Notes under the pieces: model-generated
Database searches by the model: none
What the model saw: the letters and a program-made list of their open reading frames with translations, nothing else
What the model was told of the DNA's origin: nothing
Shown: piece after piece, positions 1-50,871 of the stretch
How the letters are laid out: every line of letters begins with the position of its first letter
Numbering within the stretch: the first letter of the stretch is position 1
Source: an uncultured Candidatus Saccharibacteria bacterium
GTDB lineage: Bacteria; Patescibacteriota; Minisyncoccia; Phycocordibacterales; UBA9973
NCBI GenBank assembly: GCA_964408305.1
Contig: CAYOYW010000001.1
Span: forward strand, 11,410-62,280
Length of the DNA stretch: 50,871 nt
Direction: 5' to 3'
Translations under genes and position numbers: made by a program

Positions 1-384
1 TTTATTGAAACCATCTTCCTGGATATCATCTTCTTCAAAATAATCTAAACCAAATGCATAATCTCCTCGGCAAAACAGAAATCCGTTACTTGCTAAAAAG
101 TTAGTAACACCTGTATGCACTGAGGAGTCTATGCCTACAACAAATGCAACATCTTCTTTTGTCGGCCAACCTAAGAGGCTAATGTTATCGCTGTGGCGAT
201 GACTCCTCGTTAAGATTTTTGCATTTTCTTCCCATTTACTGAGATCGAAGTTTGTATCAAATGAAGTCATTACTCTGATGCGTGGCGACAATTCCTTAAA
301 GTAAGAAATCCATTTCTCTACATTACCTGCCGCTTCTTCAGTGACCATCTCTGGTTCTGGTGGTGGAGGAACTGAAAGGTCCAT
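1..384 (-). CDS. hypothetical protein, 5' part only (gene runs off the left edge)
   Basis: Not in the supplied track. A reverse-strand ATG at 384 opens a stop-free frame through base 1 (128 codons, MDLSVPPPPEPEMVTEEAAGNVEKWISYFKEL...). It is divergent from comM. No family recognised. Confidence 0.5.
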   Translation of the reverse strand, partial: MDLSVPPPPEPEMVTEEAAGNVEKWISYFKELSPRIRVMTSFDTNFDLSKWEENAKILTRSHRHSDNISLLGWPTKEDVAFVVGIDSSVHTGVTNFLASNGFLFCRGDYAFGLDYFEEDDIQEDGFNK

Positions 385-471
385 AGAAGTTTTTTGTAAC
401 CTTATCGCCCCTGGTGTGCATTGTCAACAACAAAAGATTTTGTTTTTTATGTGAAGCGTTATACTTTCTGT

Positions 472-1980
472 ATGGCTTTTTCAAAAGTACAAAGCGCACA
501 AGCAACAGGCCTTGGTGCAGCCGGTGTCACCGTGGAAGTTGATATTGCACGAGGACTATATCTTTTTCAAATAGTTGGACTCCCTGACAAATCAGTTGAA
601 GAATCTCGTGAGCGAGTTATTTCTGCACTTCGAAACTCACTCGACATAAATCCAAAATCTCAAAATGAGAAAGTAACCGTTTCACTTTCTCCTGCAGAAC
701 TTCGCAAAGAAGGAGCGTACTTTGATGTCGCAATTGCTCTTGGATACCTTTTGGCAACTGGTTTCATAAAACAAAACCTCGAGAGAAAACTTTTTATTGG
801 GGAACTCTCTTTGGATGGAGTAGTACGACCAGTACGCGGACTTCTCTCAATTGCAAAATGGGCAAAAGAGAACGGTTTCACAGAGCTCTTTATCCCAAAA
901 GAAAACGAGACTGAGGCTGCTTTTATTGAAGGAGTGTCTTTCTATCTCGTCCCCACACTTGCTGAGCTTGTTTCATTTTTAAACGGCACTGGAGAGCTTA
1001 CGCAAAGTACTTTTTCTCTGTTTCATCACACAGCACAAAAACCAACTATTGATTTTGGTGATATTAGAGGACAGGCTGCAGCAAAACGAGCGCTCACTAT
1101 TGCTGCAGCTGGTGGACACAATATTGTACTGTATGGACCACCGGGAACCGGTAAGACAATGCTTGCAAGAGCTTTTCATGGGATACTCCCACCACTTTCA
1201 ACTGAGGCCTTTCTTGATGTTGCCACAATTTATTCATCGATTGGACTTATTGATGACATTTTAAAAAATCCTATTCCGCTACGGAACCCTCACCATAGCG
1301 CTTCTCATGTTGCCATCATTGGTGGCGGACAACAATATATTCGCCCCGGTGATATTACACTCTCACATAATGGTGTTCTATATATGGACGAGTTCCCTGA
1401 ATTTGATAGAAGAGTTATAGAAGCACTTCGCGAACCATTGGAAGAAGGGCATATCACCGTTGCTCGTGCAAAAGGAAGTGTACGGTATCCAGCAAATTTT
1501 ATTTTGCTTGCTGCAATGAATCCCTGCCCCTGTGGGTACCGAGGCAGCGGTATTAAGCCTTGTTCTTGTAGCGGTATAGAACTTGCTCGCTATACAAAAA
1601 AACTTTCTGGCCCTATCATTGACCGAATTGATCTTTGGGTACCAGTGCAGCACATAGACTATGACAGCCTTCATGATATTGAAAGTCAAAAAGAAAGTGA
1701 AACAATCAGAGAAAAAGTTTCTGAAACAAGAAAACTCCAACACAAAAGAAGTAAAAAATTAAATAGTGAACTTTCAACAAACGAAGTCCAGCGGGCACAA
1801 GATATCACCCCAAAGGCACGAGCAACACTAAAAAGTTTTGCCGAACGAGCAAGGCTTTCTCCACGAGCATATTTGCGAACAATAAAAGTTGCACGAACAA
1901 TTGCAGATCTTGAAGGTTCGTCTTTGATAGAAGAATCGCATATTCTCGAAGCGCTTCAATATCGCCCAAAGTTTGATTAA
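472..1980 (+). CDS. comM: Mg-chelatase-like AAA+ protein ComM/YifB
   Basis: Track ORF 421..1980 trimmed to the first ATG (MAFSKVQSAQ...), which has TATACT 6 nt upstream (460-465). N-terminal VEVDIARGL..FQIVGLPDKSVEESRERV, Walker A GPPGTGKTM, Walker B-like LYMDEFPEF, and a C-terminal HILEALQYR typical of YifB/ComM. Confidence 0.9.
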   Translation: MAFSKVQSAQATGLGAAGVTVEVDIARGLYLFQIVGLPDKSVEESRERVISALRNSLDINPKSQNEKVTVSLSPAELRKEGAYFDVAIALGYLLATGFIKQNLERKLFIGELSLDGVVRPVRGLLSIAKWAKENGFTELFIPKENETEAAFIEGVSFYLVPTLAELVSFLNGTGELTQSTFSLFHHTAQKPTIDFGDIRGQAAAKRALTIAAAGGHNIVLYGPPGTGKTMLARAFHGILPPLSTEAFLDVATIYSSIGLIDDILKNPIPLRNPHHSASHVAIIGGGQQYIRPGDITLSHNGVLYMDEFPEFDRRVIEALREPLEEGHITVARAKGSVRYPANFILLAAMNPCPCGYRGSGIKPCSCSGIELARYTKKLSGPIIDRIDLWVPVQHIDYDSLHDIESQKESETIREKVSETRKLQHKRSKKLNSELSTNEVQRAQDITPKARATLKSFAERARLSPRAYLRTIKVARTIADLEGSSLIEESHILEALQYRPKFD

Positions 1981-1983
1981 AAA

Positions 1984-2010
1984 AAAACCTTCTCACACTG
2001 AGAAGGTTTT
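1984..2010. terminator. bidirectional hairpin terminator between convergent genes
   Basis: aaaaccttctc / acact / gagaaggtttt forms a perfect 11-bp stem flanked by an A-run and a T-run. It lies between the comM stop (1980) and the stop of the reverse gene at 2016. Confidence 0.6.
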
Positions 2011-2015
2011 TACTT

Positions 2016-2396
2016 TTATGATGAGGTACCTGTTCCTGGGTTTGAATCAAAACTTCCATCGGAGTCCATCTCAACACAATCTTCTCCAACATAGTACTCG
2101 CACTGACCACCACTTGAGTATGAACCAAGGAGATAGGTACCGTAAATATTATTATTTGAAAAAAGACGAGCGCTACCGTCATAAATGAGTGCGAGCATAC
2201 CACCACTACCGGTTGCATAATTCTGTATGTAGATGAGTTGATTTCCTGTGCAGGTACATGAGAAGGTCATAATTTTCATACCGCCAAAGTAATTTGCTGC
2301 ATCAACACGACTTGGGCGAAAACCAAAAGCAGTAGAAATAAATGCAAAAAGAGCAATAAGAAGAGAGAGGGTTGTATTTTTTATCGTTGTCTTCAT
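2016..2396 (-). CDS. small secreted Cys-containing hypothetical protein
   Basis: Signal-peptide-like N-terminus MKTTIKNTTLSLLIALFAFISTAFG. The start is adjacent to the stop of the upstream gene (2398), suggesting an operon. No family recognised. Confidence 0.6.
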   Translation of the reverse strand: MKTTIKNTTLSLLIALFAFISTAFGFRPSRVDAANYFGGMKIMTFSCTCTGNQLIYIQNYATGSGGMLALIYDGSARLFSNNNIYGTYLLGSYSSGGQCEYYVGEDCVEMDSDGSFDSNPGTGTSS

Positions 2397-2397
2397 G

Positions 2398-3180
2398 TTA
2401 GTGTAAGAGAGTTTTAATATCTATACTGATAGAGACTGTATTACTTGTGCCATTACCATTCTTAACCAAAAGTATAGCACGCACAAATGTCTTTCCATTT
2501 TCAACATAAATATTTCCTCCACTAAGGTTCGCGACAAATGCCGTAAGTATTGCATCATAGGAAGCTGTATTTTTATAAGGGGCAAGTTGTGCTCGTACTT
2601 TTTCTACCGCCGAAGAACTGAAAGGGAATGAGAGTGTTTTGCCATCAACAGAGCTATAAGAACCGATTGGTTTATCACTATCACTGACAATAATAATGCT
2701 ATTTCCTGTTGGTAAAAAGTTAGCACCTGAGAGGGTAAGCATCTCGGGGCTCTTGGTTATAACTGTAGGACTGACACTTTCAATATTTGGAGAAAGAGTC
2801 GTCTGTGTGTTGCCAGAAGTAACTGTTGTGTTTGTTGAAGCAGTACTTGGATAGAGCTTACGAAGCTTTACTCTCGTCATAGCACCAACGACACCGGTTG
2901 GAAAAGAGACTCCTGCGGGATAAAGTATTTCGCTTGCATATTTTGTCTGAAACCGTATAACCGCTGCTTTAGTGAGCGAACCAAAATAAAGGGTTTCTTT
3001 TCCAGGGCTTCCTATCCCCGTATCAGCAATTCTTGTTTCAGGGTCTTTATTTAAAAGTATTTGCAACTCCTTTACTTCAGCACCAGTTGAACCAAGCTTT
3101 AATGTCCTTGTAATCTCTGCATGAGAAGTATTTGAAGCTATAAAGAAAAGGAGGATGCTAAAGGAGATTATTTTCTTCAT
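2398..3180 (-). CDS. secreted peptidoglycan-binding-domain protein
   Basis: Signal peptide MKKIISFSILLFFIASNTSHA. PG_binding_1-like segment LKLGSTGAEVKELQILLNK...GSLTKAAVIRFQ. The C-terminal half is beta-rich (IPT/Ig-like by eye). Confidence 0.75.
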   Translation of the reverse strand: MKKIISFSILLFFIASNTSHAEITRTLKLGSTGAEVKELQILLNKDPETRIADTGIGSPGKETLYFGSLTKAAVIRFQTKYASEILYPAGVSFPTGVVGAMTRVKLRKLYPSTASTNTTVTSGNTQTTLSPNIESVSPTVITKSPEMLTLSGANFLPTGNSIIIVSDSDKPIGSYSSVDGKTLSFPFSSSAVEKVRAQLAPYKNTASYDAILTAFVANLSGGNIYVENGKTFVRAILLVKNGNGTSNTVSISIDIKTLLH

Positions 3181-3204
3181 CCAGAAAGTGTATCACGAAA
3201 GTAA

Positions 3205-4266
3205 CTAGAACTGCGTTCCTTTTTTGGTACCAACCCACGGGTTTATACCACCACGAACTTCAAAATGAAGATGGGGTCCAGTCGAACGGCCAGTATTTCC
3301 TGAGAGTGCTATTTTTTCTAGTTGCTTTGCGGTATCACCAACTTCAACATAAACAGCAGAGAGGTGGCCATAGAGCGTCTGTGTTCCATTTGAGTGTTCA
3401 AGAACAATGTATTTACCATATCCACCGTTATAACCTGATGATTTTGCAACAATAACAGTACCTTCTGCAGCAGCAAGAACAGGTGTCCCGACTGGGGCTC
3501 CAAAATCAACAGCATTATATCCATGGGCACCTTGTGTCAAAACTGCACCTGGAATAGGGAATGAGAAATAACTATCTTTTATTTCGTCAGTTTTATTTTC
3601 TTCCTTGTCTTCCCCAGTAAGTTCTTGTTTTGTAGTCGCAGTAACAGTTTTTACCTCCACTTCATCTTTCTTTAGAGAAACGCTATTTGTTTTTAAGGCT
3701 ACTTTTTCGTTTTGAGAAAGAACCGGGAGCTCTGCGTTTGGAATGATGAGCTTCATACCAACCTTAATTGGTTTTCCGTCTTCAAGATCATTAAAGGAAA
3801 CAATTTCATCAGCATCTGCATCAAGTTTTGCTGCAATACCACTCAAAGTATCCCCCTTTTTTACTGTGTATTGAATTCCGCTCACCGGAAGAATAGTGAG
3901 TTTTTGACCAACCTTAATAATTGACTTTTTATTCAGATCGTTTGCCCAGAGAATAGTGTTTGTTGAAATAGAGAACTTCTCAGCAATTGTTGAAAGATTG
4001 TCGCCAGCCTGAACAATATAGGTAGTAATAACAGGCTTGTCATTAGTAGTATTTGTTATAGGCTCTTGGGGTACTGTTATATCAGGCTCAAGTACTGCAT
4101 CTGGTGCAACAATACTACTGTCTTTAACTGCAGTAGAATCAGCCAATGAAATGGTAGTGAGCTGTTTTGCAAACAGCATGAGAACACCGCCATTGACGAG
4201 AAAAAGGCCAAAAACTATGAGAAACATGTGTTTAGGACGCATGTTTTTTGTTTTTAGAGAAACCAT
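3205..4266 (-). CDS. LysM-domain M23 family metallopeptidase
   Basis: N-terminal TM helix. Two LysM repeats (YIVQAGDNLSTIAEKFSIS..., YTVKKGDTLSGIAAKLDAD...). M23 signature GYNAVDFGAPVGTPVLAAAEGTV ... GNTGRSTGPHLHFEVR. Confidence 0.9.
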   Translation of the reverse strand: MVSLKTKNMRPKHMFLIVFGLFLVNGGVLMLFAKQLTTISLADSTAVKDSSIVAPDAVLEPDITVPQEPITNTTNDKPVITTYIVQAGDNLSTIAEKFSISTNTILWANDLNKKSIIKVGQKLTILPVSGIQYTVKKGDTLSGIAAKLDADADEIVSFNDLEDGKPIKVGMKLIIPNAELPVLSQNEKVALKTNSVSLKKDEVEVKTVTATTKQELTGEDKEENKTDEIKDSYFSFPIPGAVLTQGAHGYNAVDFGAPVGTPVLAAAEGTVIVAKSSGYNGGYGKYIVLEHSNGTQTLYGHLSAVYVEVGDTAKQLEKIALSGNTGRSTGPHLHFEVRGGINPWVGTKKGTQF

Positions 4267-4372
4267 AGGGTTACAAAGAACTATGATAGCAGATGTTTAG
4301 ACCTATCTTTCATTTGGCTATAGCTTTCATAATTCGTCAATTTTTACTACTCTGGGGTACACTTGGTGCACA

Positions 4373-6277
4373 ATGACGCTTGAAGGGCTAAACAATGCAC
4401 AAAAAAAAGCAGTTTCTTGTACAGAAGGACCACTCCTTATTGTTGCAGGAGCTGGTGCAGGAAAAACAAAAACACTTGTTCATCGAATAGCACACCTTAT
4501 TTCTCTTGGAGTAAGACCTGGGAGTATCCTTGCGGTTACTTTTACAAATAAAGCTGCAAAAGAGATGCGTGAACGGGTAGAGCATATGGTGCAAAAGGTC
4601 TCCCTCCCAAAAGAAAGCACCCCATTTGTCAGTACTTTTCACAGCTTTTGTGTATACCTCCTTCGAAAATTTGGTATCCATCAAAGGAAAGTGCTTCGTT
4701 TCACCATACTGGACGACGCAGATACTATGAGTCTTATAAAAGAATCCCTTATGGATATGGGACTCGATCCCAAAATGCATGATCCGAGGAGGATTCGAGG
4801 GCTTATAAGTAGGTGTGCAAACGCACTCCAAAAGCCAGAGGATCTCGCTTCAGAGAGCAATCCAACATATCGTCTTACTGGAAGGGTATGGGCTTTATAC
4901 GAAAAGAAAAAAAGGCAACAACGGGCTGTTGATTTTGACGATCTCCTTATTGAGTGTGTAACACTTCTTGAAAACGATACAGAAGTGCGGCAGTGGTGTC
5001 AGAATACTTGGCATTATATTCATATTGACGAATATCAAGATACAAACGAAGTACAATATCGAATAGCGAAAGCACTTGCCGGTGAGAGAAAAAATATTTG
5101 CGTCGTAGGAGATGCTGACCAAAGTATTTATTCATGGCGCGGTGCAAATATAAAAAATATTTTAGATTTTGAAAGAGACTATCCAGAAGCAACAACTGTG
5201 CTTCTCGAAGAGAATTATCGTTCAACAAAAAAAGTACTTTCTGCTGCAAACGAAGTGATTGCAAAAAACACCCACCGCACACCAAAAAATCTCTTTACCA
5301 GCAAAGAAGACGGAGAGCATATCTCACTCTATGGCGCTTATGATGAAACAGACGAAGCTCGGTTTATTGTAGAGCGGTGTATTGAAAGACTTGATAGAGG
5401 AGTGCCAGCAAGTGACATAGCAGTACTTTTTCGAGCAAACTTTCAATCAAGAATCCTTGAAGAAGCATTCCTTGCGCATAGCATCCCATATCAAGTACTT
5501 GGTGTTCGTTTTTTTGAAAGAAAAGAAATAAAAGATGTCCTCTCTTATATTAGAGCAGCACTTATTCCTGAAAACACGCTCGATATTAAGCGAGTTATAA
5601 ACACTCCCGTTCGGGGTATCGGAAAGACAACAGTCACCAAGCTTTTTACAGAGGGTAAAGCAGCACTTTCTGGAAAAGCACTTGTTTCGGTAACTAATTT
5701 TTTTGATCTTTTAGAAAAAATTCGTGACTATGCACAGACACATGTTCCCAGCGAACTCCTAAAATTTGTTATTAACGAGAGCGGACTTGCTGCTTCTTTT
5801 ACTGATGAGCCAAGTGGGGATGAAAGACTTGAAAATCTCAAAGAGCTCGTAACACTTGGACTTCGCTATGATCACTTTGGAAATACTGTTGGCGTAGAAA
5901 AGCTTATTGAAGAAGCAACACTTGCCTCTGACCAAGACGGGCTCGACGAGCACACAAAAGGAGTAAAACTGATGACTATTCATGCCGCAAAAGGTCTTGA
6001 ATTCAACACGGTCTTTATTACAGGACTTGAACATGGACTTTTCCCGCACGAACGAGGCGAACGGCTTACTGGTGCCGACGCAGAAGAAGAACGGAGGCTT
6101 ATGTATGTCGCACTCACCAGAGCGCGAGAAAAGCTTTATCTTACTTATGCAAGTATCCGTACCATCTATGGGGCTCGTGACATTCGTTTACCTTCGGAGT
6201 TTCTTTCTGATATTCCTGATGAACTTCTTACTCGTGAAAGCAGAGCAGGTGAATCTGGGTTTACGGTTTATCTCTAA
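4373..6277 (+). CDS. uvrD: UvrD/PcrA-type ATP-dependent DNA helicase
   Basis: Motif I AGAGAGKTKTL, motif II DEYQDTN, motif VI-like VALTRAREKL, and TIHAAKGLEF. 634 aa. Confidence 0.92.
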   Translation: MTLEGLNNAQKKAVSCTEGPLLIVAGAGAGKTKTLVHRIAHLISLGVRPGSILAVTFTNKAAKEMRERVEHMVQKVSLPKESTPFVSTFHSFCVYLLRKFGIHQRKVLRFTILDDADTMSLIKESLMDMGLDPKMHDPRRIRGLISRCANALQKPEDLASESNPTYRLTGRVWALYEKKKRQQRAVDFDDLLIECVTLLENDTEVRQWCQNTWHYIHIDEYQDTNEVQYRIAKALAGERKNICVVGDADQSIYSWRGANIKNILDFERDYPEATTVLLEENYRSTKKVLSAANEVIAKNTHRTPKNLFTSKEDGEHISLYGAYDETDEARFIVERCIERLDRGVPASDIAVLFRANFQSRILEEAFLAHSIPYQVLGVRFFERKEIKDVLSYIRAALIPENTLDIKRVINTPVRGIGKTTVTKLFTEGKAALSGKALVSVTNFFDLLEKIRDYAQTHVPSELLKFVINESGLAASFTDEPSGDERLENLKELVTLGLRYDHFGNTVGVEKLIEEATLASDQDGLDEHTKGVKLMTIHAAKGLEFNTVFITGLEHGLFPHERGERLTGADAEEERRLMYVALTRAREKLYLTYASIRTIYGARDIRLPSEFLSDIPDELLTRESRAGESGFTVYL

Positions 6278-6294
6278 ATCGTTATAGTGTTTCT

Positions 6295-7083
6295 ATGAAA
6301 GCTAAAAAATCTCTCGGGCAACATTTTCTTACTTCACAAAAAGCACTTGCTGATATTGTTGGCGCAGGAGATATTCATACAGATGATGTTGTCCTTGAAA
6401 TCGGACCAGGGAAAGGGGTACTTACTGAGAAACTGATGTATCTCGCAGACAAAGTAATTGCGGTAGAAAAAGATACCGAACTTATTCCGCTCTTGCAAGA
6501 AAAATTTCATGAAGCAATAGAAAAAGAGCGGCTTGAAATTCTTCCGAGAGATATTTTGAAATTTAACCCTGAAATACTTCGTTTTTATAAAAAGCCTTAT
6601 AAGCTCATCGCAAATATTCCTTACTATATAACAGGGGCAATCATTGAACAGTTTCTCTCAACCTCCTATCAACCTTCTCTTATGGTGCTTTTGATACAAA
6701 AAGAAGTCGCCGATCGAATCATCGCGCGCGATGGAAAACAAAGCGTGCTTTCGATCGCTGTTTCTGTCTATGGAGTGCCAAAAATTATTTCAAAAGTTCC
6801 GGCTGGAGCATTTACTCCTCCGCCCAAAGTTGATTCAGCTATTATTTTGATTGAAACTATCTCAAGAAGTTTTTTCAAAGACACAGACGAAAGATTATTT
6901 TTTAATGTTCTGAAAGCTTGTTTTGGTAAAAAGCGAAAACAGATTGTAGGAAGTCTCACTGATTTCACAGGAGAGAGAATAAAAGCAAGGACCGCACTGC
7001 AAATTGCACAAATAGCAGAATCAGAGCGACCAGAGAATCTTTCAAAAGAAGATTGGAAAAGATTAGTAAAGGCACTGTCATAA
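6295..7083 (+). CDS. rsmA: 16S rRNA (adenine1518/1519-N6)-dimethyltransferase
   Basis: KKSLGQHFL, the SAM-binding VLEIGPGKGVLT, and NIPYYIT, the classical KsgA/RsmA motifs. Confidence 0.92.
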   Translation: MKAKKSLGQHFLTSQKALADIVGAGDIHTDDVVLEIGPGKGVLTEKLMYLADKVIAVEKDTELIPLLQEKFHEAIEKERLEILPRDILKFNPEILRFYKKPYKLIANIPYYITGAIIEQFLSTSYQPSLMVLLIQKEVADRIIARDGKQSVLSIAVSVYGVPKIISKVPAGAFTPPPKVDSAIILIETISRSFFKDTDERLFFNVLKACFGKKRKQIVGSLTDFTGERIKARTALQIAQIAESERPENLSKEDWKRLVKALS

Positions 7084-7105
7084 GTAGTGTATACTTTCTT
7101 TTATA

Positions 7106-8008
7106 ATGGAAACGGAAGAAAATCGTACTTCGTATAAGCCAAGTAGACAGTTCCTGCTACGAGGAAGTATTGCTACAGGAACAATCATTCTCATTCTTAT
7201 TTTTCAAACGCAGTGGTTTGCGCATCTCTTCGTAAAAAAAGAGAAAGCTTCTCTTACTCAAACACCTGAAACTGTTGGCGGGCTCATTTCAAAAGATACA
7301 AACGGAAATGGTATTCCTGATTGGGAAGAAAAACTTTGGGGGCTTAACCCGGCAGTGCTCTATACAAATGGCATTTCAAATAAACAAATTATAGAAGAAC
7401 GAAAAAAGACGCTCGGTATCAGTGAGACAAAAAATGCGCCACTTAACGAAACTGATCTTCTTGCACAGCAGCTCTTTAGTATCACTGGAGCGCTCGATGC
7501 CTCAGGACAGAGCGCTGAGACACTAAATACAATTGGTGCAGATCTTGGAAACTCAATAAAGGTAAAGCCTGTATCAAATACCTACACAAGCAGTAATATA
7601 AAAACTGTTCAAACAACCACAGCCTCACTCAAGACATACTATGATGCTGTTACAAAAGTTGTTTCAACCTATAAAACAGAAGTAAGCAGTATTGACATAC
7701 TCGTGTCTTCCCTTGAAACAGGGGACTTTAGCCGTATCGACGACATTAAAAAGACCGCAGCACTCTACTTAGACTTTAGTAAGAAGCTCCAGAAAATACC
7801 GGTACCTATAGGTATTGCTGAGTACCACCTCTCCCTTATGAATGGTTTTGCAGGTATGGCTAAGTCATTTGACTACCTTCTTGATATTGAAGACAACGGG
7901 GTGAACGCACTTGCTGGTATTAGTATTTACAAAAACTATGCGAGTCGTGTTGAAGAGTCTCTCACGAAGCTCAATGATTATTTTGTAGAGTACGGTATAC
8001 TACGATAG
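7106..8008 (+). CDS. N-terminally membrane-anchored hypothetical protein
   Basis: One TM helix (GSIATGTIILILIFQTQWFAHLF), followed by a DTNGNGIPDWEEKLWGLNP acidic loop motif and a helical domain. TATACT at 7090-7095. Confidence 0.6.
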   Translation: METEENRTSYKPSRQFLLRGSIATGTIILILIFQTQWFAHLFVKKEKASLTQTPETVGGLISKDTNGNGIPDWEEKLWGLNPAVLYTNGISNKQIIEERKKTLGISETKNAPLNETDLLAQQLFSITGALDASGQSAETLNTIGADLGNSIKVKPVSNTYTSSNIKTVQTTTASLKTYYDAVTKVVSTYKTEVSSIDILVSSLETGDFSRIDDIKKTAALYLDFSKKLQKIPVPIGIAEYHLSLMNGFAGMAKSFDYLLDIEDNGVNALAGISIYKNYASRVEESLTKLNDYFVEYGILR

Positions 8009-8012
8009 TACT

Positions 8013-10265
8013 ATGTATAAGGTAAAATTCTTTATTCTTTTCTCTCTCATCATCTCTCTTGGGACTACTCCTCTTATTTCTTTCGCCCAAACAACAGGTG
8101 GTGGTTCATACGATCCAAATGCTTCATCAACAACAGGAAAAAGTTTTTCTGGAAGTAGTTTCAGTGGTGTCGGTGGAGCAGTTGCAGGATGTGCAAATGT
8201 TGGCGGCATGCTTGTAGGAGCAGTGAGCGGTCTTTTTAGTAAGTCAGATAGCAGTAGCGGGAGTGGGGGAAGTAGTGTTACTGGAAATCAACCTCATAGC
8301 TGGGGGGATGGTTCCGAAGAAAATGGTGGCGGTCAAGATGTCCCAACAAATGATACCTCTACCCAAGGAGAAGTAAGCCAAGTTAAAAAAGAGGAAAAAA
8401 AAGCAAACAGAACAACAGAGTGTTTGAATGGTGTTGCGTATGCGGTTGCAAAAACACTCCTGCAACAAGTTTCAAATAAAACGCTCAACTGGGTAAACAA
8501 AGGGCTCGGGGGAAACCCGCTTTATGTGCAAGACCTCTCTTCAAATCTTCGAACAATTAGAGATGAGAAGCTACAAACATACCTCAACACAGTCAATGAC
8601 GAAAACCCTATCTTTGGAAACGCAATCCGTTCTGCAGTAACACAGCAAGTGACAGGCATTAGCGATGGTTACTTAAACAAACCTATGAACACCCCTGAAG
8701 CAAAGCAGTACCAAGCATTTCAGCAAAACTTCTCAAGTGGTGGATGGGGTGCGCTCCTTAATATGAACAACAACCCTGTCGGAGCCCTCTTTAATAGTTC
8801 TGATAAGATTGCGGGCTCCATTGGAATAGAACAAAAAAATAGAACTGATGAGGTACAGAGAAACAATGGCTTCCTTGATATGCGACAATGTGTGGAATAT
8901 AAAGAAAAGCCAACAAATGAAGAGGTGACCTGTAACGGAGGTATTCCAAAAAGTGATCTCCCTGCAGGAACAGCATGTTATCCAGATATTACAACGACAA
9001 CAGATAGTGTCAGTACAAGAGAGTGTCTTCGGTATAAAACAGTAACTCCAGGTTCAGTGATTTCAGATCAGGTCAAAAATGTCCTTGGCTCAAACACAAG
9101 ACAGCTTGAACTAGCAGATAGTATCAACGAAGTTCTCGGGGCATTTTTTGACCAGCTTATTAACAACCTTTTCCAAAGAGGGCTTGCATCCTTGCAGGGT
9201 GGTGGAAGTAAAAATGGCGGTGTTGGAAATGGCTTTGGTTCGTTTGGAAGCAATGTTGTGATTGCAACGAACGGCTCTGTTATAGGAAACGGTGCAAGTA
9301 GTAATGTGTTTGGCTATCGAAACCCAGGAAGTGGATACGATGTACAAGACTTTGATATTTCTCGACCACAAATGCTTCGTAGTGTCCTCCAAGCTCAGTA
9401 CAACTTCTTAAATGCAAGTAAAGATTCCCAAATAGCAATGCGGTCAGTTGTTCCAACACTTGGTGCGCTTGATTACTGTATTCCAGGACCAAACCCTACC
9501 TGGGCAGACGGGCTAGATACTAATTTCCAAAACTTTATAGGATCATTTACCACACCGTCACGAGATAGAACATTTGCTGGAAAGTTCCTTTCTGCCGCAA
9601 CAAGTAGCACTATTCAGGCAATTGTGAAGCTTTTTGGTGGTGGAGGAAATACAAAAGAGCTCAACTATGTTCTTGTTGGAGAGCCAGAGCTTTTCAATAA
9701 AGTTAGTGGTGGTACCCGAAGTATGGGCGTATGGGAGTATGACTACTATACAAAAGACTATGCTCGAGGAGTAAAAAATGTTGATGGTGATTGGATTCGT
9801 AACTGGCTTGCTGATGGATACAACCGTATTGTTGCCAAGTATCAAACAAACTTTACTCAACCAAAGATAACCGCACTCTTTACTGCTGTTGACCCAGATA
9901 CTGCTCGAGCAAAGAACTTTGTTAAAGAGTCCCTCAAAGAAACAGCAAATCTCATTTCATATGCAAACAATACAACAGAGCTTGATATAAACTACGACCA
10001 AGCAATTAGTGAAAAAGAAGATCAAATAGCAGAACTTGAGGAAATTAGAAGAGAGGCGCTCCAAATAGTAAAAGCGGCAAAAGCGCGACATATTGCCGAA
10101 CAAGCAGCAGCAGGAACACCGGTAAATCTTGCTTGTATCAATAAAGCATATGTTATTGATGAAAGCCCTATTACTGGACAGGCGAGAAAAGAATCAGACA
10201 TACCAAATCCTATTATTCAAAAAGCTCGAGACGCAAATAGGTATTTCTATGATCACCTAAATTAA
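8013..10265 (+). CDS. large secreted hypothetical protein (750 aa)
   Basis: Signal peptide MYKVKFFILFSLIISLGTTPLISFAQ. A Gly/Ser-rich low-complexity stretch, several Cys pairs, and a C-terminal coiled-coil-like segment (EKEDQIAELEEIRREALQIVKAAKARH). No family recognised. Confidence 0.65.
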   Translation: MYKVKFFILFSLIISLGTTPLISFAQTTGGGSYDPNASSTTGKSFSGSSFSGVGGAVAGCANVGGMLVGAVSGLFSKSDSSSGSGGSSVTGNQPHSWGDGSEENGGGQDVPTNDTSTQGEVSQVKKEEKKANRTTECLNGVAYAVAKTLLQQVSNKTLNWVNKGLGGNPLYVQDLSSNLRTIRDEKLQTYLNTVNDENPIFGNAIRSAVTQQVTGISDGYLNKPMNTPEAKQYQAFQQNFSSGGWGALLNMNNNPVGALFNSSDKIAGSIGIEQKNRTDEVQRNNGFLDMRQCVEYKEKPTNEEVTCNGGIPKSDLPAGTACYPDITTTTDSVSTRECLRYKTVTPGSVISDQVKNVLGSNTRQLELADSINEVLGAFFDQLINNLFQRGLASLQGGGSKNGGVGNGFGSFGSNVVIATNGSVIGNGASSNVFGYRNPGSGYDVQDFDISRPQMLRSVLQAQYNFLNASKDSQIAMRSVVPTLGALDYCIPGPNPTWADGLDTNFQNFIGSFTTPSRDRTFAGKFLSAATSSTIQAIVKLFGGGGNTKELNYVLVGEPELFNKVSGGTRSMGVWEYDYYTKDYARGVKNVDGDWIRNWLADGYNRIVAKYQTNFTQPKITALFTAVDPDTARAKNFVKESLKETANLISYANNTTELDINYDQAISEKEDQIAELEEIRREALQIVKAAKARHIAEQAAAGTPVNLACINKAYVIDESPITGQARKESDIPNPIIQKARDANRYFYDHLN

Positions 10266-10270
10266 ATTTT

Positions 10271-11143
10271 ATGAGAAAAAAAATCACCACAATTTTCTTC
10301 ATTATCCTATTCATTGCACTCTTTGCTGTTGGTTTTTGGTATATTGCCAGAAATAAAGCAACAAAGAGTGGGCAGGTACCACCAACATTTAAAGAGTTTC
10401 TTGGTATCGGACCTTCACAAAAACCAGGAAGCTCCTCTCAGGGGGGAGAGCTCTCTTCTGATTTTACAGGTGGTGAGAGCGGAAATGAAGAAAGTACAGG
10501 ATCACAAGGCGGAACAGTGCCAACACCTACTATTGGAACAAGTGTCTTTACAAATATTGGTTACACACCAACAACCTTTCCTCCTGTTGACTACACCCCG
10601 GGTGGTGGTGGACAAACAGGTGGAGGATCTACTGGTGGCGGGGGGACTGTCGTCGTTGGTAGCGGAGGAGGTATTATCACACCCCCTCCTGCCGATCCAA
10701 ATCTCCCAGAGTGTGGGCCTGCAGATCTCAATATAAACTTCACGCAAGATGAAATAGATAGATTGAATGCTCTTAAGAGCCGCTTCATGAAAGTTGCCGA
10801 AACACTCAATACTGATGCAGATGTTGCGACTGAGCTTGCAAACTACGATACTTTTAAAATTAAAACTCAGAAACTCACCGAGTTAAACACCTATTGCATT
10901 AATAGTCCTGTGTATACAGGTGCACAAGCAACGGTGGTTGCTTCACAACCTTATGGAGCAGTTGTTCCTGGAGGAAATGGAGAAATCAATTATCGAGTAC
11001 CAACACCGTTTTGGCATGACAGCAACAAAGACAATCAGGCGCTCGTCCATCAAGGTTCAAACTTTCGAGGTATTTTCTCTGATCCTGACACCATTTTCCC
11101 AGAGAGGAGTATGGAGCACGCACTTCGCTTGAACTTGTGGTAA
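10271..11143 (+). CDS. membrane-anchored Gly-rich hypothetical protein
   Basis: N-terminal TM helix (ITTIFFIILFIALFAVGFWYIA), a G/S/T/P-rich linker (GGGGQTGGGSTGGGGTVVVGSGGG), and a C-terminal globular domain. Confidence 0.6.
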   Translation: MRKKITTIFFIILFIALFAVGFWYIARNKATKSGQVPPTFKEFLGIGPSQKPGSSSQGGELSSDFTGGESGNEESTGSQGGTVPTPTIGTSVFTNIGYTPTTFPPVDYTPGGGGQTGGGSTGGGGTVVVGSGGGIITPPPADPNLPECGPADLNINFTQDEIDRLNALKSRFMKVAETLNTDADVATELANYDTFKIKTQKLTELNTYCINSPVYTGAQATVVASQPYGAVVPGGNGEINYRVPTPFWHDSNKDNQALVHQGSNFRGIFSDPDTIFPERSMEHALRLNLW

Positions 11144-11175
11144 GAGTAAAGCATATAGTGATATACTAGCTATTA

Positions 11176-14100
11176 GTGAATCTAATTTCTTTTTTAAGAA
11201 AGAAGTATACAAAACCTTTTGTAGGAGCACTTTTTGCTTTCGTTTTTTTATTTTCTTTTTTCAGTACTACAGGAAAAGCAGAGGCGCAGCTCTACGACAG
11301 TTATAAAAATCTATTTAAAGGGAACGATCCTGCTCCTTCGCTCAATTTTGTTTCTCTTGTTAAAAAGGATCCTACTGATGCCACAAAGCTTGTTTTTGAT
11401 TTCAAATTCAATCTTCAAGCGAGTTTTGACCTAAACGTTGGCGGAAGTGCTCCAAAAGATTGGCACTGGAACCATATTAGAGATTTTGATAATCCAAATG
11501 TGTTTATTCTTCGAGTCTGTAATGCGGATGCAACAGGGGAAGGCGCTTGTCTATTTTCTGTTATTCCATATGCAAGTAAAGCATCAACAGACCAAGACCT
11601 GAAAAACTTAGTCTGTAAGAACGGTACCTGTACACTACCGACAGAGGGAGGTGTTTGGCCAAAGATCTATCACTACAAGGCAAAAGCATCGGGTCCTAAC
11701 TTAATATATGTTGACGAACAGTTTCATAGATTCAATGTCACTTTTGATGTAAAAGATTTAGCATTTCTAAAAGACGGAAAGTTAGACACTCCAGAGACTT
11801 TAGCTAGCCTCTTCAAGATTGGTTCGAAAGATACCTGGAAAGCTGATGCTTGGTATTGTTCAGGAATAGTAAGTGGAGAGCCGCTTCCAACAGAAGATGG
11901 ATCAGATCCGGATATTCGACAGTTTAAAAAGATCTGCGGTGATGGGCACCCTTATTTTAAAATCGCAACTTCTGGTACTTTCAAAATGCCTCAAACCGTT
12001 GATGAAGGGTTGGGTCAAACACCTGCTACAGATCCAAATATTGGAACAGCCATGGAAACGGATACACTTCCTGTCTGTGGTGTTACTTATTTCAGTGATG
12101 GGTCTTTGATGGGTTGTGTCGCCCGAGTCGTGTATTACGTTTTCTATTGGCCGATTGCCTGGGTTGCTGGAATACTTGGAAAGGTATTTGATTTCTTCCT
12201 GGGATATTCCTTGAGTGACGAGTCATATCGAGCAGCTATTATTGTGACCGGGTGGAAACTTGTCCGAGATATATCAAACATCTTCTTTATCATCATCCTT
12301 ATTTGGACCGGGCTTGCAACTGTGTTCAACATAAGCAGTATATCGATGAAAAAGATTGTCCCTGCAGTTATCATCAATGCGCTGCTTATCAATTTCAGTC
12401 TATTTGGAACGCAAGTGGTGATCGATATTTCAAATATTACCGCTAGACTTTTCTACAACACTATGGCTGTTTGTGACGGAGAGTGTCGATATATTGAAAC
12501 CTCAAAAGGAAAGATTATAGAGAACCCTAGTACTGATACTGTCGGTGGGTACAAATCACTTTCCTCAAAAATAGTTTCATCGTTCAACCCACAACGTGTA
12601 TTCTCGACAACTTCACTTGATGATGGAGCTGCGCTGAAAAAAGAAAAACCTGCAGAAGGTAGCCAGAGTGCAACAGTAGGAGGACTTAACTCTCAAGCAG
12701 CTGATGAGAACCTTTCAAATGCATCTACAAAATCTCGTTACTCTAGCGACTATGCCGGCTACTTTATCGTTATCACATTGATTGCAGCGTTCATCATGTT
12801 CGCCATTGCAAAGATGTTCTTCGGGGTCATGTTTATGTTCGTAGGGCGAGTAGTAGGACTCTACCTTACAATGATCTTTTCTCCATTTGCAGTCCTCACT
12901 CGAGGGAATATGCCAATTGTCGGCGGCATCAAGGATCTTGCATGGGAAAACTGGAAGAAGGAGCTCTTTGAATACGCACTCCTTGCTCCGATATTTGTAT
13001 TCTTCCTTTACATCATTTATGCATTTATAAACTCCGACATGACAAAGGTGTTTCTCTCAAGCAACAACAGCGCAGGCTTCATGGAAACAGTACTCACAAT
13101 TGCAATACCGATGATTATTATTTATACGCTTATCGGGTACGGTGTTGGTCTTGCAAAGAAATACGCCGGAAAAGCAGGTGAAATGCTCCAAAGTCTTGGA
13201 TCTAAAGCGGTTGGTATGGCAACCGGTGCTGCTGTTGGTGTTGCAACAGGCGGAGCAGCTCTAGCTGGAAGAGGAGCGACAAGCCTCCTTAACAAAGGGG
13301 TTGGTACATGGGCAGCAGCAAACAAAGATAGCAACGTTTTGGCTGGCGGTGTTAACAAATTCCTCCAATGGGGACAAAAATCGAGTTTTGATATTAGAAA
13401 CACCAAGCTTGGCGAAGGGTTTAATAAAGGCGTTGCAGGACTTGGTATCAAGCAAGAAGATAAAGTCTCTTCCTTTGTGGGGCTCGGACAGAAAGACTAT
13501 CTAGGTGGAAATGTGAAGATTAGAAAGGATCGAGAAAAAGAAAAGGAGGAGCGAGCAACAAAGAAAAATGACATGAGTCATTTGACTGACAAACAAGCAC
13601 AGGATGTGTGGGATCGTCGAACAAAGAAACAAACTGAAAAAGAAGCAGACGAGGTATGGGCAAAGGGAGAGCTTGATAAGCGAAAGAATGCAGACCCTAC
13701 TTTCAAAGCTCTTGAAAAAGTTGCAGAGCGACTGGAGGCAGATCTCAAGACAGCAGTTGAATCGAAGAATACGACAAACGAAAAAATCATTCGAGAGCAG
13801 TTGGCAACAAATAAGAAGGAGCGAGATCAGATCGTCGCAATGACGATGACACCAAGTATTGAGGCTGCTATCAAAGACAAGTCACACCAAGAGACAAAAG
13901 AGTACAAAGACGCACTCAAGAGCGCACAAGATGATTCAAAGAAAAAATATGGCGAAGTTAAAAGTGCAGAAGATCTTTCGAAAGCAATGCGATACGAATA
14001 CGCTCAGAGAATGCTACAAGACTCGCTCACTCTCTCAGAAAAGGAGAAGCGAAAGGGTCTCTCACAGACGGGCGGCATCGTGGCAACAGCTCTATCACAA

Positions 14101-14661
14101 CTTATACCTGGAGTTGGACTTTCAGCAGCAGTTGTCGGCGGACTCGTTGGTAACTACATAGACTCACAGCAAGAGGCAGACAAGCGAGTGTTTGAAAAGA
14201 TTGTTAAAGACTTTGAAAAGAGTAAGAATAAGGATACGAAGCTTGGTAGATTAAAGACAAAACTTAAAGAAGTTGATGATCTGATAGACGGCCATATTCG
14301 AACTGTCCTTGGAAGAGCTGTTGATGCAAGTCTTAGTGATTTAACGGATGACCAAAAGACAGAACACTTCAATAAAGCACGGTCAGACGCCCAAACAGCA
14401 GCAGATATAGCGGAAGACGAATACAAAGAAGCAAGAGAGAAATACAAGAGAACAAAACTACAAAGCGATCTGGACGAGATGAATAGAAGAAGCACTGAAC
14501 GACAGAGAACAAAGGATGAACTAAACGATCTAAACAATGCTCAGAAGAACAAGGATTCTATCAAAGACAACATTGAGGAGGAAGAAAGAAAAGCAAAAGA
14601 ACAAGACGACAAAAAAGATAAAAAGAAGGACGATGGTAAGAAGTCAGGTGAAGAAAAATAA
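11176..14661 (+). CDS. VirB6/TrbL-like polytopic membrane protein with an extracytoplasmic N-domain and a long K/E-rich tail (1161 aa)
   Basis: GTG start with TATACT 8 nt upstream. Signal-like N-terminus ending KAEAQ. At least 6 hydrophobic helices lie between ~12100 and ~13270 (VVYYVFYWPIAWVAGILG, IFFIIILIWTGLATVF, IVPAVIINALLINFSLFG, YFIVITLIAAFIMFAIAKMFFGVMFMFVG, LLAPIFVFFLYIIYAFI, LTIAIPMIIIYTLIGYGV). From ~13480 onward it is a charged coiled-coil-like tail. The family assignment rests on topology and context only. Confidence 0.65.
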   Translation: MNLISFLRKKYTKPFVGALFAFVFLFSFFSTTGKAEAQLYDSYKNLFKGNDPAPSLNFVSLVKKDPTDATKLVFDFKFNLQASFDLNVGGSAPKDWHWNHIRDFDNPNVFILRVCNADATGEGACLFSVIPYASKASTDQDLKNLVCKNGTCTLPTEGGVWPKIYHYKAKASGPNLIYVDEQFHRFNVTFDVKDLAFLKDGKLDTPETLASLFKIGSKDTWKADAWYCSGIVSGEPLPTEDGSDPDIRQFKKICGDGHPYFKIATSGTFKMPQTVDEGLGQTPATDPNIGTAMETDTLPVCGVTYFSDGSLMGCVARVVYYVFYWPIAWVAGILGKVFDFFLGYSLSDESYRAAIIVTGWKLVRDISNIFFIIILIWTGLATVFNISSISMKKIVPAVIINALLINFSLFGTQVVIDISNITARLFYNTMAVCDGECRYIETSKGKIIENPSTDTVGGYKSLSSKIVSSFNPQRVFSTTSLDDGAALKKEKPAEGSQSATVGGLNSQAADENLSNASTKSRYSSDYAGYFIVITLIAAFIMFAIAKMFFGVMFMFVGRVVGLYLTMIFSPFAVLTRGNMPIVGGIKDLAWENWKKELFEYALLAPIFVFFLYIIYAFINSDMTKVFLSSNNSAGFMETVLTIAIPMIIIYTLIGYGVGLAKKYAGKAGEMLQSLGSKAVGMATGAAVGVATGGAALAGRGATSLLNKGVGTWAAANKDSNVLAGGVNKFLQWGQKSSFDIRNTKLGEGFNKGVAGLGIKQEDKVSSFVGLGQKDYLGGNVKIRKDREKEKEERATKKNDMSHLTDKQAQDVWDRRTKKQTEKEADEVWAKGELDKRKNADPTFKALEKVAERLEADLKTAVESKNTTNEKIIREQLATNKKERDQIVAMTMTPSIEAAIKDKSHQETKEYKDALKSAQDDSKKKYGEVKSAEDLSKAMRYEYAQRMLQDSLTLSEKEKRKGLSQTGGIVATALSQLIPGVGLSAAVVGGLVGNYIDSQQEADKRVFEKIVKDFEKSKNKDTKLGRLKTKLKEVDDLIDGHIRTVLGRAVDASLSDLTDDQKTEHFNKARSDAQTAADIAEDEYKEAREKYKRTKLQSDLDEMNRRSTERQRTKDELNDLNNAQKNKDSIKDNIEEEERKAKEQDDKKDKKKDDGKKSGEEK

Positions 14662-14663
14662 CT

Positions 14664-15236
14664 ATGGAAAACGATAATCTTAAAACAACTCAAAACGTAA
14701 ATGTATCGGATGACTTCGTAGATGAATATAGCGAGGCACTTAGTGCCGTTCCAGAAGAAGTCCGTCGCTTCATGTGGAGTGATGCTTTTAAGATCATCAT
14801 CAAGGCAATTGCTAAGACATATAATCTCTCCGAAGAACAAAGCAAAGTAGTCGAGCAGATCGCAGTGGAAACACTCCTAGAAATCATTACTCCGATTGCT
14901 CGTCAAGCGAGACTTTCGAGTGCAAATATCACTGGGGATTTGCAGGATGCTGTTTTACAAGCGATAAATGAAGAAATTGTCTCACGGGCACTCACACAAA
15001 TAGAGATACAGAATGACCTTGATACAGAAGAGGCTACAGCAGAAGAAACAACCTCTCAGGCAGTAATATCTGCCCCTTCGCCACTTGAAGCACTGGCAAG
15101 CATTCAGGAAAAGCTTGCAAAGCCTGCAGCAATTGCCCCAATAAAACGAGACTATTCTCTGGAAAAACCAGCCGCTAATAGCACACCAGCACAAAAACCC
15201 ACATTTGATATCTACAGAGAAGTTCCAGAGAAATAA
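14664..15236 (+). CDS. acidic cytoplasmic hypothetical protein
   Basis: 190 aa with no signal peptide or TM helix, D/E-rich. Begins 2 nt after the VirB6-like gene. Confidence 0.55.
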   Translation: MENDNLKTTQNVNVSDDFVDEYSEALSAVPEEVRRFMWSDAFKIIIKAIAKTYNLSEEQSKVVEQIAVETLLEIITPIARQARLSSANITGDLQDAVLQAINEEIVSRALTQIEIQNDLDTEEATAEETTSQAVISAPSPLEALASIQEKLAKPAAIAPIKRDYSLEKPAANSTPAQKPTFDIYREVPEK

Positions 15237-15255
15237 GTTCACCCGCCAAAATTTT

Positions 15256-15510
15256 ATGCATTATGTATATGTGCTAAAAAGTAAAAAAGATGCGAAAATA
15301 TACATAGGGTGCACAGGTGACCTCAAAAGGAGGTTCGAAAAACATAATGCGGGGCAAGTTGCTTCAACAAAAAATAGAAGACCTCTTCAAATTATATTTT
15401 ATGAAGCATTTCTTAATAAATCTGATGCATTTCAAAGAGAACAGTGGTTAAAAACAGGATGGGGTCGAAATCATCTTATGAAAATTCTTAGTAATTATTT
15501 TAAAATTTAG
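15256..15510 (+). CDS. stand-alone GIY-YIG nuclease-domain protein (UPF0213/YhbQ-like, 84 aa)
   Basis: Track ORF 15205..15510 trimmed to MHYVYVLKSKKDAKIYIGCTGDLKRRFEKHN...REQWLK. It carries the GIY (YVY) and YIG motifs plus the conserved R, E and N positions. Confidence 0.8.
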   Translation: MHYVYVLKSKKDAKIYIGCTGDLKRRFEKHNAGQVASTKNRRPLQIIFYEAFLNKSDAFQREQWLKTGWGRNHLMKILSNYFKI

Positions 15511-15518
15511 GCGGGTAA

Positions 15519-15920
15519 ATGCAATTTAAAGTACCACAATTTATTGACATGGAAGATAAGGTTTTTGGAAATCTTTCTTTCAAGCAGTTCGCCTATCTTG
15601 CAGGTGGAGGAGGACTTGCATATCTTTCGCTTCGCCTTACGCCAGCATTTATTGCAATATTACTCGTTCCAGCCTTTGTTGGCCTTGCACTCGCGCTTGC
15701 GTTTGTAAAAGTAAATGAGAAACCTTTTTCACATGCACTTGAGTCTTTTGTACGCTTTTATATGCGTTCACGACTCTACCTCTGGAAAAAACAAGAGCAA
15801 AAACTAAAGAAGCAAGAGGAGTTACCAGCAAATCAAAAGTCAATCCATGCTACACTCTCTGAGAGTAAACTAAAGACGCTTTCATGGAGTCTTGATGTTA
15901 TCGATTCTCAAAAGAAATAA
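15519..15920 (+). CDS. PrgI/VirB3-like two-TM T4SS protein
   Basis: MQFKVPQFIDMEDKVFGNLSFKQFAYLAGGG matches the PrgI-family N-terminal pattern (KVP..I..E.K..G..t.rQ). Two hydrophobic helices follow. It lies just upstream of the VirB4-like ATPase. Confidence 0.7.
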   Translation: MQFKVPQFIDMEDKVFGNLSFKQFAYLAGGGGLAYLSLRLTPAFIAILLVPAFVGLALALAFVKVNEKPFSHALESFVRFYMRSRLYLWKKQEQKLKKQEELPANQKSIHATLSESKLKTLSWSLDVIDSQKK

Positions 15921-15923
15921 TCT

Positions 15924-16556
15924 ATGGCAATAAAAAGTAGTCCAACACAAGAATTTGTTCCTGTAAAAGAGATACGGGACGGTGTTATTGTCCTTAAGGA
16001 CGACACGCTCGCTTCTATTGTGCTTGTCTCTTCTATAAACCTCTCCCTTAAATCTTATGACGAACAACGAGCAGTCATTGGCCAGTTTCAAAACTTCCTT
16101 AATACACTCGACTTCCCAATGCAAATAGTGATCCAGTCACGAAGGTACGATGTACGGCCTTATATTCTCACACTTGAAAATCGCCTCAAACAACAAACCG
16201 AGCCGCTGTTGCGGGTTCAAACACAGGAGTATATTGAATTCATTCAAACCTTCACTGAACAAGTGAACATTATGAGGAAAAATTTCTTTGTCGTCGTACC
16301 ATACAACCCCTCAATTATTAGTCAGACAAGTGGGCTTGGAAAAATCTTTTCTTTCTTTGGAAAAAAACAAACAGCAGCAGATCTTACCGCAAGTTTTGAA
16401 GAACAACGAACACAATTAGAGCAGCGGATGAGTGTTGTTGAGCAGGGGCTTTCTCGACTCGGGCTTCGGGTTGCACAACTTGGCACACAAGAGGTGATTG
16501 AACTACTCTATAAAACATTCAATCCCGGAGAAACAACGGTCCATGCAGAGGGGTAA
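15924..16556 (+). CDS. hypothetical protein, possibly a free-standing VirB4 N-domain-like paralogue
   Basis: 210 aa, soluble. Its opening (VPVKEIRDGVIVLKDDTLASIVLVSSINLSLKSYDEQRAVIGQFQNFLNTLDFPMQIVIQSRR) has the same pattern as the N-terminal region of the adjacent ATPase (IEITSKSMRIGDKIVRTFFVISYPRYL...FDIAIFINPIE). The similarity was judged by eye only. Confidence 0.5.
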   Translation: MAIKSSPTQEFVPVKEIRDGVIVLKDDTLASIVLVSSINLSLKSYDEQRAVIGQFQNFLNTLDFPMQIVIQSRRYDVRPYILTLENRLKQQTEPLLRVQTQEYIEFIQTFTEQVNIMRKNFFVVVPYNPSIISQTSGLGKIFSFFGKKQTAADLTASFEEQRTQLEQRMSVVEQGLSRLGLRVAQLGTQEVIELLYKTFNPGETTVHAEG

Positions 16557-16597
16557 AGAAGCTTTTTTCTTTCTTTGTATAGTATACTCATAGTATT

Positions 16598-18424
16598 ATG
16601 GCGCTTTTTGGGTCAAGCCAAAAAAACAAACAAGCAACTGGGGCAAAAAGTCTTCCTGTGTTACCTGAAGAGGCATATTCATGGGCAACGAGTGAGCTTG
16701 CTGACAATATCGCTCCCTCTGCTATAGAGATCACCTCAAAGTCAATGCGCATAGGGGACAAGATTGTCAGAACATTTTTTGTTATCTCTTACCCGCGATA
16801 CCTCAATGACAATTGGCTGACACCAATCATCAACCTCGATAAGGTCTTTGATATAGCTATTTTTATTAATCCAATAGAAACCGCAGAACTTCTCAAAAAG
16901 TTCCAAAAGAAAATTGCGGAGGTAGAAAGCCAAATCATGGTACGACAACAAAAAGGTCTTGTGCGAGATCCTATGCTTGATACTGCATACCAAGACCTCG
17001 AAGAGCTTCGAGACAGTCTCACGCAAGCACAAGAAAAAATGTTCACTGTTGGTTTTTACATTAGTGTTTATGCGGATAATGAAAAAGATCTCTTCCGAAC
17101 AGAAAGTGAAATTCGCTCGATGCTTGAATCAAAACTCATTTATATAAAGCCAACACTTTTTCAAGAAGAGGATGGTTTTAGAACAATCACACCACTTGGA
17201 ATTGATCGTTTGAATGTTACTCAAAAACTCAACTCAGAGCCTATTTCAAGCATGTTTCCTTTTGTGTCCTTTGATTTAACCTCAGACGAAGGAATTCTTT
17301 ATGGGGTAAATAGACACAATTCGAGCCTTGTTATTTTTGATCGTTTTTCTCTTGAAAATTACAACTCTATTATTTTTGCAAAGTCTGGTGCAGGAAAATC
17401 TTTTGCAACAAAACTTGAAATCATTAGAACACTCATGTTCGATACTGATGTTATTGTGATTGACCCTGAACGAGAGTATGAATATCTTGCTGAGTCTATT
17501 GGTGGTCGGTACTTCAATATTTCACTCTCTTCTGATAACCATATTAATCCTTTTGACTTACCAATCCCTCGAGAAGACGAAGCTCCTGCTGATGTTCTTC
17601 GAAGCAATATTATTAACCTTGTAGGACTCTTTCGTATTATGCTTGGAGGGCTCACTCCAGAAGAGGACTCTATTATCGATAGGGCGATCACAGAAACTTA
17701 CGCACTCAAGGATATTGATGCAAACTCTGATTTTGCAAGTATTGAGCCGCCACTGCTCTCTGATTTTGAAATGGTGCTCTCTGGGATGGAAGGGAGCGAA
17801 TCTATTCTCCAAAGACTCACAAAGTACACAAAAGGTTCTTGGGCAAGCTTTATTAATCAACCAACAAATGTAGATATTAATAAAAAGTTTGTGGTGTTCT
17901 CAGTACGAGACATGGAGGATGATCTCAAGCCCGCGGCCATGTATATCGTGACACACTTTATCTGGAATGCGGTTCGAAAAGAACTCAAAAAGAGGCTCTT
18001 AGTGGTGGATGAGGCGTGGTGGATGATGAAAAGCGATGATACTGCATCCTTCCTTTACTCAATTGCAAAACGAGGGAGAAAGTATTACCTTGGACTCTGT
18101 ACAATCACACAGGATGTGGGGGATTTTATGAAAAGCCCATACGGAGTGCCTATTGTCACAAACTCTTCTATTCAGCTCCTCCTCAAACAGTCCCCGAGTA
18201 CTATGGAAGTGCTCCAAAAAACATTTAACCTCACCGATGAAGAAAAGTACCTTCTCCTCGAATCTGGTGTTGGAGAGGGGATCTTCTTTGCGGGACTGAA
18301 ACATGTTGCTATTAAAATTATAGCTTCCTATACAGAGGAGCAAATTGTCACTTCGGACCCATCGCAAATCCTCGCTATAAAGCGAGCAAAACAAGAGTTT
18401 AGGGAACAACAAGGTCAGCTCTAA
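16598..18424 (+). CDS. virB4: VirB4/TrbE/PrgJ-class T4SS ATPase
   Basis: Walker A IIFAKSGAGKSFAT (~17380-17405) and Walker B KRLLVVDEAWWMM, then RKYYLGLCTITQD. 608 aa. TATACT lies 9 nt upstream of the ATG. Confidence 0.85.
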   Translation: MALFGSSQKNKQATGAKSLPVLPEEAYSWATSELADNIAPSAIEITSKSMRIGDKIVRTFFVISYPRYLNDNWLTPIINLDKVFDIAIFINPIETAELLKKFQKKIAEVESQIMVRQQKGLVRDPMLDTAYQDLEELRDSLTQAQEKMFTVGFYISVYADNEKDLFRTESEIRSMLESKLIYIKPTLFQEEDGFRTITPLGIDRLNVTQKLNSEPISSMFPFVSFDLTSDEGILYGVNRHNSSLVIFDRFSLENYNSIIFAKSGAGKSFATKLEIIRTLMFDTDVIVIDPEREYEYLAESIGGRYFNISLSSDNHINPFDLPIPREDEAPADVLRSNIINLVGLFRIMLGGLTPEEDSIIDRAITETYALKDIDANSDFASIEPPLLSDFEMVLSGMEGSESILQRLTKYTKGSWASFINQPTNVDINKKFVVFSVRDMEDDLKPAAMYIVTHFIWNAVRKELKKRLLVVDEAWWMMKSDDTASFLYSIAKRGRKYYLGLCTITQDVGDFMKSPYGVPIVTNSSIQLLLKQSPSTMEVLQKTFNLTDEEKYLLLESGVGEGIFFAGLKHVAIKIIASYTEEQIVTSDPSQILAIKRAKQEFREQQGQL

Positions 18425-18448
18425 GAGTTTTGATGGTATACTTTTCTT

Positions 18449-19411
18449 ATGTACAAGAAACTCTGTATCGGAATTTCACTTATATTTTTCTTCATCACTC
18501 CTAGTTTTGCGCAGTTTGAAAACGCGAGCCTTGCGCCCGATATCTCCATTGTTGCTATACCAGAGAACCCAAAACCGGGGGAGACTGTAACGCTTGAAGC
18601 AATAAGCTACGGTGCTGATTTAAATCAGGCAAGTCTCATATGGAAATATAATGATAAAACCATTGCTTCGGGTATCGGTCGAACCAAAATAACACTCACT
18701 GCTCCTCGTACGAACTCTTCAGGATTTATTTCTCTTTCTGTTGGTGGTGCAGGTTTCCAGCAGACACAAATTGGATATACGCTTCGTTCTGCAAGTGTTG
18801 ACCTCCTCTGGGAAGCAATAGACTCATATACCCCTCCCTTCTACAAAGGAAAAGCGCTTCTTTCAAAAAATGCATTGGTACGGGTAACTGCTATCCAGAC
18901 AAGAAGTGCACCAAAGAACCTTTCTTTTGAGTGGTCACGAAACGACAGCGCTGTTCCAGCGTACTCTGGATATAACAAAAACGCATTGATTTTCAAGAAT
19001 GAAACACTAAAAAACGAGGAGCGGATTTCAGTAACAGCAAGTGGTGGACTCTTTAGTGGCAGTAAAAATCTTTCTTTGCTACCAGGAAAACCAACAATAC
19101 TCATGTATCAAAAAAAAGAGGGGTTTATTAACTATGCGAGAGGATATACGGATGATTTTGAAACAACTGATCCTGGTATTACACTTCGATTTGAGCCATA
19201 TTTCTTTTCGATACCAAGAGGGAGTATCTCAAAAGATCTCAGTTTCGACATAGAAAACAACAGTACTCCACTGTATGGGGAAAAAGAACAGAACGAAATT
19301 AGTCTCTCGAACCCAGGAAGCAGACAAAAGAGTGTGCTTCGTGTCTCGGTAAGTACAATCCTGTACTCACTGCAGAATGCTGCTCGATCTTTTTCGGTAT
19401 CTTTCAACTAA
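18449..19411 (+). CDS. secreted beta-rich hypothetical protein
   Basis: Signal peptide MYKKLCIGISLIFFFITPSFAQ and Ig-like repeated strands (PKPGETVTLEAISYG...). TATACT lies 6 nt upstream of the ATG. Confidence 0.6.
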   Translation: MYKKLCIGISLIFFFITPSFAQFENASLAPDISIVAIPENPKPGETVTLEAISYGADLNQASLIWKYNDKTIASGIGRTKITLTAPRTNSSGFISLSVGGAGFQQTQIGYTLRSASVDLLWEAIDSYTPPFYKGKALLSKNALVRVTAIQTRSAPKNLSFEWSRNDSAVPAYSGYNKNALIFKNETLKNEERISVTASGGLFSGSKNLSLLPGKPTILMYQKKEGFINYARGYTDDFETTDPGITLRFEPYFFSIPRGSISKDLSFDIENNSTPLYGEKEQNEISLSNPGSRQKSVLRVSVSTILYSLQNAARSFSVSFN

Positions 19412-19444
19412 GTGCATGTAGTATACTGAGAGCATCCTCTCACT

Positions 19445-21286
19445 ATGAAGACATTTAAAAAAATATTCTGTCTTTTTTACCTCTTTCTTTTCACGCTCTC
19501 TTCTATTCCAAAAGAGTCTCTTGCTCAACAAATATATCCTTATGCCTTTGACGCAAAAGCACAGGGGACACAAATAACTGTCACACTCTCTGGTGTTCCA
19601 GCTGCAGATAGGGGGAAAGCAAATATATTCATAGAGCCCCTAAACACATTTCCTATAGGCCTTGTCTGCCCAATAGGGAGCTCTGATATTAAATGCGCAG
19701 CCTCTGTCCAACCAACAAAAACGATATCACAGAACGGCACTATTACTTGGACTCGTTCTGCCTCTGTCTCTGGGGGATCTATTTACTATATTCGAGCAGA
19801 GATAGATTTTGGTGGCACAAAAGCGCCTTATATTTCAGCAGTAAAATGGGTTGTAACTGGTGCTGAAACAGTTGATGCCCAGTGGCCACTTACCTATGGT
19901 AAGGAATGTAACCCATCAACAATTATTGGGAAGCTAAACAACACCAACAAAGCAGATTTCACTATTACAATTCAGTACGCAGGAACAGCAATGCCTGCTG
20001 ATGAGTCAACTCCAGCGGGCGCTTCCGGCCCTATACAGTCAGTAAATGGTATCAACGAAGATGGCACCTATAGCTTTATCCTGCAGAACCTTGAGAAAAA
20101 TACACAATATTTTGTAAAACAAATTATCAGATCAAAAAATGGTGCACTTGATATAAAGACTGATAAATTTAAAACCTGTCAGGGATATATACCAGCAGGC
20201 TCAAACGATGAAGCAAACGATTTCAATAAAAGAAGCTATCGACTCCTTGCACCAATATCTGAAAAACTCCAAATCGTGCTCGATCAGGATCTTTGCCAAG
20301 AGTATGTAAATGAAGGAAAGCTTCAGCCGGGATCTTGTGATAACCAAATTAGCGACTTCCTTAATATTATCCTCCAAATACTTATCGGGCTTGCAGTTGT
20401 CATGCTTGTCGTACAAATAATTCTGAAGGGGTATGAGTACATGGTAACTGACACTCCTTTTAAAAAGACAGCTGCAAAAAGTAGAATTATGGAAGCTGCT
20501 GCTGGGCTTCTCCTTGCACTCTCTGCATATGTTATTTTGAACACAATAAACCCAAGACTAGTATCTCCTGATGTAAATATTCAAAAGCTGGACATTGGAG
20601 TGGAAGACCTTAATATCTCGGGAGCTGCAACATTTGATGGAAAACCTATAAAGGTTGATTTGAAAAAAGAGGCTTACCCAGCAGCAAAAATAGCATCCCA
20701 AAAAACCGGGGTTGATATAGCTTTTATTTTGGCAATGTTCCAGCAAGAATCAGGGAGTGGTAGTAATAGTGGTAAATGTCTTTCGACTCAATCAAATATG
20801 AGGGTTGCTGACTATCAGTATTTAAACAATGAACTAATTCCTTTAATAAACAGTGAGTACCCAAACAAAACTAAACTTGTAAAGGATTCTGTAAATGTAT
20901 CATGTACAAGCAAAACAAGCACTGGTGGTGCTGGAGATGGTGGGGCTATAGGTTATACGCAGTTTATGCCAACAACATGGAAGGAGTATCGAGAGAGCGC
21001 CAAATCATTACTTGGCCATGAGCCATATCCATGGGACACAGGAGATGCTCTAATGATGACAGCGCTATTTTTAAAGAATAAGGGTGGTGCTATAAATAAT
21101 GAAGCATCTCAAGAACAAGCTGCTTGTAAATACTTTGGAACCTGCACTAGATCAAATGGTAAACCGTGGCTCATTTCTTGTAGTGGTGAACAAAAAACTT
21201 ATGGGCAATGTGTTATAGGAAAAAAGAAGTACTATCAACAAGTAATAGATGATGCTATCAAAAAAGGCGAGGCCTGGGTTAAATAG
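19445..21286 (+). CDS. secreted protein fusing a VirB2/TrbC-like pilin hairpin with a C-terminal lytic transglycosylase-like domain
   Basis: Signal peptide followed by a ~270-aa beta-rich domain. YRLLAPI...ISDFLNIILQILIGLAVVMLVVQIILKGYEYMVTDTPFKKTAAKSRIMEAAAGLLLALSAYVILNTINPRLV (~20348-20562) reads as two hydrophobic helices joined by a basic loop. The C-terminus carries AFILAMFQQESGSG (catalytic Glu context) and GYTQFMPTTWKEY (MltB/SLT-type motif). Confidence 0.7.
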   Translation: MKTFKKIFCLFYLFLFTLSSIPKESLAQQIYPYAFDAKAQGTQITVTLSGVPAADRGKANIFIEPLNTFPIGLVCPIGSSDIKCAASVQPTKTISQNGTITWTRSASVSGGSIYYIRAEIDFGGTKAPYISAVKWVVTGAETVDAQWPLTYGKECNPSTIIGKLNNTNKADFTITIQYAGTAMPADESTPAGASGPIQSVNGINEDGTYSFILQNLEKNTQYFVKQIIRSKNGALDIKTDKFKTCQGYIPAGSNDEANDFNKRSYRLLAPISEKLQIVLDQDLCQEYVNEGKLQPGSCDNQISDFLNIILQILIGLAVVMLVVQIILKGYEYMVTDTPFKKTAAKSRIMEAAAGLLLALSAYVILNTINPRLVSPDVNIQKLDIGVEDLNISGAATFDGKPIKVDLKKEAYPAAKIASQKTGVDIAFILAMFQQESGSGSNSGKCLSTQSNMRVADYQYLNNELIPLINSEYPNKTKLVKDSVNVSCTSKTSTGGAGDGGAIGYTQFMPTTWKEYRESAKSLLGHEPYPWDTGDALMMTALFLKNKGGAINNEASQEQAACKYFGTCTRSNGKPWLISCSGEQKTYGQCVIGKKKYYQQVIDDAIKKGEAWVK

Positions 21287-21308
21287 CTTTATATAGTACA
21301 ATTATCTT

Positions 21309-22559
21309 ATGCGTAAGGGAATTCTAATTTTAATACTAATACTATTTGTTGTAGTGGTTGGTTGGTCTTTTTACAAAAAATCAAAATCTACCACTGGGGC
21401 AGACCAAACGAGTGGCTTCAAGTCATTTTTTCCATTTGGAAACAGTAATAGTGCCACAGAACCAGACGGAACACTATCTCAAAACGAGCCAAGAACAATA
21501 AATACTGACGGGTCAACCACTAATTCTCCATTCAAAAAAATTACCTCTCACAGCGTTTCTGGTTTTACTTTCTTCCTCTCAAAAACAACCCTTACGACAC
21601 CTACACAAAATACAAAAGAGAAAAGTAAGGTAGAAACGGTTATTGATAAAAATATCCGCTATGTCTCAAGAACGAGTGGCTATGTATACGAAATAAAAAA
21701 TGGAGGTACCCCAATACAGGTAAGTAATATCTATATCCCAAATATTTATGAAGCGCTCTTTAGTCCAAATGGAGGAAGTGTAATACTCCGCTTTTTGAGA
21801 GACGACCAGAGGACAATTGCAAGCTATGTTGTGCCTGTACCGGACAAAAACCCAGATGGAACAAGAACACAAAAAGATGGTATATATCTCCCTGATAGTA
21901 CACTCGCACTTGATATAGCTCCGGATAGTACAAGCATCGCTCGAGTAGTTCCTGATGGGGAGCTTACAACTCTTTCAAGCACAACACTTGCAAATACGGG
22001 GAGAAAAGAGCTTTACCGGGGGCCGTTTCGCGAATGGCTCGTTTCTTGGCCAACTCAAAAGAGTGTTTTTCTACAGACAAAAGCAAGTGGAACAACAGTC
22101 GGTTTTTTATATGAAGTAGATTCTGTAAACAAGAGGCTCTCTCGTATCCTTGGAGATGTGCAAGGGCTTACCACCTCTGTGAGTCCTGATGGGGCATATA
22201 TTCTTTATTCAGAGAGCAACAAAGACTCTTTTACTACAAAACTTCTTTCCACAAAAACCGGTTCAGTAAAAACACTCGGCCTTTCTGTACTTCCTGAAAA
22301 ATGTGTCTGGACAAAAAGTAACGATCTTATTTGTGCAGGAGGAAATACACCTCCAGGTACTTACCCTGACGACTGGTATGCTGGTATTATCTCCTTCTCT
22401 GATAGGATATTTCGCATTTACTCTGGAGCTGGAGCATTCGATGTCCTCTATAGTGGGGATGAAGAGTTTGATATGACAAACCTACGACTCGATGAAGAAA
22501 CAAGTACGCTGTACTTTATCAACAAGAAAGATGCCTCTCTCTGGCAGTTTATTTTTTAG
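21309..22559 (+). CDS. membrane-anchored putative beta-propeller (PD40/TolB-like) protein
   Basis: N-terminal TM helix (GILILILILFVVVVGWSFY). Repeated SPDG/SPNG-type strands (FSPNGGSVILRF, VSPDGAYILYSE). The 3' end overlaps convergent yidC by 11 nt. Confidence 0.55.
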   Translation: MRKGILILILILFVVVVGWSFYKKSKSTTGADQTSGFKSFFPFGNSNSATEPDGTLSQNEPRTINTDGSTTNSPFKKITSHSVSGFTFFLSKTTLTTPTQNTKEKSKVETVIDKNIRYVSRTSGYVYEIKNGGTPIQVSNIYIPNIYEALFSPNGGSVILRFLRDDQRTIASYVVPVPDKNPDGTRTQKDGIYLPDSTLALDIAPDSTSIARVVPDGELTTLSSTTLANTGRKELYRGPFREWLVSWPTQKSVFLQTKASGTTVGFLYEVDSVNKRLSRILGDVQGLTTSVSPDGAYILYSESNKDSFTTKLLSTKTGSVKTLGLSVLPEKCVWTKSNDLICAGGNTPPGTYPDDWYAGIISFSDRIFRIYSGAGAFDVLYSGDEEFDMTNLRLDEETSTLYFINKKDASLWQFIF

Positions 22560-23253
22560 CAAGACCGAGCTTTTTTCTAAAGTAGAGCTCTTGAAGAATT
22601 GAAAAGATGTTTGTAATAACCCAATAAAGCGCAACCGCTGCAGCAAGTTTTGCTGAGATAAAGATAATGATAAGTGGGAGTACATACTTAGTCTGCATAG
22701 AAAGGCTTTTTGTAAATTGCCCTTGGAAACTACTATCTGATGAAGTTGATGGTTTTGGAGCAAGAAATGCTTGTAGCGCCTGTGTAATACCGGCAAGAAT
22801 AGCAAGCGGGAGGAACGGTTTTGTAATATCTATAAGGCCGAGGAGTGAGTTCTTGAGGTGGTCTGTGTTAAGAAACCCATAGAGGTGTTCTGGTTGGCTG
22901 ATGCCTTTAATAAATGAAAAATAGAGAGCAAAGAGAATGGGGAGTTGTATAAGGAGATAGAGGCAGCCAGAGAAGGGGTTAATTCCCTCTGTCTTATAGA
23001 GTGCAAATTGTTGCCTTGACTCTTCTTCTTTCGAAAGCCCTTGTGCTTTTATTGCATCAAGCTTTGGCTGGAGTTCTCGCATTTTATATTGACTAACAAT
23101 ACTCTTTTTACTAAGTGGGAGGAGGAGAAATCGTATAATAACAGTAAGAAGAATGACGGCGAGTCCTACATCTTTAAGTGTTAAATAGTTTGCAATAAAA
23201 ACAAGAAGGTTATAAACGGGTTCGTAAATAAATGTATTCCAAAGTGTGTGCAT
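22549..23253 (-). CDS. yidC: membrane protein insertase YidC (short form)
   Basis: IYEPVYNLLVFI..., LLPLSKKSIVSQYKMRELQPKLDAIK, and 5 TM helices. Conserved synteny with yidD-rnpA-rpmH. Confidence 0.9.
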   Translation of the reverse strand: MHTLWNTFIYEPVYNLLVFIANYLTLKDVGLAVILLTVIIRFLLLPLSKKSIVSQYKMRELQPKLDAIKAQGLSKEEESRQQFALYKTEGINPFSGCLYLLIQLPILFALYFSFIKGISQPEHLYGFLNTDHLKNSLLGLIDITKPFLPLAILAGITQALQAFLAPKPSTSSDSSFQGQFTKSLSMQTKYVLPLIIIFISAKLAAAVALYWVITNIFSILQELYFRKKLGLAKK

Positions 23254-23288
23254 GGGTTTTATTGTACCTATAAGAGTAAAAATAGCAA

Positions 23289-23546
23289 TTAGGGAAGATC
23301 AACGCTTGGTGTAGTACCACTATGACAACGACTTACTCTATAAACAACCTTTTTAAAGGCAGAGAAAAAAGAATATTTTTGAAAACAGGTAGCGGCGTAC
23401 TCAGAACATGTTGGATAAAAGACACAGCTTGGTTTTGGATAAAAGGGAAGTAGACGAAGAATACCAAGTGACGGTGAAAAGACTTTTTGGTAAATCTTAA
23501 TAAAAAAGAGAAATAAGTTATTAGGTAATTTTTTTAAAAAGTTCAT
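23289..23546 (-). CDS. yidD: membrane protein insertion efficiency factor YidD
   Basis: IKIYQKVFSP...CVFYPTCSEYA...RVSRCHSG, the YidD signature. Overlaps the rnpA 3' end by 26 nt. Confidence 0.8.
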   Translation of the reverse strand: MNFLKKLPNNLFLFFIKIYQKVFSPSLGILRLLPFYPKPSCVFYPTCSEYAATCFQKYSFFSAFKKVVYRVSRCHSGTTPSVDLP

Positions 23547-23844
23547 TGCATTTTGCTTTTAGCTCTACAAAACTGAGCTCTTTTACCGCCCTTGAAGCAT
23601 ATAAGATAAAAGAGTGTTCTTCTTTGTCGATATAGTCCTTAAAGATATTATAGAGTCTTCTCTTGAGAAGATTTCTTTTAACTGCACTTTTTTCCACCTT
23701 TTTTGAAATAACAATAGATGCTTTTTGTGATGTGGTTTTTCTATATTTTAGTGTGCCAATCTCGCTAAAAACCCTCTTAAGGGTGGGATCTTTTGAAAAA
23801 CTAGCAAACGCTACCCGGGAAAATCGCTTCCTTGACGGTAACAT
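23521..23844 (-). CDS. rnpA: ribonuclease P protein component
   Basis: 107 aa, basic. Contains ISKKVEKSAVKRNLLKRRL (RNR-like motif). Sits immediately downstream of rpmH. Confidence 0.85.
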   Translation of the reverse strand: MLPSRKRFSRVAFASFSKDPTLKRVFSEIGTLKYRKTTSQKASIVISKKVEKSAVKRNLLKRRLYNIFKDYIDKEEHSFILYASRAVKELSFVELKAKCNELFKKIT

Positions 23845-23856
23845 AAGGTGTTGTAT

Positions 23857-23991
23857 TTAAACCGTTAGTTTTGCTCGTCCTTTTCGTCGGCGAGCAGTAA
23901 TAACCTTTCGGCCTTTTGCTGAGGCGCTTCTAACGAGAAAACCGTGCGCCTTCGCTCTTTTTCTCTTTTTTGGTTGGTATGTTTGAGACAT
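23857..23991 (-). CDS. rpmH: 50S ribosomal protein L34
   Basis: Below the track's length cut-off and in a different frame from track ORF 23865..24059. The reverse strand reads [44 protein letters not shown], a textbook L34, ending in TAA at 23857-23859. Confidence 0.9.
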
Positions 23992-24119
23992 ATAGTGAGA
24001 GCATTATACACAAAAAAAGCTGCTTTATCAAGCCTTACAGAGACTGCTATAATCAACACTATTCACAGGTTATCAACACTTTTGTTTTAGAACCCGTGCA
24101 TCGTATTATTAACCTATTC

Positions 24120-25466
24120 ATGGATATGGACACTAAACAACTCTGGAGTGATTGTCTCGAAGAAATAAAAAAAGAGGTAAGTGCTGGACATTTTAACACC
24201 TGGTTTAAAAACACCTCTTTAGTGAAAGAAGAGGATGGTATTGTTTTTATTGGTGTACCAAATGACTTTATAAAAGAGTGGATGGTAACAAAGTACCAGA
24301 AGTTAATTTTAAAAAGCCTTGTTTCTTTTATCGATACAATTCGTGGTGTCGAGTTCATTATTTCTCGAGTTGTAAAGGAAGAAGAAAAGAGAGAGTTACG
24401 AAGCGATCTTATAAAGAACGAACTTCCAATGCAAGATCTTTATGTAAATAGGGACGACAATCTTAACCCTCGATACACTTTTGATAAGTTTATTGTTGGT
24501 TCTTTTAATGAGCTTGCCTATGCTGCTGCACAGGCTGTTGTAAAACGACCCGGGCAAGCATATAACCCTCTTTTTATTTATGGAGCAAGCGGACTTGGTA
24601 AAACACACCTTATTCAAGCAATAGGGAATGAGATAAAAAAGCTTTATCCTGAAAAGAAGGTGCTTTATACAACACTGGAACGATTTATGAACGAATATGT
24701 TTCTTCTGTGCAGAACAGTCGATCAGTACCTTTTCGTGAAAAATATAGAAAATTTGATGTTCTTATTATTGATGATATTCAGTTTATTTCAGGTAAGGAT
24801 GGTACCCAAAACGAACTCTTTCACCTCTTTAATACACTCTACGAACAAGGAAAAAATATTATTTTTTCTTCTGACAAACACCCAAATCATATTATTGGTC
24901 TTGAAGATCGGTTAAAAACCAGGTTTAACGCTGGGATGACAATAGATATACAAGAACCGGATTTAGAGTCTCGTATGGCGATTATCAAAGAGAAAACATC
25001 TCTCCAACAAATAGATCTTGATGCTGAGGTGCTTGCTTTTATTGCTTCTTCAGTCACAGGGAGTATTCGAGAGATAGAAGGCATTATTAATATAATTTCT
25101 ATGCACGCCGAACTGAAACAAAAACCAATTTCTCTTCTTGAAGTAAAACAATTAGTAAAAAATAATATAAAGCCAAGAAAAAATATCTCTATTGAAAGTG
25201 TTGTTAAACAGATATCTGATTATTATAACCTTGATGAGCGAATTATTTATGAAAAAACAAGAAGGAAAGAGATTGTAAAAGCACGCCAGATGATTATGTT
25301 TATTCTGAGAGAAGACTTTAATGAATCATACCCTTCAATAGGATCAAAACTTGGTGGAAAAGACCATACAACAGTTATTCATTCTTATGAAAAAATAAAA
25401 AATGAACTCGAAGAAAACCCACTGCTTATGAAAGAACTTGAAGATATTCGTATTTTGTTTAAATAG
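24120..25466 (+). CDS. dnaA: chromosomal replication initiator DnaA
   Basis: Track ORF trimmed to MDMDTKQLWSDCLEEIKKEV... (ATG 24120; TATTAT 10 nt upstream). Walker A GASGLGKTHL, Walker B VLIIDDIQF, and the C-terminal DNA-binding motif GGKDHTTVIHS. Confidence 0.93.
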   Translation: MDMDTKQLWSDCLEEIKKEVSAGHFNTWFKNTSLVKEEDGIVFIGVPNDFIKEWMVTKYQKLILKSLVSFIDTIRGVEFIISRVVKEEEKRELRSDLIKNELPMQDLYVNRDDNLNPRYTFDKFIVGSFNELAYAAAQAVVKRPGQAYNPLFIYGASGLGKTHLIQAIGNEIKKLYPEKKVLYTTLERFMNEYVSSVQNSRSVPFREKYRKFDVLIIDDIQFISGKDGTQNELFHLFNTLYEQGKNIIFSSDKHPNHIIGLEDRLKTRFNAGMTIDIQEPDLESRMAIIKEKTSLQQIDLDAEVLAFIASSVTGSIREIEGIINIISMHAELKQKPISLLEVKQLVKNNIKPRKNISIESVVKQISDYYNLDERIIYEKTRRKEIVKARQMIMFILREDFNESYPSIGSKLGGKDHTTVIHSYEKIKNELEENPLLMKELEDIRILFK

Positions 25467-25652
25467 TGTGGATGACCTGTGGATGAGATATGAAAAAAAT
25501 GAAATAAAAAACATACAATGAAAATACTTTTTAAAAAAAATAAAATAATTCACAGCTTCATTATTAAAAATAATTTTGATAGTTAAGGTTTTTTAGAACA
25601 TTTTCCACAATTCACACCTCTTTATAGATATTGTTAAAAACTTTTTTAAAAT
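25467..25652. promoter_or_regulatory. candidate oriC: DnaA-box cluster plus AT-rich unwinding region
   Basis: TGTGGATGA occurs twice, 2 nt apart (25467-25475 and 25478-25486; the complement TCATCCACA is one mismatch from TTATCCACA). TTTTCCACA is at 25601-25609. The ~110 nt between them are extremely AT-rich (aaaaaaaataaaataatt...). It occupies the classical dnaA-dnaN intergenic position. Confidence 0.65.
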
Positions 25653-26750
25653 ATGAAATTACAATGTAAAACAGAACAACTAAAAAACGCTGTCGGAATT
25701 GCCGACAAAATGACAGGGAAAAATTTAACACTCCCAACACTTCATGCAATCCTTCTTGTTGCATCAGGAAAAAGTCTTAAGATTCGTTCAACAAATCTTG
25801 CAGTAGGTATAGAAATAGAAGTACCAGCTGTGATAGAAGAAGAGGGGATAATTCTTATAAAGGGAGATATTTTATCAAATGTTATTTCTAATATAGGTTC
25901 TAAAAACGATGTCACCCTTTTTCTTCAAGGAGAAAACCTTCTTGTAAAGAGTGAGGGTGTAAAATCTCTTATAAAATGTCTCCCACAAGATGAATTCCCA
26001 ACACTTCCAATTGTTGAGGGAGAGACTTTTGAAATAAAAAGCAGTCTTTTACAAGAAGGTATACGAGGGGTTTATTTTTCAGCGGCCACAACAGAAATTA
26101 AACCAGAGATTGCAAGTATTTTTCTTTATACAGAAAACGAAAACCTTTGTTTTGTTGCGACAGACTCTTTTAGATTGTCAGAGAAAAAAATAAAAGTAAA
26201 ACACATACCAGAGATATCAAAAATACTTATTCCTTATAAAAGTGTTTCAGATATACTACGAGTCCTTGAGCTTTATAGTGATGAGGTAAAGGTTACTTTT
26301 ACAAGAAATCAACTCTCTCTTTCAGGGAAAGGGATCTATTTTACAACACGGCTTATTGATGGAGCATTTCCTGACTACAGAATTATTATTCCAAAAGAGG
26401 AAAAAACAAAAGTTGTCCTTATGAAGCAAGAACTTCTAAATACACTCAGACTCTCAACTGTTTTTGCTGATAAATTCTTTCAAATAATATTTTCTGTTAA
26501 TCCAGATACAAAAAAGGTTACTGTACATTCAAACAACACCGATATCGGATCATCAGAATCTCTCATTGATGCGGTTATTACTGGTGAGGGAATAGAAGTT
26601 TCATTCAATCTGAAATATTTTCTTGATGTATTTCAAACGATCTCTGGAGACAGTATTTCTATTTCGTTTACAGAGCCAAACAAACCAATTGTTATAAAAG
26701 GTGTTCACGATCACTCTTTCCTTTATCTCCTTATGCCAACGAACAGGTAA
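25653..26750 (+). CDS. dnaN: DNA polymerase III beta sliding clamp
   Basis: 365 aa. Position after dnaA, a three-domain length, and motifs such as ATDSFRLSEKK and RLIDGAFPDYRIIIP. Confidence 0.92.
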   Translation: MKLQCKTEQLKNAVGIADKMTGKNLTLPTLHAILLVASGKSLKIRSTNLAVGIEIEVPAVIEEEGIILIKGDILSNVISNIGSKNDVTLFLQGENLLVKSEGVKSLIKCLPQDEFPTLPIVEGETFEIKSSLLQEGIRGVYFSAATTEIKPEIASIFLYTENENLCFVATDSFRLSEKKIKVKHIPEISKILIPYKSVSDILRVLELYSDEVKVTFTRNQLSLSGKGIYFTTRLIDGAFPDYRIIIPKEEKTKVVLMKQELLNTLRLSTVFADKFFQIIFSVNPDTKKVTVHSNNTDIGSSESLIDAVITGEGIEVSFNLKYFLDVFQTISGDSISISFTEPNKPIVIKGVHDHSFLYLLMPTNR

Positions 26751-26753
26751 GGT

Positions 26754-26999
26754 ATGTCTCTTTTTAATAAAGTCTTACAAGAAATAACAAATAAACTCTT
26801 CGAGGGAGAAGAAAAAAGACAAACTATAATAAATGAAATAAAAAAAGAGACAGGAATACCACTTTCTCCAGGAGAGATAAAAACTTCAAAGAAAGGTTTG
26901 TTTTTTTCTGTTTCTCCAACAAAAAAAGCTGCTTTACTAATGAAAAAAGAATCTATAGAAGAAATTTTTAAAAGAAATAAAACTATTATTAATTGGTAA
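26754..26999 (+). CDS. small hypothetical protein downstream of dnaN
   Basis: 81 aa, basic, starting 3 nt after dnaN. It weakly resembles DUF721/DciA-type proteins (KKGLFFSVSPTKKAALLMKKESIEEIF). That is only an impression. Confidence 0.45.
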   Translation: MSLFNKVLQEITNKLFEGEEKRQTIINEIKKETGIPLSPGEIKTSKKGLFFSVSPTKKAALLMKKESIEEIFKRNKTIINW

Positions 27000-29448
27000 T
27001 AGAAAAGAGTTGTTCTTTTTGCCCGGAGCTATACATTGTATTTGTTCCGATAATCTTAAAGGTATAGACACCCGGAAGAAGACCATAATCTTTAGGTGTA
27101 AAAACAAGGCGAAACGGGCTAGAGAGTGTTGTTATATAGGTATTATTTATAAAAACATCAGCAGTTGTGAGCCCATAACTGTTTTTATTACTTAGATTTA
27201 CCGTTGCTTTTCCTGATAAAGGAAGCTCCTTTGGAAGTCCGCTTATCTCTATGTCTGGTTTATTCTCTTCGGAATGTACAGTCTCATAATCTGTAGGCAG
27301 GTCGTTTGTTGTTGTTATTGTATATTTATACTTATTTTGTTCCCACCAGGTTTGTACAGCACTGTTCCACAGAGAAAATTGTGGATCTGAAGCAGGGTTT
27401 TGAGGAGTAGGACCTCGTGGGTTCGATTTATCAACCCAGTAAAGTATATCTTGCACATTTGTAATTATGCGCTCCTCTCTTGATTCTGGTGGGGTATTTT
27501 CAGTTGCAAGCTTTCCGGTCACTTTATCTATAAATACAGTTTGGTTTCCCATCCAGATACCTCGAAGGACTGGTTTAAGGGTGTTGAAATCAGGATCAGG
27601 TGTTGGTTTCTCGAAGTTCTTTGTTGGATATTTTTTAAATACTTCTTGAATAAAAGATTTCCATGCTGGCCCAGAAACCGCAGAACCACCTTTTCTCATA
27701 GGTTTATTGTCGTTGTTTCCTGACCACACCCCAACAACAACAGTAGGGGTGTAGCCAATAATCCATGCGTCTTTATTGTCATTTGTTGTTCCTGTTTTAA
27801 ATGCAACACCAGGAATGGTAAGCCCACTTCCGAATGTTGGAGCTCTTGCAGCTGGATCAGAAAGAATATCGTTTATTTGCAGTGCGATGTTTTTAGTAAG
27901 CACCTCGACTGGATTTGGTTCAAATTCTTCAATTGTGTTTCCGCTCCGGTCTTTTATGGAGAGTATTCCTGTTGGTGTATTCTTGATACCACTGTTCGCA
28001 AAAACCCCATATGCACCAGTCATATCAAGGAGTGATACTTCACCGCCACCAAGAACAAGGGAAAGGCCGTAATGTGACTTGTCCTGAAGCCCTGTGATAC
28101 CAAGCGACTTTGCCATGGAGAGTGCATCATCAAGACCAACAAGGTAGAGCATTTTCACCGCAGGAACATTTCTTGATTCAGCAAGCGCGCTCCGTACAGA
28201 AATAGGGCCCTTAAAAAGACCGTCAAAGTCATCTGGGCTATAACAAGTTTTTGGATCACTCGCACAAGTTGTTGAAAACTGTGTTTGCACATCAAAGAGG
28301 ACTGTTTCAGGTGTGTATCCTTTTTGAAGCCCAGCAGCATAGACAAAAGGTTTAAAAGATGATCCCGGCTGTCTTTTTGCTGTCACAATGTTATATGCGC
28401 CATCTATTTTTTTATCAAAATAGTCTCGAGATCCAACCATAGCAAGAATTTGTCCGTTTGTTGGATCAAGCGCAAGAAGACCGCTGTTTGAAGCGTTATT
28501 TGCTTTCTCATTCTCAAAGCTTTTCTCTTTTATAATTTCTTCGGCTTTTTGTTGTAACTCATAGTCTATTGTTGTTGTGATTGTATAGCCCCCATTTTCC
28601 ATTACATCTTCACCGTATTTTTGTTCGAGATAGTCGAGTATGTAGAACACAAAATGTGGTGCTTTAATACTGTTTTGTGCCTGCGTGTTAAAAGTGACAA
28701 CTGCTGTTTTTGCTGTTTCATACTGATCTTTTGTGATATAGCCAAGGTCAAGCATTTTCTTAAGTACAGTGTTTTTTCTTTCCTCAAGCTTATCTTTATT
28801 TTTACCAAACGGAGAGTAGTAGCTTGGGGCTTTTGGTATTGCTGCAAGATACGCTGCTTCAGCAAGAGTAAGCTCAGAGGACTTTTTGTTGAGGTATGCA
28901 CGAGAAGCTTCTTCAACGCCATAAATAGTTCCACCATACGGATTGTCGTTGAGATAAATTTCAAGTATTTGGTCTTTTGTAAAATGCCGTTCTAGTTTTA
29001 CTGCGAGCACCCACTCCTTTACCTTTCTCGTTATTGTTTTACGAGTGTTTAGTAGTGTGTTTTTTATAATCTGTTGCGTAATTGTAGAGCCTCCTTGAGA
29101 AAGACTTCCGCTAAAGATATTTGCGAGCACTGCCCTTAGTATTGAGGTCGGTCGGATACCGTTGTGTGAGTAAAAATGTTCGTCTTCAATTGCGATTGTT
29201 GCGAGGCGAATATTTTCTCCCATTTGTGAAAGGGGAATCTCACTCCGCCTTACTGACTGATGAATATCATAGAGAACAACCTCACCCGTCCTATCTACTA
29301 TTTTTGAAGAGTTTGCTATTTTCCGGGCCTCAAAGTTTGAAAGGTCGGGGAGCTTTATGAGTGATGCCCATACCATTACACCACCAAGAAAGAGAAAGAG
29401 AAGGGCACAAAGCCCTAACACAATGTTTTTATTTGATATTTGTCTCAT
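26989..29448 (-). CDS. ponA: class A penicillin-binding protein (glycosyltransferase + transpeptidase) with a C-terminal beta-rich extension
   Basis: N-terminal TM helix. GT51 motifs AIEDEHFYSHNGI, GGSTITQQ and RKVKEW. Transpeptidase SxxK (GSSFKPF), SRN and KTGTT. A ~200-aa extra C-terminal domain. Confidence 0.9.
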   Translation of the reverse strand: MRQISNKNIVLGLCALLFLFLGGVMVWASLIKLPDLSNFEARKIANSSKIVDRTGEVVLYDIHQSVRRSEIPLSQMGENIRLATIAIEDEHFYSHNGIRPTSILRAVLANIFSGSLSQGGSTITQQIIKNTLLNTRKTITRKVKEWVLAVKLERHFTKDQILEIYLNDNPYGGTIYGVEEASRAYLNKKSSELTLAEAAYLAAIPKAPSYYSPFGKNKDKLEERKNTVLKKMLDLGYITKDQYETAKTAVVTFNTQAQNSIKAPHFVFYILDYLEQKYGEDVMENGGYTITTTIDYELQQKAEEIIKEKSFENEKANNASNSGLLALDPTNGQILAMVGSRDYFDKKIDGAYNIVTAKRQPGSSFKPFVYAAGLQKGYTPETVLFDVQTQFSTTCASDPKTCYSPDDFDGLFKGPISVRSALAESRNVPAVKMLYLVGLDDALSMAKSLGITGLQDKSHYGLSLVLGGGEVSLLDMTGAYGVFANSGIKNTPTGILSIKDRSGNTIEEFEPNPVEVLTKNIALQINDILSDPAARAPTFGSGLTIPGVAFKTGTTNDNKDAWIIGYTPTVVVGVWSGNNDNKPMRKGGSAVSGPAWKSFIQEVFKKYPTKNFEKPTPDPDFNTLKPVLRGIWMGNQTVFIDKVTGKLATENTPPESREERIITNVQDILYWVDKSNPRGPTPQNPASDPQFSLWNSAVQTWWEQNKYKYTITTTNDLPTDYETVHSEENKPDIEISGLPKELPLSGKATVNLSNKNSYGLTTADVFINNTYITTLSSPFRLVFTPKDYGLLPGVYTFKIIGTNTMYSSGQKEQLFSITN

Positions 29449-29499
29449 AGGTTCATCATATATAATTATGCCTTAAAAAACCACTATAAAAGTGTTAGT

Positions 29500-30708
29500 A
29501 TGACTATATATATGACAAAAGACGAGCAAATAGAAACACTTCTTACAAAAGGGGTACAACAGGTTTTACCGAACAACGACTTCCTTTTGCAAAAGCTTTC
29601 TTCAGGCAAAAAGCTTACTATCTATGCTGGTTTTGACCCGACAGCCCCAACCCTTCACATTGGGCACACTATACAGCTGAGGAAGTTGAGACAGTTTCAA
29701 GATCTCGGGCACAAGATAATATTTCTTGTTGGGGATTTTACTGCACGCATCGGTGATCCTACAGATAAAGCGGCTACTCGTAAACAGCTATCTGAAAAAG
29801 AAGTAAAGACAAACCTCAGGTTATACAAGAAGCAGGCCGCAAAATTCATACGGTTTTCTGGACCAAATAGCGCTTCTATTAAATTCAATTCAACATGGCT
29901 TAAAAAACTCCGTTTTGCGGAAGTGGTAGAACTTGCGTCTCATATGACCGTTGACTATATGCTCAAGCGAGACATGTTTGCTAAAAGAATGGAAGAAGAA
30001 AAACCAATATACCTTCATGAATTTTTTTACCCACTTATGCAAGGATATGACTCTGTTGCGCTTAATGTAGACGGAGAAGTTGGTGGTAACGACCAGCTCT
30101 TTAATATGCTTTCAGGACGCATCCTCCTTAAACAAATAAAACAAAAAGAAAAATTTGTTGTCACTGTAAAACTGCTTGAAGACGGCACAGGAAAAAAGAT
30201 GGGTAAAAGCGAAGGAAATATGATAAGTCTCTTAGACTCAGCGATAGATATGTATGGCAAAATAATGAGCTGGCCAGATGGACTTATTGTTCCAGGGTTT
30301 GAACTCTGCACAGACTATAGTATGGAAGATCTTGAGGTTGTAAAAAGGGAGCTCGCTACCGGAGAAAACCCAAGAAATATAAAAATGAGACTTGCGAGAG
30401 AGGTTACCAAACTTTGCACGAGTGAAAAAGAAGCTACACAAGCAGAAGAATATTTTGTCACCACTTTTCAAAAAAAAGAGATACCGGAAGTGGTACCTGT
30501 TCTAAAGATAGAGCCAGGTAGCACTCTCGGTGATACACTTATTTCACATAGTATTGTCTCTTCAAAATCAGAACTTCGTCGTCTTTGTGAGGGAGGCGCG
30601 CTTTCACATCTTGAGTCAGGAAAAACAGTATCTTTTGAAGATACAAAAAAAGTTCCAGAAAAGGGAACTTATAAAATAGGGAAAAATCGTTTTTGCAAAA
30701 TTATCTAG
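29500..30708 (+). CDS. tyrS: tyrosine--tRNA ligase
   Basis: HIGH-type motif PTLHIGH, KMSKS-type motif KKMGKS, GFDPTAP...LVGDFTARIGDP, and a C-terminal S4-like domain. The start could be ATG 29500 or 29512; the track's 29440 start overlaps the PBP gene. Confidence 0.9.
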   Translation: MTIYMTKDEQIETLLTKGVQQVLPNNDFLLQKLSSGKKLTIYAGFDPTAPTLHIGHTIQLRKLRQFQDLGHKIIFLVGDFTARIGDPTDKAATRKQLSEKEVKTNLRLYKKQAAKFIRFSGPNSASIKFNSTWLKKLRFAEVVELASHMTVDYMLKRDMFAKRMEEEKPIYLHEFFYPLMQGYDSVALNVDGEVGGNDQLFNMLSGRILLKQIKQKEKFVVTVKLLEDGTGKKMGKSEGNMISLLDSAIDMYGKIMSWPDGLIVPGFELCTDYSMEDLEVVKRELATGENPRNIKMRLAREVTKLCTSEKEATQAEEYFVTTFQKKEIPEVVPVLKIEPGSTLGDTLISHSIVSSKSELRRLCEGGALSHLESGKTVSFEDTKKVPEKGTYKIGKNRFCKII

Positions 30709-30851
30709 ACCTTGAAGAGTTCCCCAAAAAGCTTTGCCCAGGTTGTCTGGAGGTAGGTAACAACGAGAAAAGAAGGGAGAAAAATAACCGAAAGCACAAC
30801 AAAAAATGCAAATCGGAGTATAAGCAAAAGTGCTTTTTCTACCTGTTCCAT
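30705..30851 (-). CDS. possible 48-aa small membrane protein
   Basis: Not in the track. The reverse frame reads MEQVEKALLLILRFAFFVVLSVIFLPSFLVVTYLQTTWAKLFGELFKV, with one strong hydrophobic helix. Its stop overlaps the tyrS stop at the CTAG palindrome. No other support. Confidence 0.25.
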   Translation of the reverse strand: MEQVEKALLLILRFAFFVVLSVIFLPSFLVVTYLQTTWAKLFGELFKV

Positions 30852-30961
30852 AGGGTTGATACTACCGCAAAATAGTAGTTTTGCAATAAAACCCGTGACA
30901 ATGTTTTATAAATATTGTCTTTCAGTGAGACAGTTTTATCACTGTGTTACTATAGAGGTAT

Positions 30962-31861
30962 ATGACTATTGTAGTTGCTGGTGGTAGTGGATTTATCGGA
31001 ACACAGCTCTCAGAAAAACTCTTAAAGCTTGGGCATACGGTGGTTATTGTTGATATTGCCGCACCTTCTTTTACTCACGAAGCACTCTTTTTCATAAACT
31101 GTAATATTGCACTTCAGCCACTCCCTTACGGAGTGCTTGAAAAAGCAGACGCTGTTATTAATCTTGTTGGAAAGCCCATCAACACTCGTTGGACAAAAAA
31201 AGAGCAGGAAGAAATAAGAAACAGTCGAATATATAGTACACGGCATATTGTTGAGACGATTGCAGCAAGTGCTAATAAGCCAAGCTGTTTCATCTGTGCT
31301 TCAGCGGCAGGGTTTTATGGAGACACCGGTGAGGAGCTTGCTTCTGAAAAAAGCCCAAAAGGAGAAGGGTTTCTTGCTGATGTTGTAAGAGCTTGGGAAG
31401 ACGAAGCAATGAAAGCCGAATCACTTGGTGTTCGTGTTATTTGTGTTCGTACTGGGCTTGTTCTTGGTCACGGAGGTTTCCTCTCAAAAATCCGAAAAAC
31501 AGCGAAGCTTGGTTTTCTATTGAAGCTTAGAAAAAAAGACTTTTGGATGTCGTGGATCCACGAAGAAGACATTGTTGCAACATATATTTTTGCACTTGAA
31601 ACCAACACACTCCAAGGCGTCTTTAATGCAACCGCTCCAGAACAGGTGTTGCACAGTGTTTTTATGAAAACACTCGCGAAAAAAATGAAAAAGAAACTTC
31701 TTGGAACACTCCCTGAGTTTATCGCGAAACACCTCTTTGGAGCATTTTTCTTTGAGGTAACAAAGAGTCAAAGAGTAGAGCCAAAGCGATTACTCGATAA
31801 GGGGTTTTCTTTTTCACACCCAACACTTGATAGTGCACTTAGTGCTATTTTAAAAAAATAA
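30962..31861 (+). CDS. NAD-dependent epimerase/dehydratase family protein (YfcH/SDR39U1-like)
   Basis: Rossmann motif VVAGGSGFIGTQL. C-terminal DUF1731-like segment RVEPKRLLDKGFSFSHPTLDSAL. Confidence 0.8.
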   Translation: MTIVVAGGSGFIGTQLSEKLLKLGHTVVIVDIAAPSFTHEALFFINCNIALQPLPYGVLEKADAVINLVGKPINTRWTKKEQEEIRNSRIYSTRHIVETIAASANKPSCFICASAAGFYGDTGEELASEKSPKGEGFLADVVRAWEDEAMKAESLGVRVICVRTGLVLGHGGFLSKIRKTAKLGFLLKLRKKDFWMSWIHEEDIVATYIFALETNTLQGVFNATAPEQVLHSVFMKTLAKKMKKKLLGTLPEFIAKHLFGAFFFEVTKSQRVEPKRLLDKGFSFSHPTLDSALSAILKK

Positions 31862-31862
31862 A

Positions 31863-32735
31863 ATGAATAGAAAAGATATTGTCGTTTCATCACTACCTGA
31901 ATACACACTCCTTGATTCTGGAGAAGGAAGAAAGCTTGAAAAGTTTTCCGCGACCATACTTGATAGACCAGAACCACAAGCGCTCTGGAGTAAGAAAAAC
32001 AAAACGCTTTGGCTTGATGCACAAGCTCAATTTCTCTGGGCGGATAAAGGGGAACGCTGGAAACAAGCCGTAGATATGCCAGATAAATGGTCATGGAGTT
32101 ATGAAGGTATAGTACTTGAGCTTTCCTGTGGTGGTTTTAAGCATGTTGGTGTTTTCCCTGAACATGCACCCCAGTGGGGGATGCTCTCTCTCCTTGGGAA
32201 AACAAATCCAGGACTTAGTATGCTCAATCTTTTTGGCTATACAGGCGCTGCAAGTATTGCTGGGGCAAAGAGTGGTATGAAGGTTACCCATGTTGATGCG
32301 TCAAAGACTACGATAGGGACAGTTAAAAGAAATGCCGAAGCCTCAGGTCTTTCAGTTGACGCACTCAGACTTGTTTGTGAAGATGCACAAAAATATGCGA
32401 GGCGACTCATTGCTCGAGGAGAGACTTTTGATGTTATTGTGCTTGACCCTCCAGCCTTTGGGAGAGGTCCAAAAGGGGAGGTTTGGAAAATAGAAGAGTC
32501 TCTTCATGAACTTCTCTTGCTCCTCCCGAAGCTTTTGAGTACTACACCAAAACTAGTGCTTCTCAACGGCTATGCTGCAGGATACTCAGCAACTACTTTC
32601 GGCGAACTGCTCCGCGAACTGCTCCCGCTTGGTGCTATTGAATATGGTGAGGTTGGTATTAAAGAGCAATCTTCAGATCGAATATTGACGACGAGTATTT
32701 ATGCGAAGTGGGAACCCGTCGGTGTGCTACAATAG
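31863..32735 (+). CDS. class I SAM-dependent (RlmI/RlmK-like) methyltransferase
   Basis: LNLFGYTGAASIAGAKSGMKVTHVDAS and DVIVLDPPAFGRGPKGEVW. Starts 1 nt after the preceding gene. Confidence 0.8.
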   Translation: MNRKDIVVSSLPEYTLLDSGEGRKLEKFSATILDRPEPQALWSKKNKTLWLDAQAQFLWADKGERWKQAVDMPDKWSWSYEGIVLELSCGGFKHVGVFPEHAPQWGMLSLLGKTNPGLSMLNLFGYTGAASIAGAKSGMKVTHVDASKTTIGTVKRNAEASGLSVDALRLVCEDAQKYARRLIARGETFDVIVLDPPAFGRGPKGEVWKIEESLHELLLLLPKLLSTTPKLVLLNGYAAGYSATTFGELLRELLPLGAIEYGEVGIKEQSSDRILTTSIYAKWEPVGVLQ

Positions 32736-32744
32736 TCTCCTCAT

Positions 32745-33173
32745 ATGGTAAAACTAAAGACAGTACCAGTGTTTTCATATCCAAAAGATCTTGCAATAAA
32801 AAGGGGGGTTAATGGTCTTGGTCTTTTTGCGAAGGTGCCAATTAAGAAAGGAGACTGCATTATTGAGTATGTTGGTGAGATTATTTCTGACGCAGAAGCA
32901 AATCGTCGCGGAGGGAAATACCTTTTCCAGACATCAAAAAACCGCCATATTGACGGTACGAGTAGAAAAAATATCGCCAGGTATATCAACCACTCATGTC
33001 GCCCAAACTGTGAAGCAGACACTATCAGAGGAAGAGTTTTTATCTCAGCTATTAAAAATATAGCAGCAGGAGAAGAGCTTAACTACGACTATGGAAAAGA
33101 GTATTTTGACGAGCATATCAAGCCAAAAGGTTGTTTATGTGTTAAATGTGTAGAAAAAAGAAATAAGAGATAG
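32745..33173 (+). CDS. SET-domain protein-lysine methyltransferase-like protein
   Basis: GLGLFAKVPIKKGDCIIEYVGEII, YINHSCRPNCEA, ELNYDYG, and a post-SET-like Cys cluster CLCVKC. 142 aa. Confidence 0.85.
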   Translation: MVKLKTVPVFSYPKDLAIKRGVNGLGLFAKVPIKKGDCIIEYVGEIISDAEANRRGGKYLFQTSKNRHIDGTSRKNIARYINHSCRPNCEADTIRGRVFISAIKNIAAGEELNYDYGKEYFDEHIKPKGCLCVKCVEKRNKR

Positions 33174-33189
33174 AGAGTATACTTTATTT

Positions 33190-33585
33190 ATGAACAAAGA
33201 AGAGAAACTAAAAACACTCTCTGAAGAAGAGATACAGGTTACACAACACGGAGGCACTGAGAAGCCGTTTGAAAATAAATATTGGAACAACGATGTAAAG
33301 GGGGGTTATCGTTGCAAGGTATGCAGCGCATTGTTATTCAATTCGGATACCAAACTTGATTCGAGTAAGGGGCCCCTTGGGCTTCGAGGTTGGCCTGCGT
33401 TTGAGAATGCTATCCCCGGCTCTGTGGTGTATGAAAAAGACTTCAAGCTTGGATATCCTCGAACAGAAGTACTCTGTGCAAACTGTAGGGCACATCTCGG
33501 ACACCTTTTTGATGACGAGGAAACACAAACAGGAAAACACTACTGTATCAACTCTTGTTCACTAGATTTTGAAGAAGGAAAATAG
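33190..33585 (+). CDS. msrB: peptide-methionine (R)-S-oxide reductase
   Basis: CxxC pairs (CKVCSA, CANCRAH), RGWPAF, and HLGHLFDD. TATACT lies 6 nt upstream of the ATG. Confidence 0.9.
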   Translation: MNKEEKLKTLSEEEIQVTQHGGTEKPFENKYWNNDVKGGYRCKVCSALLFNSDTKLDSSKGPLGLRGWPAFENAIPGSVVYEKDFKLGYPRTEVLCANCRAHLGHLFDDEETQTGKHYCINSCSLDFEEGK

Positions 33586-34272
33586 TTTTTTATTATCTTC
33601 AATTTGTTTTGCTACGATATCTTTTTGTGCTTTCAACGAAGCTTTTTCAGGTGGCATAGAGGTATATATAACCGCGTCTGTTGCAAAAGAAATTTTTCCC
33701 ACCCTTTGGAGTGCGAGGGAGAGATAGAGATCTTCAGCTGGATAGTTGAGCTCTAGTTCTTTGTGTATTTTTAAAAAGGGAGTAAGTCCACTAACTTTTT
33801 CATAGTCTTTTTTTCGAAATGCGAGGTTTGAACCCCAAGCGAAAGCATGGTGCTTCTTGTGCCACAGTTTTCTATTCCATACAAATTGCCACCAACAAGA
33901 AAACTTCCAAAATAGACTATTTTGTATTTTTGTATATCCACCAACAATTGAAACAGCAGCATCCTCTCTGAGTGGGGTCGTTATGTTTTTTATCCAATCT
34001 CGATCTGCCCACGCATCCCCATCACTACAACAGATAATATCTCCCGTACAAGCTTCAATACTGCGTGCTCTTGCTACAATAATGCCACCTTCTTCAAAAC
34101 ACTCAACAGTTCTGACAGGGAACTTCTGCACAATAGTCTTTGTGTTATCAGTGCAATTATGCAAGAGCACGATAATCTCCGTAGGTTTCATACTTTGAGC
34201 AAGGAGGGCTTCTATACAGGCACTTATCGAGAACTCCTCATTGTGTGCAATTACTGCAATAGAGATTTTCAT
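33562..34272 (-). CDS. family 2 glycosyltransferase
   Basis: ISIAVIAHNEEFSISACIEALLAQS and a DxD-like CSDGDAW. 236 aa. Its 3' end overlaps the msrB 3' end. Confidence 0.85.
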   Translation of the reverse strand: MKISIAVIAHNEEFSISACIEALLAQSMKPTEIIVLLHNCTDNTKTIVQKFPVRTVECFEEGGIIVARARSIEACTGDIICCSDGDAWADRDWIKNITTPLREDAAVSIVGGYTKIQNSLFWKFSCWWQFVWNRKLWHKKHHAFAWGSNLAFRKKDYEKVSGLTPFLKIHKELELNYPAEDLYLSLALQRVGKISFATDAVIYTSMPPEKASLKAQKDIVAKQIEDNKKLFSFFKI

Positions 34273-34317
34273 AAGTCGAGTATAGCAAAAGAAGAAAAGC
34301 CCCTTTCGGGGCTCTTC

Positions 34318-34560
34318 TTAATAATCAGTTCTATCTCCGTACGGGTTGAGTATTGCTTCCTCAAACTCTTTATCATTACCAAAGTATCCGTGTTCACTAT
34401 CTTCTTCAGAATCTTCTTCTGATTCTTCACCAACAACTTCGTCGGTGTGCTCTTCTGCCTCATCGTCTCCATGGATGAGGTCTGCATCAGCTTTCTTTTT
34501 TATACCGAGAGCATCAATCTCTCCTTCATCAACATGTTCTTCTTGATCAAATTCACTCAT
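34318..34560 (-). CDS. highly acidic 80-aa hypothetical protein
   Basis: By hand count, 32 of 80 residues are D or E (…EESEEDSEEDSEH…). Same strand as ruvB-ruvC upstream and the GT2 gene downstream. Confidence 0.55.
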   Translation of the reverse strand: MSEFDQEEHVDEGEIDALGIKKKADADLIHGDDEAEEHTDEVVGEESEEDSEEDSEHGYFGNDKEFEEAILNPYGDRTDY

Positions 34561-34612
34561 TGCGCAAAATTTTTACTATTTTGTAATGCAATAAGTTGTA
34601 TCAAAAAGTATT

Positions 34613-35131
34613 TTATTTTGCAAGAGCTTTTTTTCTCTTTTCAACACGCAAGAGCTCGAGCGCTGTTACACCGAGTGCTATTGCGTCAATCTCATCATCG
34701 AGCCGTTTTGTTTTTAGTAGCGCGACGGTGAGTGTCACCATTTTTTCTACCTGTACTTTACTAGCATTTCCAGAACCAGTGAGTGCGAGTTTTATGGCTT
34801 GGGGAGAGACTTCTAGTACAGGAAGGTCGCATATACCTGCAAGTGCAAAGAGTGCACCACGAACTTCGGCAACACGCATGGCGGTACTTTTATTCACAGA
34901 GAAAAAGAGTGTTTCAAGTGCGAGAACATTCGGTTGATATGTTTGTATAAGATTCTCGACCGCATCAAAAATACTCTGTACCCGTTTTGGGTGCTCATCT
35001 TTTTTTTGGCTTGTGACACAGGTAGAGAAGAGTACTGTTGGTTTTTCTCCTCGCTTTGTCATAAAAGCAACACCACAGCGATCATACCCAGGATCTATTG
35101 CAAGAACCACCTCTTTTTCTTCACTACTCAT
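34613..35131 (-). CDS. ruvC: crossover junction endodeoxyribonuclease RuvC
   Basis: VLAIDPGYDRCGVAF (catalytic Asp), ETLFF, and a C-terminal DDEIDAIALG. Its ATG overlaps the ruvB TGA stop (ATGA). Confidence 0.88.
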   Translation of the reverse strand: MSSEEKEVVLAIDPGYDRCGVAFMTKRGEKPTVLFSTCVTSQKKDEHPKRVQSIFDAVENLIQTYQPNVLALETLFFSVNKSTAMRVAEVRGALFALAGICDLPVLEVSPQAIKLALTGSGNASKVQVEKMVTLTVALLKTKRLDDEIDAIALGVTALELLRVEKRKKALAK

Positions 35132-36102
35132 CTTTTTTTGTTTAAATACTCTTTTCCTTTTTCGGTGAGCGTTCTCCCTCTTGGTGTCCGCTCAACAAAA
35201 CCAAGTTGGATAAGATAGGGTTCGACCACATCCTCGATCGTTCCCTCATCTTCTCCAAGGGCTGCAGCAAGATTTTTTACTCCAACCGGACCTCCACCAA
35301 ACTTGTCTTTTATTGTTTCCATGAGAAGCCTATCGTGCACACCAAGTCCGTGCTCATCAAGACCGAGGAGTTCAAATGCTGTTTGTACAGTAGCAGCATC
35401 AATAGTGCTTTTATTCATTTGTGCGTAGTCTCGTACCCTTCTAAGAAGGTAGTTTGCTATTCTTGGTGTTTGTCTGCTTCGCTTTGCAATTTCAGTAATC
35501 TCCTGCTCCTCGAGTGTAATATTTAAAATACCAGCACTTCTTGCAATGATCGTTTCTATCTCTTCTGGTGTATAAAAATCAAGACGGAATGTTCCTCCTG
35601 AAAAACGACTTCGGAGGGGTGAGGAGAGCATACCAAAGCGAGTTGTTGCAGCAAGTAATGTGAATGGAGGAAGCTCAAGTTGCACTGTGCGAGCAGAGGG
35701 CCCTTTCCCAATCATAATGTCGAGTTTTCCAGTCTCCATAACAGGGTAGAGCACTTCTTCTATTGTTTTATTGAGTCTGTGTATCTCATCTATAAAGAGC
35801 ATGTCACCCGGAGAGAGGTTGGTAAGCAGTGCTGCAAGATCACCAACGCGTTCTATCGATGGACCAGAAGTAATTTTAATATTTGCCCCTGCTTCTTTTG
35901 CAATAACATGTGCAAGTGTTGTCTTTCCAAGACCTGCTGGGCCATAAAAGAGTATATGTTCAGGGTTGTGGCCACGCTCTTTCGCTGCTCCTATAAGAAT
36001 AGAGAGATTTTTTTTGATATTGTTTTGACCAATGTATTCAGTGAAGGAGAGTGGACGCAGTACATTGTCGCTAAATTGTTCTTCTTGGGGTGTGCTTGAC
36101 AT
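35128..36102 (-). CDS. ruvB: Holliday junction branch migration ATPase RuvB
   Basis: LRPLSFTEYIGQ, Walker A GPAGLGKTTLA, Walker B LFIDEIHRL, sensor TTRFGMLSSPLRSRF, and a winged-helix C-terminus. Confidence 0.93.
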   Translation of the reverse strand: MSSTPQEEQFSDNVLRPLSFTEYIGQNNIKKNLSILIGAAKERGHNPEHILFYGPAGLGKTTLAHVIAKEAGANIKITSGPSIERVGDLAALLTNLSPGDMLFIDEIHRLNKTIEEVLYPVMETGKLDIMIGKGPSARTVQLELPPFTLLAATTRFGMLSSPLRSRFSGGTFRLDFYTPEEIETIIARSAGILNITLEEQEITEIAKRSRQTPRIANYLLRRVRDYAQMNKSTIDAATVQTAFELLGLDEHGLGVHDRLLMETIKDKFGGGPVGVKNLAAALGEDEGTIEDVVEPYLIQLGFVERTPRGRTLTEKGKEYLNKKR

Positions 36103-36124
36103 ATTTTTGTGACTGTGCTATATT
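36096..36124 (+). promoter_or_regulatory. near-consensus sigma70-type promoter facing the ruvB-pilB intergenic region
   Basis: TTGACA (36096-36101), a 17-nt spacer ending in TGc, then TATATT (36119-36124). It overlaps the first codons of ruvB on the other strand. Confidence 0.5.
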
Positions 36125-36130
36125 GATAGC

Positions 36131-36302
36131 AGATCGGTAACAACACTATTTTACAGCAAGAAGCTATAAATCTCTAAGCAGTCAGCCTCGGTTCTAAGTA
36201 TAGGCGCAGGACGCCTTGGTTTCGACTGGAGCTATCCTACAATCATGCTTTACGTATGTTGCCTTGTCCTCATACGGACTGTTTAGAGATTTATAGTTTT
36301 TT
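36131..36302 (+). ncRNA. candidate structured small RNA of unknown class (~170 nt)
   Basis: A 20-bp closing stem pairs ctataaatctctaagcagtc (36164-36183) with gactgtttagagatttatag (36277-36296). It has one G-U pair on the + strand, which would be a C-A mismatch on the - strand. The stem is followed directly by TTTTTTGTATTTT. Internal hairpins include ggcg-cagga-cgcc and cgtatg...catacg. The promoter listed above lies upstream. No ORF. Confidence 0.4.
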
Positions 36303-36327
36303 GTATTTTAGGGCACCTAGCGCTTTA

Positions 36328-38028
36328 CTAGTCCTCCTGTAGATCAACAACACTTTTCACTTCTTCAAAATCAGTAATACCTTGGAGTATTTTTACAAGA
36401 CCGTCCTCTTTCATATCGAGGTAACCCTGTTTTTCTGATATTTTTTTGATCTCTCTTTCGCTTAGGTTTTGGGTAATAACTTTTTCAATAGCTTCATCAG
36501 TCTTGATCACTTCAAATATACCAAGCCGTCCTTTATAGCCGGTGTTGTTACACTTTTCACACCCTTTTGCCCTCCAGAGTTTTTGGATATCTTTCGTTAC
36601 CCCAAAAGAAGTCATGTCTTTACCTTCTGAAACTGCTTGATCCCAAATGGCGTCAATAATCTTTCGCTCTTCTTCAGTGACCGGTTGTTCTTCTCTACAA
36701 GCGGTACAAAGTTTTCGTACAAGTCGTTGCGCAATAGAGAGCGTAAGTGCGGAGACTAAAATCTTTGGGTTCACTTCAAGGTCAATGAGTCGAGGAATCA
36801 CACCTTGTGCATTGTTCGTGTGCAGTGTCGAGAACACCATATGTCCAGTGAGTGCAGATTCTACGGCTATTTTTGCTGTTTCGGGATCTCGGATTTCTCC
36901 CACCATAATGACATCAGGGTCTTGTCGTAGCGCACTACGGAGTCCTTCGAGGAAGGTGTACCCTTTTTTGTGGTCGGTCTGTGTTTGTGTAATACCAGCG
37001 AGGTGGTATTCGATAGGGTCTTCAATGGTGATAATCTTTTTTTCTGGAGAATAAATTTTTTGCAGGAAAGCATAGAGTGTTGTCGTTTTACCAGATCCGG
37101 TCGGACCAGTAAGAAGGATCATCCCGTTTGGTTTTTTAATTTCTTCAGTAAAGAGAGCAAAGAGTGGGGGAGAAATACCAAGCTCTTCGAGTTTTACATG
37201 AATAGACTTTGGATTAAGGATACGGAGCACAATACTCTCGCCGTATGCGCCTGGTATCATTGAAGTACGAAAACTAATCTCGTCTTCACCAAGAAATGCA
37301 CTAAAGCGACCATCTTGAGGGTTGCTTGAAATAGTAAGTTTCATTCCTGAAAGAAGCTTGATACGAGTATTTATTTGTTTATAGGTTTCAAAATCAAAGT
37401 AGGTAATTATTTGAAGCACACCATCGAGACGAAAGCGAAGCTCCACTTTGTCTTCCATTGGCTCAACATGTACATCAGAAGCACCAATACCAATACCAGC
37501 ACCAAGGACGATTTCTAGTATTCTTGAAATATGTTGCTTTGCATCTTTTTCACCGATCGCAGTCTCTATCTCCAGAACCGCATCAGCCGTCGTTTTTATT
37601 TTTTTACTAAGTTCTGCCAAGATATCCTGGGAAATATCGAGTCCTCCTTTTCGAGAGGTTGTTGCAAATGAAAGATCTTGATACCTTCCCCACACTTTTT
37701 CAATACTTTTGTGTGATGCCATTACCATGGTTACAACAAAACCTTTCGCTTCAAGCACCTCTTTTGCTTTTACCGCTCCTTCTGCAAGAGGAGAGAGGAC
37801 TGCGAGAAAAAGCTTCTTCCCGATAAGTTTATAGGGGCCAACACCAAAGGTGCGGGCTTCGTTTTCAGAGAGAAGTCTGATGGCGTCATTATCAATAGGC
37901 TGTGAAGATAAGTCGATATAATCGAGGTCATACTTATCTTGCGCGAGCATTGCAACGAGGTTCTCTTCCTCGCCATCGCGCAGCTCATGGAGGCGCTTTT
38001 GTTGTTCATCTTCATTGAAACGGACCAT
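36328..38028 (-). CDS. pilB: type IV pilus / type II secretion assembly ATPase (PilB/GspE family)
   Basis: N-terminal GSPII_E_N-like domain, Walker A LLTGPTGSGKTTTLY, Asp box, Walker B VIMVGEIRD, His box TGHMVFSTLHTN, and a tetracysteine CTAC...CEKC. TATACT lies 9 nt upstream (38038-38043, reverse strand). Confidence 0.88.
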   Translation of the reverse strand: MVRFNEDEQQKRLHELRDGEEENLVAMLAQDKYDLDYIDLSSQPIDNDAIRLLSENEARTFGVGPYKLIGKKLFLAVLSPLAEGAVKAKEVLEAKGFVVTMVMASHKSIEKVWGRYQDLSFATTSRKGGLDISQDILAELSKKIKTTADAVLEIETAIGEKDAKQHISRILEIVLGAGIGIGASDVHVEPMEDKVELRFRLDGVLQIITYFDFETYKQINTRIKLLSGMKLTISSNPQDGRFSAFLGEDEISFRTSMIPGAYGESIVLRILNPKSIHVKLEELGISPPLFALFTEEIKKPNGMILLTGPTGSGKTTTLYAFLQKIYSPEKKIITIEDPIEYHLAGITQTQTDHKKGYTFLEGLRSALRQDPDVIMVGEIRDPETAKIAVESALTGHMVFSTLHTNNAQGVIPRLIDLEVNPKILVSALTLSIAQRLVRKLCTACREEQPVTEEERKIIDAIWDQAVSEGKDMTSFGVTKDIQKLWRAKGCEKCNNTGYKGRLGIFEVIKTDEAIEKVITQNLSEREIKKISEKQGYLDMKEDGLVKILQGITDFEEVKSVVDLQED

Positions 38029-38102
38029 TGCTTCTAAAGTATAGCCTAAAATAAGAGTTTTTTCTCGGTTTTTCTATCTTAAAAAGGTAGCAATAAAGGA
38101 CA

Positions 38103-38131
38103 TTGACAAAAGCTTCTGTTTGTGCTATCAT
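38103..38131 (+). promoter_or_regulatory. consensus-like sigma70 promoter upstream of the compositional-outlier gene
   Basis: TTGACA (38103-38108), a 17-nt spacer, then TATCAT (38126-38131). This predicts a ~33-nt leader, unlike the very short leaders implied for most other genes here. Confidence 0.5.
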
Positions 38132-38170
38132 TTACTCAGAAAAAAAATTGTTAAACCAAATCATTTTCTC

Positions 38171-39160
38171 ATGAAAAAGATTAAAGTTCTTTTACTCGCC
38201 GTGTGCCTGTTTGGCGCAACGGCTCATATGAAAGCGCAAAAACAACAGTATGTGAAGTTTACCTCCATTCCCGAAGATGCAACCGCAAGCCAGAAGGGTT
38301 CAATGCTGAAAAAAGCCATGAAAGGAGAACAGATACCGGGCGCTAGCGTTCGTGCATCTGCTGATTCCTACACTGCAGTTTTCGGCCAGGATACCTACGA
38401 CAAGGTGATGAAGGCAAAAAACCTGATCATCGGTCCGGCAAAAGGTGGTGAAAAAAACTTCGCTATCGGACCTAACGGCCCGGAACAATCAGGAACACTG
38501 AAAGAAGGCACAGAAATCATCTCTCTGCCCGATGGAACTCCTGTTGCAAAGGTTGGTACGAATTTCTGTTTCAATGCACTGTTACCGGCTGACGCCATTG
38601 CCGCAGATGATGGAGAAGATGAAGACAACCAGATCGTTGTTAAAAAGGATAAAACCAAGACAGCGAATACTGGAGCTCCAACCATCATTAATGTGGGAAC
38701 ACAAGGTAATCAGCAGGAATTGACCTGGTCGGCAGGATATGCCGTGTATTCAACAGGTCGCAATGACCGCCAAAACGATTTTGTGGTGGACGCTGCGCTG
38801 TACAAAATGATCCAGGATTCCAAGCAATGCTGCACGGGGGGTACAACGAATGTTGCTACTACACCAACACCGTATGCTATTACTACACCGGCAGCTACTG
38901 GAGCACAACAGGTAGTGTATGTACAGAAACAAAGTGTTCCGTTCGGGCAGACCTTTATAGGGCAGACCCTTGCTAATGGAACCGGATATGTTCTGGGGAC
39001 ATATACCGTCCGGGGTATCGACGCCCTTGCCGGCAGAATTGCCAGCAACAACGGGTATCGCTATCTGTACACACCGACAACAAACCAATCTGGCGATTTC
39101 GAACCATCTAACCAGCAGGGAAACTATGACAACACCTGGCGACTCGGTAATGGTAACTAA
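38171..39160 (+). CDS. secreted hypothetical protein with atypical composition (candidate foreign gene)
   Basis: Track ORF trimmed to MKKIKVLLLAVCLFGATAHMKAQ (signal peptide). 329 aa, rich in Q/N/T/G. It uses CTG, CCG, GCC and GGC codons frequently, which I saw only rarely in the genes I compared. Hand tallies of three 60-nt lines gave 43-53% GC, versus ~40% in flanking genes. No family recognised. Confidence 0.65.
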   Translation: MKKIKVLLLAVCLFGATAHMKAQKQQYVKFTSIPEDATASQKGSMLKKAMKGEQIPGASVRASADSYTAVFGQDTYDKVMKAKNLIIGPAKGGEKNFAIGPNGPEQSGTLKEGTEIISLPDGTPVAKVGTNFCFNALLPADAIAADDGEDEDNQIVVKKDKTKTANTGAPTIINVGTQGNQQELTWSAGYAVYSTGRNDRQNDFVVDAALYKMIQDSKQCCTGGTTNVATTPTPYAITTPAATGAQQVVYVQKQSVPFGQTFIGQTLANGTGYVLGTYTVRGIDALAGRIASNNGYRYLYTPTTNQSGDFEPSNQQGNYDNTWRLGNGN

Positions 39161-39177
39161 AGCGCTTTTCGTATGAT

Positions 39178-39198
39178 GGAGATGGCCAAGCCATCTCC
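39178..39198 (+). terminator. GC-rich hairpin terminator after the outlier gene
   Basis: ggagatggc / caa / gccatctcc forms a perfect 9-bp stem 18 nt after the stop codon. It is followed by tcattcttt. Confidence 0.6.
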
Positions 39199-39300
39199 TC
39201 ATTCTTTAGAGTCTTATCAAAGATAGGGCTCTGTAGAGTGATAATCGTTATAAGAATAATTAAAAAAATTATCCATTATAATATAAAGAGTAAAACATAT

Positions 39301-41331
39301 ATGAAAAAATTTATTATTTCGACAATCTTCGCATTCTTTGGGCTAGCAACACTAGCTTCTTCAGCACATGCGCAGGCTGTCTTTAACAATCCGGGTCCAA
39401 TGCCGACCCTTACTATTTCGAATTCAACACGAACAGTCTGTAACTACGGACCTATTACTGGTTGTTGGCAACCTACAACAACAGCACAGCCAGGTGATGT
39501 TGTTGCTGTCCAGGTGCATTACAAAAATACCAGTACTACCGCAGCACAAGGAACAACACTCTCAATATCACCTCGAACTTCTAGTGCAGTAAGTGCACTC
39601 AATTTTTATGGGGGCGTTGCCTCTCTCTCAGGTCCTCGAGCAACAGGAAATGCATCAGTAAGTATTTCAAGTTCGCAAACAGTGACTTATATTGCTGGCT
39701 CAGCAAAGTGGTACCCAAGTGCAACAAGTGGTTCACGACCAGTTGATGACGCTGCGCTTTTTGGCACAAGTGGTTTCAATGTTGGTACTGTAAACCCAGG
39801 AGAACAAGGGGCACTCGTTGCTTTCTTTAAGATCGGAAACACAACAACGCAAACTTATCAATGTAACGATGGTATTGATAACGATAGTGATGGTCTCATC
39901 GACTATCCAGCTGATCCTGGCTGTTCATCTTCAACAGATAATGATGAATATAACAGTGGGCAGTCACAGCAGTGTGTGATTGATAGCTTCTATGCTTCTC
40001 CAACACAAGTAAGTCCTGGTGGAAATACAACACTGTATTGGAATACAACAGGTTGTACCAGCCTTACTATCGATGGTATTTCTTACCCGATTGATGGATC
40101 AGGTGTCTTTGGACCACTCTACCAGAGTCGCTCATACCAACTTCAAGCTTCTGGCTATGGATACAGCCCAACAAGTTCTGTTGTGGTTACCGTAAACCAA
40201 ATCAACCAAACAACATATCAATGTAATGATGGATATGATAACGATGGTGATGGAAGAATTGATTATCCGAACGACCCTGGCTGTTCATCTTATTATGATA
40301 ATGATGAATATAATCCCGTTATAAACCCAACAACATATCAATGTAATGATGGATATGATAACGACAGTGACGGAAAGGTAGACTACCCAAATGATCCTGG
40401 TTGTTCATCTTACTATGATAATGATGAATACAACCAAGTAGTAAGCACTCAACTTCAAGCGATTACTACAACACCAAGTGCTATTGGGCAGACAACAGCA
40501 CGCCTCAATGGTATTGCCGTTTCAAACTACGGGTATGCAACAACTGCATGGTTTGAATGGGGCACCAGTGCTTCGTTTGGAAATAGAACAGGAAGCCAGT
40601 CTGTAGCAAGTGCAACAAGTGGTACTTACTACACTGACACAATTTCAGGACTTGTTCCAGGTGGTGTGTACTACTACCGAGCAGTTGTTCAAAATCAAAC
40701 AGGAATTTCATATGGAGAACCTGTTCGATTTCAAACAGATAAAGGTGCGGTTGTACTTCCTCCAAAAGTAGTAACACAGGTAGTGAAGAACAATGTTGTT
40801 GTTGCAAAGAGCGCAGCATCACTCCTTGAGCTCCGAGTTGATAACTCATACGACCGAATGTGTGTTGGGGGAGATATGAACTACAGTGTTTCTTATCGAA
40901 ACATAAGTGGTCAAACACTCCAAAACGCAGTGCTTCGAATTACTCATCCAAAAGAGCTCACCTTTATCAATAGCTCTAAAGGGGATTATGAGGTTGTTGA
41001 CCGAACAGTAACTATTGCACTTGGCGATATTCGACCAGGAGAGCAAGGTGTGGTTCAGGTACGAGCTCGAGTGAACAACCAAGCTATTTCTGGAAATCTT
41101 GCAGTAACAACAGCAACAGTGGTTTACACAAATACTGTTTCGAAGGCACAAGAAGATGCAATTGCATACTCGCTTATCACTGTTTCAGACGACTGTCCTA
41201 GTGGTCTCGGTGCAAGCGCCTTCGGTGCAGGATCGTTCCTCCCATCAACACTGCTTGGATGGCTCCTTCTTATCCTTATTATCCTTGCGCTTATCGTGAT
41301 TGCACGACAGCTCTACAAGAAAAAGGCATAA
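39301..41331 (+). CDS. large surface protein with Cys/Asp-rich repeats, DUF11/CARDB-like beta domains and an LPxT-type C-terminal anchor
   Basis: Track ORF trimmed to MKKFIISTIFAFFGLATLASSAHAQ (signal peptide). Three TYQCNDGxDNDxDGxxDYPxDPGCSSxxDNDEYN modules. The C-terminus ...FLPSTLLGWLLLILIILALIVIARQLYKKKA has an LPST motif, a hydrophobic helix and a basic tail. Confidence 0.75.
   Translation: MKKFIISTIFAFFGLATLASSAHAQAVFNNPGPMPTLTISNSTRTVCNYGPITGCWQPTTTAQPGDVVAVQVHYKNTSTTAAQGTTLSISPRTSSAVSALNFYGGVASLSGPRATGNASVSISSSQTVTYIAGSAKWYPSATSGSRPVDDAALFGTSGFNVGTVNPGEQGALVAFFKIGNTTTQTYQCNDGIDNDSDGLIDYPADPGCSSSTDNDEYNSGQSQQCVIDSFYASPTQVSPGGNTTLYWNTTGCTSLTIDGISYPIDGSGVFGPLYQSRSYQLQASGYGYSPTSSVVVTVNQINQTTYQCNDGYDNDGDGRIDYPNDPGCSSYYDNDEYNPVINPTTYQCNDGYDNDSDGKVDYPNDPGCSSYYDNDEYNQVVSTQLQAITTTPSAIGQTTARLNGIAVSNYGYATTAWFEWGTSASFGNRTGSQSVASATSGTYYTDTISGLVPGGVYYYRAVVQNQTGISYGEPVRFQTDKGAVVLPPKVVTQVVKNNVVVAKSAASLLELRVDNSYDRMCVGGDMNYSVSYRNISGQTLQNAVLRITHPKELTFINSSKGDYEVVDRTVTIALGDIRPGEQGVVQVRARVNNQAISGNLAVTTATVVYTNTVSKAQEDAIAYSLITVSDDCPSGLGASAFGAGSFLPSTLLGWLLLILIILALIVIARQLYKKKA
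39853..40434 (+). repeat. intragenic ~102-nt module in three copies (39853-39954, 40213-40314, 40333-40434)
   Basis: Copies 2 and 3 are exactly 120 nt apart. They are near-identical except mostly for synonymous third-position changes and the xGxx residues. Copy 1 is more diverged. Confidence 0.85.
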
Positions 41332-41355
41332 TAAAGATACAAAAAAAGAATGCAT

Positions 41356-41382
41356 AAAACCCTGCCAGAGAGGCAGGGTTTT
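41356..41382 (+). terminator. rho-independent terminator of the surface-protein gene
   Basis: aaaaccctgcc / agaga / ggcagggtttt forms an 11-bp stem ending in T residues, 25 nt after the stop. Confidence 0.65.
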
Positions 41383-41400
41383 ATGCTACTATGGCTTTAT

Positions 41401-41850
41401 ATGAAGCGATCATACTCACAAAAAGAGCTTTCTGAGGTAGCAAGAGAAGTGCTCTCTTCTATTAAACCGCTTGATGATAAGGCAACTGTTATCGCTCTGT
41501 ATGGGGAGCTTGGTGCAGGAAAAACAACACTCGTGCAGGCTATTGCATCAGAGCTTGGTGTTGAAGAGCTTGTGGTGAGCCCTACTTTTGTGATCGCAAA
41601 GTGGTATAAAACTAATGCCAACACCTTCTACACACTAGTGCACATTGATGCTTACCGTATTGACTCAGAAGAAGAAATGAAAATACTTGGCTTTACTGAG
41701 CTTTTAAAACAACCTCGGGCACTCGTGATAGTAGAATGGCCAGAAAAAATACCAGAAACACTTTCAACGCTTCATGTAGAAATGTTTACGCTTCACCATG
41801 ATGGAGAAGTTAGAGTGATTGAAGGACCGTTACCGTATGAAGGAAAGTAA
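41401..41850 (+). CDS. tsaE: tRNA t6A37 biosynthesis ATPase TsaE (YjeE)
   Basis: Track ORF trimmed to MKRSYSQ... because 41350-41400 contains the upstream terminator. TACTAT lies 8 nt upstream. Walker A GELGAGKTTLVQ, plus SPTFVI and HIDAYR. Confidence 0.85.
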   Translation: MKRSYSQKELSEVAREVLSSIKPLDDKATVIALYGELGAGKTTLVQAIASELGVEELVVSPTFVIAKWYKTNANTFYTLVHIDAYRIDSEEEMKILGFTELLKQPRALVIVEWPEKIPETLSTLHVEMFTLHHDGEVRVIEGPLPYEGK

Positions 41851-44212
41851 CAAAAAAGAAAAGCACAAAAAACAAACACTGGTGATACTTGATGCACACG
41901 CAATTATTCACCGTGCATACCACGCACTTCCTTCTTTCACTAAATCTGATGGGGAACCAACGGGAGCACTCTACGGTGTTGCAACAATGACACTGAAACT
42001 CATCGAATCTTTTAAGCCCGACTATATTGTTGCGGCATTTGATCTTCCTAAGCCAACATTTCGTCATGAATCATATAAGGCATATAAAGCGGGGCGAGCA
42101 AAGGCAGAAGATGCTCTCGTTGCGCAACTACAAACTGCAAGAGAGCTTTTTGCAGGATTTAATATTCCTGTTCTCGATGCAGAAGGGTTTGAGGCTGACG
42201 ATGTTATTGGTACGCTCGTAGAGCAGTACAAAAAAGAAAAAGATCTCGACATTATCATTGCTTCTGGAGATATGGACACCATGCAACTCATTGAAGGTAC
42301 AAAGGTCCGAGTTTTTACCTTACGAAAAGGGCTTAATGACACAGTTATTTATGATGAATCAGAGGTGTTGAAGCGGTTTGGCTTTAAACCAGCACAACTT
42401 GTTGACTACAAAGGACTCCGCGGAGACCCATCGGATAACATTATTGGTGTTCCTAGTATTGGGGAAAAAACAGCAACAACAATTATTACCACCTGTGGTT
42501 CTATTGAGAAACTCTATGAAATGCTTCATAAAAAAAGAGAAACACTCCTTAATGCAGGCATCACCGAGCGAATACTAAAGCTTTTAGAGGAACATAAAGA
42601 CGATGCGCTTTTTTCAAAAACACTTGCAACAATCAGACGAGATGCGCCTCTTTCATATACACTCCCACAAGAAACATATCTTGCATCTGTTGATACAAAA
42701 CAGCTTCTTGAGGTTTTTGGAAAATATGAATTTAGAAGCTTAAACCATAGAGTCAAAAAGATTTTTTCAATTGAAGAGGATATCTCTCCAGAGGAGACAA
42801 ACCTCGACGAAGCACTACTCCAAAGAGTAAGTGTTGCACTCTGGGTACTCTATTCAGAAAATACAACCCCTTCCTACGACACTATTCTTCAAAAAACAAA
42901 AGCAAAAAATCTTGCCGAAGCATGGCAAATTATTCAGGAAGAACTCTCAAAGAGAAACCTGTCAGCAGTTTTCTCAAAAATAGAAGAGCCACTTATTCCA
43001 ATTATTTCAGAGATGGAAAAGACCGGGATTCTTGTTAACAAGGTGTTGCTTGAACAGACAAAAAAAGAAATACAAAAAAGGTTGGCAGAAATAGAAAAAG
43101 CGGTCACTGAGCATGTTGGGAAGAGTATCAACCTTAATTCACCCAAGCAACTTTCGGAACTTCTCTTTGGGTCTCTTGGATTAAAACCAAAAGGAAAGAA
43201 AAAGGAAAGCGGTGCTTTTACGACAAATGCTGAAGCACTCGAAACACTGAAAGATGAGCACCCAGTTATACCGCTTATTCTTGAACACCGAGAACTGCAA
43301 AAGATTCTTTCAAGCTATCTTGAAAGCCTCCTTGAACATATTGGGCAAGATGGAAGAATTCATGCAAAGTTTTTTCAGCACGGTACAACAACAGGCAGGT
43401 TTTCTTCTGCGGATCCAAACCTCCAAACGATTCCTGCAAGTGGAACATGGGGCCGCTTAGTACGAAGAGCTTTTATTGCAAAACCAGGGTCTGTTTTTAT
43501 TAGTTGTGATTATTCTCAGATTGAACTGAGGGTCTTGGCAATGCTCTCGGGTGATGAAAAACTCGTTGCTTCTTTTGAGAGAGGGGACGATATTCATAAT
43601 GCTGTTGCTTCTATTGTGTTTGGTGTTTCTTCAAAAGAAGTCACGCCTGATATGAGACGAAGCGCAAAGGTAATTAACTTTGGCATTATTTATGGTATGG
43701 GAGTTTCTGCGCTCCAAAAGAATCTTGGAACAACAAGGGAAAAAGCACAGCAATTCTACGATGAATACTTTGCTGCATTTCCAACAATTAAGAACTACCT
43801 CGAAAGTACCAAGGAATATGCACGAGTACATGGGTATACTGAAACAGCATTTGGTCGGAGAAGATACTTTCCAACGATCACTTCAAAACTTCCATTTCTC
43901 CGTTCCTTTGCAGAGCGAATGGCATCAAATGCGCCACTCCAGGGCACAGCGGCTGATATTATTAAGCTTGCAATTATTGCCATTGATAATGCACTAAGAG
44001 TGAGAGGTTTTGTAGGGAAGGCAGATCTTGTGCTCCAAGTACACGATGAGCTGGTTTATGAAGTAGAAGAGGCCTGTGCCCGAGAGGTTAATGCAATTAT
44101 CATTCAGTCTATGATTGGGGTCATTGATCATTCACCGGTTCCACTAACGCTTACAAATGTCCCTCTTACTGTTTCGAGCTCGACAGGGGCAAACCTCGAC
44201 GAAACAAAGTAG
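41837..44212 (+). CDS. polA: DNA polymerase I (5' nuclease + polymerase domains, short intervening region)
   Basis: 5' nuclease motifs LVILDAHAIIHRAYHA and GDPSDNIIGVPSIGEKTA. Polymerase motif A ISCDYSQIELRVLA, motif B RRSAKVINFGIIYG, motif C LQVHDELVYE. Start taken at MKESNKK (14-nt overlap with tsaE). Confidence 0.92.
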   Translation: MKESNKKEKHKKQTLVILDAHAIIHRAYHALPSFTKSDGEPTGALYGVATMTLKLIESFKPDYIVAAFDLPKPTFRHESYKAYKAGRAKAEDALVAQLQTARELFAGFNIPVLDAEGFEADDVIGTLVEQYKKEKDLDIIIASGDMDTMQLIEGTKVRVFTLRKGLNDTVIYDESEVLKRFGFKPAQLVDYKGLRGDPSDNIIGVPSIGEKTATTIITTCGSIEKLYEMLHKKRETLLNAGITERILKLLEEHKDDALFSKTLATIRRDAPLSYTLPQETYLASVDTKQLLEVFGKYEFRSLNHRVKKIFSIEEDISPEETNLDEALLQRVSVALWVLYSENTTPSYDTILQKTKAKNLAEAWQIIQEELSKRNLSAVFSKIEEPLIPIISEMEKTGILVNKVLLEQTKKEIQKRLAEIEKAVTEHVGKSINLNSPKQLSELLFGSLGLKPKGKKKESGAFTTNAEALETLKDEHPVIPLILEHRELQKILSSYLESLLEHIGQDGRIHAKFFQHGTTTGRFSSADPNLQTIPASGTWGRLVRRAFIAKPGSVFISCDYSQIELRVLAMLSGDEKLVASFERGDDIHNAVASIVFGVSSKEVTPDMRRSAKVINFGIIYGMGVSALQKNLGTTREKAQQFYDEYFAAFPTIKNYLESTKEYARVHGYTETAFGRRRYFPTITSKLPFLRSFAERMASNAPLQGTAADIIKLAIIAIDNALRVRGFVGKADLVLQVHDELVYEVEEACAREVNAIIIQSMIGVIDHSPVPLTLTNVPLTVSSSTGANLDETK

Positions 44213-44230
44213 GTGATACAATAGAGCTAT

Positions 44231-44692
44231 ATGGAACCAAAACAGCAACCATCGGTACACCAAGTGCTTGCGCAATCATACCTTGTGTACTTTTTGCTCT
44301 GTAGCATAGGCCTTTTTGTTGATCTTATTATTCCTTTTACTATCAGTATGCCGTATAGTCTTCCGCTTGCGATTATCTTTTTTGCGCTTGGTCCGGCACT
44401 TATTTTTTGGGCACAGTACACCTCTTGGCGTTTTGAAAAAATAAAACAGCAAACAGGCAGACCAGACTTTAGCCGTGGACCGTATCGCTTTTTAAGAAAC
44501 CCAACACAGTTTGGCCTTGTACTACTTGTCGCAGGCTACGCTTTTGCGAGCCGAGCAGCAATGCTTTTTGTTGCAACAGGAGTTGCATACCTCATCTCAA
44601 ATATCTTCTTTCGAAAACACGAAACAATTCTTGAATCAAAATATGGAGAAGACTACCAGTCTTACAAAAGCTCGGTTCCTAAAATAATGTAA
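44231..44692 (+). CDS. isoprenylcysteine carboxyl / phospholipid methyltransferase family membrane protein
   Basis: 4 TM helices and GPYRFLRNPTQFGLVLLVAGYAF, the ICMT/PEMT-type motif. Confidence 0.7.
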   Translation: MEPKQQPSVHQVLAQSYLVYFLLCSIGLFVDLIIPFTISMPYSLPLAIIFFALGPALIFWAQYTSWRFEKIKQQTGRPDFSRGPYRFLRNPTQFGLVLLVAGYAFASRAAMLFVATGVAYLISNIFFRKHETILESKYGEDYQSYKSSVPKIM

Positions 44693-44693
44693 C

Positions 44694-45314
44694 ATGCTCT
44701 ATCTTATTGTCAGTGCTGATCCCTCAAATCGAATACAAAAGAGAAATGAGATTCTCAAAAAAAATAAAGGAACAGTCATCACCCTTGATGATTCACTCAC
44801 TGATCTTTTTGAACTTCGCGCATATCTTTTTCCTTCACTTTTCTCTTTTGAAGCGCCTATTATTCACGGGAAGTTTTTGATCGAAAAAAATAAAGAACTT
44901 CTTACCACAGCTCTTTTGAAAGAACTTATTGCAAGCCCAAGCATCTTTCTTCTTGAAGAGAGTGAGCTTCCTACGACACTTGTTAGTCTTTTTGAAAAAG
45001 AAAAAGCTTTCGTTTTTCATGAGAAAAAAATTTCTAAAAAAGGTGATTCAAACAACATTTTTGGTGTCACTGTTGCTCTTACTGGTAAAACAAAAAAAGA
45101 TCGATGGATCGCTTTTCGAAAAGCACTTGAAAACCACAGTGCTGAGGCGCTTGTTGGTATCTTGTATTGGAAACTTCGATCACTTATTGAAAATGCTCCA
45201 AAAGATGAACAGCTAAAAAAAACATATACTTGCTTTATGAAAGCACATAAGGAAGCGTGGCAGAAAGGAATACCACTTGAAGTTGCTCTTGAAAAAATTA
45301 TTTTAAAAAACTAG
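44694..45314 (+). CDS. hypothetical protein (possibly a short DNA polymerase III delta-like protein)
   Basis: 206 aa, starting 1 nt after the previous stop. The N-terminus LYLIVSADPSNRIQKRNEIL and the helical C-terminus faintly recall HolA. Weak. Confidence 0.45.
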   Translation: MLYLIVSADPSNRIQKRNEILKKNKGTVITLDDSLTDLFELRAYLFPSLFSFEAPIIHGKFLIEKNKELLTTALLKELIASPSIFLLEESELPTTLVSLFEKEKAFVFHEKKISKKGDSNNIFGVTVALTGKTKKDRWIAFRKALENHSAEALVGILYWKLRSLIENAPKDEQLKKTYTCFMKAHKEAWQKGIPLEVALEKIILKN

Positions 45315-45325
45315 AAAAAAAAGAA

Positions 45326-45344
45326 CCCACCTGTAAAAGGTGGG
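45326..45344 (-). terminator. hairpin terminator of the reverse-strand dsbB operon (possibly bidirectional)
   Basis: cccacct / gtaaa / aggtggg. On the reverse strand the stem is followed by TTCTTTTTTTT. Confidence 0.55.
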
Positions 45345-45482
45345 CTTATAAGTTGTGCGCCGAAGCGCTATAGAGAGAGATGATGCGTTGTTTTAATTTT
45401 GTAAAGGTACTTCTTTTTAAGAACAATCTTTTTGCCTGACGAGGCGAGGAACGATTCTGCTCTTATTGTACTACAATGACAA

Positions 45483-45998
45483 CTACTCTTCTAGAGAAGC
45501 CTGTGTAAAACTACGAATAAAGCTTGAAAATACAACACCAAAAAGAAGTACGGTGAACGACATCATTGGGATGGTGATATAGCCAAACTCGTGCACATAT
45601 CGTTTAAGGCAGCTAACACCAGTACCACAGACATCAGCGCTGCCTGGTACGAGGTCTATATAGTTATGGAAAATTGCAACAAGGAGGCCGATGATAGAAA
45701 ATGCAAGGATTTGTTTCTGCAGTGTTTTATTTTTGCGAATGTCACCTGTAAGAGAAAGTATTGCAATACCAAAGATAGCAATTCTTTGGTACCAACACAA
45801 AAGGCATGGCTCATAGCCAAAACTATACTCAAAGATAAGACTACCAAGAACAGAGGTAATAAATATACCTGAAAGTATAAGATGACTTTTTTGGTAAATC
45901 TTTTTTAAAAAAGAAACTTTTTTGTACCACGCTATGAGTAACACAACTGTCAGTAATTGAATCGCAATAGTGCCGAGTGCAAGAAGTGAAATAAACAT
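45483..45998 (-). CDS. dsbB: DsbB/BdbC-family disulfide bond formation membrane protein
   Basis: 4 TM helices, with CLLCWYQR (first Cys pair plus the conserved QR) and VCGTGVSC (second pair). Confidence 0.8.
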   Translation of the reverse strand: MFISLLALGTIAIQLLTVVLLIAWYKKVSFLKKIYQKSHLILSGIFITSVLGSLIFEYSFGYEPCLLCWYQRIAIFGIAILSLTGDIRKNKTLQKQILAFSIIGLLVAIFHNYIDLVPGSADVCGTGVSCLKRYVHEFGYITIPMMSFTVLLFGVVFSSFIRSFTQASLEE

Positions 45999-46001
45999 AC
46001 G

Positions 46002-46373
46002 CTAGTTGAGTGGACAGTTAGTTTTTTCTGCGAGCGTCCCTAGTGTTTGTTCACCAGAGAGACGAGAGCCATCAGGGAAGATCCAGGTAGGGTATCCTTT
46101 GATTTCTTTTTCTGTACAAACAGGAAGTTGATTTTTTCCATCTGCTGTTGAGCATTCAATGTAGGGAAGAAGTTTCGCACTCTTTCCGAACATTGCTTTT
46201 GTTGCTTGGCAGTGTGGACACCAAAATGCTCCATAAAATTTTGCTCCACTATTGTTAATACACTGCGCTAGAGTATCATACTTGCCTGGCTTTTTTGCTT
46301 GTACTACTAACAAGGAAATAAGTCCACCAATAATAACAAGTCCGATAATCCAAGGAATTATTTTTTTCATCAT
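46002..46373 (-). CDS. membrane-anchored thioredoxin-fold protein (like the Trx domain of VKOR fusions)
   Basis: N-terminal TM helix, then GAKFYGAFWCPHCQATKAMFGKSAKLLPYIEC...GYPTW. Sits 3 nt upstream of dsbB on the same strand. Confidence 0.8.
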   Translation of the reverse strand: MMKKIIPWIIGLVIIGGLISLLVVQAKKPGKYDTLAQCINNSGAKFYGAFWCPHCQATKAMFGKSAKLLPYIECSTADGKNQLPVCTEKEIKGYPTWIFPDGSRLSGEQTLGTLAEKTNCPLN

Positions 46374-46421
46374 ATGTATATAAAGTACCGTGAGAGAGAT
46401 TTTTACGCAAGAAGCGATTTG

Positions 46422-46494
46422 TGCGCTTAGCAGGATTCGAACCTGCGACCGTCTCCTTAAAAGGGAGCTGCTCTACCAGCTGAGCTATAAGCGC
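46422..46494 (-). tRNA. tRNA-Lys (anticodon UUU)
   Basis: The reverse complement GCGCTTATAGCTCAGCTGGTAGAGCAGCTCCCTTTTAAGGAGACGGTCGCAGGTTCGAATCCTGCTAAGCGCA folds as a cloverleaf. It has a 7-bp acceptor stem, GCTC/GAGC D stem, CTTTTAA anticodon loop and GCAGG-TTCGAAT-CCTGC T arm. CCA is not encoded. Confidence 0.9.
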
Positions 46495-46532
46495 ATTGCA
46501 AAAAAGCAAAAAAACTATACCATGACTCCCAT

Positions 46533-47000
46533 ATGCAAGCAATACTTATCCTTCACGATATCCGAAGTGCACATAATGTAGGGTCACTGTTTCGAACAGC
46601 TGATGCGGCTGGTATTTCAAAGATATATCTTAGTAGTACCACACCAGCACCACTCGATAGGTTTGGTAGAAGTCGTACCGATATCGCAAAGACCGCACTC
46701 GGTGCTGAGAAAAACACTCCCTGGGAACAGTATGAAGTTATTTTTGAGCTTTTGGAAAAATATAAAAAAGAAGGGTACGAAGTTGTTGCTATCGAACAAT
46801 CCGAAAATTCAGTTGACTACAAAACAATTAACCCCGGAGAAAAGACGATATTCATTCTAGGAAATGAAGTAAACGGTCTTTCAAAAGAAGTTCTCCAGGC
46901 AGTAGACAGTATCGCTGAAATACCAATGGTAGGGGAAAAGGAGTCTCTTAATGTTTCTGTTGCAGGAGGGATTGCACTTTTCCGGATGATGGGGAGGTAA
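46533..47000 (+). CDS. SpoU/TrmH-family RNA 2'-O-methyltransferase
   Basis: HNVGSLFRTADAAG, LGNEVNGLS, and IPMVGEKESLNVSVAGGIALF, the three SPOUT motifs. Confidence 0.85.
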   Translation: MQAILILHDIRSAHNVGSLFRTADAAGISKIYLSSTTPAPLDRFGRSRTDIAKTALGAEKNTPWEQYEVIFELLEKYKKEGYEVVAIEQSENSVDYKTINPGEKTIFILGNEVNGLSKEVLQAVDSIAEIPMVGEKESLNVSVAGGIALFRMMGR

Positions 47001-47201
47001 CTAACGACCTCTGAGCTCTTGTATTTTATAAGGCCTTCCGCCTTCTATTGGCGCAGGTTGCTCAAGAAGCTGGCGCGTTCTACTCTCATAGTGTGTTGGT
47101 CCTCCAGTGAGAAGCCAGAGTATCCATAGTCCCACAAACGCATATATAAACCACTTAAGTTCTCCCATATGGTAATAGTATAGCTTTTGTTCTATACTCA
47201 T
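47001..47201 (-). CDS. small membrane protein, hypothetical
   Basis: 66 aa with one strong TM helix (WFIYAFVGLWILWLLTGG). No family recognised. Confidence 0.45.
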   Translation of the reverse strand: MSIEQKLYYYHMGELKWFIYAFVGLWILWLLTGGPTHYESRTRQLLEQPAPIEGGRPYKIQELRGR

Positions 47202-47293
47202 ACCAGATCCTTTTTATTTACTAACCAATTAAATTGAAAAAATGGTTGCAAAGAAAAAAGCTGTAAAAGAGTGCTGAGCATTCCAATATCCAC

Positions 47294-47316
47294 CAAACCC
47301 CGCAGTGCGGGGTTTG
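47294..47316. terminator. GC-rich hairpin immediately downstream of ruvA
   Basis: caaaccccgc / agt / gcggggtttg forms a 10-bp stem that ends 1 nt before the ruvA stop codon complement. Confidence 0.5.
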
Positions 47317-47317
47317 A

Positions 47318-47866
47318 TTATTTTTGCATCTTTTGCAGCGCTTCAGTTATTTGCTTTTCTATTGGAAGTTTTTTGTCTATTGTGTGTGCAACAGCTCTGA
47401 TCTGACTGTCTTTGTAGCCGAGAGAAAGGAGCGCCTCAACAAGGTCGGTATTTCCAATATGCTCGCCACCAAGAAATCCCTCAACTTTATCTTTTAGATC
47501 AATCACTATTTTTTCTGCAGTCTTTTTCCCAATACCAGGAACGAGCGCAATAGCCTTTGCGTCTTTGTCCTTGATAAGCGCAGCGAGCACAGAGAGTGGG
47601 TAAAGCGTGAGCATGTGGAGTGCGGTCTTTGGCCCAACACCTGATACTCCAATAAGGATCTTAAAAAAATCTCGCTCCCTTCTCTCAGTAAATCCATAGA
47701 GCTCATGTGCATCGTCTTTGACTACCATATGGGTATAGAGGGAAATGGTTTGTCCTATTTCAAAAGGTTGGGGTATTGTTGCAATACTGTATCCGATACC
47801 ACCAGCTGTTATAACCAACTCTTTCTCACTTTTTTCGAGTATCGTCCCGGAAATATGGGCAATCAT
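47318..47866 (-). CDS. ruvA: Holliday junction DNA helicase subunit RuvA
   Basis: Track ORF trimmed to MIAHISGTILEKSEKELVITAGGIGY (typical RuvA start). TATGAT lies 6 nt upstream (47873-47878). Helix-hairpin-helix motifs GVSGVGPKTAL and VPGIGKKTAEKI. Confidence 0.85.
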   Translation of the reverse strand: MIAHISGTILEKSEKELVITAGGIGYSIATIPQPFEIGQTISLYTHMVVKDDAHELYGFTERRERDFFKILIGVSGVGPKTALHMLTLYPLSVLAALIKDKDAKAIALVPGIGKKTAEKIVIDLKDKVEGFLGGEHIGNTDLVEALLSLGYKDSQIRAVAHTIDKKLPIEKQITEALQKMQK

Positions 47867-47946
47867 TCTCTTATCATAGCAGTTCTTTTCTCCCTCAAAA
47901 AGACTATTGCCGCAAAAGACTTTTCCTGCTATAGTTTCGCTTACAT

Positions 47947-48207
47947 ATGCCAATTACAAGAAATGCAAAGAAAGCGCTCAGAACATCCCTCCGAAAGAAG
48001 GCGATGAATGATCGAGTAAAGAAAACCCTTAAAGAAAAGGTAAAAGAGACTCAAAAGCTTGCAGTAAACAAAGCTTGGAAAGATGCAAAAGCGTCTCTTT
48101 CAGCAGGGTATAGCGCTATCGATAAAGCGGTAAAGAAAGGTGTTATCAAAAAGAACACCGCTGCACGAAAGAAGGCACTTCTTTCACGAATCGCAAAAGA
48201 AAAATAG
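47947..48207 (+). CDS. rpsT: 30S ribosomal protein S20
   Basis: MPITRNAKKALRTSLRKKAMNDRVKKTLK..., an 86-aa basic helical protein typical of S20. TATAGT lies 11 nt upstream. Confidence 0.88.
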   Translation: MPITRNAKKALRTSLRKKAMNDRVKKTLKEKVKETQKLAVNKAWKDAKASLSAGYSAIDKAVKKGVIKKNTAARKKALLSRIAKEK

Positions 48208-48289
48208 AGTCATCGCACTGAGGTAGTGTTTTCGAAAAGCCAAACCCTTTTCTCAAAAACTACTTCAATACCCGTTCAAGGAAGGAAAC

Positions 48290-48318
48290 ACAAAAACACT
48301 CTAGAGGAGTGTTTTTGT
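48290..48318 (+). terminator. hairpin downstream of rpsT
   Basis: acaaaaacactc / tagag / gagtgtttttgt forms a 12-bp stem whose 3' arm is T-rich. Confidence 0.5.
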
Positions 48319-48330
48319 TATACTAAGGCT

Positions 48331-48591
48331 ATGCTATATGAATTCTATGGAGAAGAATGTCCGCATTGTCAAAAAATGTTGAAACTGACTGATAAACTCA
48401 TGCAAGAATTTCCCCAGATAAAAATCATTCGCAAAGAGGTGTGGCATAACAAAGAGAATATGGCGCTCGTCAAAAAACTCGATGCAAATGATGCTTGTGG
48501 AGGGCTTCCGTTTTATTACAACGAACAAAATAAGAAATGGCTTTGCGGAGAGGTAAAATATACTGAACTCAAAGACTGGGCAGGGGTGTAG
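48331..48591 (+). CDS. small thioredoxin/glutaredoxin-like protein
   Basis: Track ORF trimmed to MLYEFYGEECPHCQKM (CPHC active site). TATACT lies 6 nt upstream (48319-48324). 86 aa. Confidence 0.75.
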   Translation: MLYEFYGEECPHCQKMLKLTDKLMQEFPQIKIIRKEVWHNKENMALVKKLDANDACGGLPFYYNEQNKKWLCGEVKYTELKDWAGV

Positions 48592-48596
48592 TTTTG

Positions 48597-48613
48597 TTGT
48601 CCTCTCGGTAGGA
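48597..48613. repeat. 17-nt direct repeat of the tRNA-Arg 3' end (partner at 48771-48787)
   Basis: ttgtcctctcggtagga occurs identically at both positions. The second copy covers the 3' trailer, the 3' acceptor strand and half of the T stem of the tRNA-Arg gene. Confidence 0.85.
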
Positions 48614-48724
48614 TGCTTTGCTATCTCACTTCTGGGAAACCCACGGTTTTCCCAATCCTTCCTCCACGGGAAAACAGAGTGTTTTCCCGACCCCTTTCCT
48701 GTTCGATTCCTACCTTCCAAGAGA
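48597..48724. other. hairpin-rich tRNA-fragment-bounded element (~130 nt)
   Basis: The left end is the 17-nt tRNA-Arg 3' copy. The right end, gttcgattcctacc (48701-48714), is an inverted copy of the same tRNA's T-loop and T-stem. The ends pair (ggtagga/tcctacc and tctc/gaga). Inside are two hairpins sharing the motif GGGAAAAC/GTTTTCCC (48633-48654 and 48667-48689). No cloverleaf can be drawn. Confidence 0.5.
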
Positions 48725-48729
48725 TACAC

Positions 48730-48771
48730 ATAATAAAAATGCTTAGCAATAAAGCTAAACATTTTTATTAT
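48730..48771 (-). terminator. AT-rich long hairpin directly downstream of tRNA-Arg
   Basis: The 18-nt arms ataataaaaatgcttagc and gctaaacatttttattat flank an aataaa loop. The single non-Watson-Crick position is a G-U pair on the reverse (tRNA) strand. It starts 3 nt after the tRNA 3' end. Confidence 0.5.
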
Positions 48772-48773
48772 TG

Positions 48774-48845
48774 TCCTCTCGGTAGGAATCGAACCTACAT
48801 CACAACTTCCGCAAAGTTGCGTCCTATCCATTGAACGACGAGAGG
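48774..48845 (-). tRNA. tRNA-Arg (anticodon read as GCG)
   Basis: The reverse complement CCTCTCGTCGTTCAATGGATAGGACGCAACTTTGCGGAAGTTGTGATGTAGGTTCGATTCCTACCGAGAGGA folds with acceptor CCTCTCG/CGAGAGG, D stem GTTC/GGAC, anticodon stem CAACT/AGTTG, loop TTGCGGA, and T arm GTAGG-TTCGATT-CCTAC. It has a 4-nt variable loop and a C1-G72 pair. Confidence 0.85.
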
Positions 48846-48855
48846 GTATTAATTT

Positions 48856-49320
48856 TTAGAATCCAAGGCGGTCAAAGAGTGCAATACTGCGACTCTCTCG
48901 CATCTCTGTTTCTTTTGCAAACTTACTAAGTACTGCTCGAACAGATTCAGCTGAGACTCCCTCTAAGGGAACAGAGAGCTGGGGTACAAAAGAACCAGTC
49001 ACGAGCAGTAACAGCTTATCTCCATTTCCGCTTTCGTCAAGCCAAAAACCGCGAACATTTTTGTAAGGAATAGTAAGTTCGTTTATTTTTATACCATTCT
49101 CATCGATTAGTACTGAGAGTTCTTTTGGGTCACGAAGTGCATAGAGGATAACCACAGCACCGGCAATGATGAGTAAGATACCAAAGAATATGTTTCCATA
49201 AAAAAAAGAAAGGGTTGCACTTAGGACAGCAACAAGCCCGACTGTCCAAAGCCAATCAGGATGTCTGTTTTCTTTTTTTTCAAATTCAAGCGTTTTCCAA
49301 GTGATGCTTTCCATGTACAA
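48856..49320 (-). CDS. two-TM membrane protein with a cytoplasmic PH-like domain, hypothetical
   Basis: WLWTVGLVAVLSATLSFFYGNIFFGILLIIAGAVVILYAL reads as a TM hairpin, followed by a ~90-aa beta-rich domain. Confidence 0.6.
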   Translation of the reverse strand: MYMESITWKTLEFEKKENRHPDWLWTVGLVAVLSATLSFFYGNIFFGILLIIAGAVVILYALRDPKELSVLIDENGIKINELTIPYKNVRGFWLDESGNGDKLLLLVTGSFVPQLSVPLEGVSAESVRAVLSKFAKETEMRESRSIALFDRLGF

Positions 49321-49340
49321 AGTGTAACATGGAATAAGTA

Positions 49341-49652
49341 CTACTCAGATTTTTTGTCGAGCTTGTCGAGACCAAGGCTTTTTACACCAAAGTACACAAC
49401 CGCAGCTACGATGACGAAATCTACAACTGTACCAATAAATGCACCGTACTTAAGAGAAACACTCCCTATGGTGAGTGCTTTATCAGCAAGATCTACTTTT
49501 CCAAGGAGTGCTCCAACAAGTGGATTGATAATGTTATCAACCAAAGAGGTTACTGTTTTTGAAACCGCTCCGCCGAGAATAAATCCAACAGCGAGCCCGA
49601 CTACTCCTTGGTTCCTTATAAAGTCCATAAAGCCTTGTAATTTTTGGTTCAT
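49341..49652 (-). CDS. mscL: large-conductance mechanosensitive channel
   Basis: FMDFIRNQGVVGLAVGFILGGAVSKTVTSLVDNIINPLVG followed by a second TM helix. 103 aa. Confidence 0.88.
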   Translation of the reverse strand: MNQKLQGFMDFIRNQGVVGLAVGFILGGAVSKTVTSLVDNIINPLVGALLGKVDLADKALTIGSVSLKYGAFIGTVVDFVIVAAVVYFGVKSLGLDKLDKKSE

Positions 49653-49675
49653 AATATGTTTATTTATTGCTTACC

Positions 49676-49987
49676 TTATTGTGCATCGAGAGTATCAAGT
49701 GCTGTTGCGTTAATGTCGGCCTCAATAGACGAAGGATCATTTGCTGTTCCTTGTTGTTTGAGTGCTTGTGTCTGCATATCTGAAGCTGCAATATCCGCTT
49801 GTTTCTGTTCTAATTGTGCATCGAGCGCTGCTTCTTGTTTATCTCGTCTCATACCGAAAATAATGATAGCTGCAACAACTAAAAGAGCAATAAGGGCAAA
49901 GACGGTAAGAGTAGTGTGTTTTTTTGGAGCAGGGGAAAGAGTGCTCATATTTTCCACTGGTTGGTTCTGTGTGTTAATTGGATCCAT
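49676..49987 (-). CDS. membrane-anchored hypothetical protein
   Basis: 103 aa with one TM helix (LTVFALIALLVVAAIIIFG) and a helical Q/A/D-rich tail. Confidence 0.5.
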   Translation of the reverse strand: MDPINTQNQPVENMSTLSPAPKKHTTLTVFALIALLVVAAIIIFGMRRDKQEAALDAQLEQKQADIAASDMQTQALKQQGTANDPSSIEADINATALDTLDAQ

Positions 49988-50011
49988 AGAATTTTAGAAT
50001 AAAGTGAATAA

Positions 50012-50749
50012 TTATTTTACATTTGCCTTAAGATCATAGGTTGCTTTAAGGAGAGCATCTCTTGCTGCCTTTGCAAGTGTCTTTATCTCGTCCATTGCTG
50101 CTTTGTTAGCATCCATACTTGCTTGGTCGGTTGGTTGCACAATAACGAGAGTGCTTACCTTTGCTGCAAGAGCGTCAATTGCAGTATTTGCTTGGTCGAG
50201 GAGTGTCTGTGTACTACTCATATCTTTCCCATCGGCTATCTTTTCATCTATTTTTGATTGAATACGATCAGAGAGTTTTTGGAGTCTTTCAACAAGTGCA
50301 TCAAGACGAACAACAAATCGTTGTTTGAGTTCGTTTTTGAGCTCTTCTCGTTTCTCTTTAAGGTCTCCACGAACTTCTTCTCTTTTATCTTTTAGCTCAC
50401 CTCTGTTTTCCTGACGCTTTTCCTTGATTGCCTCAAGCGCTTTTTTTCTATCTTCTGGCGAGCCATTGAGCGCATCCTCTCGTAAATCTTTTATTTCACC
50501 TCGATTTTCCTGACGAACATCCTTGATCTCCTCAAAATCTTCTCTTCGAGTGTCTCGGAGCTCCTTTCGAGCATCAAGAACAGGGCGAGGTTTCGGCGGA
50601 AGCTGTCTTGGTTTTGGCGGAAGCCCTATTGTTACTTCAGTACCCATATCGACTGAGCCAGTTGTACTTGTCGCTTCCTCAGCGAAAACAGTACCTGTTA
50701 TGAGGAGGGAAGCAATCGCAACTCCTCCAAAGATAAATTGTTTTTTCAT
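50012..50749 (-). CDS. secreted charged repeat / coiled-coil hypothetical protein
   Basis: Signal peptide MKKQFIFGGVAIASLLITGTVFA. A tandem LPPKPRQLPPKPRP. Reiterated (K/R)(Q/E)ENRGE(I/L)KD(L/K)RE units, then a helical C-terminus. Confidence 0.65.
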   Translation of the reverse strand: MKKQFIFGGVAIASLLITGTVFAEEATSTTGSVDMGTEVTIGLPPKPRQLPPKPRPVLDARKELRDTRREDFEEIKDVRQENRGEIKDLREDALNGSPEDRKKALEAIKEKRQENRGELKDKREEVRGDLKEKREELKNELKQRFVVRLDALVERLQKLSDRIQSKIDEKIADGKDMSSTQTLLDQANTAIDALAAKVSTLVIVQPTDQASMDANKAAMDEIKTLAKAARDALLKATYDLKANVK

Positions 50750-50828
50750 AAATTATTTTCTTTATTCTAATTGTGTATTACTACTAATACTAAGAGTAAG
50801 TATACCACCAAGCTATCTCTAAAATGCT

Positions 50829-50870
50829 CCGCAAACACAAAAAGCCCAAAAGGGCTTTTTGTGTTTGCGG
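50829..50870. terminator. perfect 19-bp hairpin at the right edge of the window
   Basis: ccgcaaacacaaaaagccc / aaaa / gggctttttgtgtttgcgg. The gene it serves lies outside the window or is the reverse-strand gene ending... not determinable here. Confidence 0.5.
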
Positions 50871-50871
50871 G

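Follow-up and report, generated by a model that had tools for sequence, protein, structure and literature searches.

The cluster at positions 7106-22559 of the window, the 50.9-kb stretch of DNA analysed here, is most probably the chromosomal T4SS-like machine of Patescibacteria, with a resident role at the host interface and not as a conjugation apparatus. As the preliminary description had stated, its 12 open reading frames are co-directional, all on the + strand, and tightly packed, with gaps of 2-41 nt (Table 1). The co-directional run really begins upstream of the block, with uvrD and then ksgA, and the gaps from uvrD through ksgA into the block are 17 and 22 nt. On the right, the block adjoins yidC, yidD, rnpA, rpmH, dnaA and dnaN, in keeping with the yidC-rnpA-rpmH-dnaA neighbourhood noted earlier. 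The GC content of the block (0.39-0.43) matches that of its housekeeping flanks, as had been claimed; most of the remaining window lies at 0.39-0.44, and GC falls to 0.31-0.36 in the AT-rich, origin-type region from yidC to dnaN. Five DnaA-box-like sites were found at 24004-25609, and the GC skew showed no switch at dnaA within the window. The placement of the cluster next to the replication origin thus stands on gene context, the AT-rich stretch and the DnaA-box-like sites, because the skew does not flip at dnaA. The genome is Paceibacteria/Nomurabacteria-like.

Table 1. Genes of the cluster and its flanks, with positions counted from the first letter of the window
Gene	Coordinates	Strand	Description
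uvrD/pcrA	4373-6277	+	Helicase; Pfam UvrD-helicase 8.2e-87; upstream of the block in relatives too
ksgA/rsmA	6295-7083	+	Pfam RrnaAD 5.8e-58; upstream of the block in relatives too
g1	7106-8008	+	300-aa orphan; N-terminal anchor, calcium-binding-like motif, then helical region
g2	8013-10265	+	Secreted 750-aa orphan
g3	10271-11143	+	290 aa; N-terminal anchor, Gly-rich linker
g4	11176-14661	+	1161 aa; putative 'extended' VirB6/TrbL-like polytopic membrane protein
g5	14664-15236	+	Soluble acidic 190-aa orphan
GIY-YIG nuclease	15257-15510 (ORF from 15205)	+	Small; Pfam GIY-YIG 6.9e-15
PrgI/VirB3-like	15519-15920	+	Small membrane protein; Pfam PrgI PF12666
TrsD-like	15924-16556	+	VirB4 N-terminal domain as a separate gene
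VirB4 ATPase	16598-18424	+	C-terminal motor part; NF045971, Pfam
g9	18449-19411	+	Secreted, beta-rich, 320 aa
g10	19445-21286	+	613-aa modular envelope protein; Pfam T4SS_pilin and SLT_2
g11	21309-22559	+	416 aa; N-terminal anchor, TolB-like beta-propeller candidate
yidC	22549-23253	-	Pfam 60KD_IMP
yidD	23289-23546	-	Pfam YidD
rnpA	23521-23844	-	Pfam Ribonuclease_P
rpmH	23857-23991	-	L34 sequence seen
dnaA	about 24120-25466	+	From translation
dnaN	25653-26750	+	From translation

The membrane and motor core comprises the VirB6-like g4, PrgI/VirB3, and a VirB4 divided between two genes, one for a TrsD-like N-domain and one for the ATPase. The ATPase carries Walker A (SGAGKS) and Walker B (VVDEAW) motifs and matches NCBIfam NF045971 ('VirB4-like, CD1110 family'; profile 186-732 of 752) at 382 bits, above the curated cut-off of 325, which confirms its earlier assignment to the VirB4 class. 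It also matches Pfam P-loop_TraG (1.3e-25) and AAA_10, and is 87-96% identical to many Paceibacterota proteins and 29-35% identical to VirB4 of Firmicute/Actinobacteria plasmids. The TrsD-like protein, present in 80/80 loci, had been taken for a soluble orphan. It is instead the detached VirB4 N-terminal domain, as shown by matches to the NCBIfam profiles VirB4_plasma (3.9e-13, profile 101-279), TrsD (3.2e-8) and CD1110 (profile 2-119) and by alignment with aa 28-197 of a full-length 797-aa clostridial VirB4 (E 1e-8). The proposed PrgI/VirB3-like protein scores above the PF12666 gathering score (5.6e-11, 43.3 bits vs cut-off 27) and was found in 52/52 relatives, counts out of 52 referring throughout to those whose sequence extends far enough upstream.

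For g4 (51/52 relatives), the evidence is indirect and the scores are modest. The protein has a signal or anchor and an extracellular N-domain; about 7 TM helices lie at aa 300-670, and its C-terminus forms a long, charged coiled coil. Profile searches gave no direct family match for g4 itself, and direct profile-profile comparison with CD1112 (hhalign) was not significant. Within its family, however, 3/46 members match Pfam TrbL (best 1.3e-7), with one match each to TrbL_3 and TrbL_4. When the TM core was modelled with AF2 (pLDDT 80, pTM 0.75), its best PDB fold match was TrwI/VirB6 of R388 (8rt9_F, probability 0.99, Foldseek E 0.019, TM 0.39-0.42), followed by DotA, and g4 sits where pCDC3875, a clostridial plasmid, has its VirB6 (CD1112). 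The family-level and fold matches point, as had been suggested, to a VirB6/TrbL-like protein. In the slot between VirB6 and PrgI, one family including g5 was found in 63/63 loci. In g5, a disordered linker lies between a conserved helical region at the N-terminus and a near-invariant D-P-Y motif at the C-terminus (D182, P183 and Y184, each at least 90% conserved); the protein had no Pfam or PDB match and so keeps its description as a soluble orphan. The twelfth gene, which the preliminary description had passed over, encodes the GIY-YIG nuclease (likely start ATG 15257). Homologues occur in only 3/80 relatives, none at the same position; the gene is a genome-specific insertion and no part of the machine.

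Downstream of the motor, g9 lies immediately 3' of virB4 in 77/80 loci. It probably consists of Ig-like repeats, the only matches being weak ones to Ig_3/PKD_3 in a few orthologues; it had no sequence match in the PDB. The sole hairpin-bearing ORF of the window is g10, in which a signal peptide, an Ig-like N-module, a VirB2-like hairpin and a lytic transglycosylase follow one another. Both Pfam domains exceed their gathering scores (T4SS_pilin, aa 300-368, 31.3 bits vs cut-off 26.6; SLT_2, aa 412-547, 25.9 bits vs cut-off 24.3, with motifs QQES and GYTQFMP), in agreement with the earlier report of a VirB2/TrbC-like hairpin joined to a transglycosylase. The hairpin is flanked on both sides by invariant motifs and scores T4SS_pilin in 41/46 orthologues and TrbC/VirB2 in 15/46. 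Where identifiable, the C-terminal module is always peptidoglycan-active (SLT, NlpC/P60, VanY, YkuD or M15), and genomes with a VirB4 84-90% identical to that of the window differ from one another in enzyme type, as do even tandem paralogues of one genome. Such a single pilin-like gene with a polymorphic C-terminal peptidoglycan enzyme is absent from the main texts of Wang 2023 and Quinonero-Coronel 2025. Next to it, g11 (46/52 relatives) had no Pfam match; its profile gave 12 matches in the PDB, all to TolB chains and all short of strong (best E 0.011), and it is probably a TolB-like beta-propeller.

The core is collinear with the CD11xx-type conjugation modules of Firmicutes (VirB6, x, PrgI, x, VirB4, x, cell-wall hydrolase); in pCDC3875 the order is VirD4, hypothetical protein, VirB6, PrgI, hypothetical protein, VirB4, hypothetical protein, SLT+NlpC/P60. 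The Firmicute modules are, however, preceded by a VirD4 coupling protein and a relaxase, both missing from this block. Furthermore, the hydrolase here is joined in one protein to a pilin hairpin of the VirB2 type, whereas that of pCDC3875 has one TM segment, SLT and NlpC/P60, and no pilin match. The hydrolases of Gram-positive T4SSs have a membrane anchor and a modular build, and g10 occupies the place of the pCDC3875 enzyme; its hairpin may accordingly be a mere membrane anchor, with no pilus, for a VirB1-type hydrolase that makes room in the cell's own peptidoglycan for a short Gram-positive-type channel, the variety of enzymes following the wall chemistry of Patescibacteria themselves. To our knowledge, a 613-aa 'pilin' also far exceeds any VirB2 in size. 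We consider this explanation unlikely in view of the pilin-family matches and invariant motifs of the hairpin, the Firmicute counterpart having no T4SS_pilin-type match. Enzyme swaps between close relatives and between tandem paralogues are likewise hard to square with the cell's own wall chemistry. In addition, entries in the Tn-seq table for Southlakia epibionticum mark as essential VirB4, its upstream gene, PrgI, the 999-aa SEML1_0011 and SEML1_0017-0019, the last being free pilins that belong to this Pfam family and lie within the cluster (PMC10633639).

At the other end of the block, g1-g3 are tied to the machine only through their conserved position. g1 bears the calcium-binding-like motif D-x-D-G-D-G-x-x-D-W-E-E, with invariant residues including D64, W73 and E75, and has no Pfam or NCBIfam family and no PDB profile match. 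g2 has a signal peptide and a G/S-rich linker, its core is conserved and contains Cys, and its C-terminus is long and helical; no Pfam match was found among 29 orthologues, and its AF2 model (pLDDT 72.8), with long helices and a small beta head, gave no Foldseek match with probability >0.2 against PDB and BFVD. g3, without a Pfam or NCBIfam family, evolves fast and is detectable by BLAST in only 8 loci, and one single-linkage family fills the slot between g2 and VirB6 in 25/49 loci. None of the three could be linked to a T4SS family, and the co-directional run also takes in the clearly unrelated uvrD and ksgA, as would be expected if the T4SS comprised only VirB6 and the half from PrgI to g11, and g1-g3 formed an unrelated envelope operon of the same orientation. 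That division appears doubtful, however: the position beside VirB6 is kept by g2 in 47/52 and by g1 in 36/52 relatives, the gaps are a few bases, and all three are predicted envelope proteins, like the other accessory parts. Among the five anchored or secreted proteins previously called orphans, g1, g2 and g3 remain without family, whereas g9 and g11 have faint Ig-like and weak TolB-like matches, respectively. The broader statement that most structural parts lack a recognisable family is half right: it fits g1, g2, g3 and g5, which have none at all, and g9 with its faint Ig-like matches, but TrsD, VirB6 and the weakly matching TolB-like propeller are recognisable.

A resident, vertically inherited monoderm-type T4SS, as opposed to an ICE or plasmid remnant, is supported because mobility genes and repeats are missing, GC is flank-like, synteny extends to 80 genomes and VirB4 is conserved; the earlier non-conjugative reading is upheld on the same grounds. 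The whole set, uvrD-ksgA-block-yidC-rnpA-rpmH-dnaA-dnaN, is found in this order, housekeeping flanks included, in 80 species-representative Paceibacteria/Nomurabacteria genomes. VirB4 is the region's most conserved protein (72-90% identity across relatives, vs 49-80% for DnaA), outranking DnaA, DnaN and YidC at every comparable locus. We compared 43 window ORFs with Pfam and recognised the remaining long ORFs by eye from their translations (dnaA, dnaN, a PBP1a-like protein, TyrRS, RuvA/B/C, PolA and a TrmH-like protein). As stated before, the 50.9-kb window contains no relaxase, T4CP, VirB11, integrase or outer-membrane core, and no att-like repeats, the repeats around the block being imperfect and at most about 29 nt; nor was a VirB8-like (NTF2) part identified. 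The window's only T2SSE-family ATPase (36328-38028) has an MshEN domain and is thus PilB-like.

These absences, the conserved junctions, the GC and the constraint on VirB4 all weigh against an integrated conjugative element, whether intact or decayed, that is, a T4SS that transfers or formerly transferred DNA and whose mobility genes lie outside the window or were lost. Such an origin would account for the homology and collinearity of VirB4, PrgI, VirB6 and the hydrolase with Firmicute conjugation modules, for the GIY-YIG nuclease gene within the block, and for the conjugative ancestry described for the system (PMC12102498). Relaxases, however, occur in only 103/3,035 Patescibacteria genomes and rarely near virB4 (PMC12102498), and we regard this explanation as extremely improbable and close to refuted. 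A VirD4-like T4CP may be encoded elsewhere in the genome, beyond the scanned window; the 5,713 T4CP homologues found in 2,918 of the Patescibacteria genomes surveyed are mostly distant from virB4 (PMC12102498).

The reading as a resident, non-conjugative monoderm T4SS is already known (Wang 2023; Quinonero-Coronel 2025). According to papers of 2023-2025, most Patescibacteria carry a chromosomal T4SS-like machine, beside dnaA in several classes. Their VirB4 proteins form a monophyletic clade inside MPF-FATA; TrsD, VirB3, VirB6 and VirB2-like pilins are encoded near virB4, with a TrsD homologue beside it, and in Paceibacteria dnaA, dnaN, rnpA, ksgA and rpmH lie close to virB4 (Quinonero-Coronel 2025, PMC12102498). 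The apparatus is neither undescribed nor 'minimal' in any new sense: these conclusions have appeared in print for Patescibacteria, with Paceibacteria addressed specifically (PMC12102498). In S. epibionticum, the homologous cluster has no recognisable coupling or relaxase proteins and is essential for epibiotic growth (Wang 2023, PMC10633639).

In our working model, VirB4 hexamers would dock onto PrgI and VirB6 at the membrane, and VirB4 would act as pilin dislocase and assembly motor, as in other T4SSs, extracting the g10 hairpin to build a short filament or stalk on the cell surface. The Ig-like adhesive module and the peptidoglycan-cutting module would face outward on each g10 subunit, or on a product processed from it; we know of no precedent for a filament whose subunits are 613 aa long and carry domains before and after the hairpin. 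The secreted or anchored g1, g2, g3, g9 and g11 may form a wall-spanning or contact scaffold, with soluble g5 as a putative cytoplasmic partner.

As to the traffic, DNA conjugation is unlikely, and protein export is the main alternative to our own preference, albeit a doubtful one. The T4SS could also work inward as a nucleic-acid importer, like H. pylori ComB or archaeal Ced, bringing host DNA or RNA to a nucleotide auxotroph. Nucleotide synthesis is generally missing in Patescibacteria, the cluster lacks a coupling protein for export, and VirB4 weakly matches CedB (2.4e-8) and CedD (4.1e-4). However, VirB4 reaches 33 bits with CedB, whose cut-off is 700, and CedA and ComB-specific parts were not found. 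In a cultivated Minisyncoccota parasite, tubular structures, possibly T4SS pili, extend into the host and host RNA is taken up, but its authors leave the uptake route unresolved (bioRxiv 10.64898/2026.06.21.733656). Deletion of comEC in Southlakia abolishes competence and leaves growth and viability unaffected (PMC12857230); ComEC-mediated DNA uptake is therefore not the essential role. Taken together, we find dedicated nucleic-acid import rather improbable.

We favour a wall-piercing role for the machine because the C-terminal module of g10 is peptidoglycan-active wherever it can be identified and is swapped between close relatives. The structure would open the wall, the cell's own and most likely the host's too, at the contact site and hold a conduit there, and our preferred guess, a tentative one, is that this conduit may serve the uptake of host-derived material.

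The T4SS-like block is a compact run of twelve + strand genes separated by gaps of 2-41 nt, and it ends at the converging yidC gene (see table). GC content stays at 0.39-0.43 through the block, as in its flanks, and falls to 0.31-0.36 only near dnaA and dnaN. A Pfam scan of 43 ORFs of the window found no relaxase, coupling protein, VirB11, integrase or outer-membrane core. The remaining long ORFs were recognised by eye as housekeeping genes, and the lone T2SSE ATPase of the window (36328-38028) is PilB-like. The only flanking repeats are short and imperfect, and none is att-like. The features expected of an ICE or plasmid, namely a relaxase, a VirD4/TcpA coupling protein, an integrase with att sites and odd composition, were all lacking there. 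This upheld, within the window, the preliminary description, which had listed a relaxase, a coupling ATPase, VirB11, an outer-membrane core, an integrase and flanking repeats as absent. A scan for promoters and terminators returned fewer promoter-like sites than shuffled sequences did, and none of them marks an operon boundary.

Coordinates of the T4SS-like block, its flanking genes and other secreted genes of the window
Feature	Position	Strand	Evidence or remark
Three wall-related proteins	2016-4266	minus	secreted
uvrD/pcrA	4373-6277	+	Pfam; with ksgA, true start of the co-directional run
ksgA	6295-7083	+	Pfam
g1	7106-8008	+	
g2	8013-10265	+	
g3	10271-11143	+	
g4, VirB6-like	11176-14661	+	~7 TM helices; extracellular N-domain before them, long charged C-terminus after
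g5	14664-15236	+	
GIY-YIG nuclease	15257-15510	+	Pfam; 84 aa; between g5 and prgI within the operon
PrgI/VirB3	15519-15920	+	PF12666, 43.3 bits (cut-off 27); found in 52/52 relatives
TrsD-like	15924-16556	+	NCBIfam; matches three VirB4 models in their N-terminal part, and TrsD
VirB4 ATPase	16598-18424	+	Pfam P-loop_TraG 1.3e-25; NCBIfam NF045971 (CD1110 family) 382 bits
g9	18449-19411	+	
g10, pilin-hydrolase	19445-21286	+	613 aa; hairpin aa 300-368 and SLT_2 aa 412-547, both beyond Pfam gathering score
g11	21309-22559	+	
yidC	22549-23253	minus	right flank
yidD			right flank
rnpA			right flank
rpmH	23857-23991	minus	right flank
dnaA			right flank
dnaN			right flank
PilB-type ATPase with two large secreted proteins	36328-41331	minus (ATPase)	T2SSE and MshEN

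A scan with each GTDB species represented by one genome recovered 80 related loci, most of which bear a Nomurabacteria or Paceibacterota label. The recurring order is uvrD, ksgA, g1, g2, (g3), VirB6, g5, PrgI, TrsD, VirB4, g9, pilin-hydrolase, g11, yidC, rnpA, dnaA and dnaN, with g3 detected in just about half of the loci that extend that far upstream. Ten of these genes are common to most of the relatives surveyed (g1, g2, VirB6, g5, PrgI, TrsD, VirB4, g9, pilin-hydrolase and g11). In the relatives the ksgA and yidC junctions of the block are conserved, and the block keeps its orientation with respect to yidC and dnaA. Identity between the window and its relatives is 72-90% for VirB4 (80 GTDB species genomes), compared with 49-80% for DnaA, 34-70% for DnaN and 30-75% for YidC, and VirB4 exceeded the other three in each relative where those genes were detected. 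Judged from these identities, the constraint on VirB4 appears unusually strong for a secretion ATPase, and its conservation fits an essential resident gene. The block is placed beside the origin on the grounds of its gene context, a stretch rich in AT and a few sites resembling DnaA boxes; within the window no switch of GC skew occurs at dnaA, and the DnaA-box counts of the window do not exceed chance. If oriC lies at dnaA (~24120), the 18-kb run from uvrD to g11 (4373-22559) would head toward the origin and thus be head-on to replication.

The VirB4 ATPase exceeds the curated cut-off of its CD1110 family (325 bits) with a match spanning profile positions 186-732 of 752, and its Walker motifs, read in the sequence as SGAGKS and VVDEAW, are intact. 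It shares 87-96% identity with Paceibacterota/Minisyncoccia proteins, whereas identity to the best plasmid VirB4 is only 29-35%. By similarity alone, rather than by a tree, VirB4 is closer to Patescibacteria proteins than to those of conjugative elements. The gene directly upstream had been described as the second of two soluble orphans, but is the detached VirB4 N-domain, because it matches VirB4 N-terminal models and TrsD and aligns with a clostridial VirB4 that is one piece of 797 aa (residues 28-197, E 1e-8). Its TrsD match (NCBIfam, 3.2e-8, 33.6 bits) falls far below the family cut-off of 200; the protein resembles TrsD and does not qualify as a curated member of that family.

The assignment of the large membrane protein g4 is supported indirectly. 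The protein itself gave no significant match in Pfam, NCBIfam, PDB sequence profiles (full length and core) or a tblastn search of 72,556 plasmids. Among its homologues, 3 of 46 match Pfam TrbL (best 1.3e-7), and single members match TrbL_3 and TrbL_4. The TM core, when modelled with AlphaFold (pLDDT 80, pTM 0.75), had TrwI/VirB6 of R388 as its best PDB fold match (probability 0.99, E 0.019, TM 0.39-0.42), with DotA second. A profile comparison with the clostridial VirB6 CD1112 (hhalign) was not significant; g4 occupies the VirB6 slot of the collinear Firmicute module of pCDC3875. Taken together, g4 is probably a VirB6/TrbL-type polytopic membrane protein. No VirB8-like (NTF2-fold) part was recognised in g1, g3, g9 or g11 by Pfam, NCBIfam and PDB profiles, and g2 and g4 were modelled. 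VirB8 was seldom found outside class ABY1 in a survey of Patescibacteria (PMC12102498). Furthermore, no block protein matches a VirB7/9/10 outer-membrane core family in Pfam or NCBIfam, and the import parts of Ced/ComB type were not found, with CedB at 33 bits (cut-off 700), CedD at 19 bits (cut-off 600) and no other Ced/ComB match in NCBIfam.

The g10 gene joins a pilin-type hairpin to a predicted peptidoglycan hydrolase. The hairpin scores 31.3 bits against PF18895 (T4SS_pilin; cut-off 26.6) and 0.0019 against TrbC, and among orthologues PF18895 is matched in 41 of 46 and TrbC in 15 of 46. The hairpin is conserved, with invariant motifs on both flanks, and a junction reading 'LNTINPxLL' is conserved as well. 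The catalytic E-S motif of SLT_2 is present in the sequence, consistent with a dedicated peptidoglycan hydrolase in the VirB1 role. With 259 aa ahead of the hairpin and 236 aa behind it, the 613-aa protein does not correspond to a small free-standing pilin (roughly 70-140 aa processed). An extension of at least 100 aa follows the hairpin in 71 of 79 HMM matches (~75 homologous ORFs from the window and its relatives). Likewise, a search of 1.84 billion representatives returned 7,534 hairpin homologues, of which the best 150 are nearly all 400-930 aa long with the hairpin internal. Each locus of the Paceibacteria-type lineage carries a single pilin-type gene or, occasionally, a tandem pair; arrays of free-standing pilins were not found in the window or the related loci of the lineage. 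Some metagenomic proteins (P0401, P0402, P0414 and P0423; 966-1775 aa) contain 10-16 tandem hairpin copies, and could be fused pilin polyproteins or gene-calling artefacts across pilin arrays.

The C-terminal extensions of g10 homologues fall into 21 unrelated sequence clusters across 68 proteins, and every cluster open to identification is a peptidoglycan enzyme: NlpC/P60, VanY, YkuD, SLT_2 (as in the window), SLT_3, M15_4 and SLT. The enzyme module differs even among genomes that have a common N-terminal module and a VirB4 84-90% identical to that of the window. Tandem paralogues sharing the N-terminal module also carry unlike enzymes; the related loci L001, L002, L011, L021 and L077 provide the cases of exchange between close relatives and between paralogues. 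The comparison indicates that the g10-type gene is modular and its C-terminal enzyme exchangeable. The main text of the Patescibacteria survey (PMC12102498), supplementary tables aside, mentions neither a fusion of VirB2-like and VirB1-like parts in one polypeptide nor enzyme polymorphism; both the fusion and its polymorphism may be new.

The remaining block proteins are largely without family. For g1, g3 and g5, Pfam returned nothing, as did NCBIfam for g1 and g3, and PDB profile searches were empty for g1, g5 and also g9. Pfam was likewise empty for the positional analogues of g3 and g5 in other loci. For g9, faint Ig-like signals appear in a few orthologues, and g11 matched TolB beta-propellers only, all weakly, in PDB profile searches. 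An AF2 model of g2 (pLDDT 72.8) consists of long helices and a small beta head; Pfam searches with 29 orthologues, PDB profiles and comparison of the model with PDB and BFVD gave no credible match, only coiled-coil or helical noise. A faint likeness of g2 to alpha-pore-forming toxins, flagellar proteins or V-ATPase stalks had a match probability below 0.2 and was rejected. The g5 family, which is fast-evolving and very divergent, occupies the slot between VirB6 and PrgI in 63 of 63 loci. Nothing in it is near-invariant except a D-P-Y motif at the C-terminus ('DIYREVPEK' in the window), and this tail may act as a docking peptide towards VirB4 or another partner. The GIY-YIG gene that follows g5, the one of the twelve left undescribed in the preliminary description, occurs at this position in 0 of 80 relatives, with a homologue elsewhere in only 3 of 80. 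It is an insertion, not a part of the machine, and looks like a selfish gene tolerated by the operon. A second GIY-YIG-like ORF (48334-48831), suspected from the string 'YYVYLLE', had no Pfam support and was dropped.

Other secreted proteins are encoded in the window. Three wall-related ones immediately precede the co-directional run: one with LysM and Peptidase_M23 domains, one with PG_binding_1, and a small Cys-containing orphan. Given the LysM/Peptidase_M23 and PG_binding_1 proteins, a second cell-wall-related group, with at least one predicted peptidase, flanks the T4SS. Farther away, the PilB-type ATPase adjoins two large secreted proteins. One of these, 697 aa long, has a DUF11 domain and repeated calcium-binding-like motifs ('YQCNDGxDNDxDGxxDYPxDPGCSS') that resemble the DxDGDGxxDWEE motif of g1.

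The core of the block is collinear with Firmicute conjugation modules of CD11xx type. The VirB4 of Clostridium botulinum pCDC3875 (CD11xx, CTn2-like, MPF-FATA) belongs to the same NCBIfam family, CD1110, as that of the window. CD11xx modules and the window have in common the order VirB6, small gene, PrgI, gene, VirB4, gene and SLT-containing hydrolase; in pCDC3875 itself the order is VirD4, hypothetical gene, VirB6, PrgI, hypothetical gene, VirB4, hypothetical gene and SLT+NlpC/P60. Unlike the window, which has no VirD4, pCDC3875 carries a VirD4-like T4CP directly upstream and has a MOBP relaxase typing. Its VirB4 (797 aa, 33% identity) is one piece, whereas that of the window is split into two genes; its VirB6 has 260 aa, and its hydrolase has one TM segment and lacks a pilin-type hairpin, in contrast to the hairpin-anchored hydrolase of the window. 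A separate gene related to the VirB4 N-terminus, between the VirB3-like gene and virB4, is shared with TrsC-TrsD-TrsE of pGO1/pSK41 (MPF-FATA subclass; TrsD description and pGO1 gene order after PMC12102498).

One of the closest known systems is that of Southlakia epibionticum ML1 (Saccharimonadia), in which the SEML1_0006-0019 cluster, devoid of recognisable coupling or relaxase proteins, is essential for epibiotic growth by Tn-seq (Wang et al. 2023, PMC10633639). Both systems are chromosomal and near the start of genome numbering. Both encode a giant VirB6-like protein, a member of the PrgI family and a ~610-aa VirB4 (DUF87) immediately preceded by a hypothetical gene, with peptidoglycan hydrolases downstream of VirB4 and with PF18895 pilins, and neither cluster has a recognised relaxase or coupling protein. 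However, the Southlakia pilins are six separate genes (~125-140 aa in SEML1_0017-0019), whereas the window has one 613-aa Ig-like/hairpin/SLT gene. The Southlakia hydrolases are also separate genes, one M15-like and another with two lysozyme-like domains and one cysteine-peptidase domain. Southlakia further has an NTF2-like protein, read here as VirB8-like, of which no counterpart was recognised in the window, and the flanks of the block in the window are ksgA and yidC.

The broader setting has been described by Quinonero-Coronel et al. (2025, PMC12102498), who found VirB4 in 2,417 of 3,035 Patescibacteria genomes as a monophyletic clade within MPF-FATA, with TrsD, VirB3, VirB6, VirB2 and VirB1 near virB4 and relaxases almost absent. 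T4CP homologues occur in 2,918 genomes, mostly distant from virB4, and the neighbours of virB4 in Paceibacteria include dnaA, dnaN, rnpA, ksgA and rpmH (PMC12102498). The window agrees with these Paceibacteria loci in lineage and arrangement; it is a member of the group with nothing different in kind. The conserved orphans g1, g2, g5, g9 and g11 are not described in the main text of that survey. A 2025 review lists T4SS of this kind as the first that are essential to the cell bearing them, and as possibly pilus-forming. The feature recognised at 7106-22559 is real, and the preliminary description characterised it correctly. It is an instance of an already described system, and all the headline conclusions on it are already in print (PMC12102498, PMC10633639).

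Homology and conservation are established for the gene set and, within it, for the core of motor and membrane parts, the hydrolase and the pilin hairpin. In the mechanism proposed here, VirB4, with TrsD in trans, would dock on PrgI and VirB6 and power the extraction of the hairpin protein and its assembly. Outside the cell, the enzyme and Ig-like modules would open the wall at host contact, while g1, g2, g3, g9 and g11 would make an extracellular scaffold. As for the traffic, we tentatively favour uptake of host material, because the window has no coupling protein, the phylum is auxotrophic, and a 2026 preprint reports host RNA uptake and possible T4SS pili (bioRxiv 10.64898/2026.06.21.733656). 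Protein export comes next and is somewhat less probable. The essential role in Southlakia is something other than ComEC-dependent uptake of DNA (PMC12857230). The nearest evidence on pilus formation is the tubular structures in a cultivated relative (bioRxiv 10.64898/2026.06.21.733656).

A more specific proposal, speculative and in our estimate rather unlikely, is that of an 'armed pilin'. The Paceibacteria T4SS pilin, rather than being a plain structural subunit, would combine a variable Ig-like adhesin and an exchangeable peptidoglycan enzyme (SLT, NlpC/P60, VanY/M15 or YkuD), with the VirB2 hairpin as the invariant module between them. Displayed on, or released from, a surface filament by the motor, it would cut the host wall at contact. 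Rapid exchange of the enzyme would then follow the wall chemistry of the host and contribute to host range, much as in polymorphic toxins or phage endolysins.

A large part of bacterial diversity belongs to the Patescibacteria, whose way of life is attachment to other microbes. The block brings no new kind of system to this group, but it is a clean and complete example from the Paceibacteria, for which the conserved gene set is defined, and its polymorphic pilin-hydrolase fusion is a testable lead. The exchangeable enzyme on a pilin-like protein suggests that a core task is to breach the wall at the host interface, and makes the g10 gene a candidate determinant of host range.

Follow-up and report, generated by a model that had tools for sequence, protein, structure and literature searches.

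A gene in the window (the whole stretch of 50,871 nucleotides that was analysed) encodes a single chain in which a VirB2-like membrane hairpin, homologous to T4SS pilins, is followed by a predicted lytic transglycosylase. The same hairpin is found in hundreds of related species at the same spot near the secretion ATPase, and the enzyme behind it is swapped in a cassette-like manner. No description of a fusion between a pilin hairpin and a wall enzyme was found in the literature searched; the large family, its constant hairpin, the exchanged enzyme module and the tandem copies with unrelated enzymes are new here. We consider it rather probable that the protein is the wall-opening component of the T4SS, thus filling the role of VirB1, and that it is tethered and targeted by its pilin-homologous adapter.

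Patescibacteria account for a large share of bacterial diversity, and in the one species tested their origin-proximal T4SS proved essential to epibiotic growth; the role of this system is called completely unknown (PMC11665869, PMC10633639, PMC12857230). Every Gram-positive T4SS studied requires a peptidoglycan hydrolase (PMC12102498). In S. epibionticum the peptidoglycan hydrolase genes directly past virB4 are essential, and so is SEML1_0007, a protein of 1113 aa with a C-terminal DD-peptidase (PMC10633639).

Architecture of the fusion protein

The gene and the segments of its product are the following:

19445..21286, + strand: whole gene, hairpin and transglycosylase protein of 613 aa (ORF call; PF18895 and PF13406 both above cut-off)
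19445..19525, + strand: Sec signal peptide, aa 1-27, with MKTFKK, a hydrophobic core and a predicted cleavage between SLA and QQ (sequence)
19526..20194, + strand: two tandem beta-sandwich (fn3/Ig-like) ectodomains, aa about 28-250 (AF2, Foldseek)
20195..20341, + strand: juxtamembrane pre-hairpin element, aa 251-299, with RSYRLLAP (263-270), C284 and C298 (homologue alignment)
20345..20548, + strand: VirB2-like helical hairpin, aa 301-368 (PF18895, AF2, conservation)
20537..20563, + strand: junction motif LNTINPRLV, aa 365-373, with N369-P370, where the constant region ends (family alignment)
20564..20644, + strand: flexible linker, aa 374-400, with a weak xNxIxIxxVxxGVE(E/D) pattern (AF2 models, junction consensus)
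20645..21283, + strand: predicted lysozyme-fold lytic transglycosylase domain (MltB/Slt35-like, SLT_2), aa about 401-613 (PF13406, family profile, Foldseek)
20747..20749, + strand: codon of Glu435, predicted catalytic acid in QESGSG (alignment with MltB and SltB3)
20942..20980, + strand: substrate-groove motif GAIGYTQFMPTTW, aa 500-512 (alignment with Slt35 and MltB)

An earlier note, made from the letters of the DNA alone, had described a signal peptide with a beta-rich N-terminal region, two hydrophobic helices around a basic loop at about 20348-20562 (aa 302-373) in the layout of T4SS pilins, and an SLT/MltB-like C-terminal domain, and this description of the chain held up throughout. A hydrophobic N-terminal segment stands at the start of all homologues compared, and the signal peptide of the 613-aa protein has no lipobox. 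The full-length AlphaFold2 (AF2) model, with a mean pLDDT of 86, contains two high-confidence beta domains in the N-terminal region (pLDDT mostly >90), which matched cytokine-receptor, fn3 and purple-acid-phosphatase N-domains in Foldseek (E about 2e-6). These ectodomains are the variable part of the family (conservation 0.18-0.34) and are wholly missing in nine relatives. Foldseek with the full-length model matched fn3/Ig alone, that is the N-terminal domains, and aa 290-613 were therefore modelled separately. Residues 376-388 of the linker have a pLDDT <50 in the full-length model, and the corresponding residues behave likewise in the second one. In the pre-hairpin element, Y265 is invariant and L268 nearly so, and the distant homologue set shows no variation in either Cys column; C284 and C298 probably form an extracytoplasmic disulfide. 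An assembly or frameshift artefact or a chance fusion could be ruled out, since hundreds of genomes and metagenomes, independent of one another, show the same architecture.

The hairpin helices of the AF2 model span aa 301-334 and 338-368, with hydrophobic cores at about 306-328 (TM1) and 348-368 (TM2). The loop between the TM cores (329-347, GYEYMVTDTPFKKTAAKSR) is basic with a net positive charge, and D336, P338, K341 and K345 are conserved. The T4SS_pilin family PF18895 matched aa 300-368 over profile positions 3-71 of 71 with a modest score of 31.3 bits, the cut-off being 26.6; this cut-off was passed in one of 14 control genomes, and weak matches at E<=1 occurred in 11 of them. Two further pilin-type models matched the window protein under their cut-offs, namely TrbC/VirB2 PF04956 (18.8 bits, E 0.0019, cut-off 27.9; E<=1e-3 in 3 of 85 relatives, best 8.2e-5) and the NCBIfam model "Mbov_0395 family pilin-like conjugal transfer protein" (25.5 bits, E 7.6e-6). 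Within the protein, conservation is highest in the hairpin (0.57-0.75; N-domains and enzyme, 0.18-0.36), which carries invariant polar and Gly positions. A profile built from the fusion hairpins only was run against the 7964 ORFs of the genome and matched the fusion gene and two standalone pilin-array genes, nothing else. Furthermore, the hairpin matched standalone pilin-like ORFs of relatives with E down to 1e-21. Among the Foldseek matches listed for the hairpin were generic helical hairpins and no solved VirB2/TraA pilin, a two-helix fold being too simple to discriminate.

The same genome encodes five standalone PF18895 members in tandem on another contig. Standalone array pilins of this genome end 20-40 aa past TM2 and have no N-P after it. 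With the patescibacterial VirB2-like T4SS pilins (PF18895; e.g. S. epibionticum SEML1_0014-0019; PMC12102498) the fusion shares the homologous hairpin, the signal peptide, the encoding together with virB4 and, in many cases, a variable N-terminal ectodomain. Standalone pilins are about 110-300 aa long and end 20-40 aa past TM2, whereas the window protein continues for 245 aa after TM2 and thereby adds the enzyme; at least 100 aa follow the hairpin in 165 of 168 relatives. In addition, the fusion hairpin is far more conserved (median identity of 45% between genomes, 92-100% between paralogues) than the pilins inside the arrays, for which an average of 25% was reported (Quinonero-Coronel et al. 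2025, PMC12102498), and RSYRLLAP and LNTINPxLV are clade-specific motifs that set the fusion apart from standalone T4SS pilins.

For the C-terminal domain, SLT_2 (PF13406) gave a marginal match (25.9 bits, cut-off 24.3), and the same family was found in 21 of 44 close homologues. A single-sequence search of the PDB yielded insufficient similarity (E about 0.09), and a family profile was used instead, which reached the solved enzymes MltB (9vlr, E 9.3e-5), SltB3 (5anz, E 4.5e-4) and Slt35 (1d0k, E 6e-3). Glu435, located in FQQESGSG (aa 432-439), aligned with the Glu of GVETGYG in MltB (9vlr) and of GMESNYG in SltB3 (5anz) and is nearly invariant in SLT_2-bearing homologues. From what is known of Slt35, we take this Glu to be the catalytic residue of family-3 transglycosylases. 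The motif GAIGYTQFMPTTW aligned with AGAMGYGQFMPSSY of Slt35 and GAIGFPQFMPS of MltB. The doubt raised in the earlier note, that the context of the catalytic Glu might not align with SLT/MltB families, is removed by these alignments. Foldseek placed GH23 chitinase, SltB2, SltB3, Tse3, MltE and g-type lysozymes at the top of the list for the enzyme domain, with weak E values (9e-3 to 1) but coherently, and the modelled domain appears to have a lysozyme-like fold.

With MltB/Slt35 and SltB3 the domain thus has in common the Glu motif, a GxxGxxQFMPxT motif and the predicted fold. It is very distant from MltB, however, and missed the NCBIfam MltB equivalog cut-offs (TIGR02282, 18.3 vs 281.4; TIGR02283, 21.9 vs 248.45), i.e. 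it scores 18-22 bits where 248-281 are required. It is also shorter, lacks the MltB lipobox and N-terminal domains and is found in a monoderm T4SS context. As judged from sequence, the kinship with MltB is at the domain level only. The VirB1-type family-1 SLT (PF01464) did not match the window protein in the Pfam search; it is present in the same position in 11 of 85 distant family members.

Operon slot, junction motif and cassette exchange

The fusion gene is the second gene past virB4 in a chromosomal, Gram-positive-type T4SS operon adjoining yidC and dnaA. Its neighbours are:

15519-15920, + strand: PrgI/VirB3-like protein (Pfam PrgI)
15924-16556, + strand: TrsD/VirB4-N-like protein, 210 aa (NCBIfam TrsD)
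16598-18424, + strand: VirB4 ATPase (Pfam P-loop_TraG, AAA_10)
18449..19411, + strand: exported protein, 320 aa, between virB4 and the fusion gene, with a homologue in nearly all related loci
21309..22559, + strand: membrane-anchored protein, 416 aa, downstream of the fusion gene and kept across loci with different enzyme classes

A VirB6-like protein of 1161 aa is encoded at 11176-14661. The same order of upstream partners was found in the loci L010 and L011 and in 68 of 79 loci. In 66 of the 74 cases from related loci, the fusion gene has the strand of virB4 and starts 700-1700 nt (median 1042) past it, and DnaA is at most 10 kb away in 61 of 79 loci. Paceibacteria-type T4SS operons contain the fusion as a fixed core gene. 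Neither the 320-aa exported protein nor the 416-aa downstream protein has a Pfam or NCBIfam match, and searches with both collections revealed no TraF/LepB-like dedicated peptidase in the operon. The 416-aa gene was considered as an immunity gene and rejected, since it is retained in nearly all loci whatever cassette precedes it.

The family comprises 939 clusters at 50% identity (E<=1e-10), and at least 466 loci were found in species genomes. Its C-terminal module is drawn from at least ten peptidoglycan-active Pfam families, including SLT_2, SLT, NlpC/P60, VanY, YkuD, M15_4, Amidase_2 and 3D. The 248 C-terminal modules analysed fell into 21 clusters, and all of those with a Pfam label belong to peptidoglycan-active families. 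On the hairpin tree, 138 changes of enzyme class were counted, compared to 170 +/- 3.6 with shuffled labels, and pairs that are 80-90% identical in the hairpin region have the same enzyme class just 16% of the time. Nine loci contain a tandem pair with unrelated enzymes, although the two hairpins share 92-100% identity, the median between genomes being 45%.

Across the family the hairpin terminates in LNTINPxLV, and conservation drops sharply right past this motif. One locus set had been fetched by a pattern containing LNTINP, and motif frequencies were taken from proteins not selected in this way; the motif is present in 160 of these 165 proteins and in all 21 enzyme clusters. Two short relatives without an enzyme, L016 and L018, retain TINPxLV, and P0165 is a poly-hairpin chain with four units each ending in TINP, followed by a C-terminal module. 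The idea that NTINP is confined to enzyme-bearing forms, as a cleavage signal would be, is weakened by its presence in the short forms. The earlier note had suggested looking for conserved processing sites between the domains; an invariant N-P is located at the junction, but the same motif is kept where no enzyme follows.

Proposed role and alternative readings

In the reading that we favour, the fusion would be a core component of the chromosomal, origin-proximal T4SS of Paceibacteria-type Patescibacteria. After Sec export and removal of the signal peptide, the chain would be held in the membrane by the two-helix hairpin, with the short basic loop on the cytoplasmic side and both flanks outside, where the two Ig-like domains would precede the hairpin and the MltB-like transglycosylase would follow it, about 20 flexible residues past TM2. 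The enzyme is placed outside because of the signal peptide, the net-positive loop and the conserved Cys pairs, which are confined to the outside segments. The hairpin would be a constant adapter that uses pilin-type membrane contacts, probably with the VirB6/VirB3/VirB4 platform, and stations the peptidoglycan-cutting module at the secretion machine, where the enzyme would locally open the cell's own wall and thus allow passage of a channel or pilus. Any bond-cleaving activity would suffice for this, so that modules could be exchanged freely behind LNTINPxLV. Some genomes keep two copies, one with a glycan-cutting and the other with a peptide-cutting enzyme. Here we infer the topology, the docking to the T4SS, the action on the own wall and the absence of cleavage. 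Of the two possibilities offered in the earlier note, a membrane-tethered wall-cutting enzyme or a processed precursor, the tethered enzyme is the better supported. The exchange of the enzyme, the fixed place of the gene in the operon and the standalone pilin genes of the same genome had not been anticipated there.

Wall opening is the task of VirB1 in Gram-negative systems and of PrgK, TraG or CwlT in Gram-positive ones. The fusion has in common with VirB1 of Agrobacterium, P19 and TraL that a predicted lysozyme-fold peptidoglycan cleaver is encoded in the T4SS operon and presumably opens the wall locally, and VirB1 is functionally linked to pilus biogenesis (VirB1*). However, VirB1 is a soluble periplasmic family-1 SLT (PF01464) and a protein separate from VirB2, whereas the fusion is MltB-like (PF13406) and membrane-embedded via a pilin-type hairpin, and its enzyme type varies among orthologues. 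PrgK (pCF10), TraG (pIP501), CwlT (ICEBs1) and TcpG (pCW3) are membrane-tethered extracytoplasmic wall hydrolases of monoderm, MPF-FATA-type systems, for which they are essential. They combine glycan- and peptide-cutting activities, which is mirrored by the tandem paralogues in the nine loci. According to their descriptions they differ from the fusion in having a single N-terminal TM or signal anchor and two enzyme domains per chain, where the fusion has an internal pilin-homologous hairpin as anchor and one enzyme.

It might also be that the wall breaker is borne on a pilus and directed against a host, which we regard as unlikely. The hairpin would then be a true pilin protomer, a minor, tip or decorating subunit of a VirB2-like pilus, with the Ig-like domains and the cassette pointing outward to bind and pierce the host wall, and the cassettes would diversify by wall chemistry as in polymorphic effector systems. 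The constant N-terminal part with its sharp junction motif and hypervariable C-terminal enzyme, the near independence of enzyme class from hairpin phylogeny and the N-terminal fn3/Ig domains, as in adhesins, all point in this direction. Cassettes that turn over very rapidly are a trait of effectors with varied targets more than of housekeeping wall-openers, which counts against a role at the own wall. Both termini of VirB2 are exposed on the pilus exterior in F- and T-pilus structures, which would favour outward display. In addition, pilins and the T4SS are needed for epibiotic growth of S. epibionticum (PMC10633639), and PF18895 proteins are strongly expressed in parasitic Paceibacteria (PMC10936435). 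Against a position on the pilus stand the short linker of about 20 aa and the roughly 500 aa of extra domains per subunit, which would crowd a homopolymeric filament. According to reviews, polymerisation into an extracellular pilus has been demonstrated for no member of PF18895 and no patescibacterial T4SS pilus has been visualised so far. Furthermore, the hosts of some parasitic Paceibacteria are methanogens that lack murein (PMC10936435), and these hosts favour a self-directed role.

Polymorphic toxins (CdiA-CT behind VENN, Rhs, LXG) resemble the fusion in their constant N-terminal region, the sharp junction, the unrelated C-terminal modules in close relatives and the tandem copies that diverge solely past the junction. 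However, the fusion has no cassette-specific immunity gene, the same 416-aa protein being encoded downstream of any cassette, which likewise speaks against a host-directed weapon on the pilus. All its identifiable modules are peptidoglycan-active and do not act on nucleic acids or membranes, as modules of polymorphic toxins do, and what stays constant in it is a membrane hairpin from a pilin family of secretion systems.

Cleavage might occur at the invariant N-P of the junction, which would count against an uncleaved tether. It is quite improbable in our view, though, that the chain is a precursor cut at or after LNTIN-P by Asn-Pro autocleavage or a protease, yielding an Ig-bearing pilin and a free secreted hydrolase. 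Asn-Pro autocleavage is known from the NPTH sites of FlhB/YscU, and C-terminal processing is established for TrbC (trimming) and VirB1 (release of VirB1*), which provides an analogy. N369-P370 is nearly invariant exactly at the edge of conservation in all enzyme clusters, a disordered linker comes right after it, the standalone array pilins stop soon after TM2 without such an N-P, and poly-hairpin chains such as P0165 would make sense as polyprotein precursors. But the retention of TINPxLV in the enzyme-less L016 and L018 shows that the motif is not tied to cargo release, N-P is also common as a helix-terminating motif, and the operon searches yielded no dedicated peptidase of the TraF/LepB type.

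A generic membrane anchor without similarity to pilin profiles had been named in the earlier note as one of two findings that would overturn its proposal. The corresponding reading, in which the helices just hold an ordinary housekeeping transglycosylase and the pilin match is a composition artefact, is highly improbable. The low-level PF18895 matches in most control genomes and the generic Foldseek hairpins would fit it, but it is largely refuted by the passed PF18895 threshold and the matches to three independent pilin-type models, the conservation of the hairpin with its invariant polar and Gly positions, the selectivity of the hairpin profile within the genome and the locking to the virB4 operon.

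Significance for Patescibacteria

If the hairpin were instead a delivery adapter, to which we assign only a small probability, it would load wall-degrading cassettes onto the T4SS pilus or free them by Asn-Pro cleavage. In that case the T4SS of Patescibacteria would be at least partly a drill through the host wall, the turnover of cassettes would record adaptation to host wall chemistries, and the whole would amount to a pilin-based polymorphic-effector system.

In published surveys, fusions of this kind were probably entered simply as "VirB2". The PF18895 gene of the Paceibacteria-type operon is no plain pilin but a pilin-hairpin adapter with a peptidoglycan-cleaving cassette, and the wall hydrolase of this lineage is probably hidden within proteins counted as VirB2. 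The catalytic Glu, the invariant N-P junction and the swappable hairpin offer handles to experiment, and the behaviour of the cassettes is a clean natural case of domain shuffling at a fixed junction. With the fusion as the wall-opening component of the T4SS, the functions of VirB2 and VirB1 would be physically joined in one chain, a "Rosetta-stone" hint at their cooperation at one site.

Layout of the fusion protein

The fusion gene (window 19445-21286, + strand) is an uninterrupted reading frame of 613 aa. The sequence and an AlphaFold2 model (44 homologues as input, mean pLDDT 86.1) divide the protein as follows:

aa 1-27: Sec-type signal peptide (sequence)
aa about 28-250: two beta-sandwich domains (model)
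juxtamembrane element: RSYRLLAP and a conserved Cys pair, C284 and C298
aa 301-334 and 338-368: two long helices (model)
aa 365-373: motif LNTINPRLV
aa 376-388: segment of very low confidence (model)
as far as the C-terminus: mainly helical domain (model)

The top PDB matches of the modelled beta-sandwich domains were tandem fn3/Ig modules, and a basic loop, GYEYMVTDTPFKKTAAKSR, sits between the hydrophobic cores of the two helices. We infer a topology with both large flanks extracellular and the loop alone in the cytoplasm, based on the signal peptide, on the loop's positive charge and on conserved cysteines being confined to the flanks.

An earlier note had proposed that a VirB2/TrbC-type pilin hairpin is fused here to an SLT/MltB-like domain. 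The hairpin scored 31.3 bits (cut-off 26.6) with Pfam T4SS_pilin (PF18895), the VirB2-like pilins of Patescibacteria. TrbC/VirB2 (PF04956) matched the same stretch below threshold (18.8 bits, E 0.0019), and a third independent pilin-type model, the NCBIfam Mycoplasma ICE 'Mbov_0395 pilin-like conjugal transfer protein', also stayed under its cut-off (E 7.6e-6). PF18895 is imperfectly specific: at E<=1 it matched 11 of 14 control genomes weakly, and in one of the 14 it exceeded its cut-off; therefore a profile was built from fusion hairpins only. Run over all of the genome's 7964 ORFs (50 aa or longer), this profile matched the fusion protein, two standalone members of the pilin array and nothing else. 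Within the same order, 92 of 121 species genomes have pilin-like ORFs (125-907 aa) that match the hairpin alone, at E-values as low as 1e-21. Among the structure-search matches listed, those to the hairpin were generic helical hairpins, which adds nothing to the sequence evidence. The proposed likeness to pilins, as opposed to a generic membrane anchor, is thus borne out by the PF18895 score and the genome-wide search.

For the enzyme, Pfam SLT_2 was barely over its cut-off (25.9 bits versus 24.3), but the family profile aligned significantly with MltB (9vlr, E 9.3e-5), SltB3 (5anz, 4.5e-4) and Slt35 (1d0k, 6e-3). In these alignments Glu435 (QESGSG) falls on the Glu of GVETGYG and GMESNYG, and GAIGYTQFMPTTW falls on GAIGFPQFMPS, so that the catalytic context expected by the earlier note was recovered in the MltB and SltB3 motifs. 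A separate model of aa 290-613 (pLDDT 82.6) matched lysozyme-fold enzymes throughout (GH23 chitinase, SltB2, SltB3, Tse3, MltE, g-type lysozymes). The SLT_2 and PF18895 scores of the fusion protein itself are modest, and the backing comes mainly from the family-level analyses. Assignment as an MltB orthologue was rejected, with equivalog models giving 18-22 bits against cut-offs above 240.

A fixed slot behind virB4

The source genome comprises 0.91 Mb in 77 contigs and is about 89% complete; homologues are labelled Paceibacterota, Paceibacteria, Nomurabacteria or Minisyncoccia. The fusion gene lies in a co-directional block that encodes, in order, a VirB6-like protein, a 190-aa protein, PrgI/VirB3, a TrsD-like 210-aa protein, VirB4, a 320-aa protein, the fusion protein and a 416-aa protein, followed by yidC on the opposite strand and then dnaA and dnaN. 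The block is the MPF-FATA-derived T4SS that Patescibacteria carry close to the replication origin (Quinonero-Coronel et al. 2025, PMC12102498), a system that is essential in the Saccharibacterium S. epibionticum (Wang et al. 2023, PMC10633639). Further features of the genome are:

window 2398-4266 (-): LysM-LysM-Peptidase_M23 protein and PG_binding_1 protein, both wall-active; upstream of the block, on the opposite strand and outside the operon
window 15924-16556 (+): the 210-aa protein between PrgI and VirB4
window 18449-19411 (+): the 320-aa exported protein
window 21309-22559 (+): the 416-aa membrane-anchored protein
contig 20 (L008) 2586-5604 (-): five standalone PF18895 pilin-like genes in tandem (111, 133, 240, 188 and 297 aa)
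contig 70 (L009) 200-499: sixth PF18895 match, interrupted by an in-frame TGA

No other PF18895 gene was found within the window's T4SS operon. The distant contig 20 array adjoins a solute-binding-like gene and gyrA; in each of its products a signal peptide is joined to a variable N-terminal part and, at the C-terminus, a hairpin. On contig 70, the TGA may mark a pseudogene, be a sequencing error or point to recoding. The 210-aa protein, which matches NCBIfam TrsD/TraD and the N-terminal region of VirB4 models and whose counterparts in relatives match Pfam TraC-like PF26593, is a free VirB4-N-domain-like protein. Almost every related locus has the 320-aa and 416-aa proteins on either side of the fusion; neither belongs to a Pfam or NCBIfam family, and both are probably as yet uncharacterised components of the T4SS.

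Searches with the hairpin region (aa 255-400) retrieved 939 representatives (50% identity, E<=1e-10), and relatives are encoded in at least 466 stretches of GTDB species genomes. In 165 of 168 single-hairpin proteins at least 100 aa follow the hairpin (median 208). Among the 79 loci examined, 68 have VirB4 and 61 have DnaA no more than 10 kb away. In 66 of 74 cases the hairpin-enzyme gene follows virB4 in the same orientation, with a start 700-1700 nt (median 1042) further on, and three metagenomic contigs repeat the order of the block gene for gene. Nine members wholly lack the N-terminal domains, which leaves signal peptide, hairpin and enzyme as the conserved core. The Paceibacteria-type PrgI-VirB4-fusion-YidC-DnaA synteny makes the organism labels of several related records look unreliable: L025 and about 30 of the loci L019-L097, labelled 'Burkholderiales bacterium' (one record) or 'uncultured Candidatus Saccharibacteria', are probably mislabelled or mis-binned MAGs.

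Some family proteins depart from this layout. P0103, P0154, P0171, P0164, P0165 and P0107 carry 2 to 17 tandem pilin-like hairpin units (~100 aa each) per polypeptide without in-frame stops, and could be poly-pilin precursors or polytopic membrane proteins; P0165 has four units, each ending in TINP, and a 177-aa C-terminal module. P0067 (932 aa) has a GDSL/SGNH esterase domain behind its SLT-like module; this domain is a candidate O-acetylesterase of peptidoglycan that would be linked to the glycan cutter.

Exchange of the enzyme module

Pfam scans of 129 members found SLT_2, SLT, SLT_4, NlpC/P60, Amidase_5, VanY, Peptidase_M15_4, YkuD, Amidase_2 and Peptidase_M74 as C-terminal domains, and 248 modules fell into 21 sequence clusters. 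All nameable modules act on peptidoglycan.

C-terminal modules among the 248 clustered
VanY: 44
NlpC/P60: 43
SLT_2: 43
family-1 SLT-like: 40
YkuD: 17
M15_4: 8
Amidase_2: 5
3D: 2
no Pfam match: several clusters

Conservation, measured per region as the fraction of sequences with the commonest residue, was 0.57-0.75 for TM1, loop, TM2 and the post-motif, and the reverse for the N-domains (0.18-0.34) and the enzyme region (0.19-0.36). Of 165 proteins collected without LNTINPxLV as a search pattern, 160 contain this motif, and every one of the 21 enzyme clusters has it. Past the motif only a weak xNxIxIxxVxxGVEE pattern follows before conservation ends, making the junction sharp. On the hairpin-region tree the enzyme class changed 138 times over 248 tips versus 170 +/- 3.6 with shuffled labels; the count of 138 is an upper estimate since the tree is built from 123 columns. 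Independently of the tree, only 16% of pairs 80-90% identical in the hairpin region share an enzyme class. Nine loci have two tandem copies of the fusion gene, with hairpins 92-100% identical, pre-hairpin elements 79-100% identical and unrelated enzymes; the median hairpin identity between genomes is 45%. In five of these loci one enzyme is clearly a glycan cutter and the other a peptide cutter; in the remaining four the unlabelled c5 module is paired with NlpC/P60 or YkuD.

A probable wall hydrolase for the T4SS

Published work already covers this T4SS, its proximity to dnaA and arrays of PF18895 pilins. In the literature searched, neither the fusion of hairpin and hydrolase nor its fixed slot nor the exchange of cassettes is described. 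VirB1 and VirB2 were counted as separate components in the 2025 survey, which lists PF18895 'VirB2' matches two genes past virB4 (e.g. genes 535 and 537 of GCA_000505065.1) and concluded that VirB1 is missing from most VirB2-bearing genomes (PMC12102498). The fusion would be a likely explanation for these genomes with VirB2 and without VirB1. We regard it as a putative wall hydrolase of the T4SS whose pilin-type adapter and cassette dynamics have no precedent in the literature searched.

The simplest reading, and in our view a probable one, is that the fusion protein is the component in the VirB1 role. Every monoderm T4SS studied requires a membrane-tethered wall hydrolase, such as PrgK, TraG or CwlT (PMC12102498). 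The pilin-homologous hairpin would act as the tether, and its extreme conservation and homogenisation between paralogues within a genome argue for specific contacts. These would most likely be the contacts of pilin protomers with the inner-membrane platform, and the enzyme would thereby be kept no more than about 20 residues from the membrane where assembly takes place. A role that any breach of the wall can fulfil would accommodate the free exchange of bond specificity. Some Paceibacteria are parasites of murein-free methanogens, yet express PF18895 proteins highly (PMC10936435), which favours the cell's own wall as target.

Both termini face outward in VirB2-type pili, making it conceivable that the protein is a minor pilus subunit showing its adhesin-like domains and hydrolase to the host wall. 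The cassette behaviour resembles polymorphic effector systems, but the linker is short, the appended domains are bulky and cassette-specific immunity genes are missing from the loci examined, and we regard such display as rather unlikely. It is improbable that the chain is a precursor cleaved at the junction: the constant region ends exactly at an almost invariant Asn-Pro and a disordered linker comes next, as would be expected of a cleavage site, and poly-hairpin chains with TINP after each unit occur, but enzyme-less short relatives keep the motif and N-P is also common as a helix cap. That the hairpin is a generic anchor is hardly credible, being essentially excluded by its homology and conservation pattern.

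The probable VirB1-like role is also in line with S. epibionticum, in which essential hydrolases are encoded directly after virB4 (PMC10633639). SEML1_0006 has lysozyme-like domains and a Cys protease and is essential (PMC10633639); SEML1_0007, essential, 1113 aa long and directly after virB4, has a C-terminal DD-peptidase fold (aa 951-1105), with aa 1-950 lacking an assignment (Wang et al. 2023, PMC10633639). With this spacing there would be room for an unrecognised pilin-type hairpin some 200 aa ahead of the C-terminus, and if the hairpin is present, SEML1_0007 would be a member of the family with experimental essentiality data.

Follow-up and report, generated by a model that had tools for sequence, protein, structure and literature searches.

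Between pilB and a large surface-protein gene, the stretch of DNA analysed here (50,871 nucleotides, hereafter the window) carries a single gene, X, whose composition sets it apart from its neighbours. A first-pass annotation described it as a one-gene compositional island encoding a secreted orphan protein, which might have been acquired horizontally or brought in by a chimeric assembly or bin. The question raised by this locus is how a gene of such composition came to lie at this site. The features that bear upon the answer are collected in Table 1.

Table 1. Coordinates of gene X, its parts and its flanks, as positions in the window
Feature	Coordinates	Strand	Evidence
pilB, type II/IV secretion ATPase; conserved left flank, divergent from X	36328..38028	-	Pfam T2SSE, E 7e-118
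Promoter, near-consensus sigma-70-type, TTGACA-17-(TG)TATCAT	38103..38131	+	11/12 matches; 19/19 aligned loci
-10-to-ATG stretch, A/T-rich leader of ~33 nt without Shine-Dalgarno sequence	38132..38170	+	sequence reading
CDS X, secreted (predicted) mosaic protein of 329 aa, atypical codon usage	38171..39160	+	sequence, codon statistics, family definition
Signal peptide MKKIKVLLLAVCLFGATAHMKA before Q	38171..38239	+	sequence reading; pattern common to all homologues
N-domain type A, residues 24-145, ending ...VAKVGTNFCFNAL	38240..38605	+	conserved in family; AlphaFold
Acidic, T/K/N-rich linker, residues 146-181	38606..38713	+	pLDDT below 50
Conserved core motif QELTWSAGYAVYSTGRNDRQNDFVVDAALYKMIQDSKQCC, residues 182-221	38714..38833	+	homologue alignment
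P/T-rich hyperdivergent tract, residues 223-260	38837..38950	+	dS/dN vs L002
C-terminal cassette type C1 (VPFGQTFIGQTL...VRGIDALAG + G/N/Q/Y-rich tail)	38870..39166	+	L003 alignment, module typing
Intrinsic-terminator hairpin GGAGATGGC-CAA-GCCATCTCC, then TCATTCTTTA	39178..39198	+	folding; conspecific alignment
Large surface protein; conserved right flank, composition control	39301..41331	+	Pfam DUF11

Composition and codon usage

Since the source assembly is mixed, with contigs ranging from 34% to 76% GC, the comparison was limited to the 31 contigs of 34-43% GC, on which 418 ORFs encode 150 aa or more. Against this set X (ATG at 38171, end at 39160) has a GC content of 0.482 versus a mean of 0.403 (z 2.5; third highest among the 418 ORFs) and a GC3 of 0.461 versus 0.321 (z 2.5; rank 15), and after correction for amino acid content its GC3 excess ranks 8/418, within the top 2%. 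CTG accounts for 9 of 17 Leu codons, compared to 6% in native genes (rank 1 of 411 ORFs), and CCG for 8 of 15 Pro codons, compared to 14% (rank 3 of 314). The proportions of GCC (23% vs 9%) and CAG (61% vs 35%) are also raised. These computed statistics place X outside the ordinary range of its genome, as first proposed; of the five codons then listed as frequent only GGC is hardly elevated (20% vs 15%). The atypical codons are found along the entire gene, signal peptide included.

High expression was rejected as the cause of this bias because the genes for ribosomal proteins and EF-Tu show ordinary or low values (CTG 7%, CCG 13%, GC3 0.25-0.39). In codon signature X comes closest, within its own genome, to hsdM and hsdR, type I restriction-modification genes of a kind typically carried as mobile cargo. 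The preference of the window allele for CTG, CCG, CGC and ATC is unlike that of its host and unlike that of the mean gene at this site in congeners, and its preference for CTG, CCG, ATC, TTC, GAA and CAG is similar to Bacteroidales usage.

A foreign orphan gene, recently inserted along with its promoter and terminator and derived perhaps from a host bacterium, would be expected to show such features: the most pronounced use of CTG in the genome, a GC3 excess in the top 2%, nearness to restriction-modification genes and a resemblance to Bacteroidales. Gene context and homologues, described below, argue against this, and we regard such an insertion as very unlikely.

Transcription signals

The promoter, which carries the TG extension and matches the consensus at 11 of 12 positions, suggests that X may be strongly expressed. 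Its -10 box lies 39 nt from the ATG, and both the hexamers with their 17-nt spacer and the leader of about 33 nt are as originally read. Across 528 ORFs of the genome, -10 boxes peak 5-9 nt upstream of the ATG (96 per 5-nt bin vs approximately 15 elsewhere). The claim that native -10 boxes mostly lie close to the ATG thus stands as a tendency, but it applies to only some 20-25% of genes. The 9-bp GC-rich stem proposed as a terminator was likewise borne out, with 6 G-C pairs, a T-rich tail and a folding z-score of -4.8.

These signals had been taken as marks imported with a foreign gene, a reading that does not survive comparison with relatives. TTGACA with an extended -10 box occurs at the same position upstream of the corresponding gene in 19/19 aligned loci of the genus, and the congeners' genes have leaders of comparable length bearing a AAAATTTTTAAC-like motif. 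A hairpin followed by ttctattctttag is located at the equivalent place in the great majority of 19 congener loci, and the window's own hairpin recurs unchanged in L002 and L003, two conspecific assemblies. On the right, the variable tract described below is bounded by this hairpin.

Gene context

Pfam confirmed the reported neighbours as PilB (T2SSE) and a surface protein with DUF11, the latter also possessing Cys/Asp-rich repeats and a C-terminal membrane anchor. The PilB of the window shares 99.1-99.5% identity with its counterparts in L002 and L003, and 69-84% with those of the genus as a whole. Comparison of the interval in related genomes revealed the same arrangement throughout: the order ruvC-ruvB-pilB (- strand), X (+ strand), DUF11 surface protein-tsaE-polA is kept in more than 20 loci, the surface-protein gene lies downstream of the slot in all loci, and every family member whose context was read occupies this slot. 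Congeners negative with the family profile have one or two other secreted genes here in a similar layout, and no empty slot was found among the congeners read, these included.

A slot that is filled in every congener examined is at odds with the claim of an inserted island. No tRNA was located within 34000-44500, no direct repeats flank X and no integrase or transposase gene lies beside it, the neighbours being housekeeping genes. Assignment to the classical inserted genomic islands was therefore rejected; X has the atypical composition of that class but neither the empty site nor the hallmarks of insertion. The filled slots with their conserved promoters and terminators, and the lack of a tRNA, flanking repeat or mobility gene, weigh against the insertion of a foreign gene.

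The mixed bin, in which contigs of 55-76% GC stand beside ones of 40%, might favour a chimera, that is, a fragment of another organism joined to the contig in assembly or binning. However, Logan and ENA assemblies of other samples contain the same junctions from pilB through X to the surface protein at approximately 97-98% DNA identity (2-2.6% diverged), so that two independent assemblies of diverged conspecific strains span both junctions with continuous sequence. More than 20 related loci have the same arrangement, and the chance that X is an artefact is negligible.

A lineage-restricted family of mosaic proteins

X is not an orphan, as had been supposed, since a search of 1.84 billion protein representatives revealed 49 matching protein clusters. 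The homology and profile searches called for by the first-pass annotation thus found a family, but no known family, PDB sequence or fold to which it belongs. None of 47 members matched Pfam, there was no credible match in NCBIfam or PHROGs, and nothing was found by a profile search of PDB sequences with the family or by a search of Rfam. With Foldseek no fold match to X was obtained (best E 0.83 vs PDB and 0.17 vs BFVD). This is a small, undescribed family of secreted proteins.

Of 32 congeneric genomes 11 contain a member, each in one copy; 400 other genomes of the phylum yielded none. A metagenome scan with a narrower family alignment returned a single locus. Homologues were found only at the slot, in one genus of Paceibacterota and in one or two of its sister genera, and the core motif of X is common to the slot genes of congeners; both observations speak against the recent insertion of a foreign gene from outside the lineage.

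Secretion, claimed from the first, is supported as a prediction from the sequence. The N-terminus reads MKK, a hydrophobic run and ...HMKA before Q, and a pattern of MKK, hydrophobic run and (T/N)KA before Q was seen in all homologues. A Bacteroidota origin, which this style of signal peptide had brought to mind, was dropped because the native neighbouring surface protein has the A-x-A-Q style and the family is genus-confined. Also rejected was a type IV pilin or minor pilin, the N-terminus (MKKIKVLLLAVCLFGATAHMKA followed by QKQQ...) having no class III motif (G before F-x-x-x-E), which the homologues lack as well.

The N-domain of type A is a conserved domain of about 120 aa present in approximately 25 family members. 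It shows no homology by hhalign to the type B domain that replaces it elsewhere, so that the two are not diverged alleles. The linker which follows aligns poorly across the family. In the core motif most columns are invariant among 6 homologues; it occurs in about 30 of the 49 clusters, with other cores substituting in the remainder. An imperfect 24-nt tandem lies at 38843-38889, inside the P/T-rich tract, and the G/N/Q/Y-rich tail ends in DNTWRLGNGN. AlphaFold gave a pLDDT of 28 with 6 homologues, and with 17 sequences folded the N-domain alone (pLDDT 70-90 at residues 22-140), the C-terminal two thirds being of low confidence.

Replacement between close strains

The window and L003 are 97.9% identical as far as 38869; the next 297 nt, opposite 267 nt in L003, cannot be aligned, and identity is 95.5% from 39167 onwards. 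L003 carries a C2-type cassette in the place of C1, the swap lying between the CC motif and DNTWR. A second conspecific pair of loci, L004 and L024, has flanks of 95-100% identity and only 27-70% identity inside X, where the replaced tract begins about 17 nt past the ATG and identity returns sharply to approximately 99% over the last 45 or so codons. The proteins P0005 and L037 share an identical signal peptide and a near-identical C-terminal half, with N-domain B in the one and A in the other. According to module typing, every combination of N-domain A or B with C1 or C2 exists.

Against L002, conspecific divergence starts directly after the core motif: dS is 0.048 over codons 1-222, 0.37 over codons 223-260 (dN 0.13; Fisher p = 0.002) and 0.06 over codons 261-329, as compared with 0.09-0.12 in the flanks. 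The value for codons 1-222 lies below that of the flanks, a difference which is non-significant (p = 0.08). Breakpoints coincide with conserved segments, dS is heterogeneous along X, and the signal-peptide region is a probable left anchor for recombination.

This sharp replacement of content between near-identical strains, which affects single modules or almost the entire CDS, is most simply explained by recombinational exchange. No donor of the window allele was identified. Exchange between species is argued from composition only because no inter-species X segment closer than PolA was found, nor a donor-recipient pair. The earlier suggestion of horizontal acquisition holds in part: content is replaced between close strains, plausibly through recombination, but X is not an inserted foreign gene. 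Part of its DNA has plausibly been acquired horizontally.

Might the variants have been generated within the genome, from silent cassettes of the pilE/pilS type or by a diversity-generating retroelement? Variation here is cassette-like with conserved anchors, CPR genomes often carry such retroelements, and the assembly includes one reverse-transcriptase gene. That gene, the only one of its kind in the assembly, is on contig C42, which has 55% GC and is probably from another organism. Searched by tblastn with the family proteins, the window's genome gave 43 matches, every one of them in the slot; its assembly contains no repeated X DNA, no second module copy and no template repeat. The 11 congeners likewise gave one match per genome, several of these genomes being 96-100% complete. 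What changes is whole modules, not points directed at adenine, and generation from within is highly improbable.

Composition across the genus

Host GC3 ranges from 0.17 to 0.56 across the genus. The adjacent surface gene follows it closely (slope 0.99, r 0.93; 20 loci, non-independent), while GC3 of X regressed on housekeeping GC3 has a slope of 0.38 and r of 0.59 (20 loci from related, non-independent lineages). X is above its flanks in GC3 in the low-GC genomes (window, L006, L020 and L022), and below them by 0.08-0.17 in the high-GC congeners. In comparison to their own flanks the slot genes have lower CTC and GAC in 18/18 loci and higher AGA in 17/18.

These data bear upon the alternative that X has been inherited vertically and has evolved very rapidly in place, its composition being set locally, for instance by GC-biased gene conversion where recombination is frequent or by unusual selection on the mRNA. 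GC-biased conversion predicts the elevated GC3 in low-GC genomes, the CTC, GAC and AGA biases are common to slot genes genus-wide, and the finding that no X segment is closer between species than PolA is what vertical descent would give. Such conversion, however, leaves the GC3 deficit in high-GC congeners unexplained, sharp-edged modules that cannot be aligned between flanks of 95-100% identity are beyond point mutation, and N-domains A and B are non-homologous. We therefore consider evolution in place unlikely.

Based upon these results, we propose that X is the present occupant of a conserved single-gene replacement locus whose secreted product (predicted) has been diversified by recombination, and this we hold to be the probable explanation.

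Relation to known systems

The replacement flexible genomic islands of aquatic prokaryotes, among them the O-chain and flagellar-glycosylation islands of Alteromonas, owe some of their diversity to homologous recombination (PMC4033161). As with these islands, the X locus stands at one and the same place on the chromosome in every strain and species (more than 20 loci), its content is unrelated or very divergent between near-identical strains and has sharp boundaries with the flanks, composition is often atypical, and recombination in the flanks is the proposed route. Its product may likewise be an exposed structure. The X locus differs in being one gene of about 1 kb and not a multi-gene cluster, and in its host, an ultra-small, probably episymbiotic Paceibacterota bacterium. 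Its proposed crossovers are intragenic (signal peptide, core motif and C-terminal tail), and its modules would therefore assort independently.

The mosaic surface-protein genes pspA and pspC of pneumococci and those for Opa and PorB in Neisseria are diversified by transformation and recombination. X resembles them in its secreted (predicted) product, in blocks of different ancestry with breakpoints at conserved segments, and in its high diversity within species. It shows no sequence or fold similarity to them, there is no known link to an immune system, and its alternative N-domains are without detectable homology, hence not diverged alleles. With regard to transformation, a search of the assembly, which is 88.8% complete, found DprA but not ComEC.

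Bacteriocins of the colicin and pyocin type are modular, with domains shuffled by recombination. The build of X is similar (a variable N-module with possible target binding, a linker and a Gly-rich, partly hydrophobic C-module), as are the domain shuffling and atypical composition. X differs in having a predicted Sec signal peptide, no similarity to known bacteriocin domains, a conserved surface-protein gene and not an immunity gene downstream, and a fixed chromosomal slot in place of a plasmid or prophage-like element.

In a Gracilibacterium hypervariable surface-protein gene, nucleotides vary within a tandem repeat for the tripeptide PTD while the amino acids are kept (PMC6851277). That gene and X are both hypervariable at strain level, predicted to be extracellular, from CPR bacteria and flanked by stem-loops; unlike it, X replaces whole non-repetitive domains.

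Proposed mechanism and significance

Throughout the genus, pilB and the DUF11 gene appear always to enclose a gene for a protein, about 300-400 aa in length, that is secreted by the Sec route. Fixed at its ends are a promoter close to consensus, a leader that lacks a Shine-Dalgarno sequence, the signal peptide and the hairpin terminator; within this frame interchangeable modules are combined: N-domain A, B or others, the core motif or its alternatives, and C1 or C2 with the G/N/Q/Y-rich tail. New versions would enter when DNA from another strain or species recombines homologously with the locus, crossing over within the frame and at short conserved motifs. The window allele would thus not have shared the long-term mutational history of its low-GC chromosome, which may be why its GC3 and its CTG and CCG usage look foreign. 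Module turnover is probably the explanation of this composition.

We infer from the strong promoter, the secretion signal, the pilus-ATPase and surface-protein neighbours and the extreme diversity that the product may be an abundant, exposed protein. Contact with host cells or phages could then expose it to diversifying or frequency-dependent selection.

Two points of method arise from this case. A single-gene compositional island need not mean an insertion, since the frame can be ancestral with the content alone turning over. The degree to which GC3 at a slot fails to follow that of the host across a genus offers a simple measure by which other replacement loci can be found.

We know of no Paceibacterota cultivated with its host, nor of an established factor that decides to which host such cells attach. 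Episymbiosis in Saccharibacteria is driven by type IV pili (PMC9894109, PMC12206443). With its strong promoter, predicted secretion, extreme polymorphism, single copy and fixed site by pilB, X is a candidate interface molecule which lends itself to tracking through metagenomes and to expression for binding assays. Perhaps, although we offer this as a doubtful conjecture, the slot gene is the determinant of host specificity in these episymbiotic Paceibacterota, its product being abundant and secreted, its swappable, non-homologous N-domains (A, B and others) each binding a different host-cell structure and its Gly-rich, partly hydrophobic C-module anchoring in or permeabilising a membrane. If so, these bacteria would possess a compact recognition system of exchangeable modules beside the pilus motor, and exchange of cassettes would allow a lineage to switch or widen its host range, or to evade recognition by hosts and phages.

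Composition and codon usage of the slot gene

The gene lying between pilB and a DUF11 surface-protein gene (hereafter the slot gene) encodes a secreted mosaic protein. It was described in the first-pass annotation as a compositional outlier, and the computed statistics confirm this. Because the assembly that contains the window (914 kb, 77 contigs of 34% to 76% GC) is visibly mixed, the native reference was limited to its 31 contigs of 34–43% GC, which total 623 kb and carry 418 ORFs of 150 amino acids or more. Among these the slot gene has the third highest GC (0.482 against a mean of 0.403, z 2.5); its GC3 is 0.461 (mean 0.321, z 2.5), and it ranks 8/418 for GC3 excess once amino-acid content is corrected for. 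CTG supplies 9 of its 17 leucine codons (rank 1 of 411; native share 6%) and CCG 8 of its 15 proline codons (rank 3 of 314). The atypical codons are distributed over the entire CDS, including the signal peptide. The closest codon signatures are those of hsdM and hsdR (type I restriction-modification) and of an uncharacterised membrane protein encoded just upstream of the window, all CTG- and GAA-rich like the slot gene; the four may represent a single class of foreign composition. Expression-linked codon bias was ruled out as the cause by the ribosomal-protein and EF-Tu genes, which have a GC3 of 0.25–0.39, with CTG at 7% and CCG at 13%.

The bin holds contigs of about 40% GC alongside many at 55–76% GC (C10, C11, C22, C24, C25, C31, C32, C61, C72, C75 and others), although its quality figure puts contamination at 0.25%. 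Any statistic computed over the whole of this MAG requires contig-level filtering. The lowest GC in the window looks ordinary and falls in what is probably the replication-origin region.

Conservation of the locus

Two loci of the window's own species, L002 (Logan assembly of SRR12486998; protein 96% identical) and L003 (ENA assembly ERZ650241), carry the slot gene between the same neighbours. Their contigs diverge from the window by 2–2.6% in DNA, so they derive from other strains, and both align unbroken over the two junctions, which excludes the assembly or binning chimera proposed earlier. Nor is the gene an orphan, since its family profile matched 49 clusters in a search of 1.84 billion representative proteins. 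Pfam matched 0/47 family members, and NCBIfam, PHROGs and a PDB sequence search gave no match. In a sample of 200 genomes drawn from the window's family, 11 of the 32 that belong to the same genus as the window match the profile, always with one copy, as do one or two from two other genera; a further set of 400 genomes, covering 320 genera of the phylum, yields no match. Two public records bear the organism names Candidatus Paceibacterota and, for one, Saccharibacteria.

In every member whose context was read, ruvC-ruvB-pilB (minus strand) is followed by the slot gene, the DUF11 surface-protein gene, tsaE and polA (plus strand). The pilB-to-surface-protein interval is also occupied in five high-quality congeners that the profile does not match. 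These intervals contain one gene or two, encoding secreted proteins of comparable layout: signal peptide, N-domain with a C-x-N-like motif at its end, P/Q/T-rich stretch and G/N/S/Y-rich tail. The locus showed no tRNA, no direct repeats on its flanks and no mobility gene. The promoter and hairpin terminator were located as first described, and in the 19 loci aligned the slot repeatedly shows TTGACA with an extended -10 box, a leader of about the same length, and a hairpin with ttctattctttag after it. The frame of this locus is thus ancestral within the genus, and neither its promoter nor its terminator was imported.

Some congeners have a second small secreted-protein gene (155–195 aa) in the slot, upstream or downstream of the main gene. 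In one congener genome, G091, one in-frame TGA is reported within the slot-gene match; it may reflect a disrupted allele or an effect at the edge of the match.

The slot gene has a leader of about 33 nt, unlike the leaderless genes that appear common here. For 528 ORFs of the core contigs, window included, -10-like boxes (TAnnnT, at least 5 of 6 matching) concentrate 5–9 nt upstream of start codons (96 boxes in that 5-nt bin, compared with about 15 in each of the others); the earlier remark that native -10 boxes lie near the ATG was thus qualitatively right, and the pattern suggests that leaderless transcripts are widespread on these contigs. Several of the slot leaders in the window, L006, L007, L020, L031 and L033 share an A/T-rich AAAATTTTTAAC(T/C)(T/C)TTAAA-like motif, possibly serving as a translational or regulatory signal.

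Coordinates of features and sequence modules of the slot-gene family
Feature	Location	Description
Slot gene	38171-39160 (+)	ATG to stop, 329 aa
Promoter	38103-38131	TTGACA-17-TATCAT, upstream TG; 11/12 matches
Leader	38140-38170	no Shine-Dalgarno, as in L006, L007, L020, L031, L033
Terminator	39178-39198	9-bp hairpin and T-rich tail
Imperfect 24-nt tandem	38843-38889	TTNVATTP / TPYAITTP
Lowest-GC region	23970-26750	GC 0.29-0.32; contains dnaA and dnaN
hsdM, hsdR (L044, L045)	G000:C15:11490-13958 and 15554-19138	window's assembly
Membrane protein (L046)	G000:C1:4776-6743	654 aa
Second slot gene	L034 2000-2584; L035 2043-2579; L036 3155-3742; L041 4417-4884	congeners
Slot gene with in-frame TGA (L011/L022)	G091:C1:107464-108495	
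N-domain type A		carried by window; ends ...VAKWGTNGCLNAL
N-domain type B		KSGILKKDxYG...YWLSFSCGNL
Core motif		ELxWxxGYxxYSxGRNDRxxD...IQxxKxCC; replaced by alternatives in some members
C-terminal type C1		VPFGQTFGGQLLAN...VRGIDAL
C-terminal type C2		NVTVRNKANGWD...
Tail module		G/N/Q/Y-rich

Module replacement between strains

All four combinations of N-domains A and B with C-terminal types C1 and C2 are present in the family, and rarer N-domain types occur. Profile-profile comparison found no similarity between A and B (hhalign probability 0.3%). Replacement of modules is directly seen between strains of one species. The window and L003 are 97.9% identical to 38869, then have 297 and 267 nt, respectively, that cannot be aligned, and are 95.5% identical again from 39167; the break begins right after the CC motif ending the core and ends at the DNTWR tail and terminator. 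L004 and L024 have flanks that are 95–100% identical, with 27–70% identity inside the gene from about 17 nt past the ATG until about 45 codons before the stop, and about 99% thereafter; one strain has N-domain B with an RNDRQ core, the other N-domain A with a different core. The family protein P0005 and that of L037 share an identical signal peptide and a near-identical C-terminal half, one carrying N-domain B and the other A. Synonymous divergence of the window from L002 is 0.09–0.12 in ruvB, pilB and the surface-protein gene; within the slot gene, codons 1–222 give 0.048 (not a significant decrease, p = 0.08), codons 223–260 give 0.37 (p = 0.002) and codons 261–329 give 0.06. The imperfect tandem lies inside the most divergent of these tracts.

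Variants might instead be generated within the genome, by a cassette system or a diversity-generating retroelement. The window's assembly has neither a second copy of any module nor a DNA repeat of the slot gene, and its sole reverse transcriptase sits on a 55% GC contig; such sources are therefore unlikely.

Replacement may also bear on the foreign-looking composition. Across loci of the genus, host GC3 (pilB, tsaE and polA combined) ranges from 0.17 to 0.56. The surface-protein gene, also fast-evolving, tracks it closely (slope 0.99, r 0.93), whereas the slot gene does not (slope 0.38, r 0.59); the loci regressed belong to related lineages, so the regression overstates their independence. 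Slot-gene GC3 is above that of the flanks in low-GC genomes, the window being extreme (+0.14), and 0.08–0.17 below it in high-GC genomes. The window allele's preferences for CTG, CCG, CGC and ATC are unlike those of the average congener slot gene. On the simplest reading, repeated replacement from a wider pool would have kept the slot's content from sharing the long mutational history of the chromosome. No inter-species pair has a slot-gene segment more similar than PolA. Natural transformation would be a plausible route of exchange. DprA was found on native-GC contig C18, but ComEC (PF03772) was not detected in the assembly, which at 88.8% completeness does not establish its absence.

Protein features and putative role

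An AlphaFold model built with 17 sequences gave a confident alpha/beta N-domain (residues 22–140, pLDDT 70–90) and low confidence beyond it, except for a long helix that it proposes across the core motif. No similar fold was found in the PDB or BFVD. A prepilin motif and a C-terminal membrane anchor are lacking, and no lipobox is common to the family. The Gly-rich C1 module shows moderate hydrophobicity and is clearly membrane-like in some members (e.g. P0043).

Among known phenomena, the replacement flexible genomic island (PMC4033161) comes closest; the slot differs from it in comprising one gene only, with crossovers inside the coding sequence. Transformable pathogens have mosaic surface-protein genes that operate similarly, whereas the hypervariable gene of Gracilibacteria (PMC6851277) varies by another mechanism, tandem-repeat variation. 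The initial idea of a horizontally acquired surface factor survives in modified form, as horizontally exchanged surface-factor DNA; the orphan and inserted-island readings found no support. Because of the near-consensus promoter, the secretion signal, the neighbouring pilus ATPase and surface-protein genes and the extreme modular polymorphism, we infer from context that the product is abundant and exposed and that diversifying selection acts on it where it meets host cells or phages; possibly, it binds or permeabilises host cells.
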